From the IMG/VR virus record IMGVR_UViG_3300034072_000758, positions 427,030 through 491,029 of that record: 64,000 bases of DNA, one strand, 5' to 3'. Each line of letters begins with the position of its first letter. Positions within the stretch are counted from its first letter, which is position 1. Source of the DNA: a virus. The position numbers and the translations under genes were made by a program. Of this stretch, positions 1-64,000 are shown in pieces. Under the pieces are notes generated by a model. The model saw only the letters and a program-made list of their open reading frames with translations. It was not told the DNA's origin and made no database searches.

Positions 1-54
1 ATCTCCATGAAAATGTTGCGATAATATATCACGACATTTTCATTCGTCAATCAT

Positions 55-128
55 CTGTGTGTAGCTCAGTTTGGTAGAGTGTTCGCCTCGGACGCGAAAG
101 GCCGCAGGTTCAAATCCTGTCACACAGA
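55..128 (+). tRNA. tRNA-Pro (anticodon CGG)
   Basis: Hand-folded cloverleaf: acceptor CTGTGTG/CACACAG, D-arm GCTC-AGTTTGGTA-GAGT, anticodon stem TTCGC/GCGAA with loop CTCGGAC, T-arm GCAGG-TTCAAAT-CCTGT. Confidence 0.7.
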
Positions 129-130
129 CC

Positions 131-248
131 TTAGAACGTGATCGACATCTTGTTCAAATAAATGAACAGAACGATCAGTGATCCGATGGCACTCCAAATG
201 AGGATGCCGAAGATAAGCTTAAAAGCTCGGTCGTAAGAAGATTTCATT
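131..248 (-). CDS. small hydrophobic protein (39 aa, MKSSYDRAFKLIFGILIWSAIGSLIVLFIYLNKMSITF), below ORF-track cutoff
   Basis: Hand translation of the minus strand. Single predicted TM helix. Sits between two tRNA genes. Confidence 0.25.
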
Positions 249-330
249 TTAGTTTCCTCAGTGTTTTCTACGATGATCACTGTTTTTTACACAAATGTCA
301 ATAATATTTAGCGACATAATGTCGCAGTAT

Positions 331-402
331 GCTCAGGTAGGTCAGTGGTAGACCGTCTCTTTCGTAATGAGAATGCCGGGGGTTCGATTCCCTCTCTGAG
401 CA
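331..402 (+). tRNA. tRNA-Thr (anticodon CGU)
   Basis: Acceptor GCTCAGG/TCTGAGC, D-arm GGTC-AGTGGTA-GACC, anticodon stem TCTCT/TGAGA with loop TTCGTAA, T-arm GGGGG-TTCGATT-CCCTC. Confidence 0.7.
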
Positions 403-446
403 CGGACTTCATTAAGTGTCTATTGAAAAGAAAGGAGGACAACGAA

Positions 447-677
447 ATGCAAGTACAAACCCACAAACAAGTAAAACTCCATCGCAACAACGAACGCGAT
501 ACTCGTTGGATTCCTTCTGAGTTCGCTCATGAAGGGCGAACGGTAGACCTGAAAAATGGCGGCGAGTGGAGCCGTGGATGGATTGTTAAGGAAGTATTTG
601 ACCCCGCTGTGGAATCAAAGTATATTCAAGAACAGTCCCAGAACTACAAGAACCACCGTAAGGCAACTGACGTGTGA
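447..677 (+). CDS. hypothetical protein (start moved downstream of tRNA-Thr to ATG after RBS AAAGGAGG)
   Basis: ORF 345..677 overlaps the tRNA at its 5' end. An internal ATG at 447 is preceded by aaggagg 8 nt upstream. Confidence 0.5.
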   Translation: MQVQTHKQVKLHRNNERDTRWIPSEFAHEGRTVDLKNGGEWSRGWIVKEVFDPAVESKYIQEQSQNYKNHRKATDV

Positions 678-683
678 TTCGTG

Positions 684-706
684 AGGGACGCTCTGTCCCT
701 CATTAT
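684..706 (+). other. leader hairpin duplicating the acceptor 5' strand of the downstream tRNA-Gln (TGAGGGAC-gctctg-TCCCTCA)
   Basis: Inverted repeat seen directly, immediately 5' of the tRNA start. Confidence 0.4.
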
Positions 707-777
707 TGAGGGATGGTGTAACGGTAACACATCTGACTCTGACTCAGAAGTTCTAGGTTCGAATCCTAGTCCCTCAA
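707..777 (+). tRNA. tRNA-Gln (anticodon CUG)
   Basis: Acceptor TGAGGGA/TCCCTCA, D-arm GTGT-AACGGTA-ACAC, anticodon stem TCTGA/TCAGA with loop CTCTGAC, T-arm CTAGG-TTCGAAT-CCTAG. Confidence 0.7.
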
Positions 778-788
778 CAAGGTATGTT

Positions 789-1070
789 ATGCGACTTATG
801 ACCTCCGATGAAATACAACCCTTGGAAAAGAAGTTCATGGGGTACATTTCGACTCCGGTGTTGGATATTGATGGGATCGGTCAGTTATGCGTTAATAGAG
901 TATATATTCCTACTGATAAACTTGGTATCGGCAAATGGTATGTCACAGATGTGGCGACACCCGATGCGCATTTCGCCTTCATTCGTAACCCAGATCATTC
1001 GATCATGGAGGTAATTGTTTCCGGGGATACATCAGACGAGTATCTGATGAAGTTGGCCGTATGTCTTTAA
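789..1070 (+). CDS. hypothetical protein
   Basis: ORF 681..1070 trimmed to the first ATG after the tRNA-Gln (MRLMTSDE...). Confidence 0.5.
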   Translation: MRLMTSDEIQPLEKKFMGYISTPVLDIDGIGQLCVNRVYIPTDKLGIGKWYVTDVATPDAHFAFIRNPDHSIMEVIVSGDTSDEYLMKLAVCL

Positions 1071-1453
1071 TCGAAACATCTAGCCTGTCTGGGCTTGAGG
1101 CGATGGCTATAGATTATGGCTTGGATGGCTTTCACGAGTATGCCAACAAATTTTCTTTTTTTATGCGTCTCGAAGAAGTCGATTACGACAAGTTCATAAC
1201 CGAAGAATTGGTTATGGAAGTTGATGGATATTCTTTTCGGTTTAAAACCAACCCAGAAGAAACAGACGCAGAAATGGCATATGGCTGGCTTAAGTGTATA
1301 TACACCGATACTTTTGAAGTTTCTATCGTCGGCGACGTAGAGCAAAACGAAAGTAAGCAACTTGTCACGAGTAACAGTTTGTCGCAAGATGAACTTGAAG
1401 ATATAGTGTTTCGGTTAGCGTTGTTGACCAGTGATTACGGTATGGTCGATTAG
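1061..1453 (+). CDS. hypothetical protein (acidic)
   Basis: 130-aa ORF. ATG overlaps the upstream stop. Its stop TAG overlaps the first bases of the next tRNA. Confidence 0.55.
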   Translation: MSLIETSSLSGLEAMAIDYGLDGFHEYANKFSFFMRLEEVDYDKFITEELVMEVDGYSFRFKTNPEETDAEMAYGWLKCIYTDTFEVSIVGDVEQNESKQLVTSNSLSQDELEDIVFRLALLTSDYGMVD

Positions 1454-1518
1454 CTCAGTGGTAGAGCGCTCCCTTGACATGGGAGAGGCCGTAGGTTCGA
1501 ACCCTACATCGACCACCA
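1444..1518 (+). tRNA. tRNA-Val (anticodon GAC), CCA encoded
   Basis: Acceptor GGTCGAT/ATCGACC, anticodon stem CTCCC/GGGAG with loop TTGACAT, T-arm GTAGG-TTCGAAC-CCTAC, 3' ACCA. Confidence 0.75.
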
Positions 1519-1782
1519 ATTTTATTTTGGTGACTAAGTAAATTTAAATTGTAAATGCTTTGATGGGTGTGGTTATATCAGAAAAACCACAAAACAAAAC
1601 TATCGGAGCAAAGCAATGTCTAAGCCAGATTTCTTACGTCACTGTAATTTCCTCACGCCCGCTCAGGTTCGTGGGGTAACAATTACTCAGCCAGTAGCCC
1701 AACCGGCTGAAAAACAAGATGCTGTGGATAAAAGTAAATAAATATTTACAGCATGGCCTTGAATGTTGTATTCTAGGCTTAT

Positions 1783-1856
1783 CGGGGTTTAGCGCAGTCT
1801 GGTAGCGCGTCCGTTTTGGGTGCGGAAGGTCGAGAGTTCGAATCCCTCAATCCCGA
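1783..1856 (+). tRNA. tRNA-Pro (anticodon UGG)
   Basis: Acceptor CGGGGTT/AATCCCG (one G-U pair), D-arm GCGC-AGTCTGGTA-GCGC, anticodon stem TCCGT/GCGGA with loop TTTGGGT, T-arm GAGAG-TTCGAAT-CCCTC. Confidence 0.7.
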
Positions 1857-1894
1857 CATGTCCACGGTAACCATTCCGTAATGCGAAAGGCCCT

Positions 1895-1920
1895 GCCACC
1901 GGAAGGTGGTGGGGTTTTTC
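1895..1920 (+). terminator. rho-independent terminator (CCACC-GGAA-GGTGG + T-run)
   Basis: GC hairpin followed by TTTTTC. Confidence 0.6.
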
Positions 1921-1992
1921 ATTTCCCAACAAAATAAATTGACTTGAAAATCTTCTTTGTGCGATGATCGTTCATCAGTATAAGAGAGTATC

Positions 1993-2295
1993 ATGTTAAA
2001 ACTATCGACCGAAGTTCAAAACATTTTGTATAAGGCTGTAACGTTAGAAAACGAATACATGCCTACAGACTTAGAAATCACTACTTTGGGTGATTTTCTT
2101 CTGAATGTAGTCGAGCGCGCTCCCGATGCTGATTTTTTGGATCACCCGGAGATATTCGTCACGGTGTTTGATTTGATGCTTAATTACACAAGTACAGTAT
2201 GCCCCAATCATCCTCGTGTTCAATATATACGAGACCTGAAACAATTCTTTGAAGCACTTTGGAAAGACAAAAATGAAACTCGAAAAACTAATTAG
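1993..2295 (+). CDS. hypothetical protein
   Basis: 100-aa ORF with ATG start. Confidence 0.5.
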   Translation: MLKLSTEVQNILYKAVTLENEYMPTDLEITTLGDFLLNVVERAPDADFLDHPEIFVTVFDLMLNYTSTVCPNHPRVQYIRDLKQFFEALWKDKNETRKTN

Positions 2296-2701
2296 TGACG
2301 CGAAAAAAGGTGACGCTCCGTCTCAGTATAGCATTGGTATGCTATATGGTTACGGTACGCCGCTGACGCCGGACTTTTCCGAAGCAATCTTCTGGTTTGA
2401 AAAAGCCAGAGAACAGGATCACGCTGAGGCCATTTATAATCTCGGTGCGATTTATCAGTTCGAAGAGAACTTCAAAAATCTGGAAATTGCTAATCAGTAT
2501 TTCGAAGAAGCTGCCAAGCTGAAACACGATGTCGCTGCGTACAATCTCGGTCTGAACTATATGACCGGCCACGGAGTTCGTAAGGATGACGAGAAGGCGA
2601 AGTATTGGTTCGAGCAAGCCATTTTGTTTGGCAATAAGGTTGCGGTAACTATGTTGGCGCAATTGAAAACAAATCCAACTTTTTATAAAAGAGTTGCTTG
2701 A
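2273..2701 (+). CDS. Sel1-like repeat (SLR/TPR-like) protein
   Basis: Repeated Sel1 signatures (YSIGMLYGYG...AIFWFEKAREQDHAEAIYNLGAIY; AAYNLGLNYMTGHGVRKDDEKAKYWFEQA). The track start at 2249 is TTG, so the ATG at 2273 is preferred. Confidence 0.65.
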   Translation: MKLEKLISDAKKGDAPSQYSIGMLYGYGTPLTPDFSEAIFWFEKAREQDHAEAIYNLGAIYQFEENFKNLEIANQYFEEAAKLKHDVAAYNLGLNYMTGHGVRKDDEKAKYWFEQAILFGNKVAVTMLAQLKTNPTFYKRVA

Positions 2702-2726
2702 CAGATCAAAACTGTTGATATATAAC
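2698..2726 (+). promoter_or_regulatory. sigma70-like promoter TTGACA-N17-TATAAC driving the large non-coding region
   Basis: TTGACA at 2698-2703 overlaps the stop codon of the upstream gene. TATAAC lies at 2721-2726. Confidence 0.5.
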
Positions 2727-2732
2727 CTTAGA

Positions 2733-4047
2733 CATGGTGATGAACCGGTGACTTGAGCTTTGGTAAAGCTCGAATTTACCAGTTAAAGAGAATTAAGCTG
2801 GTCCCCGATTTGCTTAGTTCGACGGTTCATCATCATATTGAACTAAATTGGATGGAGAGGTTGCGGTAACGAGTCCCCAGAGTCATTTGACTCAGCCTTT
2901 GGACTTAACCCCGTCCGTGCTTTTCGGTGTGGTAGCTCAAGATTGACAAGAGCGTTCCATCCAATTTAGTTTAATTGGGTAAGTCTTCGGGCCTACCGTT
3001 GGGGGAAGGATCAACACGGCTGCTGGCATGTTCCAGACAGGTGCCTTCCCTTTTAAATTCGCTCGAAAGAGCAAAGAGATTGTTCGGTAGGATCAAATCT
3101 TGGGTGATCGTGCGCTGGTCATCATGAGATAAAAGACCGGGGGCTAGTCCAGCCTCAAGTATCGGTGAAAGTCCGATCCGAACAACCAAATTCTGTGCTT
3201 CGTTGCGAAAGCGAAGGGGATTGACAGTCAGTCCCTAGCCTCATTGGAGGTCATCACAGAACGTTACCCCACGGTGAAATATACGTGTGGCAGAGGGAGA
3301 GAGCCAATTGCGAGGAAATGCGCGCCGGTCTTTCCCTCATATAATTCGCTTGAAAGAGCAAATAACAAGTTGGCCGCTCGCATGATCGTTCCGAGAGGTA
3401 AGAGCAAAGATCGGTAGATGTTTCTACCAAATTGACGCCAACAACCGAGAAAGAGGGAACTACGGGCCTAACCAATCCGTAAATCTCTCAGTGAGTGGAC
3501 AGGAGTTGCGGACGCCCTTGGTCGGGAAGGTCACAACTCCGAAGTTGCTCAAAGTTTGGGCCGAAAGGCCATAGCCGCGTGGTGACGAACCAGTAAGTCG
3601 GCTACGAGTTTCACCGAGAATGAGGCTGGGTGTACCCGTAAGTCCTCTACTCTCTGGTGTTTAAAGTTGAATACGGACGAGCGCCCTGTGCGCGAACAGG
3701 TGATGGGCGCAGCCCTAGAGGATGGCAACGTCCGCTATACCTTCGGGGAAGCATCGGTTGGTAGTGATTAATCCAATCCGCTCGTGTTCTACTCTAAACA
3801 TTTCGGGTGACTAACATTTAGGGCTGGGGTCGCTACCCAAATCCGGTGTTGGTGTACAATTAATGAACGGCAAACTAGACTTGTTTCAGTAATTCTTTGT
3901 GCTGGCTTATTTGATAGAGCAAACAGCCTGAAAACTAAATAGAATACTCCCTGTGTGATCTGGCACTGGCAGGATTGTGGTTGACAAGACCCACTCGGCG
4001 AGTCTAAATGGACAGGCATTTACGGTACGCCTACTTATTACCGTTAT
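2733..4047 (+). ncRNA. large (about 1.3 kb) structured non-coding RNA candidate ending immediately 5' of tRNA-Ala. The class is unassigned: GOLLD/ROOL-like ornate RNA or an ORF-less intron-like ribozyme are both possible.
   Basis: No ORF longer than 119 aa in any frame and no RBS-linked ORFs. Consensus promoter at the 5' end. Many GNRA-tetraloop hairpins (GCTC-GAAA-GAGC twice, GGGCC-GAAA-GGCC, GCGAAAGC, CTTCGG). Long-range stems (GCGCCC...GGGCGC at about 3680-3710). An internal 45-nt duplicated module at 3044-3086 and 3329-3374. GC content above the surrounding genes. Confidence 0.45.
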
Positions 4048-4120
4048 GGGGCCATAGCTCAGTTGGTAGAGCACCTGCTTTGCAAGCAGGATGTCGTCGG
4101 TTCGACTCCGACTGGCTCCA
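4048..4120 (+). tRNA. tRNA-Ala (anticodon UGC)
   Basis: Acceptor GGGGCCA/TGGCTCC (G3-U70 present), D-arm GCTC-AGTTGGTA-GAGC, anticodon stem CCTGC/GCAGG with loop TTTGCAA, T-arm GTCGG-TTCGACT-CCGAC. Confidence 0.75.
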
Positions 4121-4237
4121 CTCGAATTTTGTGATAGATCGCCCCATAGGGGATATGCGTCCGTCACAGAGTTCCGGGGTTTGGGCCGCTTCCTCTCAAA
4201 AAGAAAAAGCGGTCGCTTAAGTTTTCGGAGTTGCGTA

Positions 4238-4567
4238 ATGAACCGGGCAGAAGCATTACTTGGCACAAAGCCAAAAGTTCCTAATCAGGTTCCTCCCGAA
4301 GCTAAACAACATATTCATGAATGCATCAAAAACGCCATGAATAATGGCGACACATCCTGCTATATCAATGTCCACGATCACCGTGTTCCTATCAGCACAC
4401 TCGATTTGGAAGTCATTGAAGTATACCTCAAAGCCGAAGGATATAGATGTCATGTCCATTCCTATACGGATGAACATGGCAGCGATGATGTTCTAGTCAT
4501 CAAATGGGGAGAAACTTTCTTCGAAAGAGTGAAAAGATGGTTCCGTTCTATCCAAGAAAAAAACTAA
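4238..4567 (+). CDS. hypothetical protein
   Basis: ORF 4091..4567 trimmed to the first ATG after the tRNA (MNRAEALLGTK...). Confidence 0.5.
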   Translation: MNRAEALLGTKPKVPNQVPPEAKQHIHECIKNAMNNGDTSCYINVHDHRVPISTLDLEVIEVYLKAEGYRCHVHSYTDEHGSDDVLVIKWGETFFERVKRWFRSIQEKN

Positions 4568-4848
4568 AAGTATATTACGGATACTACTACTCCAAAAGTC
4601 CCCAACCGGTGCGCGGGCGAAGATATTTGGGTTGGTATCGCCGGAATGCAACACGCTTTCATCGTATTTACCGCGTAGTAGAAAGCGTTGCTACGCTTGA
4701 TCCACCAATTCGTCCCGGTCTTCCCAGAATGTATTTTACGGTCAAGTATTCCGGTCGTGATTGGGATTACGGTGAATTGAATTGGACCAAAGAACAGGCC
4801 GATGAACGTTGGCTGAACAGAAGAAACGAAGGTGCTTGTTTCACCTGA
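4537..4848 (+). CDS. hypothetical basic protein (start uncertain, 4504 or 4537)
   Basis: ORF 4504..4848 overlaps the upstream gene. Arg/Tyr rich. Confidence 0.35.
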   Translation: MVPFYPRKKLKVYYGYYYSKSPQPVRGRRYLGWYRRNATRFHRIYRVVESVATLDPPIRPGLPRMYFTVKYSGRDWDYGELNWTKEQADERWLNRRNEGACFT

Positions 4849-4965
4849 TATGGGCTGCTTGGAGTTTAGCTGGGTTCGAATCCCGCTCGATCCACCATTA
4901 AGATTGGGTCGATGTCACCGGAAGACAAGAGCGGGTTCGAGTCCCGTCCAGTCCACACCCTTTAT
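4849..4965 (+). other. two tRNA 3'-half-like fragments (T-arm + 3' acceptor + CCA/CAC: ...GGGTTCGAATCCCGCTCGATCCACCA and ...GGGTTCGAGTCCCGTCCAGTCCACA) with no matching 5' acceptor strand
   Basis: T-loop consensus GGTTCGAWTCC seen twice. No complementary acceptor 5' strand upstream. Confidence 0.4.
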
Positions 4966-5038
4966 GGGGCCATAGCTCAATTGGTAGAGCGCAAGTATGG
5001 CATACTTGAGGTCGCCGGTTCGATCCCGGCTGGCTCCA
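4966..5038 (+). tRNA. tRNA-Ala (anticodon GGC)
   Basis: Acceptor GGGGCCA/TGGCTCC, D-arm GCTC-AATTGGTA-GAGC, anticodon stem CAAGT/ACTTG with loop ATGGCAT, T-arm GCCGG-TTCGATC-CCGGC. Confidence 0.7.
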
Positions 5039-5116
5039 CATTTATTAGTTGACAGCTTGACAACAAAATAAAACCTGTTACTCTCCTGAATAACTCTAAT
5101 ATCAGGAGAATAAAAT

Positions 5117-6016
5117 ATGGTACATCAACCCATGCGTGGTCCGCAAATCGGCTCCGTTTCCGACTACGACGACTATGACGATTATGGCTATTCGGAAATG
5201 GATAGCTATGGCATCGTTCGTCGGCATCGCAGCCAAAAAGAAAATATCAACAATTCTAAATGGGTTGATCCTATTCACGGTGGTCGCCGAACGAAACAGT
5301 CCGATCCCTATTACTTCTCCGAATATTTCCTTTTCGGTCGTCACGGCGACATCAAGCAAAAGGGCGTCACTGGCGATTATAGTGATCGTCTGAGTGAATG
5401 GGATCGTCTTCGTTATGACTTTCTGATGCGCAAGCATGTGCCGAATGGTTGGATGCGCGCAAGTCCTAGCCAACTCGAACCCTTCCTGACCGAATATTTC
5501 GGGGTCTTCAAGAACATCAAGGTGGTGGCTCTGGCCGAAGGCTGTAAAATGAGCGGCTATAACTACTTCATCGTCTGGTATACATACGAAGAAGTGGCCG
5601 AACGCTCGAAGCCGAAGATCAAGCGCAAGATTGAGGCTGAAAGGAACAAGCTCAAGGAAGCCGAAGATCAAGGCTACCGCAATTCCGATCTGGGGATGTA
5701 CCTTAAGTCGGCGGTGCGGGCGCTGGTCAGCGCGGCTCGTCCTATGTTCGGTGGCAAGCCCAAGGTTCACTGGCGCATTGACGCTCGTATCAAGCGTCTG
5801 GAAGCCATGACTATCGATGATCGCAAGCGCAAGAAGGGTGAGTTCAACAAACTCGCTAAGCGCATCCTCAAGCTGCTGAACGACACCAAGGCGGACCTGA
5901 CCGCTCAAAAGTCGTACTACAGTTCCGATCTGGACAAGGCGATTGAAACCGTCGAAACCAAGATCAAGGACTACAATACGCCGGGGTATAACCCATACGC
6001 GCGGGGCGCAGAATAA
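5117..6016 (+). CDS. hypothetical protein (299 aa, N-terminal DYDDYDDYGY acidic tract, basic coiled-coil C-terminal half)
   Basis: Long ORF with RBS AGGAG 8 nt upstream. The antisense ORF 5102..5908 is rejected. Confidence 0.6.
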   Translation: MVHQPMRGPQIGSVSDYDDYDDYGYSEMDSYGIVRRHRSQKENINNSKWVDPIHGGRRTKQSDPYYFSEYFLFGRHGDIKQKGVTGDYSDRLSEWDRLRYDFLMRKHVPNGWMRASPSQLEPFLTEYFGVFKNIKVVALAEGCKMSGYNYFIVWYTYEEVAERSKPKIKRKIEAERNKLKEAEDQGYRNSDLGMYLKSAVRALVSAARPMFGGKPKVHWRIDARIKRLEAMTIDDRKRKKGEFNKLAKRILKLLNDTKADLTAQKSYYSSDLDKAIETVETKIKDYNTPGYNPYARGAE

Positions 6017-6453
6017 TGATCGTCGGCGAGTTCAAAACCGCAACCGGCATGACGACCATCTTTCATGATGCGGATGGTTATCATGTCAACGCCGCTGGTC
6101 GAGAAGACATTCACGGGGCGATGACGGCGGATGCGGTCGTTCGTTATCTTTGCGGTGCTTTGATCAGCGCCAATCACAAGCTGGGTATTGACCAGTTTGA
6201 AGATATGGAAGCGTTCGAAGAAACCGATCCGGGGATCGAAGCTGCCGCCTCCTTCTATCGTCAATTGGGGGATGGTGACGAAGTTTATTCATTTGTTCCT
6301 CTAAACGAAGTGTGTATCCGTGGTACTCCCGAACGGCTGAAAGCTCTAGGGGAGTTTCTGATCGAAAGTTCAACTATGAGTGACGATCACGCACATTTCC
6401 AAACTCAGGGCGGCGTCAAGCCCGATTTCGTTGTGGTTAAGTCAGATGAATGA
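6016..6453 (+). CDS. hypothetical protein
   Basis: 145-aa ORF. ATGA overlap with the upstream gene. Confidence 0.55.
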   Translation: MIVGEFKTATGMTTIFHDADGYHVNAAGREDIHGAMTADAVVRYLCGALISANHKLGIDQFEDMEAFEETDPGIEAAASFYRQLGDGDEVYSFVPLNEVCIRGTPERLKALGEFLIESSTMSDDHAHFQTQGGVKPDFVVVKSDE

Positions 6454-6826
6454 AAAACTGGAAGCCAAACTTGCTTGGGAAAAACTCTGTAAGCAAGCAA
6501 ATACCAATCCGGCCTATACGCGCGACGTTGTGTTATCGACGGATAACAGTTTCCGCATCGCGGCTAAATCGGCGGTCGATGATCGATACGCGGATTGCGT
6601 ATCAATAGAAATTTCGCATGAGGGTGATCCCCAGATGGGTTGGTCTTATGCTCATTTCTCACCGGCCCGTGCGCGTCTGTTCGCTCACATGCTAATCGAA
6701 CGTGCCGATGCGCTGGAAGCAAAAAACGGCGTAGAGATCATCGATACCGAAAGCCTACAAGATCAGGCGCATCGTCTTCGGGTGGCGGTTGATGAAAAAC
6801 GCCGAAAGCTGGGATTGTTGAAATGA
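6446..6826 (+). CDS. hypothetical protein
   Basis: ORF 6380..6826 trimmed to the ATG at 6446 (ATGAATGA overlap with the upstream stop). Confidence 0.5.
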   Translation: MNEKLEAKLAWEKLCKQANTNPAYTRDVVLSTDNSFRIAAKSAVDDRYADCVSIEISHEGDPQMGWSYAHFSPARARLFAHMLIERADALEAKNGVEIIDTESLQDQAHRLRVAVDEKRRKLGLLK

Positions 6827-7026
6827 AACATTCCGACTTTGAACTCAACATGGAGTTTCGATGCGGTGGTAGTGATTGGAAAGTCACCGACATCGGAACT
6901 CGCACAATTATTGCCATCAAACTTACGGGTACGATCAACGACCTAACGTGGCTTGCTGGTCCGCCATACGCTCTCGAAGAAGTAGTCTTCGATGAAAATG
7001 ATTTCGCAGGATGTGAAGTAATATGA
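6823..7026 (+). CDS. hypothetical protein
   Basis: 67-aa ORF coupled by an ATGA overlap. Confidence 0.45.
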   Translation: MKHSDFELNMEFRCGGSDWKVTDIGTRTIIAIKLTGTINDLTWLAGPPYALEEVVFDENDFAGCEVI

Positions 7027-7346
7027 AATTGATTATTCTTCAAGCTGAACACGCAGAAGCCGCAATCGCTACTCGCATCGTAACTCTGGAATACGAGTCA
7101 AAAGAAGCTGTCGATAAGTTGATCGAAGGCTACCTAGCATCGGCCCCCAAGCCGTTTACTTGGCGCGAATACCGAGCGACTACGCCGGAAGAACGAGCCA
7201 AAAGAAAAGAAGAACGGGAAAATTGGGCTAAAGCTCAACCCGATCTTCAAATCGGCAAAGCGAAATTCCCAGCCGAAGTTCTTGTAAGGGCTTCTACTTA
7301 CGTGTATGATCTGAATGCGTTCTTCGAAGAGTTTAAGGAAGGTTAA
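7023..7346 (+). CDS. hypothetical protein
   Basis: 107-aa ORF coupled by an ATGA overlap. Confidence 0.5.
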   Translation: MKLIILQAEHAEAAIATRIVTLEYESKEAVDKLIEGYLASAPKPFTWREYRATTPEERAKRKEERENWAKAQPDLQIGKAKFPAEVLVRASTYVYDLNAFFEEFKEG

Positions 7347-7349
7347 TTC

Positions 7350-7619
7350 ATGTACCACTTCATCGCCCTACTTCTCACGTTTCTTCACGTGATCATCGCC
7401 ATCATTGTTGGTGGTATCGGTTCAGTTTTGTTCATGTTCAGGACAAAAAATTTCCGCGATCTGACCGCAATGATTCTGGTCATCGGTGGCATCTATATGC
7501 TGATCGGGGCTATTTTCTTCCCGGTGTTTGCTATCGGTTCGTTCGCCCTGTTCTGGCCAGTTTACATCGTCACCCTGTATCTTCTTCACATCAAGAAAGA
7601 AGACAATACGCTCACATAA
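7350..7619 (+). CDS. small membrane protein (2-3 TM helices)
   Basis: Hydrophobic sequence MYHFIALLLTFLHVIIAIIVGGIGSVLFMF...IGGIYMLIGAIFFPVFAIGSFALFWPVYIV. The stop overlaps the tRNA-Thr start. Confidence 0.55.
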   Translation: MYHFIALLLTFLHVIIAIIVGGIGSVLFMFRTKNFRDLTAMILVIGGIYMLIGAIFFPVFAIGSFALFWPVYIVTLYLLHIKKEDNTLT

Positions 7620-7685
7620 GTTCAATTGGTAGACTATCTCCTTGGTACGGAGGCAGTAGGAGTTCGAGTCTCCTTGTGAGCACCA
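7610..7685 (+). tRNA. tRNA-Thr (anticodon GGU), CCA encoded
   Basis: Acceptor GCTCACA/TGTGAGC, anticodon stem TCTCC/GGAGG with loop TTGGTAC, T-arm AGGAG-TTCGAGT-CTCCT, 3' ACCA. Confidence 0.7.
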
Positions 7686-7881
7686 TAATCGTTATTCACA
7701 AGGATCACTCAAATGATGATATTCACTTGGCTATTGTCAGCGGCTTCGCTAAACAATCAGGCACATCTTAGAAATTTGCCGAAGACCAAGATCGACCCAG
7801 CACCGAATGAGCATCCGGTTACGGAAACACCTCCAAAAAAGAAAAAGAGAGCTTGGTTCTCTTTGTTGGACACCGACTGAT

Positions 7882-9216
7882 TCACACGAACCAGTCGGTT
7901 CCTTCTTTTGTATCCAATAGGGTGACGCCGCGTTCGGCCAAAGCATTCCGAATGATGTCCGCCATGACCCAATCTTTACCGGCTCTTGCCAGATTGCGGT
8001 CGTAGATCAGACCTTCGATGATTTCACGCTCGTCCTTAGACACATTCTTGAACCAATCCTCGTATCGATGATTGAGGACACCAAGCAATTGCGCAGCCGC
8101 AACGAACTCGGACTTGGTTTCCGGCTTCATCAAACTGGATAATTCAGCCAGAGCCAAAGGCGTATTCAGATCATCATGAAGATGATCGAGGAATGATTGT
8201 GGCACCGGAACTTCGTGCGTGGTGAGCTTTGCCGTCTGGCGCAGGAAGGCATAGTAGCCATCCAGCCGGTTCTTCGTGGTTTGAAGAAGTTCTGGGGTCC
8301 AATTCAAGACGGTTCTATAATGCGCTGAGAGCAACGCCAAGCGCACGATTTCCCCATCCCATTCCTTTACGAGATCGTGGACCAACACGACATTCCCTAC
8401 CGACTTGGACATCTTGCCGTTATTGGTCAGGAACTCGTTATGCATCCAGTAGCGGGAATACTCGTGATTATGGCCGCAATGACCTTGAGCACATAACCCC
8501 TGAGAGATTTCATTCTCATGGTGCGGAAAGGCCAAGTCTATACCCCCGCCATGAATGTCGATAGGAAGACCCAGATTGGCTTCAATCATGGCCGAGCACT
8601 CAATGTGCCAACCGGGGCGTCCAGCACCCCACGGACTTTCCCAAGCCGGTTCACCGGGCTTCGACGGTTTCCATAGTACGAAGTCTTTTTGGTCGCGCTT
8701 ATACGACACCTCACCGATCCGGCTTTCGGCTTCGTCATCCGAACCATTGGAGAAAACACCATGATCCGGGTATGAATCCACGTCAAACAAAACGTGACCT
8801 TCCGACACATACGCATGGCCGTTCTTGATCAGACGCACAATCATGTCGATCATGGCCGGGATATGGTTGGTCGCCAGAGGTTCAATGGGAGGCCGTAGGA
8901 CGCCCACGGAGGCCATGTCTTGACGATATATGTCCGTGTAGCGTTCAGCAATAACCTTGTAGTCCACGCCCTCCTGAGAGGCTTTCTGGATGATTTTATC
9001 ATCGATGTCGGTGATGTTCCGAGCATAGATGACATGGTTATTTCCATACTTGTGGCGGAGAACACGAAACAGCAAATCGAATACGACCGCTGGGCGGGCA
9101 TTGCCGATATGTGCGTGATTATATACCGTAGGACCACAGACGTACATCGTAATCCGGTTAGGATTTCGAGGAACGAAAGTTTCTTTGGATCGAGTTTTGC
9201 TGTTGAATATCTTCAT
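7882..9216 (-). CDS. cysS: cysteinyl-tRNA synthetase (class I)
   Basis: HIGH motif (NHAHIGNARP), KMSKS motif (GKMSKSVGN), and a length typical of bacterial CysRS. Start trimmed to MKIFNSK with an AGGA RBS. The upstream in-frame extension to 9255 cannot be excluded. Confidence 0.85.
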   Translation of the reverse strand: MKIFNSKTRSKETFVPRNPNRITMYVCGPTVYNHAHIGNARPAVVFDLLFRVLRHKYGNNHVIYARNITDIDDKIIQKASQEGVDYKVIAERYTDIYRQDMASVGVLRPPIEPLATNHIPAMIDMIVRLIKNGHAYVSEGHVLFDVDSYPDHGVFSNGSDDEAESRIGEVSYKRDQKDFVLWKPSKPGEPAWESPWGAGRPGWHIECSAMIEANLGLPIDIHGGGIDLAFPHHENEISQGLCAQGHCGHNHEYSRYWMHNEFLTNNGKMSKSVGNVVLVHDLVKEWDGEIVRLALLSAHYRTVLNWTPELLQTTKNRLDGYYAFLRQTAKLTTHEVPVPQSFLDHLHDDLNTPLALAELSSLMKPETKSEFVAAAQLLGVLNHRYEDWFKNVSKDEREIIEGLIYDRNLARAGKDWVMADIIRNALAERGVTLLDTKEGTDWFV

Positions 9217-9261
9217 AGATAAATTCCTAACATAACCAATGACTGTTGGCAACACTATGGC

Positions 9262-9289
9262 TTGACAATATTAATTACCATGCTAGACT
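9262..9289 (+). promoter_or_regulatory. sigma70-like promoter TTGACA-N16-TAGACT
   Basis: Seen directly upstream of the gene at 9320, with a GGAG RBS. Confidence 0.5.
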
Positions 9290-9319
9290 AGAATTAGAAA
9301 ATATTGGAGATTAGTTTAC

Positions 9320-9571
9320 ATGATGACCCTCGACATGGCTGAAATGGAATACGATTTGAGTAAGAAAGCCCTGACTTTCTACATGGATCGTGGCGAAGCT
9401 TGGCCAAGCGAAGTCGAAGTGGTATCGCATCATACGGGTCGTGTCATCCGTTTTGTTTACGATTTGGAACTGGCTCAACAAAATGATTTCTGGGACGGCG
9501 AACTGACCGCCTTAAAACCAACCGAAGAATGTAATGTGAAAACCCTCTGGCTGGTGCCGTGTTTCCGATGA
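9320..9571 (+). CDS. hypothetical protein
   Basis: 83-aa ORF downstream of the promoter. Confidence 0.5.
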   Translation: MMTLDMAEMEYDLSKKALTFYMDRGEAWPSEVEVVSHHTGRVIRFVYDLELAQQNDFWDGELTALKPTEECNVKTLWLVPCFR

Positions 9572-9891
9572 CTGATGCCGAATATGAAAAATTAGCTCGC
9601 CGGGTCGCACACCTTATGGGGGACGACGATGCGGCTGCAAAGAGCCTGTGGCGGATGGCTGCGGGCTGTCGAGAACGCGCTGTAGAAGTCGTCCGCGCCT
9701 TCGGACAACATCTTAGTGCCGGTCTGGCCAAAACTTTAATTGAGACCGATAATGATTTCTGCGATTATGTTTGCGCATATGTCATCAACGGTGGTCTTGA
9801 AGTCGAATGGTTGTATTGGAGCCGCGATGAATATGACGCCGATCATGATCTCAAAAGAATAGCCGCGATAGCCAAGAAAGCACTGATATGA
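9559..9891 (+). CDS. hypothetical protein
   Basis: 110-aa ORF overlapping its neighbours by a few nt. Confidence 0.5.
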   Translation: MFPMTDAEYEKLARRVAHLMGDDDAAAKSLWRMAAGCRERAVEVVRAFGQHLSAGLAKTLIETDNDFCDYVCAYVINGGLEVEWLYWSRDEYDADHDLKRIAAIAKKALI

Positions 9892-10184
9892 ATCAGCCAT
9901 TGTACAAAGTAGTAATGCGGGCAGAAGAAATCAAAGATGGCTCAACCGTCACCAAAAAGACGGGTGAAGTTCAGTATACGTTCAAGAACAAATTGTCGCT
10001 GTACCAAACTCAAACCAAAGGGGAACCACCCATTCTTCCGGTCATTATCGAAGGATACTTCCTCGTTGGTGCTAGAGGACAAATCAATCAGATCAAAGGC
10101 GATCTGGAACTGATGATGACCATGACCGCCGAAGAGTTGTTGTGGTTTGCTCAAGAACTTTGTGATGAAGAGGAAGACAAATGA
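9888..10184 (+). CDS. hypothetical protein
   Basis: 98-aa ORF with an ATGA overlap. Confidence 0.5.
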   Translation: MNQPLYKVVMRAEEIKDGSTVTKKTGEVQYTFKNKLSLYQTQTKGEPPILPVIIEGYFLVGARGQINQIKGDLELMMTMTAEELLWFAQELCDEEEDK

Positions 10185-10363
10185 AATTTTGTGTGACGGC
10201 TGAAAACGATCAAGGTCTAACCTTTCAGGTTACATTCCATAATCCCAATTGGAATGGCGCAACGGCTGCTGCGCAGCGCGCCGTAAATAAGGCGGTGAAG
10301 GCCGATCCTTTCCATAAAAAGCATGGACCGTTCTTGGCCAAGAATATCGACGTGACAGCATGA
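10181..10363 (+). CDS. hypothetical protein
   Basis: 60-aa ORF with an ATGA overlap. Confidence 0.4.
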   Translation: MKFCVTAENDQGLTFQVTFHNPNWNGATAAAQRAVNKAVKADPFHKKHGPFLAKNIDVTA

Positions 10364-11130
10364 AGCGAATCAACCCCATAACCAATAGTGCGCAGGATAA
10401 GAGAGATTTTAAGATCAGAACGTTCTCTGATCTTAATCACTATCTCGACACGTTTTTGGGCGGGGAGATTGCGCGTTGTGCGAAGGCTACGGTCTTCTTC
10501 ATGATTAATCGCATGTTGGATCAACCTGCCACCAAACCATTTAAACCCTTCACAATGGGTGATATTTTACGAGTGACCGGGGAAGACATCGATGTCGTGG
10601 TCCCTTCGACAAGCTGGCTTCAAAATCTCGACATTCTTGTGTTTGATCGGTCGATTGGTGACAATGATCCAATCACCCTGAAATATAGCACTCTTTTTAA
10701 AGACTTATATCGAAATAACGATCTGGGCGCTGGGCCGAAACCAGTACCAACCCCACCTATTATCCCCCGGTTGTTGGCGGCAATTGATGGCACGGTTGAC
10801 CACGAGCACAATGTCAGAGAAAAAGAAGATCGGGTATTTACTAAGACAATCCATCGTTTTCTTAATACCAACAGACTTTTTCTTCAATACTCTCTGACCA
10901 AATGTGCCGGTAAAGAAGATAGTCATATATCCAATGATCGCAAACCAATGGTTGTTATTGAATTTATTCATAGCTATGTTGGAATTATAGGACACACTTG
11001 GTTTACGGGCGCGGGCAAAGTATTAGCTCCCGAAACCAATGTTTATTACAAGGTTCGTCCCAAAAAAGGGTCTTCGCTCGAAGAGGCCGAAGAAGAACTT
11101 ATGTTGCTGATGATGGAGGAAAGAATATGA
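10360..11130 (+). CDS. hypothetical protein (256 aa)
   Basis: Long ORF. The antisense ORFs 10620..10871 and 10705..10995 are rejected. Confidence 0.55.
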   Translation: MKRINPITNSAQDKRDFKIRTFSDLNHYLDTFLGGEIARCAKATVFFMINRMLDQPATKPFKPFTMGDILRVTGEDIDVVVPSTSWLQNLDILVFDRSIGDNDPITLKYSTLFKDLYRNNDLGAGPKPVPTPPIIPRLLAAIDGTVDHEHNVREKEDRVFTKTIHRFLNTNRLFLQYSLTKCAGKEDSHISNDRKPMVVIEFIHSYVGIIGHTWFTGAGKVLAPETNVYYKVRPKKGSSLEEAEEELMLLMMEERI

Positions 11131-11291
11131 AAATAGCTATGATTGTCGCGGCTATAGCTTTGTGCTATACCGGCAACAACACGACCAAAGAAACCACCGA
11201 TCTTGAGAACGCGCAATGGGTTCAGGGTCTTATGAATATTTTGACTGCTGTGAAATATGAAACTCCGTCCGTTACGCGATGTGATTCTTGA
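11127..11291 (+). CDS. small putative lipoprotein (MKIAMIVAAIALC lipobox-like signal)
   Basis: ORF 10998..11291 trimmed to the ATG at 11127 with a GGAGGA RBS. Signal peptide ends in ALC. Confidence 0.45.
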   Translation: MKIAMIVAAIALCYTGNNTTKETTDLENAQWVQGLMNILTAVKYETPSVTRCDS

Positions 11292-11955
11292 AGGCTTAGG
11301 TGAGGCTTGGAAATATTATCCAAAGAACCTCGCCTTAAAGAAATGCTTTCAGATCATCGGTGAAATTGAAAGCTCCAAAAAGACGGGGTTCGATGACCTG
11401 TGCCAAGCCATACAATCTTTACCGGATGGCAGCATTAAAATTTCTCGTTGTCTCGACTATTACAAGACCGTAACTTTCGATCTTAACGCAGTAGAAAGCG
11501 GCGAGATCGATTTATATAGAGCTATGGTGGAAGATGACACTTGGCACTCTGTTTTTGATTTACACATGATTAAAAATCACGCCAGTATCATCCCAGCCCC
11601 ATCGGTATCCAGAAAGCTGATTAATTTTGGGTATTGTCTTCATTGTTGTTTGAAGGCTACCACAACAAAATACGCAAGTATGTTATGTCGAGTTATAGAA
11701 GCGCTTTCGAACGAAAATTGGAAGATGTTTACTTACCATTGCCAACATGGCTATAACAACGGCATCCCGGCATCAAGATCAATATTAAGCTGGCTGCGCT
11801 ACGAGTATCAAGTAGGCCAGTATGGTCCCGATTACGATCTCTTAGCCGATGTTATAGCGATAATGGACCGGAACACTTCGTTGGCTATAGATAAATGGTT
11901 CGACCAATGCCTCATTGAGACGCGGGAGAGCGACCATAATGCAAGTGATAAATGA
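11257..11955 (+). CDS. hypothetical Cys-rich protein (232 aa)
   Basis: Long ORF with several CxxC/HC pairs (GYCLHCCLK, YHCQHG). Confidence 0.5.
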   Translation: MKLRPLRDVILEGLGEAWKYYPKNLALKKCFQIIGEIESSKKTGFDDLCQAIQSLPDGSIKISRCLDYYKTVTFDLNAVESGEIDLYRAMVEDDTWHSVFDLHMIKNHASIIPAPSVSRKLINFGYCLHCCLKATTTKYASMLCRVIEALSNENWKMFTYHCQHGYNNGIPASRSILSWLRYEYQVGQYGPDYDLLADVIAIMDRNTSLAIDKWFDQCLIETRESDHNASDK

Positions 11956-12361
11956 TCTCGTACTGCGGCGGCTCTATAAATTCTGGCTTAATAAAGACGG
12001 TGACGGCTTCATCAAAACTGGTTGATATGCTTTTCCGATTGACTGTTCGGAAAAGCATATAAGGATGAATCTTATTACCTTGGTCGATTTCGCGTTTCAA
12101 CTCTGAGCGGATTTTGAGAATTGCGGTCGAATCATATAGATAATCCTGTCGTAACAAGATGCCATTTTCCACGTCAAACCTGAACATTCTCGACATGGCT
12201 TGAACCGGGTCTTTGTGTCCAGCAAACATATTTACCGGGGCAGTCATAGGCTCATCAAACAAATCTTCTAGCTGATCAATAGGCATAATCTTGGCGCTGG
12301 AATATTGTAGCCTGAGATTTGCCATATTGATGTTTAATTTGTACGCGACGTATGAGGTCAT
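11912..12361 (-). CDS. hypothetical protein (contains a perfect 14-bp inverted repeat at 12024-12060 inside the coding region)
   Basis: ORF 11912..12475 trimmed to the Met that forms an ATGA overlap with the upstream gene. Confidence 0.45.
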   Translation of the reverse strand: MTSYVAYKLNINMANLRLQYSSAKIMPIDQLEDLFDEPMTAPVNMFAGHKDPVQAMSRMFRFDVENGILLRQDYLYDSTAILKIRSELKREIDQGNKIHPYMLFRTVNRKSISTSFDEAVTVFIKPEFIEPPQYEIIYHLHYGRSPASQ

Positions 12362-12579
12362 TGATAAGCACCACTGGTAATGGACGCCAGAAGACGCATA
12401 ACGGCCTCTGGATGCGTCTTCATTGCGTCGATGGGGCGAAGATACCCAAGGGCGCGTTTCTCGGTGTACGCCCATTCTTTAGCCCAAGAATCGATGTCGA
12501 AGTTCTTATGTTCGTCATCTTTGTCCGCATTTTCCCAGACCGCACGAGCTTGAGCTATGATTTGTTCAAGGTCAGTCAC
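12358..12579 (-). CDS. hypothetical protein
   Basis: 73-aa ORF coupled to its neighbours. Confidence 0.45.
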   Translation of the reverse strand: MTDLEQIIAQARAVWENADKDDEHKNFDIDSWAKEWAYTEKRALGYLRPIDAMKTHPEAVMRLLASITSGAYQ

Positions 12580-12760
12580 GGAGCACCAATGGGGCTTCCG
12601 ACGCTTGTTCTATGCGATACGCCTTCTCATGCCAGAACTCGAACATTTTAAGATCGTTCTTGGTCAAGGCGTGACGGAGTTCATCTATGTACCCTTGCCT
12701 CAACTCAGGAGGAAGGCTCATAAAATCGGCGACGGTTAATCTGAATGATAATGTGCTCAT
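12572..12760 (-). CDS. hypothetical protein
   Basis: 62-aa ORF, first gene of the minus-strand block. Confidence 0.4.
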   Translation of the reverse strand: MSTLSFRLTVADFMSLPPELRQGYIDELRHALTKNDLKMFEFWHEKAYRIEQASEAPLVLRD

Positions 12761-12804
12761 ATCACGAGCATATCAAAGATAGTTAATAAATGGCAATTTT
12801 AAAA

Positions 12805-12833
12805 TTGATTTATCGAGACCATATTTGATATAT
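12805..12833 (+). promoter_or_regulatory. sigma70-like promoter TTGATT-N17-ATATAT
   Basis: Seen directly in the AT-rich divergent intergenic region. Confidence 0.4.
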
Positions 12834-12840
12834 TTACTAC

Positions 12841-13128
12841 ATGACAACAGATACAGATTTCCGAAAGATCATCGCCGAAGCGTTCAAGAATGCTGACGCC
12901 AAACCAGAATATGAACGCGCCGAATACCTGATCAGGGAATTGACCGGCGTGATTGCTTTGAAGCCGGATTTGGAAAGCTTCAACGACTGTGTTATGGGGA
13001 ATTTCAACATTCGCCTTGTGATGAATAGAGCCGAATGGTATACCCCCGCGTTACGAGTGTCTGAATACATGGCCGCGCTCTTTACCGAGACGGCTAGGAT
13101 TAAAGACGAGTGGGAAAAGTCGGAATAA
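12841..13128 (+). CDS. hypothetical protein
   Basis: 95-aa ORF. Confidence 0.5.
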   Translation: MTTDTDFRKIIAEAFKNADAKPEYERAEYLIRELTGVIALKPDLESFNDCVMGNFNIRLVMNRAEWYTPALRVSEYMAALFTETARIKDEWEKSE

Positions 13129-13166
13129 CTTTTCCACAGGTTTCAGTCCTTATTGTTATATTATGG

Positions 13167-13195
13167 TTGACTTTGATACTAAATAGAATTATAGT
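13167..13195 (+). promoter_or_regulatory. sigma70-like promoter TTGACT-N17-TATAGT upstream of a tRNA trio
   Basis: Seen directly about 25 nt upstream of tRNA-Asn. Confidence 0.5.
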
Positions 13196-13220
13196 CACCA
13201 AATAGACCGTAAGGTCATGT

Positions 13221-13296
13221 TCCTCGGTAGCTCAGTTGGTAGAGCGCCTGACTGTTAATCAGGATGTCACAGGTTCGAGTCCTGTCCGAGGAGCCA
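13221..13296 (+). tRNA. tRNA-Asn (anticodon GUU), CCA encoded
   Basis: Acceptor TCCTCGG/CCGAGGA, anticodon stem CCTGA/TCAGG with loop CTGTTAA, T-arm ACAGG-TTCGAGT-CCTGT, 3' GCCA. Confidence 0.75.
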
Positions 13297-13352
13297 TTAA
13301 AATTCGTGCGTTGTTTACCGCGTTGTAGCGGAGTAATAAATACGCACTATAT

Positions 13353-13424
13353 GGCCGATTAGCTCAGTGGTAGAGCGTCTCGTTTACACCGAGAATGTCG
13401 GGAGTTCGACCCTCTCATCGGCTA
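13353..13424 (+). tRNA. tRNA-Val (anticodon UAC)
   Basis: Acceptor GGCCGAT/ATCGGCT, anticodon stem TCTCG/CGAGA with loop TTTACAC, T-arm GGGAG-TTCGACC-CTCTC. Confidence 0.7.
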
Positions 13425-13448
13425 CCCATCCTTCGGATGGTTTTCTTT
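13425..13448 (+). terminator. rho-independent terminator (CCATCC-TTCG-GGATGG + TTTTCTTT)
   Basis: UUCG tetraloop hairpin plus T-run. Confidence 0.6.
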
Positions 13449-13509
13449 ATATAAAAATAATTTTGCGGTTGCGAAATTATAAATAATGTATTAAGATGTC
13501 CTTAGATAT

Positions 13510-13581
13510 GCGGGTGTAACTCAGCGGTAGAGTGTCAGCCTTCCAAGCTGTTCGTCGCAGGTTCGATCCCTGTCACCCGCT
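13510..13581 (+). tRNA. tRNA-Gly (anticodon UCC)
   Basis: Acceptor GCGGGTG/CACCCGC, D-arm ACTC-AGCGGTA-GAGT, anticodon loop CTTCCAA, T-arm GCAGG-TTCGATC-CCTGT. Confidence 0.7.
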
Positions 13582-13600
13582 CTCTACAAAGGACATCAAG

Positions 13601-13843
13601 ATGAAACTCTTCCATTACACGAAAGAAGGCGAGCCAACCAAGGTTGGTTTCAATTTCTATCCGCCTAACGATCCGAGTTCGATTGGCTTTAAGCTGATGT
13701 TCTCGCGCCGCCATCTGATCTATCTTCGTTGGTCTAAGATCAGAAAGAAGCTCCATTTCAACATCCGCTGGATGTCTAAAGATCAATATGAGCATTCCCG
13801 CGCGCTCTATGAGATTTATAACACGCGGGTTGAGCGTCACTAA
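13601..13843 (+). CDS. hypothetical protein
   Basis: ORF 13532..13843 trimmed to the first ATG after tRNA-Gly. A terminator follows at about 13875-13898. Confidence 0.5.
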   Translation: MKLFHYTKEGEPTKVGFNFYPPNDPSSIGFKLMFSRRHLIYLRWSKIRKKLHFNIRWMSKDQYEHSRALYEIYNTRVERH

Positions 13844-13874
13844 TCCGGGTCGTGGAACTACCGCCCTCTGAAAA

Positions 13875-13898
13875 AGCCTCCGCAAGGGGGCTTTTTTA
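13875..13898 (+). terminator. rho-independent terminator
   Basis: AGCCTCC-GCAA-GGGGGCT followed by TTTTTT. Confidence 0.6.
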
Positions 13899-13933
13899 TT
13901 GCCTCAAAGTAATCATTCGTATAGTATTGAAAC

Positions 13934-14263
13934 ATGAGTATTACCGATAATATAAAACCATTTCTACCAGTAATTCACAATATGCTGGATAATAAACAAG
14001 AGACCTTTGATTTTCATATTCAACTAGAAAATACAGAAACGCTTGTGTCTATTAAAAACGAATGGGGTAATATGACTCGCAGTAGTGAGGAATTTACGAT
14101 AATTGCTCACGGGTATTTTTGTTATACTTTGTTTATGGTCCCCGGACTTGATGGCGACAAAAAAGTATATCGATACGAAAAATCCCCCACGTTCTTTCTA
14201 AACGACCGCACCGAAGAAGACATGGAAGACGTGATTTTTGAAATAACCATGCGTCTTATGTAA
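13934..14263 (+). CDS. hypothetical protein
   Basis: 109-aa ORF. Confidence 0.5.
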   Translation: MSITDNIKPFLPVIHNMLDNKQETFDFHIQLENTETLVSIKNEWGNMTRSSEEFTIIAHGYFCYTLFMVPGLDGDKKVYRYEKSPTFFLNDRTEEDMEDVIFEITMRLM

Positions 14264-14317
14264 CTTGACACGATGTCAATATTAACATAATCTATCTTCT
14301 TCCATGAGGATGAATTT

Positions 14318-14689
14318 ATGATCGACGCAAAGATTTTCGAGCCTATGTTTAAGCGGGCTTGGGCGGAAATGGGTAAATCCCTCCCGGTCGTAATTCCATT
14401 CTACTATACCAGTAAGAGTGAACAAATCACGCTCAATCTTCATAGCTTTAGCATTGAGAATCGCGGCTTTGACGAACCGTTTACTGGTTTTGTCACTATG
14501 GACATCAATCTGTCAAATAAAGCGCGCTTCGTGATCCTAGTAGAATTTGACGGAAGCTACACCCAACTAAATGGGATTACCGTTCACCGGATCAATAAGC
14601 TTTCTCACAAGTACGGGTTTCCTCGCCTTCGTGCGAATAGCACTGATGTAGAAAATATTCTGGCGTATTTGATAATGGCTGTATTCTAA
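14318..14689 (+). CDS. hypothetical protein, tandem paralog A (MIDAKIFEPMF...)
   Basis: 123-aa ORF. N-terminus is similar to the next gene. Confidence 0.5.
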   Translation: MIDAKIFEPMFKRAWAEMGKSLPVVIPFYYTSKSEQITLNLHSFSIENRGFDEPFTGFVTMDINLSNKARFVILVEFDGSYTQLNGITVHRINKLSHKYGFPRLRANSTDVENILAYLIMAVF

Positions 14690-15051
14690 TGATCGACGCT
14701 CGTAATTTCGCCACCATGTTATACAGGATAACAGATGGCAATCCTTTAACCACAGATTTGGGGTACGTCCGGCTACACTATCGGATCGACGGTGAGGAAG
14801 ATTTCATCATATTCGATATTACGGGTCATGCATATCATCCGGTCATAGAGGGACAGACTGGTGTTTCAGAAACATTTATGACTATTCGACACCAACACTT
14901 CTATATGAAGGTTGGTGTTTGGTATAGCGAAGTTTCCAAATCCATTATAAGGGCATGGTACAGAAATGGGTGGGATAATAAAGCGGTGTATAAAATTTAT
15001 AATCAAGAGGACGCTGAGAAGCATATAATGGCGGCTATGCTATATGTCTAG
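14689..15051 (+). CDS. hypothetical protein, tandem paralog B (MIDARNFATML...)
   Basis: 120-aa ORF with an ATGA overlap. Confidence 0.5.
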   Translation: MIDARNFATMLYRITDGNPLTTDLGYVRLHYRIDGEEDFIIFDITGHAYHPVIEGQTGVSETFMTIRHQHFYMKVGVWYSEVSKSIIRAWYRNGWDNKAVYKIYNQEDAEKHIMAAMLYV

Positions 15052-15427
15052 CCAACCATTCGATAGCAATCCAGAGTATGTAAAGAATCTTCCTTGGGGG
15101 TGTATTGCGCGACTTTGCCAAAGTAATATTAAAAAGAGATTCTTAGAATTTAATGATCAAGATTTCGTTTTTTCTGTAGATGAACTCACCAATGGTGTGG
15201 ATACTGCGAGGTATCATGTATTACTTTCTGAAATACAAATCGATCCTATATACGGAATATATCGTTATACAAAAAAGCTGTTCACCGCTTACGTTCATTT
15301 TGAGCGCGTGGAAAATCGCTTAATGGGTTCTAAACCACCTCTCTCTTTGTATATGCCCGTCGAGCTTTACGAGGACGACGCACCGTTAGTAGAAGAGGTG
15401 ATTTTTATGATGGCATTATTATCCTGA
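15044..15427 (+). CDS. hypothetical protein
   Basis: 127-aa ORF. Confidence 0.5.
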   Translation: MSSQPFDSNPEYVKNLPWGCIARLCQSNIKKRFLEFNDQDFVFSVDELTNGVDTARYHVLLSEIQIDPIYGIYRYTKKLFTAYVHFERVENRLMGSKPPLSLYMPVELYEDDAPLVEEVIFMMALLS

Positions 15428-15491
15428 TAGGCAAAAAATAAGGACAATTAAGCACGGCTATTTAGGGGCTATCCGGCTTCTAAATATTTTT

Positions 15492-16319
15492 ATGGCCTTC
15501 TTGAATTTAGATTTACGTCCAGTATCCAAGAAAATCGACTCCTTCGTCAGTTACGTTGATAAGCGTGTTGACGAAATGGATTTATATACTCAGACCATGT
15601 TGTTCTGTGAACTGAGTTGCTTGGCGTACTTCTCTCATAACGAGGTTCAGGATTGGGCCAAAAAATTAAATTTCCTGTCAGTAGTCGCTATCGAGAATGA
15701 TGGTGGGTTGGCATATCTGTTCGAAACGGAAACCGATCTGATCTTGTCGTTCCGTGGGAGTGATAATGCTCAGAATCGTAAAACCAACTTCGACCTCGAT
15801 CTAGTGAAGGATGGAGCTTTAGCCGGTAAAGTTCACCACGGTTTCTTGAAGCTGGCAGACAAGATGATCAACAGCTTTGTAACGCTGCTGGATGCTAATA
15901 ATTGTGAAAAGAAGGTTTGGGTAACAGGACATTCTCTGGGAGGCGCAATAGCTGCGATCATGGCCGTGAAAGCCGAGCGTCGAGTCGGACCTAATGTTGA
16001 TGGTATCGTGACTTTCGGCCAACCTAAGATAGGCAATCATGCCTATATCAAGGGAATTACTACCCCGTATTATCGTTGGGTAAACCACGAAGACATCGTA
16101 TCGAAGCTTCCGATGTGGTTACCTCATTTTGGTTCATTAAAATATCTTAACAACAAAGGTGATCTGAGCATTCAGACTTTTATTTCCACTTTGTTTATAT
16201 TCCCTTCTACCCAATCGATAGAAGATCATGACATCGTGAAATATCGCGCTGTTCTGGAAAAACAAAAGGGGAAGGAACTTAATCCCTCCCCTATGACATT
16301 CTTCAAACTTATTAAGTAA
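15492..16319 (+). CDS. class-3 (fungal-type) lipase / alpha-beta hydrolase
   Basis: GHSLGG nucleophile elbow (VWVTGHSLGGAIAAIMA), 275 aa, with downstream His/Asp candidates. Confidence 0.7.
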   Translation: MAFLNLDLRPVSKKIDSFVSYVDKRVDEMDLYTQTMLFCELSCLAYFSHNEVQDWAKKLNFLSVVAIENDGGLAYLFETETDLILSFRGSDNAQNRKTNFDLDLVKDGALAGKVHHGFLKLADKMINSFVTLLDANNCEKKVWVTGHSLGGAIAAIMAVKAERRVGPNVDGIVTFGQPKIGNHAYIKGITTPYYRWVNHEDIVSKLPMWLPHFGSLKYLNNKGDLSIQTFISTLFIFPSTQSIEDHDIVKYRAVLEKQKGKELNPSPMTFFKLIK

Positions 16320-16982
16320 TTAGAACGAAGCAGTCAGCGACAGGACGGTATGGTCCGGTTCGATTTGGGTGTTGGTGTCATGGTAACGAACGTCAACCGA
16401 CAGGCGGTCATTCAGCTTGTACGAGACACCGATGTTGCCAGTGTTGTAGGACGACTGCTGGAACGATTGTTCTCCGAGCGCGCCCGAAACAGTCAGACGA
16501 TTTGTCAACGGGTACGAAGCATTGACCTCATAGTAGAAAGCCTTGCCAGTCTCACCGAAGAACTGTGGCGAGTAATAAACGGCTGCGCCGACATTGGCCT
16601 TACCAACCGGACGCGAAACGCCAGCCTTGATTTCGCCATAAGCGTAATCGGAACCCTTCGGCTGATCAGGATAGCCGGTGTAAATCACGGCGAAATCGAA
16701 TGTGTATTCCTTGTAGGAAGGGCGGACACCCGCATACAGATTGATTTCAGCATCCGTGCTGTTATTGAAATCCACGTTGGACGCAAAAGCGCCGACATAT
16801 ACAGTGTTGTCGAAGGTGTGTTCGACACGGGCTTGAACAGCTTCATGTTGATCGGTTTGGCTGACACCACGATCCACATAATCCGAGGCGACGGTTACTG
16901 CGTAATTGGTGTCACCAGCCGAAGCCGTTGCCGCCGATACTAAACCGAGAGCGGCGATTGTTGCTGCGATAAGCACTTTCAT
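16320..16982 (-). CDS. outer-membrane beta-barrel protein (OmpA-like/porin-family) with signal peptide
   Basis: Signal peptide MKVLIAATIAALGLVSAATASA. Alternating aromatic/hydrophilic beta-strand pattern. C-terminal ...LTASF. Confidence 0.65.
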   Translation of the reverse strand: MKVLIAATIAALGLVSAATASAGDTNYAVTVASDYVDRGVSQTDQHEAVQARVEHTFDNTVYVGAFASNVDFNNSTDAEINLYAGVRPSYKEYTFDFAVIYTGYPDQPKGSDYAYGEIKAGVSRPVGKANVGAAVYYSPQFFGETGKAFYYEVNASYPLTNRLTVSGALGEQSFQQSSYNTGNIGVSYKLNDRLSVDVRYHDTNTQIEPDHTVLSLTASF

Positions 16983-17078
16983 TTTGTTTTTACCTCATGT
17001 ATTCTGAAAGGAAGCGGAATATACATGATTGGTAAAATGTATGTCAAAATATTTTTTAAATTACGGAAATAAATTAAA

Positions 17079-17107
17079 TTGACGAAATCGTAAAAAAATC
17101 TTAAGAT
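17079..17107 (+). promoter_or_regulatory. sigma70-like promoter TTGACG-N17-TAAGAT
   Basis: Seen directly in the AT-rich intergenic region. Confidence 0.4.
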
Positions 17108-17150
17108 TTTACAAATCTGTCAATAAATAATAGACAGTGAGGAAAAAGTC

Positions 17151-17270
17151 ATGGAATTTCAGTTCAATAAAGATAAGGCAATGGGATTGTGCGTCACCAT
17201 TGGAGGCTCCATATTGGGGTGGAGCCTCATTGGTTTGGCAATCTATCTGGCAGTTACGCAGCTAACTTAG
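17151..17270 (+). CDS. small single-TM protein (39 aa, MEFQFNKDKAMGLCVTIGGSILGWSLIGLAIYLAVTQLT); holin-like size but unproven
   Basis: Own promoter and RBS GAGGAAAAAG. Convergent with, and overlapping, the 3' end of the endolysin gene. Confidence 0.3.
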   Translation: MEFQFNKDKAMGLCVTIGGSILGWSLIGLAIYLAVTQLT

Positions 17271-17886
17271 ACAGTTTAGCGAAGTAAGCCTTTCGGTCAT
17301 CGAGACCATTTTTACCGCCATTGATCAGCTTGGTAACAGCTTCAATGTTGTTATTGTCAGCGGCGGCGTTGATCTTGCGATCCGACCAGTACAGACAAGC
17401 CAGCGTCACGGAAATATCTGGCTGCGCGGCTATCTCTGGGTTCTTGGCCAGATCGATACCGATGCGTTTACCGAACTTGACGTAATTGAAATAGCCAGTC
17501 AATTGGAAGATACCGCGTCCGCGATACTTTGGACCCATGCCTACAGCATTGTTACCGAGGTCTTTGCGAAAATCGTACTTTTGAAGATAGTCGTCAAAAC
17601 CATCCTTATTGGCATCCTTACCCGACCCCAATTCGCTGAAATAACGGAAGCCTGACGTTTCGTGCGCGGCTTGAGCTAAGAAATGGAAAATACGTAATTG
17701 TGTATTGATCTCATATTTCTTAAGTTCAACGGCCATAGAACGACCCAAAAGAACACTGGTCGATCCGAGATTCTTACCGACCATATAATTTATTAATGCT
17801 GTAAAAGTCTTTGGTCCCAAATCACCATCAACGATGATTCCAGCACCAGCCAAGTTCAATTTGGCTTGAATTGCTTTAACGTCCAT
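17254..17886 (-). CDS. endolysin: N-terminal peptidoglycan-binding domain + GH19 (chitinase-like) lysozyme domain
   Basis: PG_binding-like N-terminus (IVDGDLGPKTFTAL). GH19 signatures FLAQAAHETSGF and RGRGIFQLTGYFNY. Confidence 0.75.
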   Translation of the reverse strand: MDVKAIQAKLNLAGAGIIVDGDLGPKTFTALINYMVGKNLGSTSVLLGRSMAVELKKYEINTQLRIFHFLAQAAHETSGFRYFSELGSGKDANKDGFDDYLQKYDFRKDLGNNAVGMGPKYRGRGIFQLTGYFNYVKFGKRIGIDLAKNPEIAAQPDISVTLACLYWSDRKINAAADNNNIEAVTKLINGGKNGLDDRKAYFAKLSKLAA

Positions 17887-17948
17887 TTCAATATCTCCAT
17901 AAAATGTGTTTTAGATAGAATATTTATCGCCAGATAGCTTGACAGACT

Positions 17949-17976
17949 GGATATATTTGATATGCTGTCAACATAT
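17949..17976 (+). promoter_or_regulatory. sigma70-like promoter TTGACA-N16-TATGCT
   Basis: Seen directly. It overlaps the ORF-track start at 17962, which favours the downstream start at 18004. Confidence 0.45.
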
Positions 17977-18003
17977 CGTCATTCACTAGAAGGATCACAA
18001 AAT

Positions 18004-18714
18004 ATGCTGTTTAACAACGATGTTAAAGCCGCCAAGGTTGCCAAGCCGTCTTCGAAGCCCAAGGCTGTCGAAGTGGCCCTGCCGGGTATGCTTCAACTGG
18101 CTCGCCTCGATGCTCTGATCAAAAGCTTCGCCGGTCTGAAAGCCAAGGTCGAGAGCAAGGTTAAGGACAGCATGACCGACTATTTCGTCCGCGTCGGCAT
18201 GGAACTGTCTAAGCAACCGGAAAACTTCAAGGGTATCGAAGGTCTGGCCAACGGCTCGTGCCAACTCAAGATTCGTTCGACGGCTTCCTATCTGACCGAC
18301 GAAGAACGCGCTCTGCTGGATGCGCACAAGATTTCGACCGTGAAGGTCACATCGCAAGTCGAAACCTTCATTATCAATCCGGCCTACGGCACCAACATGG
18401 AAATTCTGTCCAAGGTCAGCGCCCTTCTCGAAGCGGCTGCGGAAGCTGGTGAAATTCCGTCCGACCTGTTCCAGAAGCAAGATGCCGTCGAGTCCTATGT
18501 CGTGGACAAGGACGCCATCAACCAAGTCTTCGCCCTTAAGGGTGGAAAAAAGCCCGGTGACCGCGAACGTCTGATCCGCGCTCTGCTGCCGGTCGTTTCG
18601 AGCCTCGCCGTCAAGACGACTATCGAAGAAGATGATCTGGAAAAGAACATCAGCGAGTTCGGTGGTCTGGTCCGCGAAGCCAAGGCTGTCGCCACTGCTG
18701 TCGCTGCGGTATAA
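18004..18714 (+). CDS. hypothetical protein (236 aa, Ala/Lys-rich)
   Basis: ORF 17962..18714 trimmed to the ATG with an AAGGA RBS. The antisense ORF 17995..18747 is rejected. Confidence 0.55.
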   Translation: MLFNNDVKAAKVAKPSSKPKAVEVALPGMLQLARLDALIKSFAGLKAKVESKVKDSMTDYFVRVGMELSKQPENFKGIEGLANGSCQLKIRSTASYLTDEERALLDAHKISTVKVTSQVETFIINPAYGTNMEILSKVSALLEAAAEAGEIPSDLFQKQDAVESYVVDKDAINQVFALKGGKKPGDRERLIRALLPVVSSLAVKTTIEEDDLEKNISEFGGLVREAKAVATAVAAV

Positions 18715-19337
18715 TGGACTATTCCGATTGGCAATTCCTCTACCCACCTCGTCCCGACATCGCTATCCCCAAAGCTCTTTTGGGATCGTACGAAAAGGAC
18801 GGGTGGGTTGCTCAAGTCAAGCTAAATGGTACATGTTCGGTGATGGGTATAGCCCCTCACCGAGGTTCCATGAAAGCATGGAACAGGCATGGTGAAACTC
18901 ATTCCGCGTGGCAACCATCGAGTATCAACCTGAATGCGTTTCAAAATCTTCCGGGTGATGGGTATTACGTCTTCGTGGCGGAACTTCTTCATTCGAAGGG
19001 TAACTACAAGAATATCAACTATATCCACGATATTCTTGTGGCGGATGGCGACTTTCTGCTGGGTTACACCATGACGGAACGCCAAGACCTTCTTCAATCC
19101 CTGTTCCCGACCGAAGATACCGGGTCCGTAAGCCATACTGTAATTGACGACAATACATGGCTGGTGAAGAACCACACGACCGGATTTTCCAGTCTGTTTG
19201 ATAATCTGGATGATGACGCTTACGAGGGTTTGGTTATGAAACAGCCGAACAAAGCTCTGGCGTTTTGCCTGAAAGAAAAATCGAACTCGGATGGCCAAGT
19301 CAAGTGCCGCCGCCCATCTAAGAACTATCACTTCTAA
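18714..19337 (+). CDS. minimal ATP-dependent RNA ligase-like nucleotidyltransferase (Rnl2-like adenylyltransferase domain only, 207 aa)
   Basis: Covalent nucleotidyltransferase motifs: I VKLNGTC (compare Rnl2 KIHGTN), III-like YVFVAELL, IV EGLVMK, V CLKEK. Confidence 0.55.
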   Translation: MDYSDWQFLYPPRPDIAIPKALLGSYEKDGWVAQVKLNGTCSVMGIAPHRGSMKAWNRHGETHSAWQPSSINLNAFQNLPGDGYYVFVAELLHSKGNYKNINYIHDILVADGDFLLGYTMTERQDLLQSLFPTEDTGSVSHTVIDDNTWLVKNHTTGFSSLFDNLDDDAYEGLVMKQPNKALAFCLKEKSNSDGQVKCRRPSKNYHF

Positions 19338-19340
19338 TAC

Positions 19341-19368
19341 TTGACATATCCCGCTTTTATTGTATGAT
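19341..19368 (+). promoter_or_regulatory. sigma70-like promoter TTGACA-N16-TATGAT
   Basis: Seen directly upstream of the gene at 19392 (RBS TAGGAG). Confidence 0.5.
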
Positions 19369-19391
19369 ATGCTTATATTATATGTAGGAGA

Positions 19392-19685
19392 ATGAATATG
19401 TCGAACAATACGGTTGCGGCTGGTGGTGATAAAATCCTCAAGGATGGCATGTATGCTATCAGGTTAGGTGATGCCTATAAGATCAACGAAATCCCAAATT
19501 CGGGGGTGGGGCCGAACGGTCGCTACAAAAAATTCAGTGTAATGGGGAGCAAGTACAGCTTCGAAGGCTTTAGCCTTGAACATACTGGCATCCTGCGCGA
19601 AGTTTATGAAACCCAAGATGAAGCGCTTGCGGTAGTCAAACAAAGAAAGGCAGAGCATGAAAGTCGGCGACAAGGTTTGGTTTAA
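19392..19685 (+). CDS. hypothetical protein
   Basis: 97-aa ORF. Confidence 0.5.
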   Translation: MNMSNNTVAAGGDKILKDGMYAIRLGDAYKINEIPNSGVGPNGRYKKFSVMGSKYSFEGFSLEHTGILREVYETQDEALAVVKQRKAEHESRRQGLV

Positions 19686-20082
19686 ACCCAAGAAATGTTA
19701 TGTGATCATCGACTTCATTGAAGACGATTACGTAGAAGTTCGATACGGGACCACCGGGTCTACCGTGGAGACTACTCTGGCGAGCTTGACCGAAAAGTCG
19801 CCAGACGACATTATCAACGATTTCGACCGAGACATTCATGACGCTTTGGGCGAGATCGCGGCTAAGAATGCGTTCGAATTTTATCTTCGCAGAAACCCGG
19901 ACCTGATCAAGCAAATTGAAAAGGTCTATGACGCGGATCGTGAAAAATTCAAAGAGTTGGGCGTTACCGCAAATTCTTTGTCTGAAATGCCGTTCATGGC
20001 CCGCCTGAATGTCATGGGGGTGTATCTGAACATGAACGCTCGCGCTCTTATCGCTGGATCGATCTATGGGGACTTGTCTTGA
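19657..20082 (+). CDS. hypothetical protein
   Basis: 141-aa ORF. Confidence 0.5.
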   Translation: MKVGDKVWFKPKKCYVIIDFIEDDYVEVRYGTTGSTVETTLASLTEKSPDDIINDFDRDIHDALGEIAAKNAFEFYLRRNPDLIKQIEKVYDADREKFKELGVTANSLSEMPFMARLNVMGVYLNMNARALIAGSIYGDLS

Positions 20083-20450
20083 CCCGTAATGACCTAATCC
20101 AGCGTGTCAAGGGATTTCGGGGCAACAAGGCGGATAAAGCCCGCTGGGATGCCGTGACCACGGCTTTAGCCGTTGCGAAGAAATGGCCAACCGACATCCC
20201 ATTCCCTGTAGCGAAGATCGACGGTTACGGAATCGTCACATTCAAAGTAAAGCGAAATGATGCTGTCATAGGACGCATTGTTTTCAACGGCACCGACATG
20301 CTGTTTTCAGCCGGTGATACCGAAACGGCGAAGCGCGAAGATAATCTCCAAACAATTTTCGATGCTTTCATGCTGATCATGAATCCCCCACCGAAGACAG
20401 CCGGACAAAAACTCTCAGACTTTAAATCGAGATATTTGTCCACAGTCTAA
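20079..20450 (+). CDS. hypothetical protein
   Basis: 123-aa ORF with an ATGA overlap. Confidence 0.5.
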   Translation: MTRNDLIQRVKGFRGNKADKARWDAVTTALAVAKKWPTDIPFPVAKIDGYGIVTFKVKRNDAVIGRIVFNGTDMLFSAGDTETAKREDNLQTIFDAFMLIMNPPPKTAGQKLSDFKSRYLSTV

Positions 20451-20457
20451 ATAAAGT

Positions 20458-21048
20458 ATGACTTTAATTCCAAAAAATGTTCTCATGGGAAAATCCCCGG
20501 AGAATGTCGTACTGAACAAAGCTCGCCAAGATAAAACATTAGCGACAATCGTTGATAGTCTGGCATCAATGACCTTACAGGACATTGATGCTTTGTCGTA
20601 TATGAAATATATCAAAGATGGCCTGAAAAAAATAAAGACCAATATGGTGGATGCCCCAGCATCATTTACAACATATGATATGATCGAAGCATTTGTTTCT
20701 TGGAGCACCGTTCCCGATGTTTTAGGCCACTGCTATACCTATTTGGGAGACACCACCTTTGTTCCAGTTGGTAATGGTCGCACTTCTTTGGAAATAAAAT
20801 ACGGCGATTTGTTCTTCTGTCCGTTCGAGGGTGGTATCTGGATCGATACCATTTTCTCTGAAAAAATACCCAGCTTGGCCAAGAAAGACGATGGCGTCGT
20901 GGCGTTTATGGAATACAAAAAGCGCGTCCGAGATCGTATGAATGAATCTGTAAATGGGTCCGGCGTTATTTTTGACAGTCATTCAGACAAAAGGGGCGAC
21001 ACCATAAGCATCGCCCCAAATATCAATTTCACTATACAACGCTTTTAG
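20458..21048 (+). CDS. hypothetical protein
   Basis: 196-aa ORF. Confidence 0.5.
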   Translation: MTLIPKNVLMGKSPENVVLNKARQDKTLATIVDSLASMTLQDIDALSYMKYIKDGLKKIKTNMVDAPASFTTYDMIEAFVSWSTVPDVLGHCYTYLGDTTFVPVGNGRTSLEIKYGDLFFCPFEGGIWIDTIFSEKIPSLAKKDDGVVAFMEYKKRVRDRMNESVNGSGVIFDSHSDKRGDTISIAPNINFTIQRF

Positions 21049-21968
21049 TAACGGAACCAAACATCGCCCTCATTACCTCCCGATGGCGCGTTAGGGGAAA
21101 CGGTAACAGCATAAGATGTCGAAGCACCGCCATTGAAAGAACGAATAGTCTTTTGGTTCACAACCGAAGACAAATAGTCATACTCGTTCTTACGTACTGG
21201 TTGATCCCCGCCATTTGCTTCTGGTAGACCGGTGATACGATTACCATTCATGTTCAGTGTGCCGGACATTGTGTCCCCGGCCTTGTGAACTACCAAAGAA
21301 TCATTGGCTGGGATGTATCCTAGAGCGTCAGTTACCTGAGTGCTATTGATCGAGGTCAATGCGTTTTGTGTAGGCGTATAACCCAAAGCATCAGTCACGT
21401 CTTGACTGGTCAGATTGACGTTCCCACCACGGTTATTGAATGAGGATACATACTGAGCCGGTCCACCGCCGTCACCGCCGTTGTTCGTGATCCCGGTGAT
21501 GATACCCTTTTCATTGACCGTAAAAGCTGGGGATGAATAAAAACCGGGCGCGTTGTTTTGAGAACCAGAAGCGCCACCAAGGGTCGTTGGGAGAGATACC
21601 GCGATAGAAACGTTAGCCGATCCATCAAACGATCCAGAACCGGAAACAGCGCCAGAAATAGCAATTGTGCGGGCCGTTGTCAGCTTGTCAGCGGATGCGG
21701 CTTGCTGTGATACTGAGGACCATGCGTTTGAACTATTATATACTTTGAGAACACCAACCGATGTATCCCACCAAAGGATACCCTTTCTAGGGTTAGCTGG
21801 GGCGGTTGGGCCAGCAAAGTTTTCAACCAAGCTCAAGAAGTTTTGAGCATAGTCATCACCCCAATTGATCGCATTTTTACCGACCAGAGCAATTGGGGCC
21901 GCGCTGGTGTTTACCGTCTCAGCATTGACGGTTACGTTTCCATTATTTGAGAATAAATTATAAGCCAT
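21045..21968 (-). CDS. tail fiber-like protein (Gly/Ser/Thr/Asn-rich with repeated ...VTDALGY(T/I)P... C-terminal repeats)
   Basis: Composition and repeats typical of fibers. Conserved fiber-like N-terminus (ILWWDTSVGVLKVYN). Confidence 0.5.
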   Translation of the reverse strand: MAYNLFSNNGNVTVNAETVNTSAAPIALVGKNAINWGDDYAQNFLSLVENFAGPTAPANPRKGILWWDTSVGVLKVYNSSNAWSSVSQQAASADKLTTARTIAISGAVSGSGSFDGSANVSIAVSLPTTLGGASGSQNNAPGFYSSPAFTVNEKGIITGITNNGGDGGGPAQYVSSFNNRGGNVNLTSQDVTDALGYTPTQNALTSINSTQVTDALGYIPANDSLVVHKAGDTMSGTLNMNGNRITGLPEANGGDQPVRKNEYDYLSSVVNQKTIRSFNGGASTSYAVTVSPNAPSGGNEGDVWFRY

Positions 21969-21979
21969 TCTACTCCCAA

Positions 21980-22567
21980 TTACGACATGTAAATTCTGAT
22001 AGTGTATGTGATTTCCAGAGTTCTGTTCAAGGATTTCTGGACCGGGTGGAAGATACAGTGTGTCAAGAGCTTACCAGCCCCGGCGATTGTTTCATAAGCC
22101 TTGAGACCAATTTCATCAAATACGTATGTACCTTCGGTTGTGCTCGACAAATCGGTAGCCATCTGATCGGCTGGCTCGGTAGCATTGAGCGTACAAACAA
22201 TCACAACATCTGAATAGATGGTGTTCTGAGCATGTTTCACGCGCATGTAGTTGTTTGTTGGATCGGTGTTCAGCGGAGACAAATCATTCACAACCTTACG
22301 ATAAGTTTGGTTATAGATTTGCGCCGTCTTACCGGTTACGTTCGGTGGAAAATATGTGACCGTGCCAATACCAGAAACTACCGACCCACCGTTTCCGAAA
22401 ACCATTTCATGAATGTTCCCGGTTGGACGGTTCGCCAGAGCCAAAGCAAGGGCTTCGCTCATATTTTCGAAATGGATACTGTTGAACTTATCCACCAAAA
22501 CTTCTTTAGTATTCGCGTCAACAATTTTGACATGTCCAACGAATTTCGTTCCAAGCTTATCATTCAT
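21980..22567 (-). CDS. hypothetical (probably structural) protein
   Basis: 195-aa ORF within the fiber gene block. Confidence 0.45.
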   Translation of the reverse strand: MNDKLGTKFVGHVKIVDANTKEVLVDKFNSIHFENMSEALALALANRPTGNIHEMVFGNGGSVVSGIGTVTYFPPNVTGKTAQIYNQTYRKVVNDLSPLNTDPTNNYMRVKHAQNTIYSDVVIVCTLNATEPADQMATDLSSTTEGTYVFDEIGLKAYETIAGAGKLLTHCIFHPVQKSLNRTLEITYTIRIYMS

Positions 22568-23273
22568 TTCGTTTACGCCCGCCGCCGCGTCCTTTACCTA
22601 TTTTGATAGTGACAAAACCATTTTTGGAATTGTAAACATCATAGAATTTTAAATCATTTTCTACACACCAAGATCGTAAGGCTGTTACCTTGACCGTATT
22701 ACCATCGGGTTTAGTAACAATCCAATTCAATGCGTTAGCATTATTTGCCCCGGATTGTGCTTCTCTCATCTTATTTATTGTGTTTTTCGAGTGCTTTTTA
22801 TCTTTTCGTTGTCTCGACCACAACTCACGAGTTTCGGGGCTTGGTATCCATCCAGTTCTCTTATAAATCATCGATCTTGGTTTGGAATGCTTCATCCCTT
22901 TTTTGCCACCACCCAATGATTTCTGCGTGATTACTCTATTTGTTAATATACCACCAGCATCTATACCAAAGCGACCAAACTCTTTTATCAATGCTATTTC
23001 TAAAGCGTAAGCATCATCGCTCAACATTAGCTCATTAATAAAAACGATTTCCGGTTCTACCCCGTCATCCAGCATTTGTTTCAATGCGTTATGCTTGAGT
23101 GAATTTAATCGCTTTACAGCGATCTCTCCCTTTGCTTCTCTTACATGCGAATAGCATCTATCATCGCAACCTTTGCCTATATACAATGGTTGGTGGCGTA
23201 ATAAATTATGATAAAAGTCTATTCGAGGATCACAAATAGCATAGACATAAAATCTATTCTGGTTCGTCCCCAT
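22560..23273 (-). mobile_element. freestanding GIY-YIG homing endonuclease gene
   Basis: N-terminal GIY-YIG motifs (FYVYAICDP...PLYIGKG...R...E), basic C-terminal DNA-binding region, inserted between fiber genes. Confidence 0.75.
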
Positions 23274-23412
23274 CGTCCTCTATCTCTGTTCTTACGAATA
23301 AATTTTGTACCAAAACTTCGGAAGTATCTTTATCTCTGATCACAAACTGATCATAGATTTTTGGCTTAGACATTTCGTTTGGTGTATCGCTCATTTGATA
23401 TTTATTTACTTT

Positions 23413-26400
23413 TTAAACACGATTTTGATCCGAGATGAATATTAATCCATCGTAGACCGGTGTGCCGGTGTCATAATAAGATTGCTCAAACTTTTTGATC
23501 AGATAAACGGTTGTTCCGAAGTTCGGGGCTTTCTTGAAATTGACAGTCAAGCCGCTCGAAGTCGTAGTCACCGTATAATCAACAGTGAAAGTCTTCGCAG
23601 AAAGGACAGGGAACCCCGTGTATCCATCGCTGGTGATCAGTGTTCCATTAGCATATACCAGAGGCTCATAGACCGCCACAGACAGCCCATCCATACTATT
23701 TACACCCATCATAGTGAAAGATTTGTTCGATCCATTCCCAGCAGCACTCACCTTGAATATACGCTCATTGCCGACCGAGGTATTATGTGTCCCGCGACGA
23801 AGACCAGACAATTCGGTAACGCCACCATTTACAGTGATATTATCGAACTCAATCCGCTCACCATTGATCCAAATAACGCCACAACGATCCTGCTGTGTTA
23901 TGCTGCCATCCAAAGCTTGAACGTCAATGACACGTGGGGGAATAAGATCGCCAGTTACCGACAGATAGATCGTGGAATTATTCAGATATAATGGTTGACT
24001 TAATGTTGCCACAGAAGATGTCATGTCAATAAGACGGAATGAATCTTCTCTCGCAACAAGAATTGGTATATCATTTTCTACGGCACCGACGACGCCAGTA
24101 TCGAACGAATATTCTTCCACTCCACCGGCATCATAGTCACCAGTTTCCTTTGGATTGAAGAGATCATATGCTGGTCTCGTCAAAGACAATTTATAGCTTT
24201 CTGGGGTGATCAGCGGTGCGTCAAACACGGTGACTACAATGTTCGGAATATATTCGTCGGTCGATGGTGGTATATAGTCCCCAATACGGATCACTACGCG
24301 GTGAAGTTTGTTGTATTCGTTCACCCCAAATGCTTCAAAAATATCCCCGGCTTGGTCCATAAACACAGTTGGCCCATGCTTACCATAGGTATAACGATCA
24401 GATGAAGTACCAGCAAACCAAGAAACTGTATCCAGAGTTGGTCCAGCTACGTTAGACATGTAAGTAAATTCAGCGGCCTGAGTGTCATACGTAACGACAT
24501 CAGCTTGAATAGCAAAACCAATGTTACTGTTATGAACTCCACCCATTTCTTTACGCATGACCAAACGATAAGTATCCGCGTCTAGCTTTTTCGTCGTAAA
24601 CAACTCAGTGTAACCTACGTTTACTGTGAAGTTATTATCCGAAGTATCGATTACGGTCCCATCAAAACAAAGATCGGTGTTGGCCATATATGAACCAAAG
24701 ATCGTATCGAATTGAGTATCGACGGTACACTCCGCCCCCGGAGTAGAGAACGGCACATACCCCATCCAACCATTAGGGTAAGCAAACATGTTATTCTTGA
24801 CGTGCGGGCAGATATTTGACCACGTTACCGAAGTGCCGCCATTGGCGATGTCGGCAGACACATATTCCTCGTGCGCGAACTGAACGCGGTTCTTGGATAT
24901 GTAGTAATAGTAACGCATTTCCATAGTACCATTTGCGTAGTTCGGTAAGATAACGCCTTTACCATCGTCTCGTCCCGCCATAACCAGCGTATAGCTATCA
25001 TTTAACCACTGTGTTGTATTGGCAATAACGGTATCATCAGTTGCGCTCGGAACATATACTTGATCATTCCATTGTGCTATTGGCGGAAGCTTGAATAGTT
25101 GTAAACGCGAAACGCTATATCCAGTGGTAGCAGACACAAAGAATGAACCGGTATCTTGATCAAGATGTATACAGTTTATGGATGGTCCAATACCAGTCAG
25201 ATCATTGATACGATAAACGATACCACCGACCCTCACAGGGACTTGGTTGACAGTATCGACTTCATACAAAATAAACCACGGGCTATACGAACCATATCCA
25301 GTAGGCACACAGCTACCACCCACCACAAAATAATTTGTATCTGGGATACCAACCGCAAACGTGATGGATTGATAGAAATCATGCGGGACCGATGATGCTG
25401 GACTATCCGCATGAATGGTTACGTTGGCCACGGACTCATATGTGATTGTGCCGGTATTCACGTTCTGGAAAGAGAATGTTGTATCATCATTTCTAAAACG
25501 AATAAACACGGCGGTCGATCCATCTAAAGACAAATGAATTGGTGTATGGCTCCAAACCGAACTTATATCAGCGCTGTTCGCAACGGCATTGGCCACGAAC
25601 AAATAAGCTTCGTCTTGTTCTTCCGGGTAAGGAATATCCAGCGGGTTAGCGGCATCCTGATAAACACCGTCCACACTAATCCAAGTGTATGTCGGCCCAT
25701 TTAGTGACAGAACAACAGAGTTTTCGTCATTCACCAGAGAAGTCGCCATACCAGCGGCATTTGGATCAGTCAGATAGGTGATTTGAATTTCATCCCCCGC
25801 CGACAACACGGCGGTCATCACAACCGATGATCCCGTTACCGTATATTCATCCGGGTTCAGGCGCAGACCGTTGACATCCACGAACAATGTCTCCGGTGCT
25901 TGACTATTGTTTCCAATCACATATGTCGAGTTCGCATGGTAATTAAACACTTCGATCTGAACATTCGCCCCAGCGGTCAATTCGCTGAAAGTTCTCAGCG
26001 TGATTGTGTCGGCTGGTGTATTTGAAATAACGACCGTTTTGTTCCCGTGATCGACTGAATACAGGCTTGGTGAAATACGCTTACCATCAGCAAATGGAAC
26101 AACGACATCCGCATTTTCAGTATAAGATACGAGGTGAACCGTTCCGTTGCTTAAGATGTCGTGATAGCCTTGTACTGGCATAGAAGCGCCGCCAGACATG
26201 AATACGTCAATACTCAAGGTATCGCTCACCGAAGGAGCAACCAACTCTTCTGGGTTATTGCGCTCCATCTGAAAGCCATCTTGTTCGTTGATAGTATCGT
26301 CGCCATCCTGATCGAGAATTGTAAAATCCTTTTCATCCGTGAATGATCCACCATCAATGCGATCATCCTTGATGCCAGTCAGCTTTTCGATGTTTGTTTC

Positions 26401-28734
26401 CTCAAACCCGCCGTAGAAACGAACAACACGATCCGCCGCAGCATTCGCCGCGATATTTTCTTTGACGTAAACCGTAATGACCGTGTTCGCGTCATAAGAA
26501 CCATTAAACAGAATTGTATTGCTCGTTATTGTGTAGTTCTTAACGACTTCGTTGTCAGCGAGCACTTCAACGATCTTATTTGTTACGTCATAGTTGAGAG
26601 GAATGGATTGATTGTAAATGAAGCTCTCCTGAAAAACGACAGGAAGGTGGTCAATTCTATCAAAATTCAAACCAATTTTGATAAAGCGCGTTGGGTTCCA
26701 AGATGCGGGAGTATATTCCGCAAGATCGCGGCCAGTTTTATTGTAATTAGCGTACCAAGTTTTCCAAGGTTCGGTTGTCTGAATGATTGTGAGATCACGA
26801 GCATTCTTCATATCCAACATGCGATATGAGTTCGTGGACTCGTCAAAATATGCTGGGAAATCGAAATCCATAACCGACACCGCAGCGTTGTCGATGTCTG
26901 GCGAAACGATACGCGAGAACTCACGAACCTTAACACGATATGGCTTCACTTCGGTGATGTAATCAATGAGGTTTTGTGTGTTGTCGATAGGCTGAACTGG
27001 TACAGCCTTAAGTGGTTCGTTATATCCAATCAAATTTAGGAACGAGGTCTTGAAAGCCCAAGTGACCTGATCTTGGCTCGAATGAATATAGTGAAGCATA
27101 TCGTAGAACATTGTGTTTTGTTCTTCGATAGTCAAAATTTCACTTCTCAGCGTATCAATCAAATACTTCAATTCAATCGAACCATCACGTTGGTTGAATT
27201 GATCAACGTCACCTTCAAACTTGATCAGGTCTTCGTCGTAGAATTTTTCAGAAAGCTCGATTGTACCGGATTGTCTCGCCACAACGATCCACGCGCCGTC
27301 GATGTGTTCACACCATAGCCATTTGCCGTTATCGTCATCCAATACCTTGACGAATTTGTCTTTGTTATTTACGAAAGAAACGTCGCGGTCTCTAATCGTA
27401 TTATAAGTAACAGCAGGGGGATTCAAATATGAGTAACCCTCAGCGTACCAATCTACATAATTGAAGAAATCAACAGTTCTGTAATTCTGATAATTGATCA
27501 GTTCGTATGCTGTAGAATTGTATTCCCATACTGTCCAGAAATTGTGAGTTTCGCTGTTTGCGTTCACTAGAACCTTGTAGCCTTGAGTTGGGTTCGGGAT
27601 AGCATCGCGTTCTTCCAGCGTATCGACCACAATGTCGTAGGTCTTCACCGGAGAGAATACCAGACCCGGATTATTGACCAAGAAGGAGCTTCCATATCCA
27701 GTCAAGGTTACGTTAGCAAAATAGGAGGCGGCTTGGCTATACGCACAATATCCGAAGCGAGAAGGACCATAGAACGGTGAGTTCGATGGAATCTCGTATT
27801 CAAGCGCAGTATTATCGTCCAGAGAGCCATTTTTTTGCGACGTTCGAATCGTGACACGATTACTGGCACGGACCACTTCGATTTGTATTTCGCCCAGAGC
27901 GTTCCATCCACCGCCTTCTGGCAAAATAGTATTATGGCCATTCACGAGAATGGTCTTGGTTGTCCCGGCGTAATACACAAGGCTCCATGCCTCAGATACA
28001 TTGCTCCCTTTGACCGCACGATTTGCGATCAAGCTATGAGGGACGCCATTGACTTCGGCAAAAGCTACCACAAGACCAATAACGTCATCATCCCCGTTGG
28101 TGCTACCTACGGTAACGGTATGCTTGTAGTTCGACAAAGCATTCGGTGAAACGAAACCAATCATGTTGGCGCTGTTCACAGTGGTTTCGAAACGGTTATT
28201 GACGAAATCCCAAGAAAGCGCTTCGTTTCCCGGTGGAATCACACCAGCATTAATGAAATATTGATTTCCGTTAAATCTCCCCCAAGTATTGAAGATTTCG
28301 GATTGTGTAGGCGTCTGAACAACGTCTTCGTCATTGGCATCTTCTGGGATGTTTTCGGTCGATGCTTCCCACACACTCCACTGAGGATCATCGACATTGC
28401 TAACGCCGTCCACAAGAATTTTATATTTGTTTCCCGCGATTATGGAAGAAACAAAATTTGGATCGAGCAACAGATCATTGCGCTCCTGATAACTGTAGAC
28501 CTTGTGATCATAAGTCGTTTCTGGTGGAAGTTGTTCAATATATTTTTTACCTTCGGCGCGTCTCCACACGAGATATTCCGAATAGGGAGTCGTGGCTACC
28601 AAGCTATCAATGTACGAAGACCTTTCGATAACGAAAGCTTCTTTCGCAAATATGTTATTAGCTATTTTAACAAAGGCTTTTCTTGCGACGGTGAAGTCTG
28701 TGATAGAAAATATGCCACGATTCAATTCATTCAT
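23413..28734 (-). CDS. giant virion fiber / host-recognition protein (1773 aa)
   Basis: Uninterrupted 5.3-kb ORF, Asn/Thr/Ser/Gly/Tyr-rich beta-rich composition, adjacent to other fiber genes. Confidence 0.6.
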   Translation of the reverse strand: MNELNRGIFSITDFTVARKAFVKIANNIFAKEAFVIERSSYIDSLVATTPYSEYLVWRRAEGKKYIEQLPPETTYDHKVYSYQERNDLLLDPNFVSSIIAGNKYKILVDGVSNVDDPQWSVWEASTENIPEDANDEDVVQTPTQSEIFNTWGRFNGNQYFINAGVIPPGNEALSWDFVNNRFETTVNSANMIGFVSPNALSNYKHTVTVGSTNGDDDVIGLVVAFAEVNGVPHSLIANRAVKGSNVSEAWSLVYYAGTTKTILVNGHNTILPEGGGWNALGEIQIEVVRASNRVTIRTSQKNGSLDDNTALEYEIPSNSPFYGPSRFGYCAYSQAASYFANVTLTGYGSSFLVNNPGLVFSPVKTYDIVVDTLEERDAIPNPTQGYKVLVNANSETHNFWTVWEYNSTAYELINYQNYRTVDFFNYVDWYAEGYSYLNPPAVTYNTIRDRDVSFVNNKDKFVKVLDDDNGKWLWCEHIDGAWIVVARQSGTIELSEKFYDEDLIKFEGDVDQFNQRDGSIELKYLIDTLRSEILTIEEQNTMFYDMLHYIHSSQDQVTWAFKTSFLNLIGYNEPLKAVPVQPIDNTQNLIDYITEVKPYRVKVREFSRIVSPDIDNAAVSVMDFDFPAYFDESTNSYRMLDMKNARDLTIIQTTEPWKTWYANYNKTGRDLAEYTPASWNPTRFIKIGLNFDRIDHLPVVFQESFIYNQSIPLNYDVTNKIVEVLADNEVVKNYTITSNTILFNGSYDANTVITVYVKENIAANAAADRVVRFYGGFEETNIEKLTGIKDDRIDGGSFTDEKDFTILDQDGDDTINEQDGFQMERNNPEELVAPSVSDTLSIDVFMSGGASMPVQGYHDILSNGTVHLVSYTENADVVVPFADGKRISPSLYSVDHGNKTVVISNTPADTITLRTFSELTAGANVQIEVFNYHANSTYVIGNNSQAPETLFVDVNGLRLNPDEYTVTGSSVVMTAVLSAGDEIQITYLTDPNAAGMATSLVNDENSVVLSLNGPTYTWISVDGVYQDAANPLDIPYPEEQDEAYLFVANAVANSADISSVWSHTPIHLSLDGSTAVFIRFRNDDTTFSFQNVNTGTITYESVANVTIHADSPASSVPHDFYQSITFAVGIPDTNYFVVGGSCVPTGYGSYSPWFILYEVDTVNQVPVRVGGIVYRINDLTGIGPSINCIHLDQDTGSFFVSATTGYSVSRLQLFKLPPIAQWNDQVYVPSATDDTVIANTTQWLNDSYTLVMAGRDDGKGVILPNYANGTMEMRYYYYISKNRVQFAHEEYVSADIANGGTSVTWSNICPHVKNNMFAYPNGWMGYVPFSTPGAECTVDTQFDTIFGSYMANTDLCFDGTVIDTSDNNFTVNVGYTELFTTKKLDADTYRLVMRKEMGGVHNSNIGFAIQADVVTYDTQAAEFTYMSNVAGPTLDTVSWFAGTSSDRYTYGKHGPTVFMDQAGDIFEAFGVNEYNKLHRVVIRIGDYIPPSTDEYIPNIVVTVFDAPLITPESYKLSLTRPAYDLFNPKETGDYDAGGVEEYSFDTGVVGAVENDIPILVAREDSFRLIDMTSSVATLSQPLYLNNSTIYLSVTGDLIPPRVIDVQALDGSITQQDRCGVIWINGERIEFDNITVNGGVTELSGLRRGTHNTSVGNERIFKVSAAGNGSNKSFTMMGVNSMDGLSVAVYEPLVYANGTLITSDGYTGFPVLSAKTFTVDYTVTTTSSGLTVNFKKAPNFGTTVYLIKKFEQSYYDTGTPVYDGLIFISDQNRV

Positions 28735-28759
28735 AGTTATATTTATTTCTCAAAAAGGC

Positions 28760-28788
28760 TTGACTTTTTGATTTCATAGATGGATACT
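28760..28788 (+). promoter_or_regulatory. sigma70-like promoter TTGACT-N17-GATACT
   Basis: Seen directly. Confidence 0.45.
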
Positions 28789-28821
28789 GAGCACAGTCTT
28801 AATTTTCCACATTAGGGAAAC

Positions 28822-29028
28822 ATGTCCAGAAAGAAGCCTACCAAGCTCACAATGTCGCAAAAGACGGCGTTGAACAACATTCGTCAGAAGTTCGGTGAAC
28901 CCAAATTTATCTATTATCAGGGTAACTATACCTACTGCGAATTTGCCACGGTCCTATACAAGTGGGACGCGCGGTCTGAGAAATGGCTTCAAGAGGGCGA
29001 GATTTCGGCTCAGGCTGAAACGGCCTAA
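28822..29028 (+). CDS. hypothetical protein
   Basis: 68-aa ORF. Confidence 0.45.
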   Translation: MSRKKPTKLTMSQKTALNNIRQKFGEPKFIYYQGNYTYCEFATVLYKWDARSEKWLQEGEISAQAETA

Positions 29029-29033
29029 TAAGG

Positions 29034-30791
29034 ATGTCCACTATGATCAAAGTTGCCTCAGTGCAATTCAATCCCGTTGTCGGCGACGTATTCGGCAATG
29101 CGGAGCGTATGCTTCAACTATACATTGAAGCGGCAAAGACCGCCGATCTGGTAGTCTTCCCCGAATGCTCCATCAGTGGGTATCCCATCGAAGACCTCGC
29201 GTTGAAGGCGGATTTCATCGACAGATGTATCGAAGCGCGAAAATCATTCATTGATGCCGTGTATCTTTCCAAGGAAAAGGCCGGTGTCATTTTCGGATGC
29301 CCCAACCTAAACACCAATGGTAAAACCACAAACTCCGCATTCGCGGTCGATCCGGTTCACCAAGACTATTCGATCTTTGATAAACAACGCCTCCCGAATT
29401 ATGGCGTGTTCGATGAAGTCCGTACTTTTGCCCCAGCAACCAAGCCTCAACCAACATGGCAGTTCCGCGATCTCAAGATCGGCATTCTGATCTGCGAAGA
29501 TGCGTGGCATTCCGGTTCGTTGAGCGGATGTATTGGTGAGCATTTCCCCAACCTGATGATCAGCATCAATGGTTCGCCGTTCGAAATCGGCAAGAATGTC
29601 ATCCGCAAGAATGTAATCGTAGATCGTATCCACGAACTGTTCGAAGTCGGTGATGCGTTCGGCGTCCCCTTCGTCTATACCAACATGGTTGGTGGTCAAG
29701 ACGAGATCGTATTTGATGGTAATTCGTTTGTCATCGACAAGAATGGCTACCGGGCTGTGCCTACCTTCGAAGAAGGTGTTCACTATTTCGATGTCTCGCT
29801 GGACTCGTTCCAACCGGGCGTTTACGATGTCGAGCCTTCCAGCATTGCCGATGTCTACAAATGTCTTGTCACCGGCACGAGAGATTTCTTCGGAAAGCAA
29901 GGTTTCGTGTCCGGCGTTCTCGGCTATTCAGGTGGTGTAGATTCGGGTCTGGTGGCCGCTATCCTTGTGGATGCGCAAGGACCGAAAAATGCCAATCTCG
30001 TGTCTCTTCCGTCGAAGTTCTCGGACCAAGCCTCGAAAGACGATGCCTTGGAAGGCGCTATTCGTTTGGGCGCTAACTATCGGTCGATCAGCATTGAACC
30101 GATTGTCCAAGCCCTACGCGATGCCTACAAGCCGTCTGAATACAATCCAAACAGCATGTCCATGATGAATGGCGCTCGTAAAAATACTGGCACGATCTTC
30201 ACCACGGACCCGGAGTTGAGCAACTATTCGGGTGAACTGACCGGCGTGGCGGACGAAAACATCCAAGCTCGTGCTCGTGGTAATATCCTGATGGCTATCT
30301 CTAACCAAGAAGGCCACATGGTTCTGTCCACCGGTAATAAGTCGGAAGTGAGCCTCGGTTTCTGTACGATTTATGGTGACATGTCGGGTGGTTACAACCC
30401 GATCAAGGATTGCCCGAAGACGCTGGTATGGGCGCTATGTTTGTGGCGAAATCAAGCTGATCCGGCTGAATACGGCTTCCTTGGTCCCAAGGGTGAAGTT
30501 GTTCCGCAAGAGATCATCGACAAAAAGCCGGACGCTGGCTTGGCTGAAAATTCCAAAGGCGATCCGTTCGACTACCGCAACATCACCGATCCAATCCTCA
30601 ATATTTTGGTGGACAAGGCCGGTTCGGTTCAAGACGTGATCGATGCTGGTTTTGATCCTGCGGAAGCACAGCGCCACTACAAGCTTCTTCTGCGCTCGGA
30701 ATACAAGCGCCGCCAAGCATGTCCCGGCATCAAGATCACTTCCAAATTACACGGGCGGGATCGACGTATCCCAATCGTCTATCGAGAATAA
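29034..30791 (+). CDS. nadE: glutamine-dependent NAD+ synthetase (N-terminal CN-hydrolase/nitrilase domain + C-terminal NAD synthetase domain)
   Basis: Nitrilase catalytic residues (FPE..K..ILICEDAWH). ATP-pyrophosphatase P-loop LGYSGGVDSGL. 585 aa. Confidence 0.85.
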   Translation: MSTMIKVASVQFNPVVGDVFGNAERMLQLYIEAAKTADLVVFPECSISGYPIEDLALKADFIDRCIEARKSFIDAVYLSKEKAGVIFGCPNLNTNGKTTNSAFAVDPVHQDYSIFDKQRLPNYGVFDEVRTFAPATKPQPTWQFRDLKIGILICEDAWHSGSLSGCIGEHFPNLMISINGSPFEIGKNVIRKNVIVDRIHELFEVGDAFGVPFVYTNMVGGQDEIVFDGNSFVIDKNGYRAVPTFEEGVHYFDVSLDSFQPGVYDVEPSSIADVYKCLVTGTRDFFGKQGFVSGVLGYSGGVDSGLVAAILVDAQGPKNANLVSLPSKFSDQASKDDALEGAIRLGANYRSISIEPIVQALRDAYKPSEYNPNSMSMMNGARKNTGTIFTTDPELSNYSGELTGVADENIQARARGNILMAISNQEGHMVLSTGNKSEVSLGFCTIYGDMSGGYNPIKDCPKTLVWALCLWRNQADPAEYGFLGPKGEVVPQEIIDKKPDAGLAENSKGDPFDYRNITDPILNILVDKAGSVQDVIDAGFDPAEAQRHYKLLLRSEYKRRQACPGIKITSKLHGRDRRIPIVYRE

Positions 30792-30817
30792 AAAAAGGGG
30801 CCGAAAGGCCCTTTTTT
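30791..30817. terminator. bidirectional rho-independent terminator (A-run, GGGGCC-GAAA-GGCCC, T-run)
   Basis: Seen directly between convergent genes. Confidence 0.7.
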
Positions 30818-31182
30818 CATAATGATAATAATAGTGTGATCAGAAAATCATCAATTTCGGTCTCTTCACCAGTAACATACATTTTATAGCTGGTGACAAT
30901 ATCTCTACCGTATGGTGGATGATATTTGAATGTTGGATCAAACCGAATAACGAATTTATCAGTCTCAAATTCAGTTATAGCGTGATAAATATCTCTATCA
31001 GGGTTGACCATATTATCGGCTATCGAGAATAGAAAATTTATATCCCTGTGAATTACCCAAAGATAAAATATATTATCTTTGGGTAATGTGGTTGCGATTT
31101 TACCGAGCACCATTTGCTCCCACACGGTCCTATACAGCGTGTGGCACTTTTCAGCATCATCGAATGTTTTGGTTATAATCAT
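30817..31182 (-). CDS. hypothetical protein
   Basis: 121-aa ORF. Confidence 0.5.
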   Translation of the reverse strand: MIITKTFDDAEKCHTLYRTVWEQMVLGKIATTLPKDNIFYLWVIHRDINFLFSIADNMVNPDRDIYHAITEFETDKFVIRFDPTFKYHPPYGRDIVTSYKMYVTGEETEIDDFLITLLLSL

Positions 31183-31247
31183 TTTTCAAGTATGCCACAT
31201 TTTCTTACTTAATCAAGAATTTCAACAAAATAAATCCCTTGCCCTCA

Positions 31248-31270
31248 GTTAACGTTAATGCTACGTTAAC
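31248..31270 (+). promoter_or_regulatory. perfect 7-bp inverted repeat GTTAACG-N9-CGTTAAC (operator-like) in the upstream region of the SPFH gene
   Basis: Seen directly, 55 nt upstream of the start codon. Confidence 0.3.
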
Positions 31271-31325
31271 CACAAATCTACATTGTGTGGATTGTGTCTG
31301 CCAGTAATCAGTAAGAGAGTAGAGT

Positions 31326-32681
31326 ATGCCTCCATTTTTATGGATTGTAATCCCGGTAGCGGTTGTTGCCTTCTTGGTCATCACCGCGATCCTGTTGTCG
31401 TTCGCATGGCGCGTTGTCGTTGATACGAACAAGGTCCACATCGTTCAGTCTCGCAAAAAGACAACCAGCTACGGCGTCGGCGCTGAACACGGTAACGTCT
31501 ATTACCGCGTCCCATCATTCATCCCGGTTTGGGGTGTTACAACCATCGAGCTTCCAGTCAGCAACTTTGATCTGTCTCTGAACAGCTATAAAGCATATGA
31601 CAAAGACCGCGTTCCGTTCGAACTCGACATTACCGCGTTCATGCGTATCGCTGACACCAATACCGCCGCAGCGCGCGTTTCCAGCTTCACCGACTTGAAG
31701 ACCCAACTCCAATCGGTCGTACAAGGCGCTGTTCGTAAAATTCTGTCGTCCTATGACATCAACACTGTTATGGGTGATCGCTCGACTTTCGGTCAACAAT
31801 TCACTGACGAAGTAAAAGCCGAACTCGCCAATTGGGGCGTTGAGCCGGTTAAGAACCTCGAACTGATGGACATCCGTGACTCGGACGGCTCTAAGGTAAT
31901 CGCTAACATCATGGCGAAGAAGACCTCGTTCATCGAAATGGAATCCCGCGTCGAAGTCGCCAAGAACCAGCAAGCCGCTAAGGAAGCTGAAATCGCTGCC
32001 GGTCAAGCCGTTCTCATTCGTGAGCAAGAAGCCCAACAACAAGTTGGTGAACGTACTGCGCAGCAAGAGCGCGCTACGGGTATCGCCAAAGAAAAGTCTC
32101 GCCAAGACATACAGCAAGAAGCCGCTATCACCAAAGAGCGCGAAATGGAAGTTCTTTCGGTTGAAACCCAGCGTAATGCTGAAATCACCAAAAAGGCTCA
32201 AGTCGTTCTGGCTGAACAGCAACGCGATACTGACGTTATTAAAGCTGAGGCTCAAAAGAAGACCACAGTTCTGATCTCCGAAGGTAATCTCCAAGAAGCT
32301 AAGCTCACCGCCGAAGGTATCAAGGCAAAGGGTGAGGCCGAAGCTGCTGCGAAGCAAGCGATGGAAACCGCTCCGGTTCAAGCTCAAATCCTGCTGGCGC
32401 AGGAAATTGGTGAAAACCAAGGCTACCAAAAGTACCTTATCGATCTGCGTGAGGTAGAAGCCTCTCAGGTGGTTGGTGTGGCTCAGGCCGCTGCCCTCCA
32501 AAAGGCTGAGATCAAGATCATCGCCAACAACGACACTGCTTCTAAGGGTCTGAACTCGGTCGGTGAACTGTTCTCGTCCACGGGCGGCACAAAGCTCGGT
32601 GCTATGGTCGAAGGCTTCGCTCAGACCGAAGAAGGCCGCAAGCTGATCGACAAGTTTATCGGTAAGGGCGGCGCTGCTTAA
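31326..32681 (+). CDS. SPFH/band-7 (flotillin/YqiK-like) membrane protein
   Basis: N-terminal TM helix. Band-7 core (VHIVQSRKK...GVTTIELPV...). Long Ala/Gln/Glu-rich coiled-coil tail. Confidence 0.7.
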   Translation: MPPFLWIVIPVAVVAFLVITAILLSFAWRVVVDTNKVHIVQSRKKTTSYGVGAEHGNVYYRVPSFIPVWGVTTIELPVSNFDLSLNSYKAYDKDRVPFELDITAFMRIADTNTAAARVSSFTDLKTQLQSVVQGAVRKILSSYDINTVMGDRSTFGQQFTDEVKAELANWGVEPVKNLELMDIRDSDGSKVIANIMAKKTSFIEMESRVEVAKNQQAAKEAEIAAGQAVLIREQEAQQQVGERTAQQERATGIAKEKSRQDIQQEAAITKEREMEVLSVETQRNAEITKKAQVVLAEQQRDTDVIKAEAQKKTTVLISEGNLQEAKLTAEGIKAKGEAEAAAKQAMETAPVQAQILLAQEIGENQGYQKYLIDLREVEASQVVGVAQAAALQKAEIKIIANNDTASKGLNSVGELFSSTGGTKLGAMVEGFAQTEEGRKLIDKFIGKGGAA

Positions 32682-32706
32682 TTCACTCAACAAAGTGAAT
32701 TTGTAA

Positions 32707-32733
32707 AGGCGGGGAGAAATCTCCGCCTTTTTA
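32707..32733 (+). terminator. rho-independent terminator (AGGCGGGGAG-aaat-CTCCGCCT + TTTTT)
   Basis: Seen directly. Confidence 0.65.
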
Positions 32734-32869
32734 ATGTAAAAATACGGTTAAAAAATATCGTTAAAAAATACGAATTAAATTGAATCTCCCAAAAACACTT
32801 GATACATTAGAGTTAACTTGATGACAGTCATCAAGCCTGTAACAAGCTAATCCAAGGATTAACAAGCAA

Positions 32870-33130
32870 ATGTCGAACATCGTACAAGAACTGAACAACG
32901 GCCTCGTGTCGGTTTCCTTCACCAAGGCTGACGGCTCGCTGCGCGCCATGAAGGCCACCCTGAGCACCAACGTTTCGGAAGCCAAGGCTCTGATCGAAGC
33001 CGCTCAAGCCGCTGGCACCCTGAACACAACTCCTTCGGCTTCGGGCCAAATCTCGGTCGTTGAAGTCACCGACGCTGGTGTCGCTCAATGGCGCTCGCTG
33101 AATGTCAACACGGCGAAGATCACCGCCTAA
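32870..33130 (+). CDS. hypothetical small protein flanked by its own terminator (possibly highly expressed)
   Basis: 86-aa ORF. Strong terminator hairpin at 33170-33202. Confidence 0.5.
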   Translation: MSNIVQELNNGLVSVSFTKADGSLRAMKATLSTNVSEAKALIEAAQAAGTLNTTPSASGQISVVEVTDAGVAQWRSLNVNTAKITA

Positions 33131-33208
33131 TTGACAAGAAAGTCTTTCCTAGACTTCATGTTAAAACTCAAAGACTCTCGGTATTCCGAGGGTCTTTTTT
33201 ATGTTTAC

Positions 33209-33236
33209 TTGACATCAACATATTCTGTGATACTAT
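33209..33236 (+). promoter_or_regulatory. sigma70-like promoter TTGACA-N16-TACTAT
   Basis: Seen directly. RBS TAGGAGC precedes the gene at 33269. Confidence 0.5.
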
Positions 33237-33268
33237 AGGTTCATAAAATATAATCTAGGAGCTTACAT

Positions 33269-33859
33269 ATGACTGATGAACGCCGAGTATCAAATATCGA
33301 ATTTTGTATATCTCGCATGGAAAAGGAATGTCAAATCTTCCAAGCGGCTGGTACTAATCTGACCCCGGCTCACCTTCTTCAAGTCATGATCAAGGCCGAG
33401 GTCTATGATTATTCGCTGATCGTCACGTCGCGCACCGGCAAGGCTTCTGGTTTCAAAGTCACCGTCGATAGTTCGGTTGACATGCGCCTGATCTACAACA
33501 TCAATTTCAAGAATGACGTTTTCGATCTCAAGCTGGACATGATGGATACCAAAGATATGAAGGTGACCACCACGAACAGCCAAGGCGACGATGTGACGGA
33601 AATTCGCAGTGTGCGTATCCTGTATTTTGTCAACAAGCTGGATCGTCATTCAGAGCGTCATCACCGGGATGCCATCAATATCGCCATGTCGATGTTCGAT
33701 GAAGACGTGAACCGCGATGATCGCCACACCATTCGCCTTCTGGAACGAGTTCGTTCCTATACCAATCCTCAATCGGCGGTCGGCGAAGAAAAGCGTAGCC
33801 AGTGGGTTGGCTCTAACGGCGAACGTTTCGAGAAACACAAAGGAAAGAGGATCGCATGA
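33269..33859 (+). CDS. hypothetical protein
   Basis: 196-aa ORF. Confidence 0.5.
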   Translation: MTDERRVSNIEFCISRMEKECQIFQAAGTNLTPAHLLQVMIKAEVYDYSLIVTSRTGKASGFKVTVDSSVDMRLIYNINFKNDVFDLKLDMMDTKDMKVTTTNSQGDDVTEIRSVRILYFVNKLDRHSERHHRDAINIAMSMFDEDVNRDDRHTIRLLERVRSYTNPQSAVGEEKRSQWVGSNGERFEKHKGKRIA

Positions 33860-34023
33860 AATCGGACGCATACAAAGAGGGCTACGACTACTGTGGTCAT
33901 CATGGGCCAAACTTTCAAGCCAACCCATATCCCAAAGGCTCTCAGGAAGCCGAGGATTGGCGTGATGGGGTTTGGCGCTGTGTCAACGAAGACGACGCCG
34001 AACATCGCGGAAGGGGCGGCTAA
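33856..34023 (+). CDS. small Cys/His-containing protein (55 aa, below ORF-track cutoff)
   Basis: ATGA overlap with the upstream gene and TAATG overlap with the downstream gene fill an otherwise empty slot in the operon. Confidence 0.35.
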   Translation: MKSDAYKEGYDYCGHHGPNFQANPYPKGSQEAEDWRDGVWRCVNEDDAEHRGRGG

Positions 34024-34289
34024 TGAAGATCGTTCTGGAACAGCTTCCTAACTACCAAATGGTCACGCATGGTGGCGATTTCCTCGCGCGGCGTTTCGCC
34101 ATTCTGATCAACGATGTTGTCGTTGACGAGTTCATGGAACGGGGTGCGCCCCACTACTATGTATCCACCATGTTCGAAAAGCTTATTCGTGATCGGATCG
34201 GCGTCTACGAACTGGCTCTCGGTATCAAAGCCGAAGAAATAGTCATCACACCAGCCGAAGAGTTTAGAAAATGGAGGAATTTTCAATGA
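34023..34289 (+). CDS. hypothetical protein
   Basis: ORF 33972..34289 trimmed to the ATG at the TAATG junction. Confidence 0.45.
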   Translation: MKIVLEQLPNYQMVTHGGDFLARRFAILINDVVVDEFMERGAPHYYVSTMFEKLIRDRIGVYELALGIKAEEIVITPAEEFRKWRNFQ

Positions 34290-34486
34290 TGGGTTACACC
34301 AAAGCCACCGATTTCATGCGTGATAATGTGTCGGGTAATCTGGTCAAGCGTGGCGATACGACCAAGAGTGGCGGGCTGGTTTACTATATGGAAACCGGCC
34401 CCGCATATCGTCTGTCCGCTAAGGAAGCGGAAGTCCTCGGACGATACAACTTTCGCCCCCGTTTCGTAGAAGGAGCTACCAAGTGA
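34286..34486 (+). CDS. hypothetical protein
   Basis: ORF 34271..34486 with a GGAGGA RBS before the ATG at 34286. Confidence 0.45.
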   Translation: MMGYTKATDFMRDNVSGNLVKRGDTTKSGGLVYYMETGPAYRLSAKEAEVLGRYNFRPRFVEGATK

Positions 34487-34815
34487 TCGTCATGAACCAA
34501 TATTTCTTTCTGGGGCCGAACGCGATCATTCATAACTTCTATGATCCAGAAATCCAAACGGCGGCTCAGATGTCTCGCGGCATGGCCATCGAACTCGGTG
34601 AAGTTCCCCCGGCCTACAGCGAAGACCCGATCATTGTCACGCCTGATGCGTATATCGCTAAGAACGAGTTCGACCGCGATGACTTGTTCTTCGGCGATAC
34701 TAACTTCGTCCCCGAATATCTTCTGTGGGAAGGTGGCGACGGTAAGACTTACGTGGTTCACATCAAGGACTGCTATCGAGCCACCGACATGGTTTGTATG
34801 GGTCTTCTGAATTAG
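34483..34815 (+). CDS. hypothetical protein
   Basis: 110-aa ORF. Confidence 0.5.
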   Translation: MIVMNQYFFLGPNAIIHNFYDPEIQTAAQMSRGMAIELGEVPPAYSEDPIIVTPDAYIAKNEFDRDDLFFGDTNFVPEYLLWEGGDGKTYVVHIKDCYRATDMVCMGLLN

Positions 34816-35867
34816 AAGTCGGCCTTCGGCTTCAATACCTGTGACAAATTCTGACGCTGTTTGATTTCATATCCATCACGGAACGTAGTCATCTTGTCGT
34901 TCGACAGGTAGTCTTTCAGGATGCGGTGCGCAGCTTCCCACTCGTATTCGCGGTACGCCACTTCCTTGATCTTCCAAGCGCTGCTAACGCGCTGGAACAG
35001 GGTTGATGGCATGTAGTCGGTACGCAGGAAGAAATCGCCTTCCTGAGCCACGTCTGGGAACGCATGACCAGAACCAATCAGTTGAGCACCATTAGGCGGA
35101 ATGCCATCACCCGCAAAAATCCAAGGGTTCTGTAAACCATCCTCAGAACCGGGGATGTAGTAGAACTGCTGGGTTTCGAAGTTTCTACGAATGAAATTCG
35201 CCTTGGCGTTCTCAACGACTTGTTCGTTGATCTCGAACTCCTTAGTCGCGGTGGATAGAATGTCTCCCAGAGTGTCGGATGTATCCAACCCAAATGGATC
35301 GGTGGCCTGTTTATCCAAAATATCTTGGTATTCCTGAGAGGCCGTCATGGGCTTCACTTGGATACGCCATATGTGAGGATACCAAGTAGACGAATAACCA
35401 TCAGCGGCCTTGTCGGCTTCCTTCACGACATAAAACTTGTTGGCTGGCTTCGCGGTCGGTGAGGTGTTATCGCGGCGGTGTGGAAGCTCTATAACGTCCC
35501 CGGCGATGATACGACGACCAAGACGGGCGATCAGATCATTTAGATGGAACTCAATAAACAGCGTATCGGACTCAAACATCATCCCGAACTGAGACAAACT
35601 GAAATCCGTCTCGTCGTTGATTTGATAGATACCGCGTGTCTCATACACGGTATCCGAATATTTTCTATCGCGGTTTTCCAAGTATAACGGGTCTTGAATA
35701 CTGGTAATATTCGTGACGGTTGAGTTAGACGTTTGGTCGTACACACCTTCATATAGGTGAACATATACCGCAGTACCAGACACCGTGAAAAATTCCGAGA
35801 TCACCCTATCGGAGAACTTGAAATCGTTTCCTTTTTTACCACTATTCCAGAGAGTTATACGAGCCAT
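34812..35867 (-). CDS. hypothetical protein (351 aa, probably structural)
   Basis: Long ORF. The antisense ORFs are rejected. Confidence 0.5.
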   Translation of the reverse strand: MARITLWNSGKKGNDFKFSDRVISEFFTVSGTAVYVHLYEGVYDQTSNSTVTNITSIQDPLYLENRDRKYSDTVYETRGIYQINDETDFSLSQFGMMFESDTLFIEFHLNDLIARLGRRIIAGDVIELPHRRDNTSPTAKPANKFYVVKEADKAADGYSSTWYPHIWRIQVKPMTASQEYQDILDKQATDPFGLDTSDTLGDILSTATKEFEINEQVVENAKANFIRRNFETQQFYYIPGSEDGLQNPWIFAGDGIPPNGAQLIGSGHAFPDVAQEGDFFLRTDYMPSTLFQRVSSAWKIKEVAYREYEWEAAHRILKDYLSNDKMTTFRDGYEIKQRQNLSQVLKPKADF

Positions 35868-35899
35868 ATTTGTATTTATATTGAAGAAAACCCCCGAAC

Positions 35900-36316
35900 G
35901 TGTTATCTAAATATAGCATTGTTCGGAGACTGGCGCTCGTGCCAAAGGTTTATCAAAATTTGTCTGGCACGACAAAAGACTCTTTTAAGATCGGCAAGAA
36001 CGGTCCTGAAATCATTCGTGGATACGGAGAGCCAGAGGTCGAAGCTACAAATGGTAGTCTATACGTCGATCAAACCGATGGTGAACTTTATCAATATAAA
36101 AAAGACGAATGGGTTCTCCTGTCCAAGGACTACGCGAGCTTCCATTATCTGTCCCTGTTGGCCCAGCACGAGACGATCCAGCACATAGCCACTCTCATGT
36201 GTCAGGCAAAAGAAAAGAGCCAATTCCCGTGGAAAGTGACTCTTACTTTATTCGGACTATTTGCCGCGTTTGCGATCCCCGGCGTGATCCTTATCTGGTT
36301 ATTCTTTCCCGACTAA
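35900..36316 (+). CDS. fiber-associated protein sharing a conserved N-terminal domain (VYQNLSGTTKDSFKIGKNGPEIIRG) with the gene at 55502..55963
   Basis: Paralogous N-terminus seen by eye. The start may be an internal GTG. Confidence 0.45.
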   Translation: MLSKYSIVRRLALVPKVYQNLSGTTKDSFKIGKNGPEIIRGYGEPEVEATNGSLYVDQTDGELYQYKKDEWVLLSKDYASFHYLSLLAQHETIQHIATLMCQAKEKSQFPWKVTLTLFGLFAAFAIPGVILIWLFFPD

Positions 36317-37576
36317 CCATTCACCCGGAAGATCATAATTGTCGATGATCTTCTTGTTCATGTCGCCATACAGGCTGATCGACGGCTTGCGATTGATCAG
36401 ATCATTGTGGAACGCCTGAACCTGTTCGCGGGACGTGCGTTCAGCTTCTTCGAGGATTCCGCCCACGTTATCGTAGCTTCGGCCTTCATCGAACATGTCG
36501 GCCAGAACGAATTGCATCAGTTCGCCGTATTCTTCATCGACCTTGGAAATTTCCACAAGGGCCTTATTCTTCGCCAGCGTCCAGTCGGCATCGGTGATAC
36601 CGTTTTCGGCGATGGTGCGCAGCGTTTTACCGATGGCGATAAAGCATTTCTTGAGGTTCTTTTTCGTCGTTTCGAACGCGATGACAAAGAGTTCCGTATC
36701 GTTGGAATAGTGGGCGCTGACATGGTAGCACAGACCCAACTTCTCGCGTACTTCAACGAACAGAGGCGACGACATGCCACCAGACAGAACATCGGTGAGA
36801 AGATAGGACAGAACGCGCTCGTCACGCTTTACCGGAAAGGCGATGCGACCCTTAACCGAACCCTTCGGGGGAGACGGAATAACGACTGTGCCACCCACGT
36901 ATTCCGCCTTTTCAGTCGGAACCTTTTGGCCTTGAGGCAGCTTCATGACGTGGCTGGCTTTCACCTTTTTCACGAACTCGTCATGATCGACATTACCACC
37001 ACAGAACACGATCATGTTCTGGGTGAAATAGTTGGCCTTGTGATAGACCGCCAGATCGTCTTCGACGTTGATATTTGTGATGGTTTCTTCCGTGCCGAGC
37101 GTTTCGCGGCCCAGAGCGCTGCCGGGATATGCCGCCGCTTTCAGGCCGTTGTAGACCATCTTGCCGCCATTGGTTTGGGTCATGGCGAACTCTTGGAGGA
37201 TGACATCGCGTTCCTTCTCGATTTTGTTGAAAGCGATGTTGGTCACCATGTCGGTGAGAAGGTCGAGCGAATTATCCACAAACTTACCGAGACCTTCCAC
37301 GAAATAAACCGTGTGGCGGGCCGAGGTGTACGCATTGAAGGACGAGCCGAGCGATTCGATTTCGGATGAAATAGCGAACGAATCTTCCCGGTTGGAAGTA
37401 CCGTTAAACATCATGTGTTCGAGGAAGTGAGCGGTGCCTTGCTTTACGTCATTTTCATCACTGGAACCAGCGTTGACGGCGACCGCAACAAGCGAAGAGT
37501 GAGTTTGCCTTTGAGCGGTGATGACCGTTAGGCCATTGTCGAGGACGGTGGTTCTGATGTTTGTGTAAAATGACAT
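36299..37576 (-). CDS. M16-family zinc metallopeptidase (pitrilysin/insulinase-like)
   Basis: Inverted zinc motif HFLEHMMF (HxxEH) near the N-terminus. 425 aa. Confidence 0.7.
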   Translation of the reverse strand: MSFYTNIRTTVLDNGLTVITAQRQTHSSLVAVAVNAGSSDENDVKQGTAHFLEHMMFNGTSNREDSFAISSEIESLGSSFNAYTSARHTVYFVEGLGKFVDNSLDLLTDMVTNIAFNKIEKERDVILQEFAMTQTNGGKMVYNGLKAAAYPGSALGRETLGTEETITNINVEDDLAVYHKANYFTQNMIVFCGGNVDHDEFVKKVKASHVMKLPQGQKVPTEKAEYVGGTVVIPSPPKGSVKGRIAFPVKRDERVLSYLLTDVLSGGMSSPLFVEVREKLGLCYHVSAHYSNDTELFVIAFETTKKNLKKCFIAIGKTLRTIAENGITDADWTLAKNKALVEISKVDEEYGELMQFVLADMFDEGRSYDNVGGILEEAERTSREQVQAFHNDLINRKPSISLYGDMNKKIIDNYDLPGEWLVGKE

Positions 37577-37709
37577 ATTCGCTCCATGTAACTAAATCAA
37601 CGCATATACTATCATAAAAATCTTTCAAGTCAACATTTTATATTTGCTTATCCACATCCAATGATGATAGAAAAATATGGTTAATTTTGTGTAAAGGATT
37701 ATCCGCGTA

Positions 37710-38240
37710 ATGGGTACTCGTCATTTGGTGGTTGTTCGCTTGAACAATGAAGTAAAAGTCGCTCAGTATGGTCAATTCGACGGTTATATGAGCGGGGCTG
37801 GTAGAACAATACAACGTATTTTGTCGTTTGCTGATTTGAATTTGCTAAAAGAGTTAGTAGCAAAATGTTGGTGGATCACAGATGATGAACACAACAAGAT
37901 GATGGCTGATCTTGGTGTCAAAAGTAATGACGGTTGGATTAGCTTGGATGACAGTAAAAAAATTGAAAAAGCTTATCCGCATCTTCATCGCAATTGTAGC
38001 GCCGAAGTCATCACTGAAATTCTCAACAGCGAAAACGGATTACCGCTTCAAAATTCATACGATTTTGGAGAAGATGGACTTTTTTGCGAATACACCTATA
38101 CGGTCGATCTCGACAATGATACATTGACCGCACAAAGCGGGGGTTTGGACGGCAAAGTCCTTTTCCAAGGACCAATCAACACGCTCCACACAATCCCACC
38201 ATTTGAAGACCCCAAAGACGAAGAAGAAGACGAAGAATGA
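37710..38240 (+). CDS. hypothetical protein with acidic C-terminus ([10 protein letters not shown])
   Basis: 176-aa ORF with an ATGA overlap with aspS. Confidence 0.5.
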
Positions 38241-40018
38241 CCAAGACAAACATGCGAACGCAAACCTGTGGTGAATTGACCGTGGCCTATACTGGCGACA
38301 CGGTGAGCCTGTGTGGCTGGATTCACCGCAAGCGAGATCATGGCGGCTTGCTGTTCATCGACTTACGTGACAATTACGGACTGACCCAGATCGTAATGCA
38401 AAAGACCGCTGCCTGTTTCTCGGTGGTGGAGCACCTTCGCCAAGAAAGCGTAATTCGCGTAATCGGTAAGGTCGTAACGAGAACGGAAAATACACAAAAC
38501 CCGAACCTCGCAACCGGGCAGATCGAAGTCATCGCTTCGGAAATTACAGTTCTGTCGGAAGCCTCGGAACTTCCAGTGCCAGTGTTCGGTGATGTTCAGT
38601 ATCCAGAAGACCAACGTTTGAAGCATCGCTATCTCGATCTTCGCCGTGACGAACTCCACTCAAACATCCTGCTGCGCTCCAAGATCATTAGCTACCTGCG
38701 TAGGTTCATGGAGGGCGAAGGCTTTACTGAGTTTCAGACGCCTATTCTGACCGCATCTTCCCCAGAAGGCGCGCGCGACTTCCTCATTCCATCACGCCTT
38801 CATCCCGGCAAATTTTATGCCCTGCCTCAAGCACCACAACAATTCAAGCAACTTTTGATGGTGTCTGGCTTTGACCGCTATTTCCAGATCGCACCTTGCT
38901 TCCGCGACGAAGCCGCCCGTGCTGACCGGTCGCCGGGTGAGTTCTATCAACTCGATATTGAAATGTCTTTCGTCAATCAGGAAGACGTTTTCTCTCAGGC
39001 TGAACGTATCCTTCATTCGACCTTTACTGAGTTCTCGAACGGGAAGACCGTAAGTTCGTACCCATTCCAGCGAATCACCTACAAGGACTCGATGGAAAAA
39101 TACGGCAACGATAAGCCCGATCTTCGTAACCCAATCGTCATGAGCGATGCTTCGCTTTATTTCGTGAACGGCGGCTTCGGTCTGTTTGAGAAAATGGCCA
39201 GCGACGGCAAAAGCTCGATCTGGGCTATTCCGGTCAAGGGCAATGGAAACATCAATCGCAAATTCTGCGACAAGATGAACTCTTGGGCCATCGAAGAAGG
39301 CCAAAAAGGTATGGGATATATCTATTGGAACGAAGAAGGCGCACAAGGCCCAATCGCCAAGAATCTCCATGCCGATAAGCTGGGACAATTGGAAGCCGCC
39401 TATGAATTGGGTAACGGTGATGCCATATTCTTCGTGGCCGGGATCAAAAAGGATTTCCTCAAGTTCTGCGGATTCGCCCGCACCAAGATCGCCGAAGAAC
39501 TCGGTCTGATCAAGGATGATCATTTCCATTTCTGCTGGGTGGTGGATTTCCCAATGTTCGAACTATCGAACGAAGGCAAAATCGATTTCGCCCACAATCC
39601 GTTCTCTATGCCACAAGGCGAAATGGAAGCTCTGGAAACCAAGAACCCGCTGGATATTCTGGCCTATCAGTACGACATCGTGTGTAACGGCATCGAACTG
39701 TCCTCCGGGGCTATTCGTAACCACCGACCCGACATCATGCTCAAGGCTTTTGAAATCGCTGGTTACAAGGCCGAGGAAGTGGAAGAACGCTTCGGCGGTA
39801 TGTTGAACGCATTCCGCTATGGCGCGCCTCCCCACGGTGGTCTGGCTCCCGGTGTTGACCGCATGGTCATGATGCTGGCTAATAAATCCTCCATCCGAGA
39901 CATCATCGCTTTCCCGCTGAATCAGCAAGGACAAGATTTGATGATGAACGCACCATCGGAAGTCACGGATAAACAACTCAAAGAGTTGAACATCCGAACA
40001 TACAAGCCATTGAGCTAA
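38237..40018 (+). CDS. aspS: aspartyl-tRNA synthetase (class II, bacterial-type)
   Basis: N-terminal OB anticodon-binding fold. Class II motif 2 (FRDE...R...F.Q.D.E) and motif 3 ([14 protein letters not shown]). 593 aa. Confidence 0.85.
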
Positions 40019-40025
40019 TCTTGGA

Positions 40026-40047
40026 GGGTCGCTTGAAAAAGCGGCCC
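40026..40047 (+). terminator. rho-independent terminator after aspS
   Basis: GGGTCGC-ttgaaaaa-GCGGCCC followed by TTTCT. Confidence 0.55.
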
Positions 40048-40053
40048 TTTCTA

Positions 40054-40081
40054 TTGACATACTAAGAAGATATGATATGTT
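40054..40081 (+). promoter_or_regulatory. sigma70-like promoter TTGACA-N16-TATGTT
   Basis: Seen directly. Confidence 0.5.
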
Positions 40082-40119
40082 GTTAGTAAGACAACATTAT
40101 ATTATTAGGAGATTTACAT

Positions 40120-40449
40120 ATGACTGACCGCGAAGCGAATGCCCTGAAAATCATTCAACACAAGATTGATCAATTCGTTCTAATTCTTGAAGCTGCTAAT
40201 CGCCAAATGATCGCGGCTATGTCGGAAAAAACTGGTCACATGCCGGAAATCTTAGTCTACGAAATCAAGAAAGCCAATGACTACATTCTCTACGGCGAGG
40301 AAGTCGTTAAGTGGTTCAATGACGGCAAGACCAAGGAAGAGGTCTTGGCGATGATCAACCAATTCTTCATCGACTACCATATGGGCTGGTCGAACAAGCC
40401 GAAGGAATGCTGTGAAGTGATGGCGGCTATCGCTTGCGCCATCAAGTAA
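40120..40449 (+). CDS. hypothetical protein
   Basis: 109-aa ORF with RBS TAGGAGA. Confidence 0.5.
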   Translation: MTDREANALKIIQHKIDQFVLILEAANRQMIAAMSEKTGHMPEILVYEIKKANDYILYGEEVVKWFNDGKTKEEVLAMINQFFIDYHMGWSNKPKECCEVMAAIACAIK

Positions 40450-41676
40450 TTACAGCCACACTTTCCCATATGCTGATTGAAGAATAGACGGGATGAACAC
40501 TTTACCACCTTCGTCCTGATAGTTTTCCAGAACAGCCAACAAAGTTCTACCAACCGCCAGTCCAGACCCATTTAAGGTGTGGACTGGTTCTTTTTTGCCT
40601 TGAGCATTGGTGAAGCGAGTCTTCATGCGATTGGCTTGGAAATCGCCACAATTGGATACCGAGCTAATCTCACGATAAGTTTTCTGTGATGGCACCCAAA
40701 CTTCGATGTCGTAAGTCTTTTGTGCTCCGAAGCCCATGTCACCCGCGCATAATAACATGATGCGATATTTTATACCCAATGAAGTGAGGATGTTTTCAGC
40801 ACAAGATAACATGAACTCGTGCTCTTGTGCCGACTTCTCAGGCGTAGTGATCGACACCATTTCAACTTTGTTAAATTGATGCTGGCGTAAGATGCCATGC
40901 GTGTCCTTACCAGCGCTTCCGGCTTCGGATCGGAAACATGGGGTCAGCGCAGTTAGACGAAGGGGTAATTCACCCTCAGCCAAAATCTTATCAGCGACAT
41001 AATTTGTCAAAGTCACTTCGGCGGTCGGGATCAGAAAATGTTCATCAGTGTTCACCGAGTACAGGTCATCGATGAATTTAGGAAGCTGACCAGTTCCATA
41101 CAAGGCCGTGTCTTTCACCAGCAACGGAGTGGAGCATTCCTCGAATCCATTTTTAACCTGACATTCAAGCATATACTGCCCGATAACTCGTTCGAGACGT
41201 GCCACGGGGCCGCGCATGAATGAGAAGCGTGTGCCAGACATCGCTACCCCCGCTGATATATCGAGGCCGTATTTGCTCCCGATCTCAACATGGTCTTTCG
41301 GGTCTTTTATGGAACGGAGCGGAATATCATTGACACGAACCAATTGATTGTCGTGCTCGTCTTTTCCAACCGGAACGTCATTGGCTGGGACATTTGGGAT
41401 GTCGAACAAATAGTCTTCAAGTTCCCCGGCCAGATAATCGACCAAGCCTTCGGCAGTAGTTATTTCGGCCTTCACCGCCACCCCGGTTTCATGGTCTTTA
41501 TTCCGCGCGGCATCCTTGCGCTTGGCGTACAAAGCCTCAAGATCAGTCAACGATTTACGATGATCTGTATCCTTTTTGAGAATGTCCGAAACTATCCGAG
41601 ACCCGTCAAGCCCTCTCTTATTCAACCCGCTGGCAACGGCTTCTGGATTCTCGCGGATGGTCTTTATATTGATCAT
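40450..41676 (-). CDS. serS: seryl-tRNA synthetase (class II)
   Basis: N-terminal coiled-coil tRNA-binding arm. Motif 2 (FRSEAGSAGKDTHGILRQHQFNKVE). Motif 3 (GSGLAVGRTLLAVLENYQ). 408 aa. Confidence 0.85.
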   Translation of the reverse strand: MINIKTIRENPEAVASGLNKRGLDGSRIVSDILKKDTDHRKSLTDLEALYAKRKDAARNKDHETGVAVKAEITTAEGLVDYLAGELEDYLFDIPNVPANDVPVGKDEHDNQLVRVNDIPLRSIKDPKDHVEIGSKYGLDISAGVAMSGTRFSFMRGPVARLERVIGQYMLECQVKNGFEECSTPLLVKDTALYGTGQLPKFIDDLYSVNTDEHFLIPTAEVTLTNYVADKILAEGELPLRLTALTPCFRSEAGSAGKDTHGILRQHQFNKVEMVSITTPEKSAQEHEFMLSCAENILTSLGIKYRIMLLCAGDMGFGAQKTYDIEVWVPSQKTYREISSVSNCGDFQANRMKTRFTNAQGKKEPVHTLNGSGLAVGRTLLAVLENYQDEGGKVFIPSILQSAYGKVWL

Positions 41677-41739
41677 GATATTCTTCTACGGCTATTTAAT
41701 TCACCATAAAAGAGTGATGATTCTCAGTCAATATAAAAC

Positions 41740-41913
41740 TTATGCTGCGCCTCGAAGAACGACCCCAGCTTCGTCCAACAAATGTTCCAGCATGTCGTAA
41801 AAACCATCCAATTGCTCACGGGTAGGAACGAATTTGGGTTCACGACCATGAACAGCACGATAGCATTCAATGTAGGCGGCAACTTCTTCGTCGGCAATAT
41901 TTTGTTGAGACAT
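41740..41913 (-). CDS. small hypothetical protein (57 aa, below ORF-track cutoff) directly upstream of serS
   Basis: Hand translation MSQQNIADEEVAAYIECYRAVHGREPKFVPTREQLDGFYDMLEHLLDEAGVVLRGAA with an AAGGAAC RBS. Confidence 0.4.
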   Translation of the reverse strand: MSQQNIADEEVAAYIECYRAVHGREPKFVPTREQLDGFYDMLEHLLDEAGVVLRGAA

Positions 41914-41973
41914 ATCTTGTTCCTTTACTGCTATAAATTCAGCATAACATACATAGGAACAGTGTCAATTATT

Positions 41974-42930
41974 TTAAACCCACTGGACGCCAGTATTTCC
42001 GTCTAAATCAATTCCGATTTTCTTGAAGAACTCTGTTATTTCGTTACGATCCAAAGTCTTATCCATAAAGTTCGACTTGAGTTGAAGATAATCCCAAGAC
42101 TGAATATGATACGTAAGATCGTAAAGCTTCTCGACCGAGGCTTTCAATTGATCATTATTCATGGATTGAACGAATGCCATATTGTTTCCTTTGTCATCCT
42201 TACCAACACCAATAGCCACCCAACCATTGTTTTCAGCTTTCACCCGCATGTTTACCAAAGTCATATCCGACGATGGCTGAATGCCGAATGCTTCTGGATT
42301 ATCTTTTAACGAAGCCGCGAATTGCTTCACTTGCTTAGTCTCGCCCGATTTAGTATTGAACCACGCTTTAAAAGCGACAGGCTTTTCTTTTTTCACAAGC
42401 TGGTGGAGAATATTTTGAAGCTGGGAAATGAAATGTTGACCGGGATCATTAACGAACGGAGTATCATTCATACGGATTGGTTTACTCAGGGTGTGACCAT
42501 TAGCATAAGCCAAGAACATGATTTTGGCTTTACCTGAGAATATAACTGCTTCGACCGGTGGATAATAAATCTTGGCAGCTTTGATTATCTCTGGAAGCAT
42601 TTTGAAATTTGTCATAACGACAATTTTCTTAATGACGCCCTTGCCGTAAATCCAAATAGTCAATTCGTGATTATCGTGACCAGACAGTTCCCAAATACGC
42701 TTCTTGAAGAAATTGATGTCGGTATAATTATTCTTGAGAATTGCGGAATTTTTTGAATCAGTCTTCCATACTTCTCTACCGCGCAAGAACTTGAAAGCAT
42801 TAACAACTTCTAACGCATCTTCCTTTGGAAGATTGCGAATGATGTTGGCCAATTCTTTATTCGTTTCTACCTGTTCAGGGTCAATACCATGTTTGGATAG
42901 AACTTCATATGCTTCTGCTTGTGGGTCCAT
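41974..42930 (-). CDS. hypothetical protein (318 aa)
   Basis: Long ORF. Confidence 0.55.
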   Translation of the reverse strand: MDPQAEAYEVLSKHGIDPEQVETNKELANIIRNLPKEDALEVVNAFKFLRGREVWKTDSKNSAILKNNYTDINFFKKRIWELSGHDNHELTIWIYGKGVIKKIVVMTNFKMLPEIIKAAKIYYPPVEAVIFSGKAKIMFLAYANGHTLSKPIRMNDTPFVNDPGQHFISQLQNILHQLVKKEKPVAFKAWFNTKSGETKQVKQFAASLKDNPEAFGIQPSSDMTLVNMRVKAENNGWVAIGVGKDDKGNNMAFVQSMNNDQLKASVEKLYDLTYHIQSWDYLQLKSNFMDKTLDRNEITEFFKKIGIDLDGNTGVQWV

Positions 42931-43005
42931 ACTTTATTTATTTTAAAATTGCGAACGCCGCCACGTATATGCTACGGTTGATTTTATTAGAAAGTAGATG
43001 GTGTA

Positions 43006-43581
43006 ATGGAACAAATCGCTAAAACCATTAAGTATGTGACTTTTCTCGCTCTGGTTACATATGTGTCCACATTATCCAAAGCGGATATTTTGTTTTATTC
43101 CCTATTTGTGGCGTTTGTGTTTCTTATCAATGTCCCAGCAATGGCGGTCGGCTTAACCCAGCCGGATGGCGTAACAGTTAGATATGAAAAAACCTTTTGC
43201 ATCACTAACCTGTTACTTCTTTCCATAGGTGGGATGATCTTATCTCATTATAAAGGCTTCGATCTTTTCTGGCCAATAATGGGTTCGTCCTTCTTAATAA
43301 TTCTTGCTGCCGTGGCGGCAGGGAGCTTCATCCCAATCACAGATGATTTCTATAAAGACATTCTCAGGGGAGAAATTATCGCAATTGGGTTGGGTTCATT
43401 GATAACAATCAGCGCTGGCGCAGCAAACGTAATGGGTTATACCAGCAAGTTTTTGGTAGTGGTCGGGTTGGCATTTTTATGTGTGGCTGCTATTTTATCC
43501 AGCGCAACCGTTCGCTTAAGATATAGTATCCCAACAGCATTATGTGCGTTAACTTGGAGTGCGATGTTCGTTCTTCGGTAA
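43006..43581 (+). CDS. polytopic membrane protein (5-6 TM helices)
   Basis: Hydrophobic segments throughout the 191-aa ORF. Confidence 0.55.
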   Translation: MEQIAKTIKYVTFLALVTYVSTLSKADILFYSLFVAFVFLINVPAMAVGLTQPDGVTVRYEKTFCITNLLLLSIGGMILSHYKGFDLFWPIMGSSFLIILAAVAAGSFIPITDDFYKDILRGEIIAIGLGSLITISAGAANVMGYTSKFLVVVGLAFLCVAAILSSATVRLRYSIPTALCALTWSAMFVLR

Positions 43582-43592
43582 TAAATACTTGA

Positions 43593-44348
43593 ATGAGCAT
43601 CAGACCAAGAGACCGCCTAAAAAGAGAAATCAACATCATGTTGGGTGGAACCCTCGTAGATGTTGAATTGGAAGACCTCGAACTGGATTTGGCTATCGAC
43701 ATTACATTGGATCGCTATCGCCAACGCAGCGGTAATTCAATGGAAGATGGTTATATTTTTATGACCATGACCGATCAACAGGTCTATCAGCTTCCAGCCG
43801 AAGTTCAGGTTGTAAAGTCCGTTCTCAGAACCGGCTATGGTCAATTTGGTACAGAAGAACCATTCTCATTGGCCTTCGTAAACCAAATGTATTACATGAA
43901 CAGCCCATCCGGTATGGGTGCTCCCGGTGGTACTGCGGGCTTCCTGTCAACATATGATATGTCGGCTCAATATTCTGAACTGTCTGCGCGTCTGTTTGGT
44001 CGTGACGTTGACTTCACTTGGAACGCTCAAACCAAGCGCATTCAAATGGCTCGCAGACCAATGATCGGTGAGCAAGTCGCACTGGAAGTCATGCTGATTA
44101 AACCAGAAGATGTGATCATTGACGATTTCGCCGCTAAGGGTTGGATCAGAAGCTACGCAATGTCTCAGGCTAAAATGATCTTGGGTCAAGGTCGCGGCAA
44201 GTTTGCTACCTTTGCTGGCCCACAAGGCGGAATTACTCTGAACGGCGCTGAACTTAAGCAAGAAGCGGTGGCCGAGATCGAAAAATTAGATGCTGAGCTT
44301 ACCAACCTAATCGACGCCAATAGAGGCTTCCCATTCATAATTGGATAA
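43593..44348 (+). CDS. hypothetical protein (251 aa)
   Basis: Long ORF. Confidence 0.5.
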   Translation: MSIRPRDRLKREINIMLGGTLVDVELEDLELDLAIDITLDRYRQRSGNSMEDGYIFMTMTDQQVYQLPAEVQVVKSVLRTGYGQFGTEEPFSLAFVNQMYYMNSPSGMGAPGGTAGFLSTYDMSAQYSELSARLFGRDVDFTWNAQTKRIQMARRPMIGEQVALEVMLIKPEDVIIDDFAAKGWIRSYAMSQAKMILGQGRGKFATFAGPQGGITLNGAELKQEAVAEIEKLDAELTNLIDANRGFPFIIG

Positions 44349-44349
44349 C

Positions 44350-44378
44350 TTGACAGCAAGAAAATATATTGCTAGATT
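44350..44378 (+). promoter_or_regulatory. sigma70-like promoter TTGACA-N17-TAGATT
   Basis: Seen directly. Confidence 0.5.
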
Positions 44379-44410
44379 GAAACCCTCATTTTATTTTGGG
44401 GGTATAAATC

Positions 44411-44602
44411 ATGGAATATCGTTTTTCGTATACTGATCTGAGTGGGGGCAGCGTTATGGTGTCTACCCGCGATTACAGCGAGGCAAAGAGACAGTACGAC
44501 AACGTAACCACGAAGTATCTGTGTAAATTCCTCCTTCACTTCGGCGATAATGGCTGGCAAGTCATTGAACAAAGCCTCCCGGTTTATGGAAGGGCAGCAT
44601 AA
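44411..44602 (+). CDS. hypothetical protein
   Basis: 63-aa ORF with RBS GGGGG. Confidence 0.45.
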   Translation: MEYRFSYTDLSGGSVMVSTRDYSEAKRQYDNVTTKYLCKFLLHFGDNGWQVIEQSLPVYGRAA

Positions 44603-44904
44603 TGGACAAGACACAAGTTGCGCTGGGGATCGTGCGCGAGGCTCATTCGCTGTCTCCCGAAGAGTTCCAAAATCGCTATCCGCCGAAGACTGATCGGATG
44701 TATGATCCGAACGACCCCTTCTACATGACTTCGACGGATTATTTGAACCAATATAATCCCAACCGTCTCCATTGTGCGGATGGCGGCGCTTGTCACCACG
44801 CTTGCGCTTCGAACGAGGCCGGGGCCTGTTTCCGACGTGATACTTGCGGGCCGCTCAGTAATAGTGGCTGGGAAATGAAAGACGGAAAGTGGGTACAAGA
44901 ATGA
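44602..44904 (+). CDS. small Cys-rich protein (CADGGACHHACASNEAGACFRRDTC)
   Basis: 100-aa ORF with an ATGA overlap. Cys cluster. Confidence 0.45.
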   Translation: MDKTQVALGIVREAHSLSPEEFQNRYPPKTDRMYDPNDPFYMTSTDYLNQYNPNRLHCADGGACHHACASNEAGACFRRDTCGPLSNSGWEMKDGKWVQE

Positions 44905-45905
44905 CCATCGTTCATAAACTTCAAGAGCACGGACTAATCAGTCCGCCGAAATGGTTGCCGGATAACCTCGCGTATCTGGTCATCATGGGATCGATGGCTT
45001 ACGGCGTCAATACGGACACGTCCGATATGGATGTGTATGGCTTTGCTGTGCCTCCCAAGGAGATCGTATTTCCACACCTGACCGGCTATATCCCCGGCTT
45101 TGGTAACCACCCGGAAAAGTTCGATCAGTGGTCCGAGCATCACATCAGACAGAACCAGAAGGAATACGACTTCTCGGTCTATTCCATCGTGCGATATTTC
45201 GATCTGTGTAGGGAAAACAACCCCAACATGATTGATAGCCTTTTCGTGCCGGACAACTGCGTGATGTTCCAATCCAAAGTCGGTGAGATCGTCCGCGAGA
45301 ACAAACACGCCTTCCTTCACAAGGGGGCTTTCCACAAATACAAAGGCTATGCTTACGCGCAAATCGGGCGTTACAAGTCTCTGTCCCCGGAGAGCAAGCT
45401 TGGCTCCATCCGTATCAAGATGGGTGAAGAAGGTTTGGAGTTCGATGCCTTCAAAGAAAAGGTGGATAGTGGGGAGCTTGTTCTATCAGCTTCGATGAAG
45501 CGTGATTTCGACGGCCTGAACGAACGCCAAATCAACACCATCAAGGAAGGTGTGGATCGCAAGGCTATGTATCACGTGGTTCGTTTGATGAACGAGCTTG
45601 AGCAAATCCTGACAACAGGGACGCTTGATCTCCAAATCAATCGGGAACAGCTTAAGTCTATTCGTCGTGGCGAGTGGACACCTGAGCAAATCTTTGAATA
45701 CTTCGAGCGCAAGGAAGCCGAACTCGACGGCATCCAATTGACCTCGAACGTGCTTCCACATGGCCCTAACATGAAACAGCTTCACAGCATTCTGGTAAGC
45801 TGTCTGGAAGAGGTTTATGGGTCTCTGGACAACATGATCTCCCAGAATAAAGATGATCGATTACTGGTCGAATTGAAAGGTCTCGTGAAAAAGTTCGACG
45901 TATAG
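44889..45905 (+). CDS. Pol-beta-superfamily nucleotidyltransferase-domain protein (cGAS/DncV/MNT/OAS-type GS...DxD fold)
   Basis: N-terminal signature GSMAYGVNTDTSDMDVYGF (G[GS]-x9-13-[DE]h[DE]h). Helical C-terminal domain. 338 aa. Confidence 0.5.
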   Translation: MGTRMTIVHKLQEHGLISPPKWLPDNLAYLVIMGSMAYGVNTDTSDMDVYGFAVPPKEIVFPHLTGYIPGFGNHPEKFDQWSEHHIRQNQKEYDFSVYSIVRYFDLCRENNPNMIDSLFVPDNCVMFQSKVGEIVRENKHAFLHKGAFHKYKGYAYAQIGRYKSLSPESKLGSIRIKMGEEGLEFDAFKEKVDSGELVLSASMKRDFDGLNERQINTIKEGVDRKAMYHVVRLMNELEQILTTGTLDLQINREQLKSIRRGEWTPEQIFEYFERKEAELDGIQLTSNVLPHGPNMKQLHSILVSCLEEVYGSLDNMISQNKDDRLLVELKGLVKKFDV

Positions 45906-45906
45906 C

Positions 45907-45934
45907 TTGACAAAGGTGAGTATTGGTGTATGTT
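45907..45934 (+). promoter_or_regulatory. sigma70-like promoter TTGACA-N16-TATGTT overlapped by a 9-bp inverted repeat GGTGAGTAT...ATACTCACC
   Basis: Seen directly. The IR spans the -10 element and the leader (45913-45960). Confidence 0.45.
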
Positions 45935-45980
45935 GGTATCACAAAATATCGATACTCACCTTTTTCAAGGAGATTTAAAT

Positions 45981-46112
45981 ATGTTCATCACCAACGAAAT
46001 GCGCAACTGGCTGAACAGCCAATCAATCCAAGACCTCCGCGATGCCCTGCGGGCCGACATAGGCGATCTGGCTCAGGTCATCCGCGACGAACTCAATCTG
46101 CGGACGGCCTAA
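45981..46112 (+). CDS. small hypothetical protein (43 aa)
   Basis: ORF 45930..46112 trimmed to the ATG with a strong AAGGAGA RBS. Confidence 0.4.
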   Translation: MFITNEMRNWLNSQSIQDLRDALRADIGDLAQVIRDELNLRTA

Positions 46113-46321
46113 TGTTCGACTGGTATCTCGTGAAGCCCGGTCGATATGAAAACGCCGAAAAGACAAGGGCGCTGGTATTCTCCGATGACGGTGCCGTCTG
46201 GTGGAATGTCCCGGCTGTAAAGACTGGACCGGGATATAACCTTGGTGACATGTGTGGGCCTTACAGAGAGGCCGAACACGCTGGGACACTCGATCAAGCG
46301 CCGGTTCTCCCACCACTATAA
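46112..46321 (+). CDS. hypothetical protein (69 aa)
   Basis: TAATG coupling. Followed by a bidirectional terminator. Confidence 0.45.
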   Translation: MFDWYLVKPGRYENAEKTRALVFSDDGAVWWNVPAVKTGPGYNLGDMCGPYREAEHAGTLDQAPVLPPL

Positions 46322-46350
46322 AAAAGCCCGCTTCAAGCGGGCTTTTTTTA
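46321..46350. terminator. bidirectional rho-independent terminator (A-run, GCCCGCTT-caa-GCGGGC, T-run)
   Basis: Seen directly between convergent genes. Confidence 0.7.
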
Positions 46351-47538
46351 ATAATTTGCTAATATGTTTCTATAATATTTTAAATACAAGTTCGAGTTTC
46401 CCGAAACGTTATTCATAGTTACAATAATATCCAGATTGTCTATGTAAAACCTCACAAATTCGGTAGCATCAATTGGTAATGTGACATCACTTAACATGCT
46501 TATGGAACGAAGTGCCGAGTCATAATAATAAATCTCGTGTGGCGCACTAGGAGAACTTGAATTTTTCATATTTGTTATGATCAAATATTTGTTAGTTCGA
46601 TTTGATATTTTATGTATATGGCTGTTCCCATTACTTATTATGCTTCTGGTATAATTGTTTATATTGCCCTGTAACGAACTCGTCTCATCGGTTACAACGG
46701 ACGTAGAGGGGTTATAAGAAAAATAGGAAAATTGAGGATGCGTTACGCTGCTTGAACCATGATGTAGCAACAATTCATTGTTGGCCGGGGATAACATCGC
46801 GCGAGACGCAAGGTTACCAGATACAAAGGTATATGGGCTTGTGTATGTTTGTTCATACGTGATGCCGGTAGACGTATTGAACTTGAAGAAATATAAATAG
46901 CTTCCATTCATATTCCACATCACAAAAGTGTCGTCATTAATCCATTCTACTTCACACACCGCACCAAATGAGCTATAACCCGGAATACCGGTAGGCACAG
47001 TAATAGTAAAATTAGAAGCCGGGGTCAAAACCGTTACATATACCGTTCCACTAAGAACACTCGCCGTAGCCGCCCAATCATTTGTTTTATGCCAACCATT
47101 TGCGGTAGTCGTACTCGCAGCCGAGGTAGCATGGTAAATAGAGCGTGATGTCGATGTAGAGGCAAATGGAAATGTTGTTAACACATCAGAACCACTTACA
47201 GTTGTCTGTGGATAACCACCAAAAACCGAGGGTTTATGAAGCGCTCTCGTAAAAGTAAAAGGACCACTACTATAAAAACCTGATGAATTTGCGGTATCTT
47301 TCACATACAAATCGGTCCCGGTATTCAACATAATAGCATATCTTATACCAGACACATAATAGCCGCTCGAAGCAGTGGTTGTATCTTTTCCGTATGAATA
47401 CAGGCCATTTACCATTGGTGCTGTACTTGGGTGTACTTTACCATTAAAGCTTACAAAATACGGGGTGTGATCAAACCTCGTACTTGAGGTCTGAGCGGGC
47501 GATGTACTTTTTCCTTCAACCAAATAATGATACAGCAT
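46348..47538 (-). CDS. fiber-like structural protein (Ser/Thr/Tyr/Asn-rich, 396 aa)
   Basis: Composition. ATGA-coupled to the upstream collagen-repeat gene. Confidence 0.5.
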   Translation of the reverse strand: MLYHYLVEGKSTSPAQTSSTRFDHTPYFVSFNGKVHPSTAPMVNGLYSYGKDTTTASSGYYVSGIRYAIMLNTGTDLYVKDTANSSGFYSSGPFTFTRALHKPSVFGGYPQTTVSGSDVLTTFPFASTSTSRSIYHATSAASTTTANGWHKTNDWAATASVLSGTVYVTVLTPASNFTITVPTGIPGYSSFGAVCEVEWINDDTFVMWNMNGSYLYFFKFNTSTGITYEQTYTSPYTFVSGNLASRAMLSPANNELLLHHGSSSVTHPQFSYFSYNPSTSVVTDETSSLQGNINNYTRSIISNGNSHIHKISNRTNKYLIITNMKNSSSPSAPHEIYYYDSALRSISMLSDVTLPIDATEFVRFYIDNLDIIVTMNNVSGNSNLYLKYYRNILANY

Positions 47539-48818
47539 TATGAGAAGTTCTTCCCGATCTGGGTTAGAAGATACGTTAAACCGCCGTCATATGTAAATAC
47601 AGTGTAAACATCTACCGCACCATTCGACGTGGATTGTGTATACGTAACATTCTGGGGGGTTCTGGCCGATGCTGGCCATGTTACCGAAAATGCTCCGCCC
47701 CCCTGCCGCACCGCAACAATCGCAGTATATGTTCTGGATGTCGAAACCGCATTCGTGAAGGCAAAACTTGTAGCCCCGGTTAAGGTAATATTATAAAAAT
47801 AGTTAGCACCTAGATCGAGCGTAACAGTTCCAGACGCACTAGCAACCACCGCAACATTTTCATAAGTTGGCCCCATCGGACCTTGAATACCTTGAATGCC
47901 CTGAACACCTTGAATACCTTGAACACCTTGAATACCCTGAGCACCAGTATTACCTATAGGGCCTTGTATACCTTGTATACCTTGCGGACCTTGTGGTCCT
48001 TGCTCACCTCTAACATACCCAGCGTTCCCAATCGATCCATTGGAATATAGAATATTAAGCCAGCCGGTAATCGCGTTGGCCGAAACAATACCATTACCAT
48101 ATGGACCTGCTGGTCCGGTCGCGCCTTGGTTACCCTGTGGCCCCTGTGGGCCGATCACCGAACCAGCATCAATCGTCGCTCCCGTTGAGAGAGTCAGAAT
48201 AAGGCGTCCTGAGCCATTGACCACTGCTGCTGTAACACTGGTCCCACTTGGACCCACCACGGCACCGGCATTGATCACGGTTCCAGACGTAAGCGTCAGA
48301 TAAAGTTGACCGTTCGTAACTGTAGCAGACTGTACACCAACACCATTGGTCCCAGAAGCCCCATCTAAGCCCTTTACGTAGCCAGCATTGATCGTGAGGC
48401 CGTTGGACATATTAATGAAGAGATCGCCGCTCTGAGCTACGTATGCGCCTTGTACGCCTACACCGTTTTCACCCACAACATCACCCACGTCGATGACCGT
48501 GTTATCAGTCAAAGTGAAAATCAGATTTTGGTTCAGAATTTGCGCGTTGGAAACGCCGACGCCTTGCGGACCAGCCTCGCCAGTAGGAACGATCCCGGCA
48601 TCAATGACTGAGTTATCGGTCATGAGCATCAGAAGATGATTCTCACCGTTTACGTACTCAACGTATACGTTGGCAACACCCACCCCACGCGGGCCTTCTG
48701 GCCCCATAACAACAGGGATTTTATCGACCACGGCATTAGGTATTATCGTGTCGTTTGTATTGTTGAACATAACTGGTGGAGTACCACCGGGAAGACGGGC
48801 ATTGATAATATCTGGCAT
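47538..48818 (-). CDS. collagen-like triple-helix-repeat fiber protein
   Basis: Runs of G-X-Y triplets ([19 protein letters not shown]; [47 protein letters not shown]) encoded by 9-bp tandem DNA repeats at about 47880-47960. Confidence 0.7.
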
Positions 48819-48843
48819 ACAGATATTTATTCAACAACATGAC

Positions 48844-48871
48844 TTGACAAAATATCAGGCTATGCTATCTT
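48844..48871 (+). promoter_or_regulatory. sigma70-like promoter TTGACA-N16-TATCTT driving a non-coding unit
   Basis: Seen directly. Confidence 0.5.
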
Positions 48872-48877
48872 ATACTT

Positions 48878-49346
48878 GTCCCTCCGCTATTGGGTCGTGT
48901 GAACATTCTAGGTAAGTAACACGTTCTCATACAGGCTCGCGGTTAAGTCTATGGGTGATCTGAGTGGCCTAAGATGTATGTGGTTCGATTCCACTATGGG
49001 ATACCAATTCGCTCAAATGAGCAAACGAATTGTTGTTTAAAGGGTGTATGGAGGCACGTTCTGTCCGAGTGGGGACAGAAAGGCGGGGGTTCGAATCCCC
49101 GTTGTCCGAATCAGGTGGTGTTTTCGAGGGAGACCTTGGAAATGTGGGTTCGAGTCCCACAGAGACAGAACAACAGACCAACGGCGAGAGTTGCGTATCT
49201 ATAAGTTCAGGCCCGAAAGGGATAGAGTGAAGCTGAGGATGCCGCGAAGGAAGTAAGCGCGGATTCGATGACGCTGAAACGAATATTACACCCTGACGCT
49301 CTCAATGATTAGGCCCTCGGACATACCATCCGAGGGCCTTTTTTAT
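48878..49346 (+). ncRNA. promoter-to-terminator non-coding transcription unit containing three tRNA T-arm/acceptor-like hairpins (GTGG-TTCGATT-CCAC...GGGATACCA; CGGGGG-TTCGAAT-CCCCG; GTGGG-TTCGAGT-CCCAC) that do not form canonical cloverleaves
   Basis: No ORF with a start/RBS. T-loop consensus three times on the plus strand. One hairpin can form an acceptor/T minihelix (GGACAG...CGGGGGTTCGAATCCCCG-TTGTCC). Strong terminator at 49311-49346. Confidence 0.4.
49311..49346 (+). terminator. rho-independent terminator (AGGCCCTCGG-loop-CCGAGGGCCT + TTTTTT)
   Basis: Seen directly. Confidence 0.7.
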
Positions 49347-49675
49347 ATGTATAGCAACACGTCCATTAAAAGATTATCTATACATTCCACCGAGGGCTTG
49401 TCCGTGTGCGGGAAATTAGTGTACATCAAACGATTATCATTGAACGTAAATTCATACTTATATTCTTGAATACCATTATTTCTAAGCTTATACGTGATGT
49501 CATCAATAAAAATCTCCCAAATAAAAACCGAATCAATTTTGTCTATTTCAATACGTTTATACTTATGTCCATAGCCCTCACGACATTGCGTCCATTTACC
49601 CAAGCTCTCTATTTGCTTAAAAGCATTTTCAAGAGACCTGAGTAAATGTCGTTGTTCCTGCGGTGTGTAAATCAT
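49343..49675 (-). CDS. hypothetical protein (110 aa) translationally coupled to the K+ channel gene
   Basis: ORF 49343..49894 trimmed to the Met at the ATGA overlap. Confidence 0.45.
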   Translation of the reverse strand: MIYTPQEQRHLLRSLENAFKQIESLGKWTQCREGYGHKYKRIEIDKIDSVFIWEIFIDDITYKLRNNGIQEYKYEFTFNDNRLMYTNFPHTDKPSVECIDNLLMDVLLYI

Positions 49676-50016
49676 TTCTTTTGAGACCGAATGTATTTCA
49701 GAATTTCTTCTTGTTCTTCGTGCGTGAACTCGTTGCGATTCTCGACCATCGTACTGATGATGCGACCGATCAACAAAGGCATAATGAAAAGAAGAATGAC
49801 GTGCATCAAGCCAGTCGCAATAAGCCGCCCAGCCAAAGTTGTGGGATACATGTCGCCGTAGCCGACCGTAGAGGCAGTCACGACGCACCACCAAAGACTA
49901 TCCCAGAAAGTCTTTCCTTCGGCCCACGAGTAGCCCAGAGCCGCCAGAAACACGATCAATACATACAGAGCAATAAGCTCACGGATCGTGTTTGTCGCCT
50001 TGATCAAATACTTCAT
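49672..50016 (-). CDS. viral-type potassium channel (2-TM/P-loop, Kcv-like, 114 aa)
   Basis: K+ selectivity filter TVGYGD (WWCVVTASTVGYGDMYPTT) between two hydrophobic helices. ORF 49672..50073 trimmed to the Met with an AAGGAGA RBS. Confidence 0.7.
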   Translation of the reverse strand: MKYLIKATNTIRELIALYVLIVFLAALGYSWAEGKTFWDSLWWCVVTASTVGYGDMYPTTLAGRLIATGLMHVILLFIMPLLIGRIISTMVENRNEFTHEEQEEILKYIRSQKK

Positions 50017-50075
50017 ACTATCTCCTTTTCTAATAGAGAAGCGCAGCATACTACTTTTTAATGGAAGCATCAAGA

Positions 50076-50357
50076 TCAGCCATGACGATATAATGCGTCA
50101 GACAACCAACCATCCCAATCATCGAATGGAGGAATGTTGTTGAGATCGACCACGAAGTAACGCATCAGGGCATTATCGACTGTGGCTTGCGCTCTGGCCT
50201 TCCAAACAGCTTTCGCTTCCTCGGAAGATGGATAGATACCTACCAAGTCGATTTTAGAAACATCTTTGAATTGGAGAGAATCGACGGAGACCAACTCTCC
50301 CCCAATCACCAAATACAACCACTGTCTTGTGTGAAAGCTGTCGGTTTCGTTGGTCAT
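50076..50357 (-). CDS. hypothetical protein
   Basis: ORF 50076..50414 trimmed to the first Met outside tRNA-Trp. Confidence 0.45.
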   Translation of the reverse strand: MTNETDSFHTRQWLYLVIGGELVSVDSLQFKDVSKIDLVGIYPSSEEAKAVWKARAQATVDNALMRYFVVDLNNIPPFDDWDGWLSDALYRHG

Positions 50358-50383
50358 ATTCCAGTCCTTGTGATCAAAGTATT

Positions 50384-50460
50384 TTGGCAGGGGTGGAGAG
50401 ATTCGAACTCCCATCGCGCAGTTTTGGAGACTGCCGCTCTAACCGTTGGAGCTACACCCC
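50384..50460 (-). tRNA. tRNA-Trp (anticodon CCA), CCA encoded
   Basis: Minus strand: acceptor AGGGGTG/CACCCCT, D-arm GCTC-CAACGGTTA-GAGC, anticodon stem GCAGT/ACTGC with loop CTCCAAA, T-arm GGGAG-TTCGAAT-CTCTC. Confidence 0.75.
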
Positions 50461-50473
50461 TATAGGCGATCAA

Positions 50474-50752
50474 TCACTTGACCGCAAAGGAAGAAATGAG
50501 CTTACAACTCGTTTTTACAAACCCTACATAACGAGGGTCCGAGAAACGGTCGAAGTCATTCAAATAATCGAAGTCCGCCTTGTCGATTTCATACACATGA
50601 TATTCGACGGCTGGTGAATGCTGTTCTACAACCGTAAAACTACGGTCGCTTCTCAAGCCACGTTCTTTATCTGCGATCTTCACAGCTTCAATCGGCCTTA
50701 AGTTATTCGTCAAGGCGACGATATGATTTTGATTCAAAACAGCGGTACGCAT
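50474..50752 (-). CDS. hypothetical protein
   Basis: 92-aa ORF between tRNAs. Confidence 0.45.
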   Translation of the reverse strand: MRTAVLNQNHIVALTNNLRPIEAVKIADKERGLRSDRSFTVVEQHSPAVEYHVYEIDKADFDYLNDFDRFSDPRYVGFVKTSCKLISSFAVK

Positions 50753-50812
50753 ACTATTACTCCTTACCCGACATTAATAATTTATTTACATTATCAAAGT
50801 CAATTTTATTTT

Positions 50813-50903
50813 TGGAGGACGTGGTGGGACTCGAACCCACGGTGGTCTATGTTACGACAACAGGTTAAGAGCCTGTCCCTCTCGCCGCTGAGGTGACACG
50901 TCC
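50813..50903 (-). tRNA. atypical type-II (long variable arm) tRNA with lysine anticodon CUU; chimeric derivative of the canonical tRNA-Lys(CUU) at 51517-51593
   Basis: 5' GGACGTG-TCA-CCTC-AGCGGCGA-GAGG-G-ACAGG-CTCTTAA-CCTGT-[TGTCGTAACATAGACCACC]-GTGGG-TTCGAGT-CCCAC-CACGTCC-T-CCA. Acceptor stem, T-arm and anticodon loop are identical to the canonical Lys(CUU). It adds a Ser/Tyr-like D-arm and a 19-nt variable arm. Confidence 0.55.
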
Positions 50904-50997
50904 GTATCAAAAATGTAGGGAGATCGGGTTCACCACAATCATGCTGGTACACAAGGTCGTCACATGATTAGTAACCCACTAGGGCATGGCTCCAGCT

Positions 50998-51074
50998 TGG
51001 TGAACACGGTGGGGGTCGAACCCACGACCTACTGATTAAAAGTCAGTTGCTCTACCTACTGAGCTACGTGTTCG
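50998..51074 (-). tRNA. tRNA-Lys (anticodon UUU), canonical, CCA encoded
   Basis: GAACACG-TA-GCTC-AGTAGGTA-GAGC-A-ACTGA-CTTTTAA-TCAGT-AGGTC-GTGGG-TTCGACC-CCCAC-CGTGTTC-A-CCA. Confidence 0.75.
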
Positions 51075-51154
51075 TGCGCCCTGTCGGACTCGAACCGACA
51101 CTCGTTAGAAGCAGATTTTAAGTCTGCCGGGTCTACCAATTTCCCCAAGGGCGC
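51075..51154 (-). tRNA. tRNA-Leu (anticodon UAA), type II
   Basis: Acceptor GCGCCCT/AGGGCGC, Leu-type D-arm, anticodon stem GCAGA/TCTGC with loop CTTAAAA, 13-nt variable arm, T-arm GTCGG-TTCGAGT-CCGAC. Confidence 0.7.
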
Positions 51155-51204
51155 TTAGGTACTTTTCTTGTAAACATCAAAGATGATTTTGGCAACATCT
51201 TTGT

Positions 51205-51280
51205 TGGCGAGGATAGAAGGATTCGAACCTCCGACACATGCGTTCGAAGCGCATTGCTCTGTCCACTGAGCTATATCCCC
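51205..51280 (-). tRNA. tRNA-Arg (anticodon UCG), CCA encoded
   Basis: GGGGATA-TA-GCTC-AGTGGACA-GAGC-A-ATGCG-CTTCGAA-CGCAT-GTGTC-GGAGG-TTCGAAT-CCTTC-TATCCTC-G-CCA. Confidence 0.7.
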
Positions 51281-51281
51281 G

Positions 51282-51366
51282 TGCGCCGAGAGGGATTCGA
51301 ACCCTCATACCATTACGGTGTCCGTTTTTGAAACGGGTGCGTCTACCAAAGTTCCGCCACCAGCGC
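51282..51366 (-). tRNA. tRNA-Leu (anticodon CAA), type II
   Basis: Acceptor GCGCTGG/TCGGCGC (two G-U pairs), D-arm GCG-GAACTTTGGTAGA-CGC, anticodon loop TTCAAAA, T-arm GAGGG-TTCGAAT-CCCTC. Confidence 0.65.
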
Positions 51367-51417
51367 ATAGAAAACCTTTAATATAGATCGTTATCCACAT
51401 CCATATTAAAGGTTATG

Positions 51418-51501
51418 AGGATGTAGAGGGACTCGAACCCCCGATGGTCTTTTGACAACGGATTAAAAGCCCGTCCCTCTCGCCGCTGAGGTGATACATC
51501 C
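51418..51501 (-). tRNA. atypical type-II (long variable arm) tRNA with lysine anticodon UUU
   Basis: 5' GGATGTA-TCA-CCTC-AGCGGCGA-GAGG-G-ACGGG-CTTTTAA-TCCGT-[TGTCAAAAGACCATC]-GGGGG-TTCGAGT-CCCTC-TACATCC-T. The 22-nt D-region TCACCTCAGCGGCGAGAGGGAC is identical to the other atypical tRNA. Confidence 0.55.
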
Positions 51502-51516
51502 ATAGTAGTATTTGTT

Positions 51517-51593
51517 TGGAGGACGTGGTGGGACTCGAACCCACAACATTCGGTTTAAGAGACCGACGCTCTAACCATTGTAGCTACACGTCC
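51517..51593 (-). tRNA. tRNA-Lys (anticodon CUU), canonical, CCA encoded
   Basis: GGACGTG-TA-GCTA-CAATGGTTA-GAGC-G-TCGGT-CTCTTAA-ACCGA-ATGTT-GTGGG-TTCGAGT-CCCAC-CACGTCC-T-CCA. Confidence 0.75.
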
Positions 51594-51610
51594 GTATCAA
51601 ACAAATACTG

Positions 51611-51683
51611 CGCGGATCAAGGGACTCGAACCCATAACCCTCTGTTTAGAAGACAGATGCTCGTCCAATTGAGCTTCATCCGC
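51611..51683 (-). tRNA. tRNA-Arg (anticodon UCU)
   Basis: Acceptor GCGGATG/GATCCGC (one mismatch), anticodon stem TCTGT/ACAGA with loop CTTCTAA, T-loop TTCGAGT. Stems are slightly imperfect. Confidence 0.55.
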
Positions 51684-51692
51684 ATAGTAGTG

Positions 51693-51778
51693 TGTGCCGA
51701 GGGGGACTCGAACCCCCACGCCCATTACAGGCCCCGGTTTCTGAAACCGGGAAGTCTACCAAATTTCATCATCAGCAC
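51693..51778 (-). tRNA. tRNA-Leu (anticodon CAG), type II
   Basis: Acceptor GTGCTGA/TCGGCAC, anticodon stem CCGGT/ACCGG with loop TTCAGAA, long variable arm, T-arm GGGGG-TTCGAGT-CCCCC. Confidence 0.65.
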
Positions 51779-51803
51779 GTATGCTCTTTCGAGCAAAGTC
51801 TTG

Positions 51804-51883
51804 TACGGGTGAGAGGACTCGAACCTCCACGATTGCTCGCTAGAACCTAAACCTAGTGCGTCTACCAGTTTCGCCACACCCGC
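51804..51883 (-). tRNA. tRNA-Leu (anticodon UAG), type II
   Basis: Acceptor GCGGGTG/CACCCGT, D-arm GCG-AAACTGGTAGA-CGC, anticodon stem CTAGG/TCTAG with loop TTTAGGT, T-arm GGAGG-TTCGAGT-CCTCT. Confidence 0.65.
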
Positions 51884-51884
51884 G

Positions 51885-51957
51885 CACTGCCAGTAGGACT
51901 CGAACCTACAACCTTCTGATTCGTAATCAGATGCTCATCCAGTTGAGCTATGGCAGC
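51885..51957 (-). tRNA. tRNA-Arg (anticodon ACG), copy 1
   Basis: GCTGCCA-TA-GCTC-AACTGGAT-GAGC-A-TCTGA-TTACGAA-TCAGA-AGGTT-GTAGG-TTCGAGT-CCTAC-TGGCAGT-G. Confidence 0.7.
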
Positions 51958-52081
51958 ATAAAGCAACAAGACGGTGGGGTTCGAACCCACAACCTTTCGG
52001 CTCCGACTTTGACCGCAACGGCTTTTCGCAAACCATTACGTGCGTGTGTATACCCATTCCACCACGCCAAGTTACTTCAAG
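51958..52081 (-). other. unassigned 124-nt spacer inside the tRNA array containing a T-arm-like palindrome GTGGGGTTCGAACCCAC but no foldable acceptor/anticodon arms
   Basis: Could not be folded into a cloverleaf on either strand. All other spacers in the array are 0-15 nt. Confidence 0.3.
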
Positions 52082-52166
52082 TGTCCATGAAAGGATTCGA
52101 ACCTTCACGCCCATTACAGGCAACAGCCTCTCAAGCTGCCGTGGCTACCAATTACACCACACGGAC
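52082..52166 (-). tRNA. tRNA-Leu (anticodon GAG), type II
   Basis: Acceptor GTCCGTG/CATGGAC, D-arm GTG-TAATTGGTAGC-CAC, anticodon stem GCAGC/GCTGT with loop TTGAGAG, T-arm GAAGG-TTCGAAT-CCTTT. Confidence 0.65.
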
Positions 52167-52175
52167 ATACGCAAG

Positions 52176-52292
52176 TGCGTTCGGGAGGATTCGAACCTCC
52201 AACCTCTATACTCGTTTGATCGTCATCCGACCAGTATAGCGGTATCCAACCCTCTAATGGGCTGGCGTGGCTACCAATTTCACCACGAGCGC
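52176..52292 (-). tRNA. atypical 117-nt Leu-like type-II tRNA with a non-canonical anticodon region (CCAGCCC-ATTAGA-GGGTTGG) and an oversized variable region; possible pseudogene, suppressor-like or insert-containing tRNA
   Basis: Acceptor GCGCTCG/CGAACGC (one C-A mismatch), Leu-type D-arm TG-GTG-AAATTGGTAGC-CAC, T-arm GGAGG-TTCGAAT-CCTCC. The middle section has a 7-bp stem, a 6-nt loop and a second 7-bp hairpin CTATACT...AGTATAG. Confidence 0.4.
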
Positions 52293-52302
52293 ATATTACG
52301 AG

Positions 52303-52377
52303 CGGGACTGGCAGGATTCGAACCTGCGACCTTCGGTTTCGTAGACCGGCGCTCTTATTCCGCTGAGCTACAGTCCC
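52303..52377 (-). tRNA. tRNA-Arg (anticodon ACG), copy 2 (different body)
   Basis: GGGACTG-TA-GCTC-AGCGGAATAA-GAGC-G-CCGGT-CTACGAA-ACCGA-AGGTC-GCAGG-TTCGAAT-CCTGC-CAGTCCC-G. Confidence 0.6.
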
Positions 52378-52404
52378 GTAATACTTTGATTCACAATGTA
52401 AAAG

Positions 52405-52440
52405 AACATAGAAAAACCCCCAAAAGCGTATTGCTCTTGG
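52405..52440 (-). terminator. hairpin CCCCCAAgagcaatacgcTTTTGGGGG + TTTTT (minus strand) separating the HNH gene transcript from the tRNA array; upstream of it are leader hairpins (52457-52487) and a probable tRNA-array promoter
   Basis: Seen directly. Confidence 0.45.
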
Positions 52441-52689
52441 GGGTTCGATCTTAACCGTTATGTTGTCTGCCTATTTCATCCGATGAAACGCAGACATGCG
52501 CGATTAAACCGTACCCCCTTTCGGGCGGCGGAGCCACTTTCTTAACAGTTTAAGGCGCAGAGCGAACATAACGAAAAATTCCTGTGATTTTGGGGCGAAA
52601 CCCCGTGTGGATTTCACCCTATCATTTCTATTTATCATCGGTCAACAAAAAAAGTTATTTTCCGATGAATTTTTTTGAACAAAGAAAAA

Positions 52690-52715
52690 GCGCCGCACGT
52701 TTCCATGCGGCGCTT
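52690..52715 (-). terminator. rho-independent terminator after the HNH gene (GCGCCGCATGGAAACGTGCGGCGC + TTTTT on the minus strand)
   Basis: Seen directly. Confidence 0.6.
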
Positions 52716-52720
52716 CATCA

Positions 52721-53296
52721 TTACTTTACGATCTTGAAACCGTGCTTCTTGTAGTATGGAACGTTCTCGAAATCGATGACCGACACCATAAACTTACCAT
52801 AGCCGTTGCTGACCATGACTTGTTCGACCGTGGCCACGACCTGATCCACGACCGACTTGACCGCCTTCGCCGCTTTGATCTTCGGCTTGATGGTTTCGAC
52901 AGCGGGTTCAACCGACGCTTCATCTTCAATAACGCGCGGCGCGATTTCGGCTGCGACCGTTTCGATGCGAGTGTCGATGACATTGATGGAATCGCCGAAC
53001 TTGGAGACTTCACGATCCAGACGCTTGAGTTCGAGGTTTTCGACCGCGTTGTTATGACCGTTACCATCCTTATGAACGACTTCATCATTCTTCGTCGCGC
53101 CGAGGAAGCAGATGGCTATCAGACGATGGAGGCCGACCTTGGAATGGAGGGCGACGTTCTTGAGACTGATACGGAGCTTATCGCCATCCTTCTGATAGGA
53201 TAGTTCGGTGCCGTCCTTCTTGAAGACGCGACCATCGGAAGTGGCAAGATATTGTTCGTCCGCGAAATAGAAACGGACGCGCTTGACGCTCGACAT
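52721..53296 (-). mobile_element. freestanding HNH homing endonuclease gene adjacent to the tRNA array
   Basis: HNH motif (HKDGNGHNNAVENLE), N-terminal homing-endonuclease-associated domain. 191 aa. Confidence 0.7.
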
Positions 53297-53375
53297 ATAA
53301 ATCTCCTTAATTGATGTTGTTGGGGAGACAATATATCAGGTGTTTCAATTCGTCAACACCCCACGGCCAAAAATA

Positions 53376-53828
53376 TTATGACGGCATAGTCCCGTCCATA
53401 TTTCCATCCGGCCAACCACTATAGATGTCTATAGCATCCAAGTCTTCTAAGGTTTCACAAGCGTCAATTTGTGCTTTTAACGCCCACGAATATGTATAGA
53501 CCTGATTAACATATAACAGTAAATATCCAGAAAATGTGATCAAACCTTGAGCATTCATAGGAACGTTATTATTATTATTATCGCGCCATGTATAGTTCGG
53601 TGGCAAAGGAATACCAGCCGTGACAGCAGCAACCATACCGGTAAGGTTTGTTCTCGCGCGGGCATCGGTAGCCCAAAAATATCCAAGATACCACATACCC
53701 GCAGCAAGCCTAGTCTCTCGGTGAGTATTAATATCATTGTTCAGTTTTAAGATTGTAGCCCCAACTGTTCGGTTATCCTCAACCGAGATCAGAACGCCAT
53801 TATCGTATACTTCTAATTTATTCAACAT
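53376..53828 (-). CDS. hypothetical protein
   Basis: 150-aa ORF. Confidence 0.5.
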   Translation of the reverse strand: MLNKLEVYDNGVLISVEDNRTVGATILKLNNDINTHRETRLAAGMWYLGYFWATDARARTNLTGMVAAVTAGIPLPPNYTWRDNNNNNVPMNAQGLITFSGYLLLYVNQVYTYSWALKAQIDACETLEDLDAIDIYSGWPDGNMDGTMPS

Positions 53829-54583
53829 TATGTATTCCTAATCCAAATATAAGGAAAGATGTTCGAAACATAGGTTGGGTTTGTAAAAGTCGCTGGGAAC
53901 GAAGAGGCCGGTGTGCTTGTAGAAGTCACACCGATGTTTGTATACGAAGAAGTCGAGGTTCTTCCCAAATATGGATTTCCGCTCGATTGCCAACCATAAC
54001 ACATCAGGTTCATTGGTGAACTCAATAGGAGTGTTACCCAAATCCATTTTCCATAGCAATTAGCCGAATTATAAAAAACAATTTCTTTATTGCCACTGGA
54101 ATTAATAGGTATTTGACCGAGATCATACATTAATGCGGATGGTGCGCCATTGACATTACTGTAAATAGCTATTCGAATATTGGGATTTTGCCACTGATGC
54201 GTTACATTAAAACCGATGCGATTAAATGCTCCACCGTCATGAATAAAAAACGGCATGGCATACAACGTCCCATTTACGAAATAGTTATTTGATAATTGGC
54301 TCGCGTCTACTTGAGGGGAGCCATAAAATAAGCCATTAACAAAACCCGGATGCGTCAAAGCATTTGAGTTTGTTCCGCTCGCCGGTCTACCAGCTAAGTT
54401 ACTTTCACCAAGCTGGGTCCATTCTTGATTTTTATATTCTTCAATATAACCCAAATCAGTGTTGAAGCGGATCATACCCTCAGTCGGCGAAGACGGACGC
54501 TGATCGGTTGAACCCTTGGCCAGTCGAAAAAAACCAGTAGATTCTTGCTTAATGTTACCAGATGAAAGTATACCGTGTTTCAT
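53828..54583 (-). CDS. hypothetical structural protein (251 aa)
   Basis: ORF with an ATGA overlap with the downstream gene. Confidence 0.5.
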   Translation of the reverse strand: MKHGILSSGNIKQESTGFFRLAKGSTDQRPSSPTEGMIRFNTDLGYIEEYKNQEWTQLGESNLAGRPASGTNSNALTHPGFVNGLFYGSPQVDASQLSNNYFVNGTLYAMPFFIHDGGAFNRIGFNVTHQWQNPNIRIAIYSNVNGAPSALMYDLGQIPINSSGNKEIVFYNSANCYGKWIWVTLLLSSPMNLMCYGWQSSGNPYLGRTSTSSYTNIGVTSTSTPASSFPATFTNPTYVSNIFPYIWIRNT

Positions 54584-54662
54584 AGACTATATTTATCGAC
54601 CGTGAGTGTTTTAAAAAAACGGTATTATACGTTTCGTAACCAAATGTAAGAGGATTTCGCAA

Positions 54663-55448
54663 TTACCCTACAACTACTACCTGCCAAGTTCCAGAAATGG
54701 TGAAGGAACTCAAATCAACAATAGTGGTTGTAGTATTGGAATACGTGATTTCATCGGGCAAAATCGCACGATTATTATTATCGATAATTTGAACCAACAC
54801 ATACTGTTGATTGAGACCATGAGTTACTGTTAAAAGACCCGCAACCGTAGCCGTAAATGTTGTCTTGTAAACCCCGGCTGCACTCAGGTTAGAGCGGGCT
54901 GTCTGTGCGTTGCTGGCTCCTGTACCACCCAGAGTCACGGATACAGGGGCGGTGAGAGAGATCGTGTTACCGACGATTGTGATACCATTTCCAGCCGCAT
55001 AGTTACCGGAGATTGTAGCACCATTCACGGTGATACCAGTTCCGCCGACCAAGTTAGTAGCAACGGTTGTGCTGTTGATGGTAATACCAGTACCAGCATT
55101 TATGGTCGAATAGACGTTGCCGGTCTTCGAAACGAGACCGTTGCTAGACAAGATGCTGAGGTTTTGGAGGCCGTTCGCAAGACTCAAAGAAACAACACCA
55201 TTTGAGTAAGCGGTGTTTAGACCAGAACCAATCGTTGTTACCACATTTTCTGTCATGGAAACCCAAGTCGAATTTCCAGAAAGAGTTGGGTCTGAGAAAC
55301 CTTCAAATTTACCTAAAGATAGATTATATCGGATCGAACCGGCGTTTGCCGTGGCAGGACGTTGATCCGTATTCCCACTGGCGATTTGTGTAGAAATTAC
55401 ACTGTCATGAATGAGTGCGCCTTTTATAACACTATTACCTGAAAACAT
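54663..55448 (-). CDS. tail fiber-like protein with Gly/Thr/Ile repeats (GTGITINSTTVATNLVGGTGITVNGATISGNYAAGNGITIVGNTISL)
   Basis: Beta-helix-like repeats. 261 aa. Confidence 0.55.
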   Translation of the reverse strand: MFSGNSVIKGALIHDSVISTQIASGNTDQRPATANAGSIRYNLSLGKFEGFSDPTLSGNSTWVSMTENVVTTIGSGLNTAYSNGVVSLSLANGLQNLSILSSNGLVSKTGNVYSTINAGTGITINSTTVATNLVGGTGITVNGATISGNYAAGNGITIVGNTISLTAPVSVTLGGTGASNAQTARSNLSAAGVYKTTFTATVAGLLTVTHGLNQQYVLVQIIDNNNRAILPDEITYSNTTTTIVDLSSFTISGTWQVVVVG

Positions 55449-55501
55449 TGAAAATATACCCCAGCGTGTAGGTTGCTTTAGTATATTTAGTTTGTAGTCA
55501 G

Positions 55502-55963
55502 TTACACTTTAACGCACACTTTAATAATCATACCTTCTGTAGCATAAGTAGATAAGTAAAGCCTGAAAGAGTTATTATCAATAAGTCTTATATTATCGGG
55601 ACTGATAAGGTTATCATCCCAATATAACTGCACTATAACGTATTTTTCTGACAAATTGTGAGAAATTACTACGGATTTTTCCTCGTCTAAATCAGAAATT
55701 CCAATAGTTGTTCTATATGAACTCACCGGTATCATGTCAACGGTGACTAATTGAAGCCAACCACTAGCCGTCTTCTGATACGATGTTCCCGTATCTTCTC
55801 TAAGATAAATGCTGCTATCTGGTACATCAATAAAGGCAGTTGGCAAGCCAGTACCGCGCACGAATGTCGGTCCTCGCTTGCCTATAGCGAACTTATCTTC
55901 TGTTGTTCCACTGAGATTGTGATACACGTTGCTCATAGTTTTATTTATATAAAAACCGAGCAT
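55502..55963 (-). CDS. fiber-associated protein, N-terminal paralog of the gene at 35900..36316 (VYHNLSGTTEDKFAIGKRGPTFVRG)
   Basis: Shared N-terminal motif seen by eye. Confidence 0.5.
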   Translation of the reverse strand: MLGFYINKTMSNVYHNLSGTTEDKFAIGKRGPTFVRGTGLPTAFIDVPDSSIYLREDTGTSYQKTASGWLQLVTVDMIPVSSYRTTIGISDLDEEKSVVISHNLSEKYVIVQLYWDDNLISPDNIRLIDNNSFRLYLSTYATEGMIIKVCVKV

Positions 55964-55970
55964 TATGTTA

Positions 55971-56441
55971 TCAAATTATGGCGTCCTCAATTCCGGCGAC
56001 ACGGAGACGTGTGATGTCACCAATACGAAAACCCATTTGCTCTAATCCTTTAAAGATACCAAAGAACTTGTTTCTGATAAGAGCTATGTGTTCAACCAAT
56101 TGTGCTAGGTCTAACACTGTCTGATCAACCTCAGCATATTGATCAGCCTGACGATCAGTCAAAGAACGATTATAATTTTCCAGATAGAATTTCTTACGAG
56201 CGGTCTTCTCTTTCAATTCTTCTCGTTCATAGAGCTTAAGAATGGCCTCAAGCTCTTGAAGCTGAGCATAGCGATATTCAAATAGACCCGGTATCTCCTT
56301 GAGCACCGTATTAAGGCGCTTTTCGTCAATGATCAGGTCTTTCTTAGCATCTTCGTATTGGGCTTCGAAATAATCCACAGCCTTTCCAAAGTTGTCAAAG
56401 TCCAGAGGACTTCTAGCCAATATTGAATACCACTTGCTCAT
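55971..56441 (-). CDS. hypothetical coiled-coil protein downstream of uvsX (UvsY-like mediator cannot be confirmed)
   Basis: 156-aa ORF. Confidence 0.45.
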   Translation of the reverse strand: MSKWYSILARSPLDFDNFGKAVDYFEAQYEDAKKDLIIDEKRLNTVLKEIPGLFEYRYAQLQELEAILKLYEREELKEKTARKKFYLENYNRSLTDRQADQYAEVDQTVLDLAQLVEHIALIRNKFFGIFKGLEQMGFRIGDITRLRVAGIEDAII

Positions 56442-56684
56442 TTAGTAGTCGTCTCCGTAGGGATCGTCTTCTTCTTCATCTTCATATGGAGAGCCGTAAA
56501 GCTCGTCATATGCCCTCGATAACACACTGTCTTCATCAGCGATCATTTGAATATCTTTGCTTTCAAAGCCATATTCTTCAAATTCTCGAAGGATAGACAT
56601 CGCAACCTCGTGTTGTTGACGGGCTGGTATGAAGGGTTTCACTCTGTCCCAAATATTTAGGATCAGTTCACTTTCGCTATTCAT
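56442..56684 (-). CDS. small acidic protein
   Basis: ORF 56442..56735 trimmed to the Met just after the uvsX stop. Confidence 0.4.
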   Translation of the reverse strand: MNSESELILNIWDRVKPFIPARQQHEVAMSILREFEEYGFESKDIQMIADEDSVLSRAYDELYGSPYEDEEEDDPYGDDY

Positions 56685-57747
56685 CACCACTCTCGTCCGC
56701 CAAGTCTTCGAGTTCGTCACCAAACCCAATATCACCTGATGGTTCGCTAAACGAATCCATCAAAGCATCGTAGTGTGAAGGTTCAATTTGCTTTCTGAAC
56801 ATTTTAAGTTCTTCACCATTGATAGTGAACTTGTAACGAGTGCCGTCCTTTTGGATGACATTCTTTCCCAAGAAGAAATCGAACAGACCGGAATAGGGGT
56901 TCATACCACCGTTGTAAGGGATTTGAACTTCTACTTCCTCGAATGGCTTGGAGAAGCGCGACTTGACACATTTGATCTTAGAGCGAATACCGCGTACTTC
57001 CTTGATCTTCTGACCGTCTTCGTCTTCTTTCAGCTTGAGCTTGTTCATCGTAAGGATAATCGAACTTGCGAAAATGAAGCCTGAACCACCGGAAACCACA
57101 TCATCAGGATTAAATTGATCCTGAGATTTGTAGGTGTGGTTTGTGGCTACCAGACCGATGTTGCGCGATCCGAACAATTTCAAGCACTGTGTAACAAATG
57201 CCTTCAATTGCTTGGCCTTACGGCCCATATCGCCCTTCATGTTACCATCGGCGAACTGATCCAATTCGGTAGGTGTCGAAAGCATACCCAACGAATCGAT
57301 AATGAACATGACCGGCTGACGATCTGCCTTATCGACGTTCGCATATTGAAGATCGTAATCCGCAATATATTCAGTAACAATCTTGGCGCACTCGTCCACA
57401 GTCGATACCGGAATACGAAGCATCTTGTCGATGTCGATGTTGAAGCGTTCAGCCCAACCCTTATCGACGCCATTTTCGGAGTCCAGAAGGATGGCAAGAA
57501 TACCTTGCTTCTGGCAGTCTTCAATCACCTTACCAACGGCGATGAACGACTTACCTGAACCAGATTCACCAGCCAGAACCGTGACTTTCCCAAGAGGAAT
57601 ACCACGTTTGAAATCGCCAGAAATCATCATATTGACAGCGTAGTTTCCAGTGTCAACCCAATGTGTTGGATCAAAGAAACCAGTTTCAATATTCAATGAT
57701 TTACTGATCGATTTCCTAAATTTAGAAAAATCGTAAGGTTTTACCAT
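56677..57747 (-). CDS. uvsX: UvsX/RecA-family recombinase
   Basis: Walker A LAGESGSGKSF, RecA-fold core, acidic C-terminal tail. Gene order is immediately adjacent to the gp32-like SSB. Confidence 0.8.
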   Translation of the reverse strand: MVKPYDFSKFRKSISKSLNIETGFFDPTHWVDTGNYAVNMMISGDFKRGIPLGKVTVLAGESGSGKSFIAVGKVIEDCQKQGILAILLDSENGVDKGWAERFNIDIDKMLRIPVSTVDECAKIVTEYIADYDLQYANVDKADRQPVMFIIDSLGMLSTPTELDQFADGNMKGDMGRKAKQLKAFVTQCLKLFGSRNIGLVATNHTYKSQDQFNPDDVVSGGSGFIFASSIILTMNKLKLKEDEDGQKIKEVRGIRSKIKCVKSRFSKPFEEVEVQIPYNGGMNPYSGLFDFFLGKNVIQKDGTRYKFTINGEELKMFRKQIEPSHYDALMDSFSEPSGDIGFGDELEDLADESGDE

Positions 57748-57803
57748 TGATATAAGAAGGGTGGCACGATGGTTCGCACCACCACTCTCTCCCTGTATTG
57801 AGA

Positions 57804-58847
57804 TTAGTTACCCGCAGCGGCGGTTTTGTTACGGATACGCGCAAGGATGGCTTGTGCGTCACCTGATGGGGCGGCTGTTTGCTTAGGAGCTTCGGCGGCT
57901 GGTGCCACGTCAACAACGACTTCATCTGCTTCCGCATCCGGGGTCGTGGCCGCTACAGCCTTGGTAGCCGGGATCGATGTTCTAGCTACAGGAGCCGCAG
58001 CAGGAGCCGAGGCCGGGGCTTGGCCGTCACGACGCACATACGGCTTGTATGGGCTGTTAGCATACTTGTCAGCATCGAACGGAAGACCAGCAACGGAGTC
58101 GTGGAACAGTTGCATGATGACTTCCAGATCGGCTTCCGAAGGCTTCTTCGGCAGAGCGACTTGTGCGAGATCGAACAGACCATAGGTATCGATAGCGGCC
58201 AACTCTTCTTCGCTCAGGGTACGCTCCTTCGGAGAGAACTTGGACGAAGTGTAGTTGTTGTGCTCACCGTTCTTGGTCACAATGATCTTGAAATCACGGC
58301 CATGAACGTAGTCTACCGGCAGATGGCTGTAATCGATGTCATCAACGTCAGCTTCGATAATCTTGGCCAATTGCGGGCCGAAAACAAAGCGACGAATTGG
58401 GTTTTCTGGGGGGTCTTTTTCGTTGAGGGATGTCGAAACGACAAAGCCCTGAGCAACCAGTGTGCGCTTACGATAATACTTGAGCGCATCTTGCTTGCGG
58501 TCAGTCCACCACGGACGGATCGCCTCGGTAATCGGGCAAACTTCCTTCGGGCCATACATCTTCATACATGGAACGGTGATAGTTACCTTCTTGTTGGTTG
58601 GATATTGACCGCCGACAATACCATCAAATTCGAGGGTGATTGTTTCGCGGTAAACCCAGAAGCGTGGGCTGTCTGGATCGCCATCAGGCAGGAGGCGGAT
58701 TACTGTTTGCTCGCCCGACTTCATGTCCCAGAATTGGAAAGAGGCGTTGTCGCCCGAAGAAGTGGTGGTGCGGCTGTTGTTGCCTTCGTTCTTGGACTTA
58801 GCCATCAACGCTTGCAAACGTGCTTTTTTGTCATCAATCTGTGTCAT
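57804..58847 (-). CDS. T4 gp32-like single-stranded DNA-binding protein
   Basis: N-terminus aligns to T4 gp32 (KARLQALMAK / TVIRLLPD vs AELAAQMAKL / AVIRFLPS). Acidic Ala/Pro-rich C-terminal tail. The start at 58847 was chosen by that alignment; 58913 is the alternative. Confidence 0.7.
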   Translation of the reverse strand: MTQIDDKKARLQALMAKSKNEGNNSRTTTSSGDNASFQFWDMKSGEQTVIRLLPDGDPDSPRFWVYRETITLEFDGIVGGQYPTNKKVTITVPCMKMYGPKEVCPITEAIRPWWTDRKQDALKYYRKRTLVAQGFVVSTSLNEKDPPENPIRRFVFGPQLAKIIEADVDDIDYSHLPVDYVHGRDFKIIVTKNGEHNNYTSSKFSPKERTLSEEELAAIDTYGLFDLAQVALPKKPSEADLEVIMQLFHDSVAGLPFDADKYANSPYKPYVRRDGQAPASAPAAAPVARTSIPATKAVAATTPDAEADEVVVDVAPAAEAPKQTAAPSGDAQAILARIRNKTAAAGN

Positions 58848-59135
58848 TTTATTTTGCCTTTTTACTTTGCTTGTTAGGTTTTGCTTGGTATGAGGTTCTT
58901 TCTGAACCCGCATAGTATTTATGCTAATTCTTCGTTAACCTCATGAATTAACCATACCATAATGTACTTTTTCTTTTCAATTTAAATCGGTATTTAATGT
59001 AAATAAAAACCATGTTATTTACTTTACACAAGGTAATAAAAAAGCGACCCGAAGGCCGCTTTTATTAATCAATCTCTGAGACGTTTCAACGGTCCACCAG
59101 AGCCATCGCGCTTCAATACTACCAAGCTACTATAC

Positions 59136-60965
59136 TCATACACCATCAGCCAGCATTTCAGCCATGTTCTTCGGCGTCACATCCTTGTATGAAGGGGCGC
59201 GATAGTACATCGACACCATACCATTCGGAAGCTCTGTTACAGGGACGACATTAATCTTTTTAATGGTGGGATACTTCTCAAAGAATGCCTTAGCGGCCTC
59301 CATAGCGGTCTTGTGAACCGATCCGGTTACTCCACCCTTAGCCGATCCCATATAACCCGAATAGGACAGTTCAACCGCTTCCTCAAGCTCACCGTCTTCT
59401 TCATCGTATTCTGGTTCTTCTTCATCGTATTCTGGTTCTTCATCTTCGCTCTTAAGCTCGAAGACGGTCTGATCATTTTCATCACGAACATCGGCATAGA
59501 AATCACCACGCTCGTCAAGATTGATATAATAACCATAGATCGGCCCATCCCACTCAGCACGGGCTTCATCATCACTCATCAAATTTTCGAAGTCACGGCT
59601 ATCAAACAAATGACCGTTTGCTGGGATCAATTCAACGGTTCTCAAGTAATTTTCAAGACCATCGGTATCATGTTTGTGCTTCATGTATCCAGCGTCGATT
59701 ACCGAGATCGTTTCATTCAAACCTTCGGTGTCATCCTTAATCATTACTTCGTTCTTAAAGTCATCAATCTGGCTGTGCGGAAGCAGAACATCTTCACGGC
59801 GGAGGCCATCGGCTTCCATGAGGCGGGCAGTCGAGAAACTATTAGTCCATTCCAAGAACTCACGAATAGCCGAGCTAGAGGTCATGAAACCTTCGGAAAT
59901 TTTCAGGCCCGATGCCTTGATGATCTTGACCATAAGCGAGCGAACAGCAGTCTTCTTGTCAGCAGGAAGTTCGGCATAGCGGTCAGAAATGTAAGAGCAC
60001 AGATTGCTTAAGCTCAGGTTTTCAATGTATGGAACGACCAGATCGAAATAGTAAATCACATTTGGATTTATTGGTTTGTCGCTAGGAACAGTTGGTGTTC
60101 CAGTGAAAGCCACTTCTCCGGTCTTAACCAGCTTTTCCCAAGCCAGTTTAGATACCTTTTTACCCAAAACGTTCGTGGTTTCGATACCAGTTCCACCGCA
60201 GCTATCGCATGGTTCTTCATTACCACCAGTACCCTTACAAGTCGGGCAAGCTTCGTCATCCACACCCATAGCCACTCTGGCTTCGGTCAGACGTTCAAAA
60301 TGACCAGCCGATTTGTATTCAGCATAGCTTTCACATATTTTTGCTGATTTAAGTTCAGAATAGTGAGACGCCATGCGCAGGATTTGTTGTCCAACCGCGT
60401 CAGCAAACGATCCACCACCATTCACGTGGTTGGTCATATCGATTGCGGCTTCGAGATCATTGACCGGAAATTGGAAGCGATTGCTACTCGCGTCTTCAAT
60501 TTGAATAGAATTATATCCTTCATTCACCGACTTCTTGGCTATCATCTTAGCATTGTCGAGGGTCAAGTAAGAAGTTTTAGATGTATGATAAAGCATAATA
60601 GTCTCCGACTCTGTAACTGAACTATATGTAGAAAATTCTTTTGGCGTGATTTTTTTATTGGAGGCGCGGGCCGCAAATGTAACATTAAATTTAGAGGCCA
60701 AAGAACGAAATGCCGAGAACAAGTCTTCAATACTATTAATATCAATAATGCTGTTATCATAATACATACGAATACAGCTATCATTCCCTTCATCTACGAC
60801 CGAGACTAGCAGATGATTTGGTTTAGTAATGAAGCGACGGCAATCTTGTGGCTCGTATACAGTATTTCCGTCATTATCAAACATTCGGCATTCGTACCCG
60901 TATTGACGAAGTACGTTAAAAACCTCCGTAGATAAAGCAGCAAAAGAGATCACAATATTCTCCAA
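59136..60965 (-). CDS. hypothetical protein with DnaJ-type CxxCxGxG zinc-finger pair (CPTCKGTGG...CDSCGGTG) and a tandem EPEYDEE acidic repeat
   Basis: 609-aa ORF. The 21-bp perfect tandem DNA repeat at about 59385-59430 encodes the acidic repeat. Confidence 0.55.
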   Translation of the reverse strand: MENIVISFAALSTEVFNVLRQYGYECRMFDNDGNTVYEPQDCRRFITKPNHLLVSVVDEGNDSCIRMYYDNSIIDINSIEDLFSAFRSLASKFNVTFAARASNKKITPKEFSTYSSVTESETIMLYHTSKTSYLTLDNAKMIAKKSVNEGYNSIQIEDASSNRFQFPVNDLEAAIDMTNHVNGGGSFADAVGQQILRMASHYSELKSAKICESYAEYKSAGHFERLTEARVAMGVDDEACPTCKGTGGNEEPCDSCGGTGIETTNVLGKKVSKLAWEKLVKTGEVAFTGTPTVPSDKPINPNVIYYFDLVVPYIENLSLSNLCSYISDRYAELPADKKTAVRSLMVKIIKASGLKISEGFMTSSSAIREFLEWTNSFSTARLMEADGLRREDVLLPHSQIDDFKNEVMIKDDTEGLNETISVIDAGYMKHKHDTDGLENYLRTVELIPANGHLFDSRDFENLMSDDEARAEWDGPIYGYYINLDERGDFYADVRDENDQTVFELKSEDEEPEYDEEEPEYDEEDGELEEAVELSYSGYMGSAKGGVTGSVHKTAMEAAKAFFEKYPTIKKINVVPVTELPNGMVSMYYRAPSYKDVTPKNMAEMLADGV

Positions 60966-60984
60966 AAAATCGATACATATATTT

Positions 60985-61028
60985 ATTCAAAAAGAAAAAG
61001 GGACGAATTTTACTTCGCCCCTTTCGGA
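60985..61028 (-). terminator. rho-independent terminator (minus strand)
   Basis: GGGGCGAAG...TTCGTCCC hairpin followed by TTTTTCTTTTT on the minus strand. Confidence 0.5.
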
Positions 61029-61029
61029 A

Positions 61030-61347
61030 TTAAACTTGATCGAGATCGAGTATTTGGTACGATTCGATACCATTTATATTCAACCACTTGTCCAAAACAT
61101 ACATAGCGTTAGTATCGCAGCCCTCCGAATCCGGCACAAGGGTGTAAGCTCTCCCGGTATAAGTCGTACCTGTTAACTTGTCCTTATCAAAGGTTTCAAT
61201 AGAAGAAGACACTCTCGCAACGCCTTCATAAACGTTGTGACCGACAAAGTGCTTACTAGAGACCCCATCACTGGTTGCTTCAATAAGCAACCAGCGCTCA
61301 AGAAGAACAGATGGGGATTTTTCTATAGACTCTGGATGCCAGATCAT
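61030..61347 (-). CDS. hypothetical protein downstream of the RNR gene
   Basis: ORF 61030..61407 trimmed to the Met 1 nt after the nrdA stop. Confidence 0.45.
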   Translation of the reverse strand: MIWHPESIEKSPSVLLERWLLIEATSDGVSSKHFVGHNVYEGVARVSSSIETFDKDKLTGTTYTGRAYTLVPDSEGCDTNAMYVLDKWLNINGIESYQILDLDQV

Positions 61348-61348
61348 C

Positions 61349-63994
61349 TTAGGTACATGACTCGCATATTTCCGGGTTTTCTGGGGCAACCGTTGGGGCA
61401 GCGTCATAGTTATTGACGGTGACCTTTTGGATACGGCTGGCCGAGCGAGAGCGCAGATAATAAGTCGTTTTCAGACCAGATTCCCACGCCATTTTGTACA
61501 GGGCCGACAAGACACCAATTCTCTTGTTCTGATCATACTTGTTCAAGTCCAAAAAGATGTTCGTGGACTGCGCTTGACAAATAAAGGCACCACGAGCCGC
61601 CGCGTGACGAATGATGGCCTTCTGTGAAATTTCCCAGACGGTCTTGTAGAGCGAATAGAAATCCGTAGGCAGGTTCTTAAGGTTCATGATCGAACCCTCG
61701 TCTTGTATCAACGTTTGGATCGTTTCGTCATTCCATCGACCGATTGCCTTCAAGTCGGCAACCAAGTGCTTGTTGATAGAAATGAACTCACCCGACAGAG
61801 TTTCACGCTTCAACAGGTTTGACTTCGTAGGCTCTGTACATTCCTCAGCACCAGAAATGTGCGCAATGGAGGCCGTAGGAGCGATAGCAATCAGCAGGGA
61901 GTTGCGAAGGCCATACGTTTTAATATCCGCCTTGAGAGCGTCCCAACGGGCCTTGTCAGATGGTTCTACACCTACCAGATCGAATTGGAGATCACCCTTG
62001 GCAGCACGGGTCAGGAAGAAGTCTCGGTGAGCACCATGTTTCTTAGCCAGTTCACATGAGGTCTTCAAGGCTTGGTAATAAATTTCCTCTTGGATCGTAG
62101 CAGACAGAGCAACCGCTTCATCGCTCTCGTAAGGAAGACGTAGCTGATAGAAAATATCAGCCAGACCCATCAGACCCAAACCAACTGGACGCCAGCGCTT
62201 GTTAGATGCTTCCGACTCTGGGATCGGATAGAAGTTACGGTCGATAACACGATCAAGATACTTGACCGCAATGTCTACGTTCTTTCTCAGCTTTTCTTTG
62301 TCGAGCTTGTTGTTCTTGACATAATTACGACCAACATTGATCGAACCAAGGTTACAAACAGCGACTTCATGGCCTTCCAACGCGGTATAACGATCCGTTG
62401 AGTGATCATAACCAAGAATGTTGATATTGTCGTGAAGAATCTTTTCCGGGGACATCGCATTGAATTGTTCACGGGTCAATTCGATCTTCTTACCAGAGTT
62501 GGTAATTTCGAGAATTTCCGTACACAAATTCGACAGGTGAATGATACCGGAGGACAACTTCTTTTCAACCAGCTTCACACCATAGACTTCACTATGACCG
62601 GCGACCCCGATAGAATCGGCGGTAGTGATCTCAGCAGCATATTTTGTACCGGAGATTGTCTCGATTTGGTCAGTTGGAAGATGGCGCAGGAACGAACCAT
62701 TCGTCAATTCGATCTGAATGACTTCCGTTTCCGGGTGAACCTGATTGCCGCGCTTATTAGCGGTATCCTTGAAGCAAATCCATCCGTTGCCGGTTTCGCT
62801 CAAGGTACGAATCATACGCGCATACAGCTTGTGTGCCGGAATTTGTTCAGCGTACTTGCCTTCGCGCTCAAGCTCAAGATAGCGAGCCTCATAAGCTTCA
62901 CCGTACAGGTCATTCAATTCTGGCGCGACAGCCGGGTCAAACAGCGACCATTGCTCGTTGGCGACCATACGCTTCATGAACAAATCGGATACCCAGACCG
63001 CGAGGTTCAGGTTGTAGGCGCGCTTTTCCTTTTCACCGGCATTATCGCGCAGTTCCAAGAACTCCATGATGTCAGCGTGGTGTGTTTCGATATAAACACA
63101 AGCCGCACCCTTGCGCTTGCCACCTTGGTTGACAGCAGCAACATATCCGTTATTGGCATGAAGCCAAGGAATCAGGCCGTTGGAATTACCGTTTGTGCCT
63201 TTGATGAAGCTACCAGACGAGCGGATGCGCGAAGCCGAATAACCGATACCACCAGCATACTTCGACAATTGATTAAAGTCCGACTGGCGCTTCGAAATGT
63301 CTTTCAGATCATCCAGAGCCGAATCCAACAAATAGCACGACGACATCTGGCTACGTTGAGTTCCCGAATTGAAAAGCGTCGGCGATGATGTCATGTACTC
63401 CAAGCTGGACAGCAGATTATACATTTCGATAACTTCGGAAGCTGTTTCGGCAAGACCAGCAGCTACGCGCATGAAGAAATATTGAGGCGTCTCAATGACA
63501 ACACGTTGTTTCGAGTTCTCGCTTACCTTCGCCGAGGTGTGCTTCAAACAATAGCGATCATATAGCGTTTGAATACCATGATATTCCAACAGGTTATCGC
63601 GCTCAGGCTTAATCGCCGAGTTCAGCTTACGCTTGTTGGCCGAAACCAATTTATACGTTGCTTCGTTAATCAGACCCAACTCATAACCAGTTTGAATGCT
63701 CTGCGAGAACGAATGAATGTCCTGAACAGCCAATTCTTTAGCAATATAGTTCGAGAGAATACGAGCGGCCAGTGTACCGTATTGCGGATCAGTAATGGCC
63801 AAATTGGAAGAGTTCTTTATAGAAATCAAATCGATTTCGCGGGAAGCAACACCGTCAACCAAACTACCAACGGTCTTAGTAGCTACCTTAAAGATGTCCA
63901 AATCTTTCAGGTCACTCGACACTCTTGTCAGAGAATTAACAATCTTATTCAGGTCAACCTCTTCAAGTTGACCATTTCTTTTCTTTACGAACAT
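61349..63994 (-). CDS. nrdA: ribonucleotide reductase large (alpha) subunit, class I-like, with N-terminal ATP-cone
   Basis: ATP-cone (VKKRNGQLEEVDLNKI), active-site block SNLCTEI and CNLGSINV, C-terminal Cys pair (CESC). 881 aa, uninterrupted with no intron. Confidence 0.85.
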   Translation of the reverse strand: MFVKKRNGQLEEVDLNKIVNSLTRVSSDLKDLDIFKVATKTVGSLVDGVASREIDLISIKNSSNLAITDPQYGTLAARILSNYIAKELAVQDIHSFSQSIQTGYELGLINEATYKLVSANKRKLNSAIKPERDNLLEYHGIQTLYDRYCLKHTSAKVSENSKQRVVIETPQYFFMRVAAGLAETASEVIEMYNLLSSLEYMTSSPTLFNSGTQRSQMSSCYLLDSALDDLKDISKRQSDFNQLSKYAGGIGYSASRIRSSGSFIKGTNGNSNGLIPWLHANNGYVAAVNQGGKRKGAACVYIETHHADIMEFLELRDNAGEKEKRAYNLNLAVWVSDLFMKRMVANEQWSLFDPAVAPELNDLYGEAYEARYLELEREGKYAEQIPAHKLYARMIRTLSETGNGWICFKDTANKRGNQVHPETEVIQIELTNGSFLRHLPTDQIETISGTKYAAEITTADSIGVAGHSEVYGVKLVEKKLSSGIIHLSNLCTEILEITNSGKKIELTREQFNAMSPEKILHDNINILGYDHSTDRYTALEGHEVAVCNLGSINVGRNYVKNNKLDKEKLRKNVDIAVKYLDRVIDRNFYPIPESEASNKRWRPVGLGLMGLADIFYQLRLPYESDEAVALSATIQEEIYYQALKTSCELAKKHGAHRDFFLTRAAKGDLQFDLVGVEPSDKARWDALKADIKTYGLRNSLLIAIAPTASIAHISGAEECTEPTKSNLLKRETLSGEFISINKHLVADLKAIGRWNDETIQTLIQDEGSIMNLKNLPTDFYSLYKTVWEISQKAIIRHAAARGAFICQAQSTNIFLDLNKYDQNKRIGVLSALYKMAWESGLKTTYYLRSRSASRIQKVTVNNYDAAPTVAPENPEICESCT

Positions 63995-64000
63995 GTGACG

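Follow-up and report, generated by a model that had tools for sequence, protein, structure and literature searches.

Results

We analyzed a 64,000-nt window (hereafter, the window) from a jumbo phage, at least 516 kb in size and a distant relative of Phosso and Atu_ph07. Its CysRS is closest to Caulobacterales CysRS, and its bacterial host is probably a member of Caulobacterales. The window contains 25 tRNAs, with 11 more on the upstream contig, and this tRNA island also holds aminoacyl-tRNA synthetases. Here, we focus on the region between a Sel1-repeat gene (2273–2701) and tRNA-Ala(UGC) (4048–4121, plus strand; ARAGORN; Rfam tRNA, 74.9 bits; no encoded CCA). The region directly abuts this tRNA, as stated in an initial reading made without database searches (the sequence-only reading), and the adjacent tRNAs and genes likewise lie on the plus strand. 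The flanking proteins (a 299-aa protein and the Sel1 protein) are ORFans, with no relatives among 5.8 billion proteins or in IMG/VR.

Positions 2702–4047 contain no credible ORF in any frame, also with one stop codon recoded, which agrees with the sequence-only reading. The longest ORF inside the region is 76 aa, with 17–27 stops per frame. A hidden gene was rejected: recoding TGA, TAG, or TAA opened nothing convincing, and a six-frame Pfam search was empty, leaving no remnant of the frameshifted protein gene that had been named as a possible objection. No other stretch of the window lacks ORFs of 80 aa or more over such a length; further gaps of this kind fall within or beside tRNA arrays, and the rest of the phage is densely coding. 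A second ORF-free gap upstream in the same phage (locus L004:4098–5048, 950 nt) is AT-rich (43% GC) with many terminator-like hairpins; we rejected it as a second such element because it is an ordinary AT-rich terminator/promoter region.

The promoter-like site proposed for the 5′ edge was found as described: the −35-like hexamer TTGACA (2698–2703, plus strand) overlaps the TGA stop codon (2699–2701) of the Sel1-repeat gene and is followed, after a 17-nt spacer, by the −10-like hexamer TATAAC (2721–2726, plus strand). Against a sigma-70-type yardstick (TTGACA, a 16–18 nt spacer, and TATAAT with A at position 2 and T at position 6), the −35 matched at 6/6 bases and the −10 at 5/6, without the conserved final T. 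This is the sole site in the window with one or no mismatch to TTGACA-N17-TATAAT; since 0.51 such matches are expected by chance per window, it is meaningful through its position only. It was absent from the output of a separate promoter scan of the window. Its TTGACA is common to the phage’s intergenic family TTGACA-N16-TAtnnT, and the other tRNAs of the island have leaders of approximately 10–80 nt downstream of their own promoter-like sites. From the site at 2698–2726, transcription would start at approximately 2733–2734, coinciding with base 1 of the first predicted helix (2734). Further TTGACA hexamers occur inside the region at 2943, 3221, and 3981, none with a good −10 box; that at 3981–3986, with a weak −10 box, could drive tRNA-Ala alone. 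A terminator scan found no plus-strand intrinsic terminator in 2918–4047, and the single terminator-like hairpin, at 2900–2917, is weak. The 5′ end of tRNA-Ala is a presumed RNase P site, at which a co-transcribed RNA would acquire its 3′ end.

The predicted fold of 2734–3750 (1,017 nt) has a minimum free energy (MFE) of −390.2 kcal/mol vs. −328.0 ± 8.1 kcal/mol in 80 dinucleotide shuffles, and the resulting z-score of −7.7 is not proof alone, as ORF-free AT-rich palindrome/iteron gaps of other phages reach approximately −5. Five coding controls of equal length gave z = −0.65 to −2.35. The excess stability was spread over domains 1–4 (described below), with z = −5.4 after omitting the two 5′ hairpins. 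The fold is also well defined: 43% of bases have a partner with a pair probability of at least 0.9, vs. 18 ± 8% in shuffles (maximum 35%) and 11–25% in coding controls, and ensemble diversity per nt is 0.117 vs. 0.248 ± 0.055 in shuffles. The structured length of approximately 1.3 kb claimed earlier had to be shortened, because excess structure extends only from 2734 to approximately 3750 (approximately 1.0 kb), and the structure of 3751–4047 is not unusual (z = −0.57). The claim of elevated GC content stood in direction (0.504 in 2734–3750 vs. a window mean of 0.460 ± 0.034) but the elevation is modest, merely placing 2734–3750 within the top 13% of windows; the GC content of 3751–4047 is 0.444.

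Several features, each independent of the others, favour the plus strand as the RNA strand. It is more stable than the minus strand in each domain. Its helices contain 42 G-U pairs vs. 24, with one A-C mismatch only. GNRA/UNCG hairpins number 9 on the plus strand vs. 3 on the minus strand, with a background of approximately 3 per kb; 9 was reached by 0.7% of shuffles. The hairpins GCTC-GAAA-GAGC (3061–3072), GCTT-GAAA-GAGC (3348–3359), GGCC-GAAA-GGCC (3559–3570), and GC-GAAA-GC (3205–3212) are all present, which bears out the tetraloops noted in the sequence-only reading. The minus strand is likewise strongly structured (z = −6.2).

The plus-strand model comprises five domains and a 3′ tail. 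Domain 1 (2734–2836) is a Y-shaped three-way junction with a 13-bp closing helix (2734–2746/2824–2836; pair probability 0.9–1.0); it contains inverted repeat I1 and folds with −43.4 kcal/mol on the plus strand vs. −31.1 kcal/mol on the minus strand. Domain 2 (2837–2975), which contains inverted repeat I2 (95% complementary), is a long hairpin; its basal stem of 21 bp (2837–2857/2955–2975; pair probability 0.95) leads into a poorly defined distal part. The inverted-repeat arms of this 5′ end are 25 and 20 nt long (76% and 95% complementary, respectively). Domain 3 (2976–3151) is multibranched and carries the first copy of a repeated module, consisting of a purine/pyrimidine stem (3001–3009/3044–3052) and a GCUC-GAAA-GAGC hairpin (3061–3072) followed by AAA. 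Domain 4 (3152–3626), a large multibranched unit of 475 nt, contains inverted repeat I3 and is closed by helices 3152–3157/3621–3626 and 3162–3170/3609–3617 (pair probability 0.95), with most helices at 0.9–0.99. The long-range stems claimed earlier were confirmed, for example, 3162–3181 with 3598–3617. Domain 5 (3627–3750) has a core of two hairpins (3681–3710 and 3713–3748; pair probability 0.97–0.99). The z-scores of domains 1–4 were −6.6, −5.4, −2.9, and −5.8, and that of domain 5 alone was −1.0, all somewhat flattered because the domain limits were drawn from the MFE fold. The tail or spacer (3751–4047) includes the TTGACA at 3981–3986, and a tentative 19-bp long-range helix (3627–3646/4014–4033; pair probability 0.65–0.85), ending 14 nt before the tRNA, would tie it to the core.

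Domain 4 holds the second module copy (3293–3302/3329–3338 and GCUU-GAAA-GAGC at 3348–3359) and a third unit, GCUC...GUAA-GAGC-AAA (3376–3408). The duplication of approximately 45 nt reported between the first two copies stood in its 21-nt core, which is identical at 20 of 21 positions (3056–3075 vs. 3343–3362); the extended alignment was weaker, approximately 3 sd above shuffles. All 13 aligned base pairs are kept between the copies, with one compensatory double change and four one-sided changes via G-U. The motif AGAGCAAA occurs six times in the 64 kb, four of them inside the region and all four on the plus strand (3068–3075, 3355–3362, 3401–3408, and, in the tail, 3916–3923). In copies 1–3, its GAGC pairs as the 3′ strand with GCUY; GNAA precedes this helix strand, and unpaired AAA follows it. 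A search of the region for three-dimensional motif patterns (11-nt receptor, T-loop, and loop E) gave nothing informative.

We compared the region with known RNA families using cmscan against Rfam 15 (gathering score and E ≤ 10) on pieces of 1.6 kb, 621 nt, and 436 nt. For the whole region and the two sub-pieces, the tRNA was the only match, which also excluded rRNA; every class that had been named for checking (GOLLD, ROOL, HEARO, group I and II introns, RNase P RNA, and tmRNA) was unmatched at E ≤ 10. The absence of a match to the GOLLD model (RF01998) indicates that the universally conserved 3′ domain of that family is absent here, and ROOL (RF03087) was rejected in the same way. HEARO/IscB omega RNA (RF02033) had neither a model match nor, in the region or next to it, an IscB/HNH-type ORF or Pfam remnant. 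HEARO RNAs accompany IscB/IS605 elements, not tRNA genes, so the earlier statement that such large RNAs adjoin phage tRNAs does not extend to them. For group II introns, domain V/VI (RF00029) and D1–D4 models were unmatched at E ≤ 10, and no ORF or RT remnant was found; GUGYG pentamers occur, and on reading the sequence of the region we saw no domain-V-like hairpin with an AGC triad. The P3–P9 core model of group I introns (RF00028) was unmatched, and the flanking tRNA is intact. RNase P RNA (RF00010, RF00011, and others) was dropped because the models were unmatched at E ≤ 10 and the short resemblances GGUGAAAGUCCG and GGUAAGAGC are 9-mers at chance level, which we take to be non-collinear with E. 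coli M1 RNA. Nothing points to the ribozyme suggested in the sequence-only reading.

The probable Caulobacterales host and the tRNA-Ala alongside prompted us to consider a permuted tmRNA, as Caulobacterales use a two-piece tmRNA. ARAGORN was negative, and the Rfam models tmRNA, alpha_tmRNA, and tmRNA_permuted were unmatched at E ≤ 10. Run on a CysRS-bearing phage contig (L209) as a positive control, the Rfam search did recover a permuted tmRNA, which lies inside a 2.2-kb ORF-free gap.

We then searched for relatives. The blastn check proposed earlier found no homologue of the region among 50,697 phage records and 72,556 plasmids, and no paralogue exists elsewhere in the 64-kb window. Exact-pattern scans of IMG/VR (the module, a double AGAGCAAA, and two other segments) and of JGI metagenomes and GTDB genomes (the module) likewise found no homologue, with patterns of 17–20 nt that miss diverged sequence; all matches were due to chance, in coding or unrelated intergenic DNA. 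nhmmer found no homologue in 268 retrieved loci, 80 of them CysRS neighbourhoods from other phages, and the 80 IMG/VR CysRS loci showed no similarity to the region. One hit (locus L126; E = 1.4e-4) was rejected as a 200-nt bacterial intergenic hairpin in a different arrangement. The sole close relative is a Logan contig (L006, SRR25400529) encoding a CysRS of 75% identity; it breaks off 2 kb before reaching the region. No comparable gap lies near the CysRS gene of Phosso. Fourteen viral loci with a similar tRNA-Ala showed no similarity, and the 13 readable ones had no ORF-free region upstream; in the locus of a 578-kb phage, tRNAs lie directly upstream.

Discussion

The region is non-coding, has an excess of well-defined structure with a strand bias and internally conserved pairing, and matches no known family. 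Because its predicted fold is far more stable and precise than expected by chance and no known family was matched, we regard it, on sequence grounds, as a credible candidate: a large phage RNA that would be new; its transcription, ends, processing, and function are what we infer. We see an even chance that 2734–3750, possibly extending to 4047, is a promoter-driven, plus-strand, large structured non-coding RNA of a new class, occupying the niche of GOLLD and ROOL.

GOLLD, a highly structured RNA of more than 800 nt and unknown function, is found in phages and prophages, where it often adjoins tRNA islands and is sometimes linked to a tRNA; ROOL is an ornate phage or prophage RNA of approximately 600 nt that occurs near tRNA islands and has no known protein partner (PMC12286853). 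The earlier statement on large RNAs beside phage tRNAs thus holds for these two families (PMC12286853). Our region, in a phage and beside a tRNA island, shares the habitat, orientation, and size class of GOLLD and abuts a tRNA, but it is longer, has no relatives found, and does not match the covariance model. Its size and predicted architecture also differ from those of ROOL, whose covariance model was unmatched. Like RNase P-processed leaders of tRNA operons, it immediately precedes a tRNA encoded on the same strand, downstream of a promoter-like site and with no convincing terminator, whereas its length of approximately 1.3 kb contrasts with tens of nt for the other tRNAs of the island, and its structure is far above chance. 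Phage tmRNA offers a looser parallel, as a structured RNA of the translation apparatus carried by large phages.

Another possibility, which we consider unlikely, is that the region is transcribed only as an extended, structured leader or spacer for the tRNA-Ala unit, having no role of its own other than an effect on tRNA processing, stability, or expression and being degraded after the RNase P cut. The direct contact with tRNA-Ala, the stretch from the promoter-like site to the tRNA without a convincing terminator, the tentative helix 3627–3646/4014–4033 that stops 14 nt short of the tRNA, and the lack of homologues, which fits a lineage-specific spacer, are all compatible with this. However, the island’s other tRNA leaders measure approximately 10–80 nt, and an ordinary spacer of this phage is AT-rich, terminator-laden, and 43% GC. 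A well-defined, GNRA-rich kilobase with repeated modules would be costly for a mere leader, and the tRNA could have its own promoter, with TTGACA at 3981. Partition of the region into several independent small RNAs or cis-regulatory hairpins, side by side, is improbable in our judgement: domains 1 and 2 are self-contained hairpins, and internal TTGACA hexamers (2943, 3221, and 3981) and a weak terminator-like hairpin (2900–2917) are present, but none of these hexamers has a good −10 box, the domains are not separated by good terminators, and domain 4 alone spans 475 nt with closing helices at a pair probability of 0.95.

There is also little probability that the region acts at the DNA level, as an inverted-repeat cluster for replication, packaging, recombination, or protein binding without a functional RNA. 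No iterons or tandem repeats were found, the region is GC-rich rather than AT-rich, and the 42 G-U pairs of the predicted helices would be mismatches in DNA and on the opposite strand; the tetraloops and the motif are strand-asymmetric, and the fold has a nested, multibranched architecture closed by long-range helices, unlike a series of local palindromes. Such a role would nevertheless accommodate the long, near-perfect 5′ inverted repeats (arms of 25 and 20 nt; 76% and 95% complementary), the minus-strand z-score of −6.2, and the comparable z-scores of ORF-free palindrome/iteron regions in other phages. Decay of a gene, intron, or mobile element, or fast-evolving intergenic junk, would leave structure without a selected function, and we hold it to be scarcely probable. 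Both the orphan sequence, with neighbouring genes that are also ORFans, and the rough estimate that 9% of random 1.2-kb sequences lack an ORF of at least 80 codons agree with decay. Nonetheless, six frames held no protein remnant, no intron or other RNA family matched, module pairs are preserved across both copies, and the phage is otherwise densely coding; a z-score of −7.7 and a definition beyond every shuffle would be unexpected in decaying sequence.

If the region encodes a large structured RNA, host sigma-70 RNA polymerase would initiate at approximately 2734 from TTGACA-N17-TATAAC, and the RNA would fold co-transcriptionally into five domains. Transcription would continue into tRNA-Ala(UGC), since no convincing terminator intervenes, and RNase P would cut at 4047/4048, releasing a leader RNA of approximately 1.3 kb whose 5′ 1.0 kb forms the folded body. 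The GNAA-GAGC-AAA hairpin unit, present three times, may offer recurring sites at which RNA or protein makes contact or binds. The RNA could serve as a folded scaffold, the step of the proposal that we grade weakest. Its GOLLD/ROOL niche suggests that it probably acts on translation or tRNA economy during infection.

A bolder and rather doubtful proposal is that a new class of ornate RNAs, of kilobase size, resides in the tRNA/translation islands of half-megabase phages and that this region is its first example to be seen. Such RNAs would exceed GOLLD in length, share no sequence kinship with GOLLD or ROOL, contain repeated GNAA-GAGC-AAA hairpin modules, be released by RNase P from a tRNA precursor, and act as an RNA scaffold or assembly on the translation or tRNA machinery during infection. 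To our knowledge, if rRNAs and introns are set aside, RNAs near or above a kilobase have very rarely been described in bacteria or phages. The two phage examples, GOLLD and ROOL, were recently found to form RNA-only nanocages of unknown purpose. At present, the value of the region is that of a well-characterized lead consisting of one orphan sequence. If the proposal is true, structural biologists would gain a new target, and the occurrence of one more large RNA in a phage tRNA island, bigger than GOLLD and ROOL and unrelated to both, would suggest that big folded RNAs have a general role in phage translation control.

Results

We found that about 1.0 kb of DNA ahead of tRNA-Ala(UGC), which starts at 4048 on the plus strand, is non-coding, is predicted to fold strongly and precisely, and is both strand-biased and internally modular. 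It has a promoter-like site at its start and is followed by a 300-nt unstructured tail and then by the tRNA, which the ORF-free stretch abuts as the sequence-only reading had described. The longest ORF lying inside 2702–4047 has 76 aa, and each of the six frames contains 17–27 stops. Recoding any one stop codon opened no long frame and six-frame translations matched no Pfam family at E ≤ 1, so that neither check revealed a hidden protein-coding gene. Nowhere else in the 64 kb does an equally long stretch lack ORFs of ≥ 80 aa, and the remaining gaps of this kind are found within or next to tRNA arrays. The GC content, previously described as elevated, is indeed above the window mean (0.504 vs 0.460 ± 0.034), but only modestly (top 13% of windows). 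As an example of the ordinary non-coding DNA of this phage, we used 4098–5048 of L004 (the 7.7 kb upstream on the same contig), a 950-nt intergenic stretch directly ahead of an 11-tRNA array, which is AT-rich (43% GC) and has three terminator-like hairpins and one 46-aa ORF.

The minimum free energy (MFE) of 2734–3750 (1,017 nt) was −390.2 kcal/mol, compared with −328.0 ± 8.1 kcal/mol for 80 dinucleotide-preserving shuffles (z = −7.7), whereas five coding segments of the same length from the window had z-scores of −0.65 to −2.35. Bases with a partner at probability ≥ 0.9 made up 43% of this part (shuffles, 18 ± 8%, maximum 35%; coding controls, 11–25%), and its ensemble diversity was half that of the shuffles. 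The z-scores of domains 1 (2734–2836), 2 (2837–2975), 3 (2976–3151) and 4 (3152–3626) were −6.6, −5.4, −2.9 and −5.8, respectively, and are somewhat flattered because the boundaries were taken from the MFE fold. The signal extends beyond the two long 5′ hairpins (2976–3750 alone, z = −5.4), and the last 297 nt (3751–4047) were ordinary (z = −0.57). Predicted structure is strongly beyond chance and limited to 2734 to about 3750; the structured RNA proposed earlier is plausible. The predicted fold is a nested, multibranched one closed by long-range helices (probability 0.95), and the long-range complementary stems reported before were recovered (3162–3181 with 3598–3617).

Folding of 2733–4047 gave −477.9 kcal/mol for the plus strand and −427.1 kcal/mol for the minus strand, with the plus strand the more stable one in every domain. 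Stem-closed GNRA/UNCG tetraloops numbered nine on the plus strand and three on the minus strand, against a background of about 3 per kb, and nine were reached by 0.7% of shuffles; the GAAA hairpins singled out earlier are present. In a hairpin made of DNA, or in one on the other strand, a G–U pair becomes a mismatch; the plus-strand fold has 42 such pairs with one A–C mismatch, compared with 24 and three for the minus-strand fold. Furthermore, four of the six occurrences of the octamer AGAGCAAA in the 64 kb fall inside the region, all four on the plus strand, which is also the strand of the flanking tRNAs and genes. Stability, tetraloops, G–U pairs and the strand of the octamer and of the flanking genes are several independent signs in favour of a putative RNA read from the plus strand.

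Because no homologue was found, we compared the two internal modules with each other as comparative evidence. The duplication noted from the sequence is real: the copies at 3056–3075 (domain 3) and 3343–3362 (domain 4) are 20/21 identical. Each module has, on the plus strand, a stem of a purine-rich with a pyrimidine-rich strand (3001–3009 with 3044–3052, and 3293–3301 with 3330–3338), after which come an A/U-rich linker, a 4-bp GAAA hairpin and AAA. All 13 aligned pairs are canonical in both copies, which differ by one compensatory double change (G–C to A–U) and four one-sided changes via G–U. This pattern is a thin hint of selection on RNA pairing, which would give such differences. A third plus-strand unit, at 3376–3408, shares the GCUC...GUAA-GAGC-AAA ending of the modules and has a loop insertion.

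The promoter claimed to overlap the upstream stop codon is there as a sequence: a −35-like TTGACA (2698–2703, plus strand) overlaps the TGA of a Sel1-repeat gene (2273–2701, plus strand; Pfam Sel1 at 5.8e-25), and a −10-like TATAAC follows after 17 nt (2721–2726, plus strand). No second match as good as TTGACA-N17-TATAAC at 2698 occurs in the window, but chance alone would produce 0.5 of them, and the conserved final T is missing from the −10 box of this site. We gave it weight because it lies exactly at the 5′ edge of the region, the putative start at about 2734 coinciding with the base that opens the first predicted helix, and because its −35 box recurs in a TTGACA-N16-TAtnnT family of promoter-like intergenic sites of the phage (9262, 17939, 19341, 33209, 40054, 41968 on the minus strand, 45907 and 48844). 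This family, with 14 matches at ≤ 2 mismatches in the window vs 7.3 ± 3 expected, suggests that the phage depends on the host sigma-70 polymerase for many genes. Downstream, the 116 nt that separate tRNA-Ala from the next gene (4122–4237; ATG at 4238) contain two predicted hairpins (z = −2.0), neither of which precedes a clear U-tract, so transcription probably runs on from tRNA-Ala into the downstream genes.

We ran Rfam 15 (4,227 families) against the whole window with gathering thresholds, and against the region and two sub-pieces with a cut-off of E ≤ 10; the only match was the tRNA. GOLLD, ROOL, HEARO, and group I and II introns, the classes put forward by the sequence-only reading, had no covariance-model match at E ≤ 10, nor had OLE, rRNA fragments or tRNA remnants. 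The proposed check against RNase P and tmRNA models was likewise negative: RNase P RNA had no covariance-model match, short resemblances to its conserved regions being chance-level 9-mers in the wrong order, and tmRNA, permuted forms included, was found neither at E ≤ 10 nor by ARAGORN. The element matched in none of the family membership tests run, and no known class fits within the reach of covariance models. In L209 (IMGVR_UViG_3300025844_000379), a 44-kb phage contig, the Rfam search found an alphaproteobacterial-type permuted tmRNA (14984–15314, 115.9 bits) in a 2.2-kb gap without ORFs, about 3.7 kb away from the contig's cysteinyl-tRNA synthetase (CysRS) gene; the negative result for the region is meaningful because the same tool recovers this RNA.

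Searches for relatives by blastn (word size 11) against 50,697 phage records, as had been suggested, gave no match for the region and tRNA matches only for 1–5100; blastn against 72,556 plasmids gave no match. The flanking proteins are ORFans without relatives among 5.8 billion proteins or in IMG/VR. One related phage was found (Logan run SRR25400529; CysRS 75% identical), whose 3.7-kb contig ends about 2 kb before the region. The tRNA-Ala anchor pattern occurred at 14 viral loci, one from a 578-kb phage, with no comparable region wherever upstream DNA was readable. Exact-pattern scans for the module, a double AGAGCAAA motif and two other segments over IMG/VR, JGI metagenomes and GTDB genomes, collections from which the source contig itself is absent, gave chance matches only, as checked with blastn and nhmmer. 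Among 80 IMG/VR loci around phage CysRS genes, none was similar to the region, and about a dozen of these contigs span 240–608 kb, none with an ORF-free gap ≥ 600 nt. Such searches are weak for diverged RNA; they tell us that a recognisable form of the element is not widespread, and do not imply that it is unique.

Proteins encoded in the window were also found on a 516,805-bp JGI contig and on a pair of Logan contigs (run SRR10854512); the Logan contigs match the window with 100% identity and both break inside tRNA-Ala, at 4081–4083. The genome is that of a very large phage (at least 516 kb), with 25 tRNA genes in the window and 11 more just upstream on L004, at least 36 within about 72 kb. 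The window encodes cysteinyl-, aspartyl- and seryl-tRNA synthetases, ribonucleotide reductase (RNR) and NAD synthase (NadE), and the phage also encodes a PTH2-type peptidyl-tRNA hydrolase. Sinorhizobium phage Phosso (469 kb) and Agrobacterium phage Atu_ph07 (490 kb) are distant relatives only. Their virion structural proteins are similar to a 1,773-aa protein of the window (34–36% identity), and the best phage match to CysRS is that of Phosso (44%). The nearest named cellular CysRS belong to Caulobacterales (for example Asticcacaulis and Phenylobacterium; ~52–57% identity), which hints at a Caulobacterales host. The phage CysRS lacks the C-terminal anticodon-binding domains present in cellular homologues. 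Two unusually long minus-strand tRNA-Lys genes (50813–50903, CTT, 91 nt; 51417–51501, TTT, 85 nt) belong to a dense minus-strand cluster of 14 tRNA genes, in which several Lys, Leu and Arg isoacceptors are duplicated; since a short variable arm is the norm for tRNA-Lys, they may hold an insertion or intron or be wrongly assigned. A 426-aa minus-strand product (47538–48818) has collagen triple-helix repeats (Pfam PF01391, 6.3e-08) and probably serves as a fibre or decoration protein.

Discussion

We regard the element, which lies in an unusual genome, as a strong candidate on the evidence of one sequence, and put the chance that it is a functional RNA at all at about even. A z-score by itself is no proof of an RNA gene, because ORF-free gaps of other phages with AT-rich palindromes or iterons also reach about −5. 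In L191, another CysRS-carrying phage contig, positions 1–240 are ORF-free and AT-rich and contain TGTTTCACGTGAAACAT-type palindromes in three copies. With z = −4.5, this operator- or iteron-like array shows that repeats at the DNA level can imitate the folding scores of an RNA. Unlike such gaps, the region is GC-rich, no tandem or iteron repeats were found within it, and its nested, multibranched predicted fold with long-range closing helices also sets it apart; its G–U content and strand asymmetry speak against a DNA-level palindrome cluster, which we consider very unlikely.

The segment could also be merely a long leader of the tRNA, which we consider unlikely, or decayed junk, which we consider very unlikely: the ordinary 950-nt intergenic stretch of the same phage is AT-rich with many terminator-like hairpins, and this argues against both. 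Several small RNAs adjacent to one another we likewise consider very unlikely.

In the reading that we consider most likely, a single large RNA, host RNA polymerase would initiate at about 2734, and the transcript would fold into five domains, the last being a core at 3627–3750. Transcription would proceed into tRNA-Ala, since no convincing terminator lies in between, and RNase P cleavage at 4047/4048 would yield an RNA of about 1.3 kb with the folded body as its 5′ kilobase. A tentative 19-bp helix of 3627–3646 with 4014–4033 (probability 0.65–0.85) would join the tail to the core. Alternatively, the weak promoter-like site at 3981 may drive the tRNA separately, with the RNA ending somewhere past 3750. 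The element carries no sign of catalysis, which leaves the earlier ribozyme idea unsupported. Phage tRNA islands are the setting of GOLLD and ROOL (PMC12286853), which the element resembles only in this habitat and in size class. By analogy with that shared setting, we favour for the large RNA a scaffold-type role, in which it may act on translation or tRNA economy and the repeated GNAA-GAGC-AAA units would serve as contact or binding elements.

Follow-up and report, generated by a model that had tools for sequence, protein, structure and literature searches.

Published huge phages carry up to 15 aminoacyl-tRNA synthetases (aaRS), and the phage examined here is therefore a further example. Its genome shows the features of the huge phages with tRNA synthetases reported by Al-Shayeb et al. 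(2020, Nature; PMC7162821), in keeping with a preliminary description of this DNA, which had called aaRS genes a hallmark of a few jumbo phages and giant viruses; they are indeed typical of very large phages. It differs from those phages in having only three aaRS in the 82 kb examined, and in that the combination of cysteinyl-, aspartyl- and seryl-tRNA synthetases (CysRS, AspRS and SerRS), an island located between structural genes and an affinity to Caulobacterales are specific to this lineage. The 82 kb comprised the window, by which we mean the whole 64,000 nt stretch of IMG/VR record IMGVR_UViG_3300034072_000758 that was analysed, together with adjoining sequence, and roughly 435 kb of the genome lies outside it.

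The closest cultured backbone relatives are Sinorhizobium phage Phosso (PV764938, 469 kb) and Agrobacterium phage Atu_ph07 (490 kb). Like the window, Phosso has an annotated CysRS; beside it are an RNA ligase, a peptidyl-tRNA hydrolase, an odd tRNA and a gene resembling SerRS. In contrast, its CysRS is 44–45% identical to ours and branches outside the group formed by the window and Caulobacterales enzymes, indicating a separate acquisition, and what is called SerRS there comprises only the core, in 250 aa, whereas the window SerRS is full-length; no match to AspRS or to a full-length SerRS was found in Phosso or Atu_ph07. Two cultured giant phages of Brevundimonas, vB_BpoS-Papperlapapp and Marchewka (about 350 kb), have a Caulobacterales host, a gene annotated as seryl-tRNA synthetase and 24 or more tRNAs, but unlike the window phage they belong to the siphophages and have a GC content of 65.5%; the identity of their SerRS to the window enzyme is just 43%, which indicates independent capture, and neither CysRS nor AspRS had a match in them. 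Phage CysRS-like and SerRS-like proteins have been catalogued before, as the window enzymes match phrog_30090 (E=9.5e-93) and phrog_16140 (E=3.4e-130), respectively, although both families are labelled "unknown function" in PHROGs and come without lineage or context information. Mimiviridae are likewise large DNA viruses with codon usage unlike that of the host, tRNAs and several aaRS, but they belong to an unrelated virus realm and infect hosts of an unrelated domain, so that the likeness is one of convergence and not of homology between systems. The aaRS set of Mimivirus includes CysRS. Giant eukaryotic virus aaRS are also a subject of related work (PMC12872441).

Proteins identical to those of the window were found on a 516,805-bp metagenome contig, and the source is a T4-like jumbo myophage of roughly 517 kb that is kin to Atu_ph07 and Phosso, with UvsX 53–55% identical to theirs. 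Phage genes in the window include a gp32-like SSB, UvsX, virion structural proteins, a tail fibre and RNR, and phage genes adjoin each aaRS gene on both sides. As the preliminary description had proposed, the synthetases are thus encoded by a jumbo phage alongside numerous tRNAs and NadE, a glutamine-dependent NAD+ synthetase of 585 aa (29034-30791, + strand; CN_hydrolase and NAD_synthase domains; phrog_36784 "NAD synthetase", E=4e-143). Ribosomal protein S21 and a peptidyl-tRNA hydrolase of type PTH2 are further translation proteins of this phage. An RlaP-type RNA-repair nucleotidyltransferase is also encoded in the genome. Many GenBank "phage" records matching these aaRS are short, unannotated contigs, and at least one locus, MaAM05, looks bacterial (sasA, coaE and sigE neighbours), as would be expected if host DNA had been mis-assembled into a phage contig or if the contig were itself bacterial. 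This reading is effectively refuted by the phage genes on both sides of each aaRS gene, by three Logan contigs and one JGI contig that are independent assemblies of the same sequence with exact overlaps, by an aaRS gene GC content of 48–51% compared with about 67% in candidate hosts, by the protein-level identity of at most 69% to any cellular sequence, and by a syntenic island in a second phage contig (L002).

All three enzymes proved complete, as previously described, with open reading frames at 7882-9216, 38237-40018 and 40450-41676 that pass their equivalog cut-offs and keep their motifs. CysRS (444 aa, − strand) sits within tRNA cluster 1 and starts at the ATG at 9216; starting from a GTG at 9255 instead would lengthen it by 13 residues, but 9216 is the start in homologues and in the JGI gene call. 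It matches Pfam tRNA-synt_1e (3.7e-111), the NCBIfam equivalog cysS TIGR00435 (454.5 bits, cut-off 340) and the E. coli CysRS structure 1LI5 (E=6e-107). Alignment to solved structures and relatives showed that the YVCG, HIGN, GWHIECS, HHENE and KMSKS motifs are kept, that the zinc ligands (equivalents of C28, C209, H234 and E238) are all in place and that the C-terminal anticodon-binding domain is retained, while about 14–16 aa are deleted from the helical-bundle domain, likewise in P0242. AspRS (593 aa, + strand) is of bacterial type and combines a class II core with a GAD domain and an OB fold (tRNA-synt_2, OB fold and GAD in Pfam, 1.6e-112), with catalytic motifs kept and a score of 821.8 bits against aspS NF001750 (cut-off 443). 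SerRS (408 aa, − strand) matches tRNA-synt_2b and Seryl_tRNA_N (2.2e-43) and serS TIGR00414 (443.3 bits, cut-off 301.65), with motifs 2 and 3 (FRSEAG, GSGLAVGRT) intact; its N-terminal coiled-coil arm is shortened, the tip having 14 residues fewer than in all cellular relatives and that of the L002 orthologue 10 fewer. The HIGN, QAPQ and HNPF variants are no defects, as they are common to all Caulobacterales relatives.

The trimmed SerRS arm and CysRS helical bundle could alter tRNA specificity. These parts contact tRNA, and their reduction would also be consistent with at least one enzyme having been kept for another activity, for example signalling through dinucleotide polyphosphates (Ap4A), the loading of amino acids on acceptors other than tRNA or, in the case of CysRS, the production of cysteine persulfide, as would the degenerate KMSKS of two members of the same CysRS clade (KIAKS and RMGKS in P0243 and P0244) and the annotation of the Phosso class II core-only protein as "serine-tRNA synthetase". 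We regard such moonlighting as very unlikely for the window enzymes, since the AspRS OB fold, the CysRS C-terminal domain and all aminoacylation motifs are retained, the proteins score as full-length equivalogs, and their genes are placed among tRNA and other translation genes.

AspRS and SerRS lie in a 7.7 kb accessory island (35868-43592) of small ORFs, an M16 peptidase and the two synthetases, located between two divergent structural genes: the virion structural protein orf351 on the left (34812-35867, − strand; phrog_11591, E=5.5e-85; 75% identical to its L002 orthologue) and a T4 gp13-like head-tail adaptor on the right (43593-44348, + strand; PF26809 Phage_T4_gp13; phrog_211 connector, E=2.5e-31). 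The M16 (insulinase-type) zinc peptidase (36299-37576, − strand; Peptidase_M16 2e-36, M16_C 7e-28) has the HFLEH active-site motif and is 45% identical to its L002 orthologue, and the gene order M16-AspRS-SerRS is also found in L002. Six related, more distant metagenome loci have the island-flanking genes 75–3,746 nt apart, and neither aaRS nor M16 was found in the available flanks of these loci. AspRS and SerRS would thus have come in with the island, inserted between the two structural genes, with CysRS inside the tRNA array.

Each enzyme groups in a small long-branch clade with proteins of other phage-like contigs, and the nearest cellular kin are Caulobacterales, at 65.5–68.6% identity for AspRS, 54–59% for CysRS and 53.6–56.9% for SerRS. 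In neighbour-joining (NJ) trees, that of AspRS built without other alphaproteobacterial orders, the clades of window and phage-like-contig proteins were recovered in 141, 192 and 188 of 200 bootstrap replicates and fell outside the cellular cluster in 200, 200 and 123 of 200, values for monophyly and basal position that long-branch attraction could inflate. GC3 of the three genes is 0.51–0.60, compared with 0.35–0.65 in other phage genes, and FYMINK residues are 6–7 points higher and GARP residues 6–8 points lower than in cellular orthologues. Against the orthologues in L002, L005 and L006, the last of which had no phage hallmark genes, dN is 0.21–0.40 while dS is about 1.8–2.1 (LWL85) or not computable, that is, saturated. 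On these sequence comparisons cysS, aspS and serS are old phage genes under purifying selection and not recent host fragments, because they form long-branch clades, share an island with a second phage, have phage-like GC3 and combine a dN of 0.2–0.4 with saturated dS. Alignments, GC3 and dN/dS together exclude the frameshifts, missing catalytic residues and recent inactive host fragments named in the preliminary description as possible objections. The three genes would have entered the phage lineage by an old capture from Caulobacterales-like bacteria and stayed functional in it since. The host is probably a Caulobacterales or Caulobacter-type bacterium, given the aaRS trees and a long-arm tRNA family whose other members all come from Caulobacter and Brevundimonas phages and two uncultured records.

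ARAGORN and Rfam each identified 25 standard tRNAs in the window, and not the 27 or more counted earlier; two further atypical tRNA-like genes with inserts (52175-52292 and 51965-52072, − strand), found only when introns were allowed, probably account for the difference. Cluster 1 (55-13582, + strand) has 11 tRNAs (two Pro, two Thr, Gln, two Val, two Ala, Asn and Gly) and continues upstream in the exactly overlapping contig L007 with 11 more (two Phe, two Ile, two Met, Gln, Asn, Pro and two Asp), whereas cluster 2 (50385-52377, − strand) has 14 (Trp, four Lys, five Leu and four Arg) plus the two atypical genes. A "tRNA-Ser" called at 46528-46614 with a relaxed threshold was a false positive. 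No tRNA-Cys, tRNA-Asp or tRNA-Ser was found within the window, as reported before, but for Asp this only reflects where the window begins, since L007 has two tRNA-Asp(GTC), along with another tRNA-Asn(GTT), 1.6–2.1 kb upstream of the window. The proposed search for cognate tRNAs beyond the window thus succeeded for AspRS, while the 82 kb yielded neither tRNA-Cys nor tRNA-Ser.

The best PDB match of AspRS is the P. aeruginosa Asp/Asn ligase 4WJ3, with which, as with Caulobacterales enzymes, it shares the His of "DHGG" (E. coli, "DLGS"), and its close relatives, like 4WJ3, are named "Aspartate--tRNA(Asp/Asn) ligase" in their source records. This signature residue and the annotation of relatives suggest that AspRS is probably non-discriminating, and the tRNA-Asn(GTT) at 13221-13296 (+ strand; G73, U1-A72) is therefore a plausible candidate substrate for the indirect Asp to Asn pathway (PMC4206432, PMC9976931), one that the preliminary description had left out. 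AspRS would charge the two phage tRNA-Asp and, if non-discriminating, would load Asp on the two phage tRNA-Asn for conversion to Asn by host GatCAB. CysRS and SerRS would use host tRNA-Cys and tRNA-Ser, or phage copies in the remaining roughly 435 kb.

Two tRNAs of cluster 2 with Lys anticodons have long variable arms: one of 91 nt with anticodon CUU and encoded CCA (50813-50903, − strand; Rfam tRNA, 52.1 bits), the MFE fold of which is a cloverleaf with an extra arm, and one of 85 nt with UUU (51417-51501, − strand; 49.3 bits). It had been suggested that SerRS may act on them; its shortened arm would then suit them, and serylation would recode Lys codons or serve a non-translational use. The variable arm sets serine identity and the anticodon is irrelevant to it (PMC9976931), and tRNA-Tyr has been converted to tRNA-Ser specificity in vitro (Himeno et al. 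1990, via PMC9976931). The arm tip is deleted in both phage SerRS orthologues, and the tRNAs have G1-C72, G2-C71 and a genuine, covarying extra arm, and are phage-specific, the signature that was searched for having no match in host genomes. Conversion of tRNA-Tyr is said to have required both a longer arm and G73. The window tRNAs instead have U73, and their extra-arm stem of 3–4 bp, as short as 3 bp, resembles that of bacterial tRNA-Tyr; the same family occurs in 23 Caulobacter phage records, and no Caulobacter phage record had a SerRS match. Ser at Lys codons (5.6% of codons) would moreover harm phage proteins, and anticodon-based recognition by LysRS is the simpler expectation. The suggestion is thus unsupported, and we consider it extremely improbable.

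We consider it likely that the three aaRS are anciently captured, retained working enzymes of a phage translation-support module, with functions predicted from sequence: they would carry out normal tRNA aminoacylation in infected cells, alongside at least 36 tRNAs, PTH2 and ribosomal protein S21. Asp and Asn make up 12.4% of phage codons. Asn, Ser, Lys and Ile are more frequent in the phage proteome than in host-type orthologues of the three synthetases: in 28 phage genes Asn stands at 6.1% and Ser at 7.3%, while the cellular orthologues have 3.1% and 4.2%, a comparison in which cellular aaRS orthologues are a proxy for the proteome of a host that is itself inferred. Multiple structurally divergent tRNA-Lys genes, PTH2 and the RlaP-type nucleotidyltransferase would also fit protection of translation from attack, in which case the phage aaRS would mainly stand in for host enzymes lost during infection to shut-down, degradation or inhibition (e.g. 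by toxins or abortive-infection systems directed at aaRS or tRNAs) and raising charging capacity would not be their primary purpose. Such a back-up or counter-defence role is compatible with the translation-support explanation, but we think it unlikely to be the main one: no defence system aimed at CysRS, AspRS or SerRS was identified in this analysis, and no change that would obviously confer resistance is seen in the enzymes, which are ordinary proteins of host type. As a translation-support module, the synthetases and tRNAs would match tRNA charging to the demand of a 46% GC phage proteome in a host of roughly 67% GC, and the phage is a real, further instance of the aaRS-bearing huge phages already described.

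All three aminoacyl-tRNA synthetase (aaRS) genes that the preliminary description had proposed as complete were confirmed as open reading frames supported by Pfam and NCBIfam models: CysRS at 7882-9216 (minus strand), AspRS at 38237-40018 (plus strand) and SerRS at 40450-41676 (minus strand). The CysRS frame is open to 9255, and its start was placed at the ATG at 9216 in agreement with homologues and the JGI gene call. Pfam searches of the window ORFs identified the CysRS catalytic domain (3.7e-111), an OB fold (tRNA_anti-codon), GAD domain and class II D/K/N core (tRNA-synt_2, 1.6e-112) in AspRS, and Seryl_tRNA_N (1.7e-10) with a class II G/H/P/S/T core (2.2e-43) in SerRS. Each protein also scored above the cut-off of its NCBIfam equivalog: TIGR00435 (cysS) at 454.5 bits against a cut-off of 340, covering profile positions 1-464 of 466; NF001750 (aspS) at 821.8 against 443, end to end; and TIGR00414 (serS) at 443.3 against 301.65, likewise end to end. 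The description had further claimed a NadE gene, which we found as a two-domain glutamine-dependent NAD synthetase at 29034-30791 (plus strand) matching the phage NAD synthetase family (4e-143).

Catalytic residues were retained throughout. Alignment of CysRS to the E. coli enzyme (1LI5) showed that the zinc ligands, which select cysteine, are kept within YVCG, GWHIECS and HHENE (E. coli C28, C209, H234 and E238), as is the nucleotide-binding motif KMSKS, with HIGN in place of HIGH, a form also present in Sinorhizobium phage Phosso. Comparison of AspRS with the P. aeruginosa (4WJ3) and E. coli (1EQR) enzymes showed FRDE and motif 3 to be retained, with QAPQ and HNPF where gammaproteobacterial enzymes have QSPQ and HHPF. 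Because HIGN, QAPQ and HNPF were found in every Caulobacterales relative compared, we regard them as lineage traits rather than lesions. SerRS retains motifs 2 and 3 (FRSEAG and GSGLAVGRT). The N-terminal antiparallel coiled-coil arm of SerRS binds the variable arm of tRNA-Ser; this arm is present in the phage protein with a tip 14 residues shorter than in every cellular relative, and the orthologue on a 10.8-kb contig of a second phage (L002) lacks 10 residues at the same site. CysRS and its closest relative, P0242, share a deletion of approximately 14-16 helical-bundle residues; the C-terminal anticodon-binding domain aligned throughout, and no DALR_2 or CysS_C Pfam match was recorded, unlike in cellular relatives. 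Two other members of the same phage-like CysRS clade, P0243 (L005:10001-11374) and P0244 (L006:1944-3332), have degenerate KMSKS motifs (KIAKS and RMGKS) where the window enzyme keeps KMSKS, suggesting that some copies in the clade may have relaxed or altered function.

The phage nature of the surrounding DNA is evident from hallmark genes spread across the window. They encode a gp32-type SSB, UvsX and the large subunit of RNR, together with virion components: a protein of 1,773 aa, a tail fibre with collagen repeats, a further structural protein and a gp13-like head-tail adaptor. UvsX shares 53-55% identity with its counterparts in Agrobacterium phage Atu_ph07 (490 kb), Phosso (469 kb), Vibrio phage 2.275.O and the GAP32/CBB group. 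All three aaRS proteins occur as exact sequences on one 516,805-bp JGI contig, which places the phage genome above 200 kb and of which 82 kb was examined here, and on Logan contigs of run SRR10854512. No nucleotide match was found among 50,697 phage records by megablast of 8 kb, and IMG/VR scans with AspRS and with an alignment of the virion structural protein orf351 gave no match. Other window genes, at 15492-19337, 31326-32681 and 49672-50073, encode a class 3 lipase, a GH19 chitinase-like protein that is possibly an endolysin, a DNA-ligase-domain protein, an SPFH/Band 7 protein and an Ion_trans ion-channel protein; a Gcw_chp/porin-like beta-barrel protein is encoded in the same accessory regions and also near the CysRS of locus L005. 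Beyond the window, on overlapping contigs of the same genome, ribosomal protein S21 and a sigma-70-family factor are encoded just past base 64000 (L008:1-1270) and a peptidyl-tRNA hydrolase of archaeal/eukaryotic type (PTH2) approximately 6.5 kb before base 1 (L007:2185-2712); these are further members of the translation and takeover gene set.

The origin of the three enzymes was sought among 5.8 billion proteins and in neighbour-joining trees with 200 bootstrap replicates. The best named matches of AspRS were from Phenylobacterium, Caulobacter, Brevundimonas and Asticcacaulis (65.5-68.6% identity), those of CysRS from Caulobacterales with Asticcacaulis first (54-59%), and those of SerRS (53.6-56.9%) from Caulobacter and its relatives, followed closely by Sphingomonadales. 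Identity among the cellular sequences themselves was much higher, with medians of 83% for AspRS, 67% for CysRS and 70% for SerRS. In the trees the window proteins clustered with proteins from phage-like contigs: AspRS with P0002 (71%), SerRS with P0125 (55%), and CysRS with P0242 (75%), P0243 (65%) and P0244 (62%). These three phage-like groups were recovered in 141, 192 and 188 of the 200 replicates and were placed outside the cluster of cellular sequences in 200, 200 and 123. P0002 and P0125 are encoded together on L002, where five genes, among them those for an M16 peptidase and a structural protein 75% identical to its window counterpart, are syntenic with the window; P0244 came from the same assembly. 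The neighbourhood of P0243 (L005) contains phage baseplate-like, NMNAT and nuclease genes. The CysRS of Phosso (44-45% identical) and the SerRS of Brevundimonas phages (43%) represent separate captures.

L005 itself spans 868514-889887 of a 1,136,180-bp contig (GCA_043956695.1, JBINOA010003469.1), on which the 65%-identical CysRS lies among phage-type genes for a baseplate/virion-like protein, a phage NMNAT, a nuclease and an NMN transporter. This 1.14-Mb contig could be a concatemer, a mis-assembly or a phage-like element above 735 kb, the size of the largest phage genome known in 2020 (Al-Shayeb et al. 2020, PMC7162821).

A reading of the genes as recent, inactive host fragments, which the preliminary description had named as grounds for rejecting its own claim, was examined through base composition and substitution rates, and the answer was negative. 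The three genes have 48-51% GC and a GC3 of 0.51-0.60, within the range of other phage genes (0.35-0.65); in Brevundimonas pondensis, taken as a candidate host type, GC is 67% (PMC10070969). Relative to cellular orthologues the proteins are shifted towards amino acids with AT-rich codons (FYMINK up by 6-7 points, GARP down by 6-8 points). Comparison with the orthologues on L002, L005 and L006 gave dN of 0.21-0.40 and dS of approximately 1.8-2.1 (LWL85) or not computable, indicating saturation, and more than half of the codons for identical residues differ silently. Taken together, the base composition, the amino-acid shift and the dN with saturated dS indicate that the aaRS genes are long-resident and evolve under purifying selection.

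CysRS is embedded in a tRNA cluster on the opposite strand (55-13582, plus strand). AspRS and SerRS occupy a 7.7-kb stretch between two divergently oriented structural genes, orf351 (34812-35867, minus strand) and the gp13-like adaptor (43593-44348, plus strand). As orf351 is without cellular homologues it was used as a probe. Eight related loci were recovered with it from metagenomes, at identities of 43-61%; two lie on long contigs (425 and 435 kb). The gap between orf351 and the adaptor was only 75-3,746 nt in the six loci with enough flank, and none of the eight gave an aaRS, M16 or NadE match in the sequence available around each. The M16-AspRS-SerRS segment is therefore an accessory island confined to one lineage, inserted at a structural junction that is conserved, and is common to the window phage and the L002 phage. 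The M16 (insulinase-type) peptidase at 36299-37576 (minus strand) has an intact HFLEH motif, adjoins AspRS in both phages and matched no PHROG family.

ARAGORN and Rfam agreed on 25 tRNAs in the window, and two more tRNA-like genes with inserts appeared only when ARAGORN was run with introns allowed; the earlier count of at least 27 is thus reached only by including the latter. Because the first cluster starts at base 55, the search was extended leftwards using Logan contig L007, whose 4,083-base overlap with the window is exact. Eleven more tRNAs were found in the 2.7 kb before the window (two each for Phe, Ile and Met, one each for Gln, Asn and Pro, and two tRNA-Asp(GTC)), both tRNA-Asp having G73, with the PTH2 gene nearby. 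No further tRNAs were found in the 10 kb past the right edge, where the S21 and sigma factor genes lie. The 82 kb of the approximately 517-kb genome therefore holds 36 standard tRNAs for 15 amino acids; tRNA-Cys, -Ser, -Glu, -His and -Tyr were not found in it, the remaining 435 kb or so being outside the search. The window itself holds no tRNA for Cys, Asp or Ser, as stated earlier; for Asp this is an effect of the window edge, two tRNA-Asp lying just outside it, and for Cys and Ser the absence extends to these 82 kb. Relaxed ARAGORN settings, which produced extra calls inside coding regions, returned a tRNA-Ser(tga) at 46528-46614; it was discarded, as Rfam, even with a threshold of E<=10, detected no tRNA at that position.

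One of the two intron-dependent calls, at 52175-52292 (minus strand) in the second tRNA cluster (50385-52377, minus strand), is a 118-nt gene (fold z = -4.75) with a tRNA-Leu-like D-arm, A73, a very long extra arm with a stem of at least 7 bp and an anticodon-loop region that could be read as UUA. The phage collection holds no relatives of it, and since 22 of the 28 phage genes end in TAA, a role as a working ochre suppressor is unlikely. The other, at 51965-52072 (minus strand), has a poor fold and could be a degraded tRNA. Phosso encodes a tRNA with the amber-reading anticodon CTA (L003:8016-8091, 'undetermined' in GenBank) between its CysRS and a 250-aa protein that consists of a class II core only and is annotated as 'serine-tRNA synthetase' (L003:8423-9175).

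Several features bear on the specificity of AspRS. A DHGG motif in the anticodon-binding domain is shared by the window and L002 enzymes, all Caulobacterales relatives and the P. aeruginosa Asp/Asn ligase 4WJ3, compared with DLGS in E. coli, and a second position is Asn in the window enzyme and Lys in E. coli; we take the DHGG histidine and this second position to be those reported to govern tRNA-Asn acceptance. Several close relatives are named 'Aspartate--tRNA(Asp/Asn) ligase' in UniRef, and the window enzyme is probably non-discriminating, a type whose relaxed anticodon recognition allows tRNA-Asn to be charged. Both phage tRNA-Asn have U1-A72, G73 and the anticodon GUU. The indirect pathway to Asn-tRNA proceeds through a non-discriminating AspRS and then GatCAB, with U1-A72 on tRNA-Asn (PMC4206432, PMC9976931); we found no published statement that Caulobacter is without AsnRS. 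Asp and Asn together make up 12.4% of codons in the 28 phage genes, and Asn (6.1%) and Ser (7.3%) exceed their shares in a set of cellular orthologues (3.1% and 4.2%), a crude proxy. This codon use provides a plausible demand-side reason, as we infer it, for carrying AspRS and SerRS. If AspRS serves both Asp and Asn decoding with the phage tRNA-Asp and tRNA-Asn, as is probable, the virus would depend on, and feed, the GatCAB pathway of its host.

The second cluster also contains two tRNAs whose cloverleaf carries a long extra arm, with anticodons CUU (50813-50903, minus strand) and UUU (51417-51501, minus strand). Within the phage collection, full-length matches of 77-81% were confined to annotated tRNA-Lys in 23 Caulobacter (phiCbK group) and 8 Brevundimonas phage records and in 2 'uncultured' records, and further members lie at L009:1501-1682 and L010:1501-1587. 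The family is class-II-shaped (85-91 nt, 3 nt between acceptor and D stems, a 3-4-bp extra arm), its extra-arm stem covaries across phages (GUC:GAC, AGC:GCU, AGGC:GCCU, GAC:GUC), and U73 and a D-arm of class II type are common to all members. These tRNAs were considered as copies of a host tRNA, a reading rejected since a scan of 185,579 species genomes returned the D-arm and anticodon-loop signature in just 2, both from outside Caulobacterales; the family is thus phage-specific, and its distribution among phages independently points to a Caulobacterales host. A normal-length tRNA-Lys(CUU) at 51517-51593 (minus strand), also with U73, has exactly the acceptor stem and T arm of the long-arm CUU tRNA, as though an exchange of the D, anticodon-stem and variable regions had produced one tRNA from the other. 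Evasion of nucleases that target tRNA-Lys is one possibility for the purpose of the long-arm family.

The preliminary description had also raised SerRS as the enzyme acting on these tRNAs. In an extended form of that idea the tip-less SerRS would have co-evolved with the long-arm CUU and UUU tRNAs, which would then carry serine, or in any event not lysine, and the phage would possess a private decoding or non-translational aminoacyl-tRNA pathway. Set against the serine identity rules (PMC9976931), the family has U73 and not G73, and its 3-4-bp arm resembles that of bacterial tRNA-Tyr. No Caulobacter phage record in the phage collection gave a SerRS match, so the family exists in phages without a phage SerRS. 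We consider such a private SerRS pathway very improbable.

The interpretation given in the preliminary description is therefore mostly right, with three corrections: tRNA-Asp lies just outside the window, AspRS is probably non-discriminating, and the link between SerRS and the long-arm tRNAs is unsupported. As in the huge phages of Al-Shayeb et al. 2020, a translation-gene complement was found, comprising 36 tRNAs and aaRS that share 54-69% identity with those of Caulobacterales and branch apart from the cellular cluster. Precedents exist: Phosso and Brevundimonas phages are already annotated with CysRS and SerRS, respectively, and PHROGs families exist for both enzymes. Jumbo phages share no conserved aaRS complement (Iyer et al. 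2021, PMC7824862). Further 'phage' records matching the aaRS (Listeria, Staphylococcus, Enterococcus, Ralstonia YO contigs, 'Bacteriophage sp.' and Microcystis phage MaAM05) were set aside as precedents, being mostly short, unannotated or with bacterial neighbours. The MaAM05 AspRS locus (L004, MW495066.1 224922-232658) has sasA, coaE and an ECF sigma factor as neighbours and looks bacterial; housekeeping-gene matches in phage collections need such context checks.

The aaRS set described here is a further example of an already known huge-phage type, and these genes do not overturn current understanding. The probable dual role of AspRS, the convergent trimming of tRNA-contacting parts in the phage SerRS and CysRS, and the evidence that links an uncultivated 517-kb phage with Caulobacterales will be of use to specialists. 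The set offers a well-resolved example of huge-phage translation genes, in which three synthetases captured from the host lineage have long been kept under selection in identifiable accessory slots of a conserved backbone.

Follow-up and report, generated by a model that had tools for sequence, protein, structure and literature searches.

A divergent RlaP-family nucleotidyltransferase, putatively active on RNA 3' ends, in a tRNA-rich huge phage

The gene at 44901..45905 (+ strand) of the window, i.e., of the whole 64-kb stretch analysed here from a phage contig of about 517 kb, very probably encodes a divergent member of the RlaP family (PF10127) of nucleotidyltransferases (NTases), judging from its sequence. 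The preferred reading, held at a probability of about 60%, is that the protein acts as a template-independent RlaP-type NTase on RNA 3' ends and serves to repair or maintain tRNAs in a translation-heavy huge phage. A gene earlier held unclassifiable is hereby assigned to a defined family, with nucleotide addition to RNA 3' ends as its testable activity. This adds a huge-phage case to the emerging picture of large tRNA-rich phages that carry RlaP within a translation-protecting toolkit.

Pfam entitles PF10127 'RNA repair pathway DNA polymerase beta family'. The protein matches this RlaP profile above its gathering threshold (60 bits for a cutoff of 23, E = 3.8e-16), the match being partial, from profile positions 19 to 170 of 249. 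It also matches PHROG 388 'nucleotidyltransferase' (1.1e-47), and 3613 homologues are retrieved from a search of 5.8 billion proteins, PF10127 being present in 120 of the 120 listed. An identical protein is encoded on a contig of 516,805 bp. NrdC.11 of phage T4, named as the T4 RlaP (PMC12776372), is homologous as well (BLASTP 3e-8; hhalign 94%, 25% identity). Identity to a canonical RlaP is about 23% across the NTase domain, with the GS, DxD and third Asp all aligning; this level of identity and the partial HMM match imply that the substrate specificity could differ from that of the Pseudomonas enzymes discussed below. Family and function had been left unknown by the sequence-only reading, a verdict superseded by these matches and by the existence of characterised RlaP enzymes (PMC12776372).

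Relatives are found in 503 phage records by tblastn, headed by Rhizobium phage RHph_I1_18 (45%), Caulobacter phages CcrSC and CcrBL9 (43%) and Xanthomonas phages Xoo-sp13 and XacN1 (37-38%). More remote matches include Bxz1-like mycobacteriophages, Bacillus phage G and RaK2-like phages, and the best phage matches all come from large tRNA-rich phages. The protein is thereby akin to the PHROG 388 phage proteins, being homologous to RHph_I1_18 gp117 (45%) and CcrSC gp113 (43%), both carried by large, tRNA-bearing phages; other examples of this type occur in Xanthomonas XacN1, Mycobacterium Bxz1 (gp3) and Bacillus phage G (gp218). The gene neighbourhood, by contrast, is different in every phage examined. 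A literature search returned no biochemical study of the PHROG 388 or T4 NrdC.11 phage proteins. At the nucleotide level, megablast of the 43-47 kb region against phage records gave no match, and comparison of the NTase with PDB sequences by phmmer and profile search gave nothing relevant.

As delimited mechanically, the NTase ORF extends on the + strand from a GTG at 44889 to 45905 and encodes 338 aa. The true start is almost certainly the ATG at 44901, yielding 334 aa, since the N-termini of homologues line up with MTIVHKL..., and 334 aa is also the length called independently on a Logan contig from SRR10854512. Directly 5' of the NTase, the window contains a 100-aa Cys-rich ORF (44602-44904), and with the start at 44901 the two genes share a 4-nt ATGA stop/start overlap. 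Thus, the coupling of both genes that had been recognized from the sequence is retained, whereas the 16-nt length given to their overlap is not.

The motif GSMAYGVNTDTSDMDVYGF is found in the NTase and corresponds, in the 334-aa numbering, to G30, S31, D42 and D44. The codons of this catalytic core span 44988..45032 (G30-S31 at 44988-44993, D42 at 45024-45026 and D44 at 45030-45032). These four residues and D90 (45168..45170) are invariant in two alignments, comprising 28 and 37 homologues with 45-57% identity, which upholds the expected conservation of the catalytic Asp pair, and the GS and DxD residues are also conserved in T4 NrdC.11 and in the canonical RlaP paralogue. D90 aligns with the Asp of 'IDHELYS' in T4 NrdC.11 and of 'ELDINGW' in canonical RlaP. 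In the same two alignments, the NNPN motif (106-109) and H80/H81 are invariant or nearly so; D112 (45234-45236) is near-invariant too, but falls within a helix.

The AF2 model of the NTase (pLDDT 94, pTM 0.85) consists of an alpha/beta NTase domain (residues 1-140) followed by an all-helical domain (residues 143-332). Strand 23-29 ends at G30-S31, strand 42-49 carries D42 and D44, and strand 87-95 carries D90; in this model, the strand layout is the standard Pol-beta one. On account of this layout, D90 is proposed as the third catalytic carboxylate, a residue that the sequence-only reading had left to be located. That reading had also described a Pol-beta-superfamily NTase with a GS...DxD signature and a helical C-terminal domain, and the family match, the alignments and the model all agree with it. 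Between both domains, the homologue alignment and the model reveal an inserted segment of about 45 aa (residues ~160-207, 45378..45521, + strand), modelled as three helices with pLDDT of at least 90. Fewer than half of the homologues share this insert, several of these being encoded on contigs longer than 500 kb (P0004, P0077 and P0103), and it is absent from the majority, which measure about 295 aa.

Fold comparison also bears on what the enzyme could modify. The best match among viral models is a homologue (BFVD A0A292GK16, TM 0.78/0.89), and Foldseek matches of the NTase model to solved structures stay at the superfamily level (~10% identity, TM of 0.37 at most). ANT(4')/KNTase, LinB, AadA, Hailong HalB and MNT-HEPN, all solved Pol-beta NTases whose second domain is helical, are within these limits, with a large rmsd and no sequence-family match, and nothing in the present context points to the substrates on which they act (antibiotics, dATP polymerisation, HEPN toxin). 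A target other than RNA, be it a small molecule as for ANT/Lnu-like enzymes or a protein as in MNT-like AMPylation, e.g., a host factor or a toxin, is accordingly quite improbable: besides this distant structural likeness, the sequence family is RlaP, and the tested RlaPs exclude protein and DNA substrates (PMC12776372). Neither a HEPN-type partner nor an Rx4-6H motif is conserved. The combination of an above-threshold NTP_transf_2 match with a HEPN or antibiotic-binding domain, as in minimal NTases of the MNT/ANT type (PF01909 and relatives), was not found.

Making or modifying signalling nucleotides, or acting against host immune signalling such as CBASS or Thoeris, had been envisaged from the sequence. 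In such a role, the protein would be a CD-NTase/OAS-like maker or interceptor of signalling nucleotides, or a HalB-like oligonucleotide synthase. This is extremely unlikely, as neither PADLOC nor the SMODS/CD-NTase Pfam profiles give a match and CdnC, CdnD and cGAS are retrieved by Foldseek at a probability of 0.16 at most. The Mab-21 and OAS1_C domains and CBASS-type partners were looked for with the same outcome, no cyclase-type partner or effector gene lies nearby, and bacterial chromosomes commonly carry homologues that stand alone. The CBASS/Thoeris speculation is therefore removed.

RlaP owes its name to its linkage to RNA ligase genes, and its predicted task is to replace, ahead of ligation, the nucleotides that cleaved RNAs have lost; it is described as the most prevalent repair NTase among jumbo phages (PMC7824862). 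Two Pseudomonas members, PfRlaP and PaRlaP, whose genes lie between rtcB and rtcA, were described in a preprint of December 2025 (PMC12776372). Both label RNA but neither DNA nor protein, adding one or two NMPs (or dNMPs) onto the RNA 3'-OH with little NTP specificity and a preference for Mn2+ (PMC12776372). On a mimic of cleaved tRNA, they favour the 5' half over the acceptor 3' end; full-length tRNAs are also labelled in vitro (PMC12776372). They partly rescue the aminoacylation of a tRNA-Asp lacking one nucleotide of the anticodon loop, and RlaP has been proposed to counteract 'smart' ribotoxins, RloC among them, this in vivo role being a proposal (PMC12776372).

The phage protein resembles PfRlaP and PaRlaP in belonging to the same Pfam family above threshold and in sharing the set of GS, DxD and third Asp. 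Its AF2 model, alpha/beta in the N-terminal part and all-helical in the C-terminal part, appears compatible with the PfRlaP crystal structure as described, in which an NTase and a helical domain form a cleft (PMC12776372). It differs from them in being phage-encoded, longer because of its insert, located outside any RNA-ligase operon, and related to the canonical enzyme only through the distant identity and partial profile match reported above.

By analogy with these enzymes, a mechanism can be proposed for the preferred reading of an RNA 3'-end NTase. D42, D44 and D90, on the Pol-beta sheet behind the G30-S31 turn, would coordinate two divalent metal ions (by analogy, Mn2+), which would bind the NTP and activate the acceptor 3'-OH. 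The C-terminal helical domain, with K221, Y224, H225, R228 and R255, all invariant or nearly so in the two homologue alignments (n = 28 and 37), would form the other wall of the cleft holding the RNA end. One or two NMPs would then be added to RNA 3'-OH termini. In this way, the NTase may rebuild tRNA ends cut and trimmed by host ribotoxins, such as RloC-like anticodon nucleases or 3'-end-trimming toxins, after which a ligase or a CCA enzyme would complete the repair. The presumed outcome is the protection of the phage investment in translation.

This investment is large. The window contains 25 tRNA genes and 11 more stand just to its left, making at least 36, and it encodes three aminoacyl-tRNA synthetases: CysRS (7882-9216), AspRS (38237-40018) and SerRS (40450-41676). 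PTH2 is encoded left of the window and ribosomal protein S21 right of it. A distance of 4.5 kb separates the NTase from its closest tRNA gene, and in four of the seven homologue loci examined (L001, L003, L005 and L010) tRNA genes lie 0.7-5 kb from the RlaP gene. In RHph_I1_18, an aminoacyl-tRNA hydrolase gene is located 0.65 kb upstream of the NTase gene and a metallophosphoesterase gene 0.16 kb downstream. The tRNA-rich surroundings fit a tRNA-directed role, this proximity being only suggestive as these genomes are tRNA-dense. In addition, the phage tRNA set includes class-II-like (long-variable-arm) copies of tRNA-Lys.

The same chemistry could be directed at the 3' end of tRNAs, either from the phage or from the host, the NTase helping to rebuild or mature this discriminator/CCA region alongside a CCA-adding enzyme. 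An encoded CCA is absent from 15 of the 25 tRNA genes of the window, several of which abut without spacer; genes of the PolyA_pol type (CCA-enzyme family) and HD genes adjoin relatives of the NTase in 2-3 of 80 cellular loci, and RlaP does label full-length tRNAs in vitro (PMC12776372). However, the characterised RlaPs have little NTP specificity and disfavour the acceptor 3' end relative to the 5' half (PMC12776372), and PF01743 is not detected in the NTase, so this target is judged unlikely. The search for PF01743, extended up to E = 1, likewise gives no sign of a CCA-adding enzyme or poly(A) polymerase, and no CCA enzyme appears among the fold matches listed; the protein is thus not recognized as a fragment of such a housekeeping enzyme.

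For the preferred role in RNA 3'-end repair, the ligase-gene neighbourhood from which RlaP was named is not found here. Indeed, no RNA ligase, PNK or RtcB was detected in the 64-kb window and about 10 kb on each side. The sole ligase-like ORF (18714-19337, 207 aa, with a K-L-N-G motif) is a marginal match to ATP-dependent DNA ligases located 26 kb from the NTase.

The cellular relatives display the same feature. Among 185,579 species genomes, 226 relatives were identified, and the best 80 of them, at 40-49% identity, belong to contigs and chromosomes of Planctomycetota, Armatimonadota, Acidobacteriota and Proteobacteria, including the complete genomes of Desulfonema magnum and Singulisphaera. 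Neighbour clustering and a Pfam scan revealed no conserved operon around these best 80, the largest cluster comprising 7 of the 80 loci. The commonest adjoining family is a second, canonical RlaP (6 loci; 283 bits, full-length HMM match), followed by HD (3), PolyA_pol/CCA-type NTase (2), MnmG (2), RtcB (1) and QueC (1), and the remaining neighbours are unrelated housekeeping genes. The subfamily is thus mostly stand-alone and ligase association is not its property, which matters when extrapolating from the Pseudomonas enzymes. Its occurrence in tandem with a canonical RlaP in 6 of the 80 bacterial loci suggests a non-identical role.

These proteins may constitute a distinct stand-alone PF10127 subfamily, widespread in huge or jumbo phages and in chromosomes of Planctomycetota, Armatimonadota and Proteobacteria, with a substrate or nucleotide specificity differing from that of the RtcB-operon enzymes, e.g., the restoration of one particular nucleotide at one particular tRNA break or 3' end. 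Such a phage enzyme could act with the unusual tRNA set in an organised counter-defence against tRNA-targeting immunity, target recognition being provided by the ~45-aa insert and/or by the Cys/His module of the upstream protein. This extended proposal is tentative and rather doubtful.

The NTase gene is the last of three coupled ORFs on the + strand. They are preceded by a gene for a T4 gp13-like neck protein (43593-44348, + strand; PHROG 211, PF26809) and by a sigma-70-like promoter match at 44350..44378 (+ strand), TTGACA-17-TAGATT with TG, scoring 10/12 in a consensus scan. Since such sites number 10 in the region for 5.9 +/- 2.4 in shuffles, this is a weakly supported consensus match. The first coupled ORF (44411..44602, + strand, 63 aa) was called independently and has only a weak match to PHROG 26594; its stop overlaps the start of the 100-aa ORF (TAATG).

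This second ORF (44602..44904, + strand) contains five Cys within 25 residues (C58, C64, C68, C76 and C82), confirming the Cys-cluster protein that had been seen upstream of the NTase and coupled to it. All five lie inside a conserved motif of the C-terminal residues 58-97, C-x-DGG-x-CHH-x-C-x(3-8)-C[FWY]R-x3-C-x-P[LF]S...W, the consensus from the alignment being C-P-D-G-G-x-C-H-H-x-C ... C-F-R-V-x-x-C-G-P-L-S ... W. C58, D60, G62, C64, H66, C68, C76, R78 and W97 are invariant in both alignments of the motif (A3, 17 sequences; A4, 40 sequences), and C82 is invariant in the former and at least 90% conserved in the latter. As the motif is conserved in other proteins, the ORF is a real gene rather than a chance reading frame; its frame also has the top codon-usage score of the six (+0.075), all others being negative. 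A phmmer search of 1.84 billion representatives gave 21 matches, all via the motif, and a profile search with the motif retrieved 82 proteins, mostly of 60-250 aa. The few Pfam matches among these 82 correspond to fusion partners: cold-shock domain, cytidine-deaminase domain, RNAP alpha CTD, PF24623, PF25311 and PF26435.

The protein itself matches PHROG 13737 (1.7e-5) and no Pfam, NCBIfam or PADLOC entry. Searches by tblastn against phage records returned nothing even at E = 10, a word-indexed protein search returned only the protein itself, and its AF2 model is poor (pLDDT 66). The Cys/His mini-domain is undescribed and absent from Pfam, and occurs in small, apparently phage-borne proteins. 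Its residues allow a guess at metal binding or disulfide bonding. The mini-domain and the class-II-like tRNA-Lys genes may outrank the NTase in interest.

The Cys-rich protein might be an NTase subunit or regulator, e.g., a Zn-binding RNA-recognition module, both proteins then forming a two-component enzyme. The ATGA coupling, the common putative promoter and terminator, and the occasional fusion of the module to nucleic acid-related partners (cold-shock domain, deaminase, RNAP alpha CTD) are in line with this partnership, whereas its distribution argues against it. Indeed, six-frame translations of the RlaP homologue loci L001-L010 lack the motif, and what is encoded upstream of the closest RlaP homologues bears no relation to the Cys-rich protein. 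Conversely, three module-bearing loci on long contigs show phage-like runs of small ORFs and no RlaP within 5 kb. Module and RlaP not being together in the other loci examined, their association is regarded as a local operon arrangement and not as a conserved two-gene system, and a two-component enzyme is very unlikely. The Cys-rich protein is co-translated with the NTase but probably functionally independent, and the pairing suggested by the sequence-only reading recurs at no other locus examined.

Downstream of the NTase, a strong stem-loop begins 1 nt past the stop (45906..45969, + strand; inverted repeat I1), with a Delta G of -32 kcal/mol and a z of -6.97 relative to shuffles. Its 18-nt arms are 94% complementary, a U-run is included in the 3' arm and it is unique in the window; it is possibly a terminator or a processing/stability element. 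Two small ORFs, both supported by an independent gene call, follow on the + strand: one of 43 aa with an AAGGAG ribosome-binding site (45982-46112) and one of 69 aa that ends the + strand block (46112-46321). Neither has a family match in Pfam, PHROG or PADLOC, and PADLOC reports nothing for all five ORFs of the block. Between the convergent gene blocks, a perfect palindrome at 46320..46348 (inverted repeat I2) is annotated as a bidirectional terminator, its arms AAAAAAGCCCGCTT and AAGCGGGCTTTTTT being 100% complementary.

The 100-aa Cys-rich protein encoded directly upstream of the RlaP-family nucleotidyltransferase ends in a Cys/His mini-domain (residues 58-97, window 44775-44895) with the motif CxDGGxCHHxC-x(3-8)-C[FWY]R-x3-CxP[LF]S...W. 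This mini-domain is previously undescribed, with no entry in Pfam, NCBIfam or PADLOC, and it is borne by about 80 small metagenomic proteins (P0122-P0218), three of them encoded in phage-like stretches of small ORFs. In occasional fusions it is joined to a cold-shock domain, to a deaminase or to an RNA polymerase alpha C-terminal domain.

Among the 80 bacterial loci bearing the closest cellular relatives of the nucleotidyltransferase (L017-L096), six have a paralogue of the canonical, full-length RlaP type (283 bits) directly after the homologue, as in the tandem pair L070:5001-5882 and L070:5977-6762. The occurrence of these pairs suggests that the subfamily of the phage enzyme and canonical RlaP are not redundant. 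A homologue is also found in L006 (positions 5597-6685 and 1437-3200), from the 542-kb contig of a related huge phage, near genes for an Acb1-family 2H phosphodiesterase, a GluRS/GlnRS-like synthetase and a PTH2-like protein.

Right after the stop codon of the nucleotidyltransferase gene stands a 64-nt hairpin (45906-45969) of unusual stability (-32 kcal/mol, z = -7), present as a single copy within the window, whose 5' arm contains a perfect TTGACA. The first ATG of a mechanically called 60-aa ORF falls in its loop; the downstream ATG at 45982, preceded by an AAGGAG ribosome-binding site, is the better-supported start.

The window and its flanks carry at least 36 tRNA genes across about 74 kb, those of the window being located at 50385-52377 (-) and 55-13582 (+). 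The encoded CCA is missing from 15 of the 25 window genes and three gene pairs are joined without any spacer (51074/51073, 51281/51280 and 51884/51883). These tRNAs therefore depend on accurate processing and on the addition of CCA. The phage also encodes its own CysRS, AspRS and SerRS, a set of three genes found at 7882-9216 (-), 38237-40018 (+) and 40450-41676 (-). Close beyond the window ends (L015 and L016) are genes for PTH2, a DNMK-like kinase, ribosomal protein S21, a sigma-70 factor and an RNase H-like protein.

In bacteria, long variable arms are usually restricted to the tRNAs for Leu, Ser and Tyr; the phage has a SerRS of its own. Of the four tRNA-Lys genes in the window, two, at 50813-50903 (-) and 51417-51501 (-), possess a class-II-like long variable arm with a GUC...GAC stem (anticodons CUU and UUU), the canonical copies being at 50998-51073 and 51517-51593. 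The long-arm CUU tRNA-Lys has its acceptor stem in common with the canonical CUU copy. These long-arm forms could serve as decoys or in recoding, or they could be variants that evade nucleases.

A minimal ligase-like protein of 207 aa (18714-19337, +) carries a K-L-N-G motif I and an EGLVMK-like motif IV, and lacks the OB domain. It scores 27.4 bits against PF01068 (cutoff 26.2), matches PHROG 114 and gives a weak LigD-lig match; it could be either a DNA or an RNA ligase. No family match was found for the 250-aa protein coupled upstream (17962-18714).

A 1773-aa ORF (23413-28734, -) has no Pfam match; the genes flanking it encode a GIY-YIG-like protein (22560-23273) and proteins akin to tail fibre or head decoration proteins. 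The window also carries several auxiliary genes uncommon in phage, namely a glutamine-dependent NAD synthetase combining CN_hydrolase and NAD_synthase (29034-30791, +), an M16 insulinase-type peptidase (36299-37576, -), an SPFH/Band-7 protein (31326-32681, +), a class-3 lipase (15492-16319, +) and a Gcw_chp/porin-like outer-membrane beta-barrel protein (16320-16982, -).
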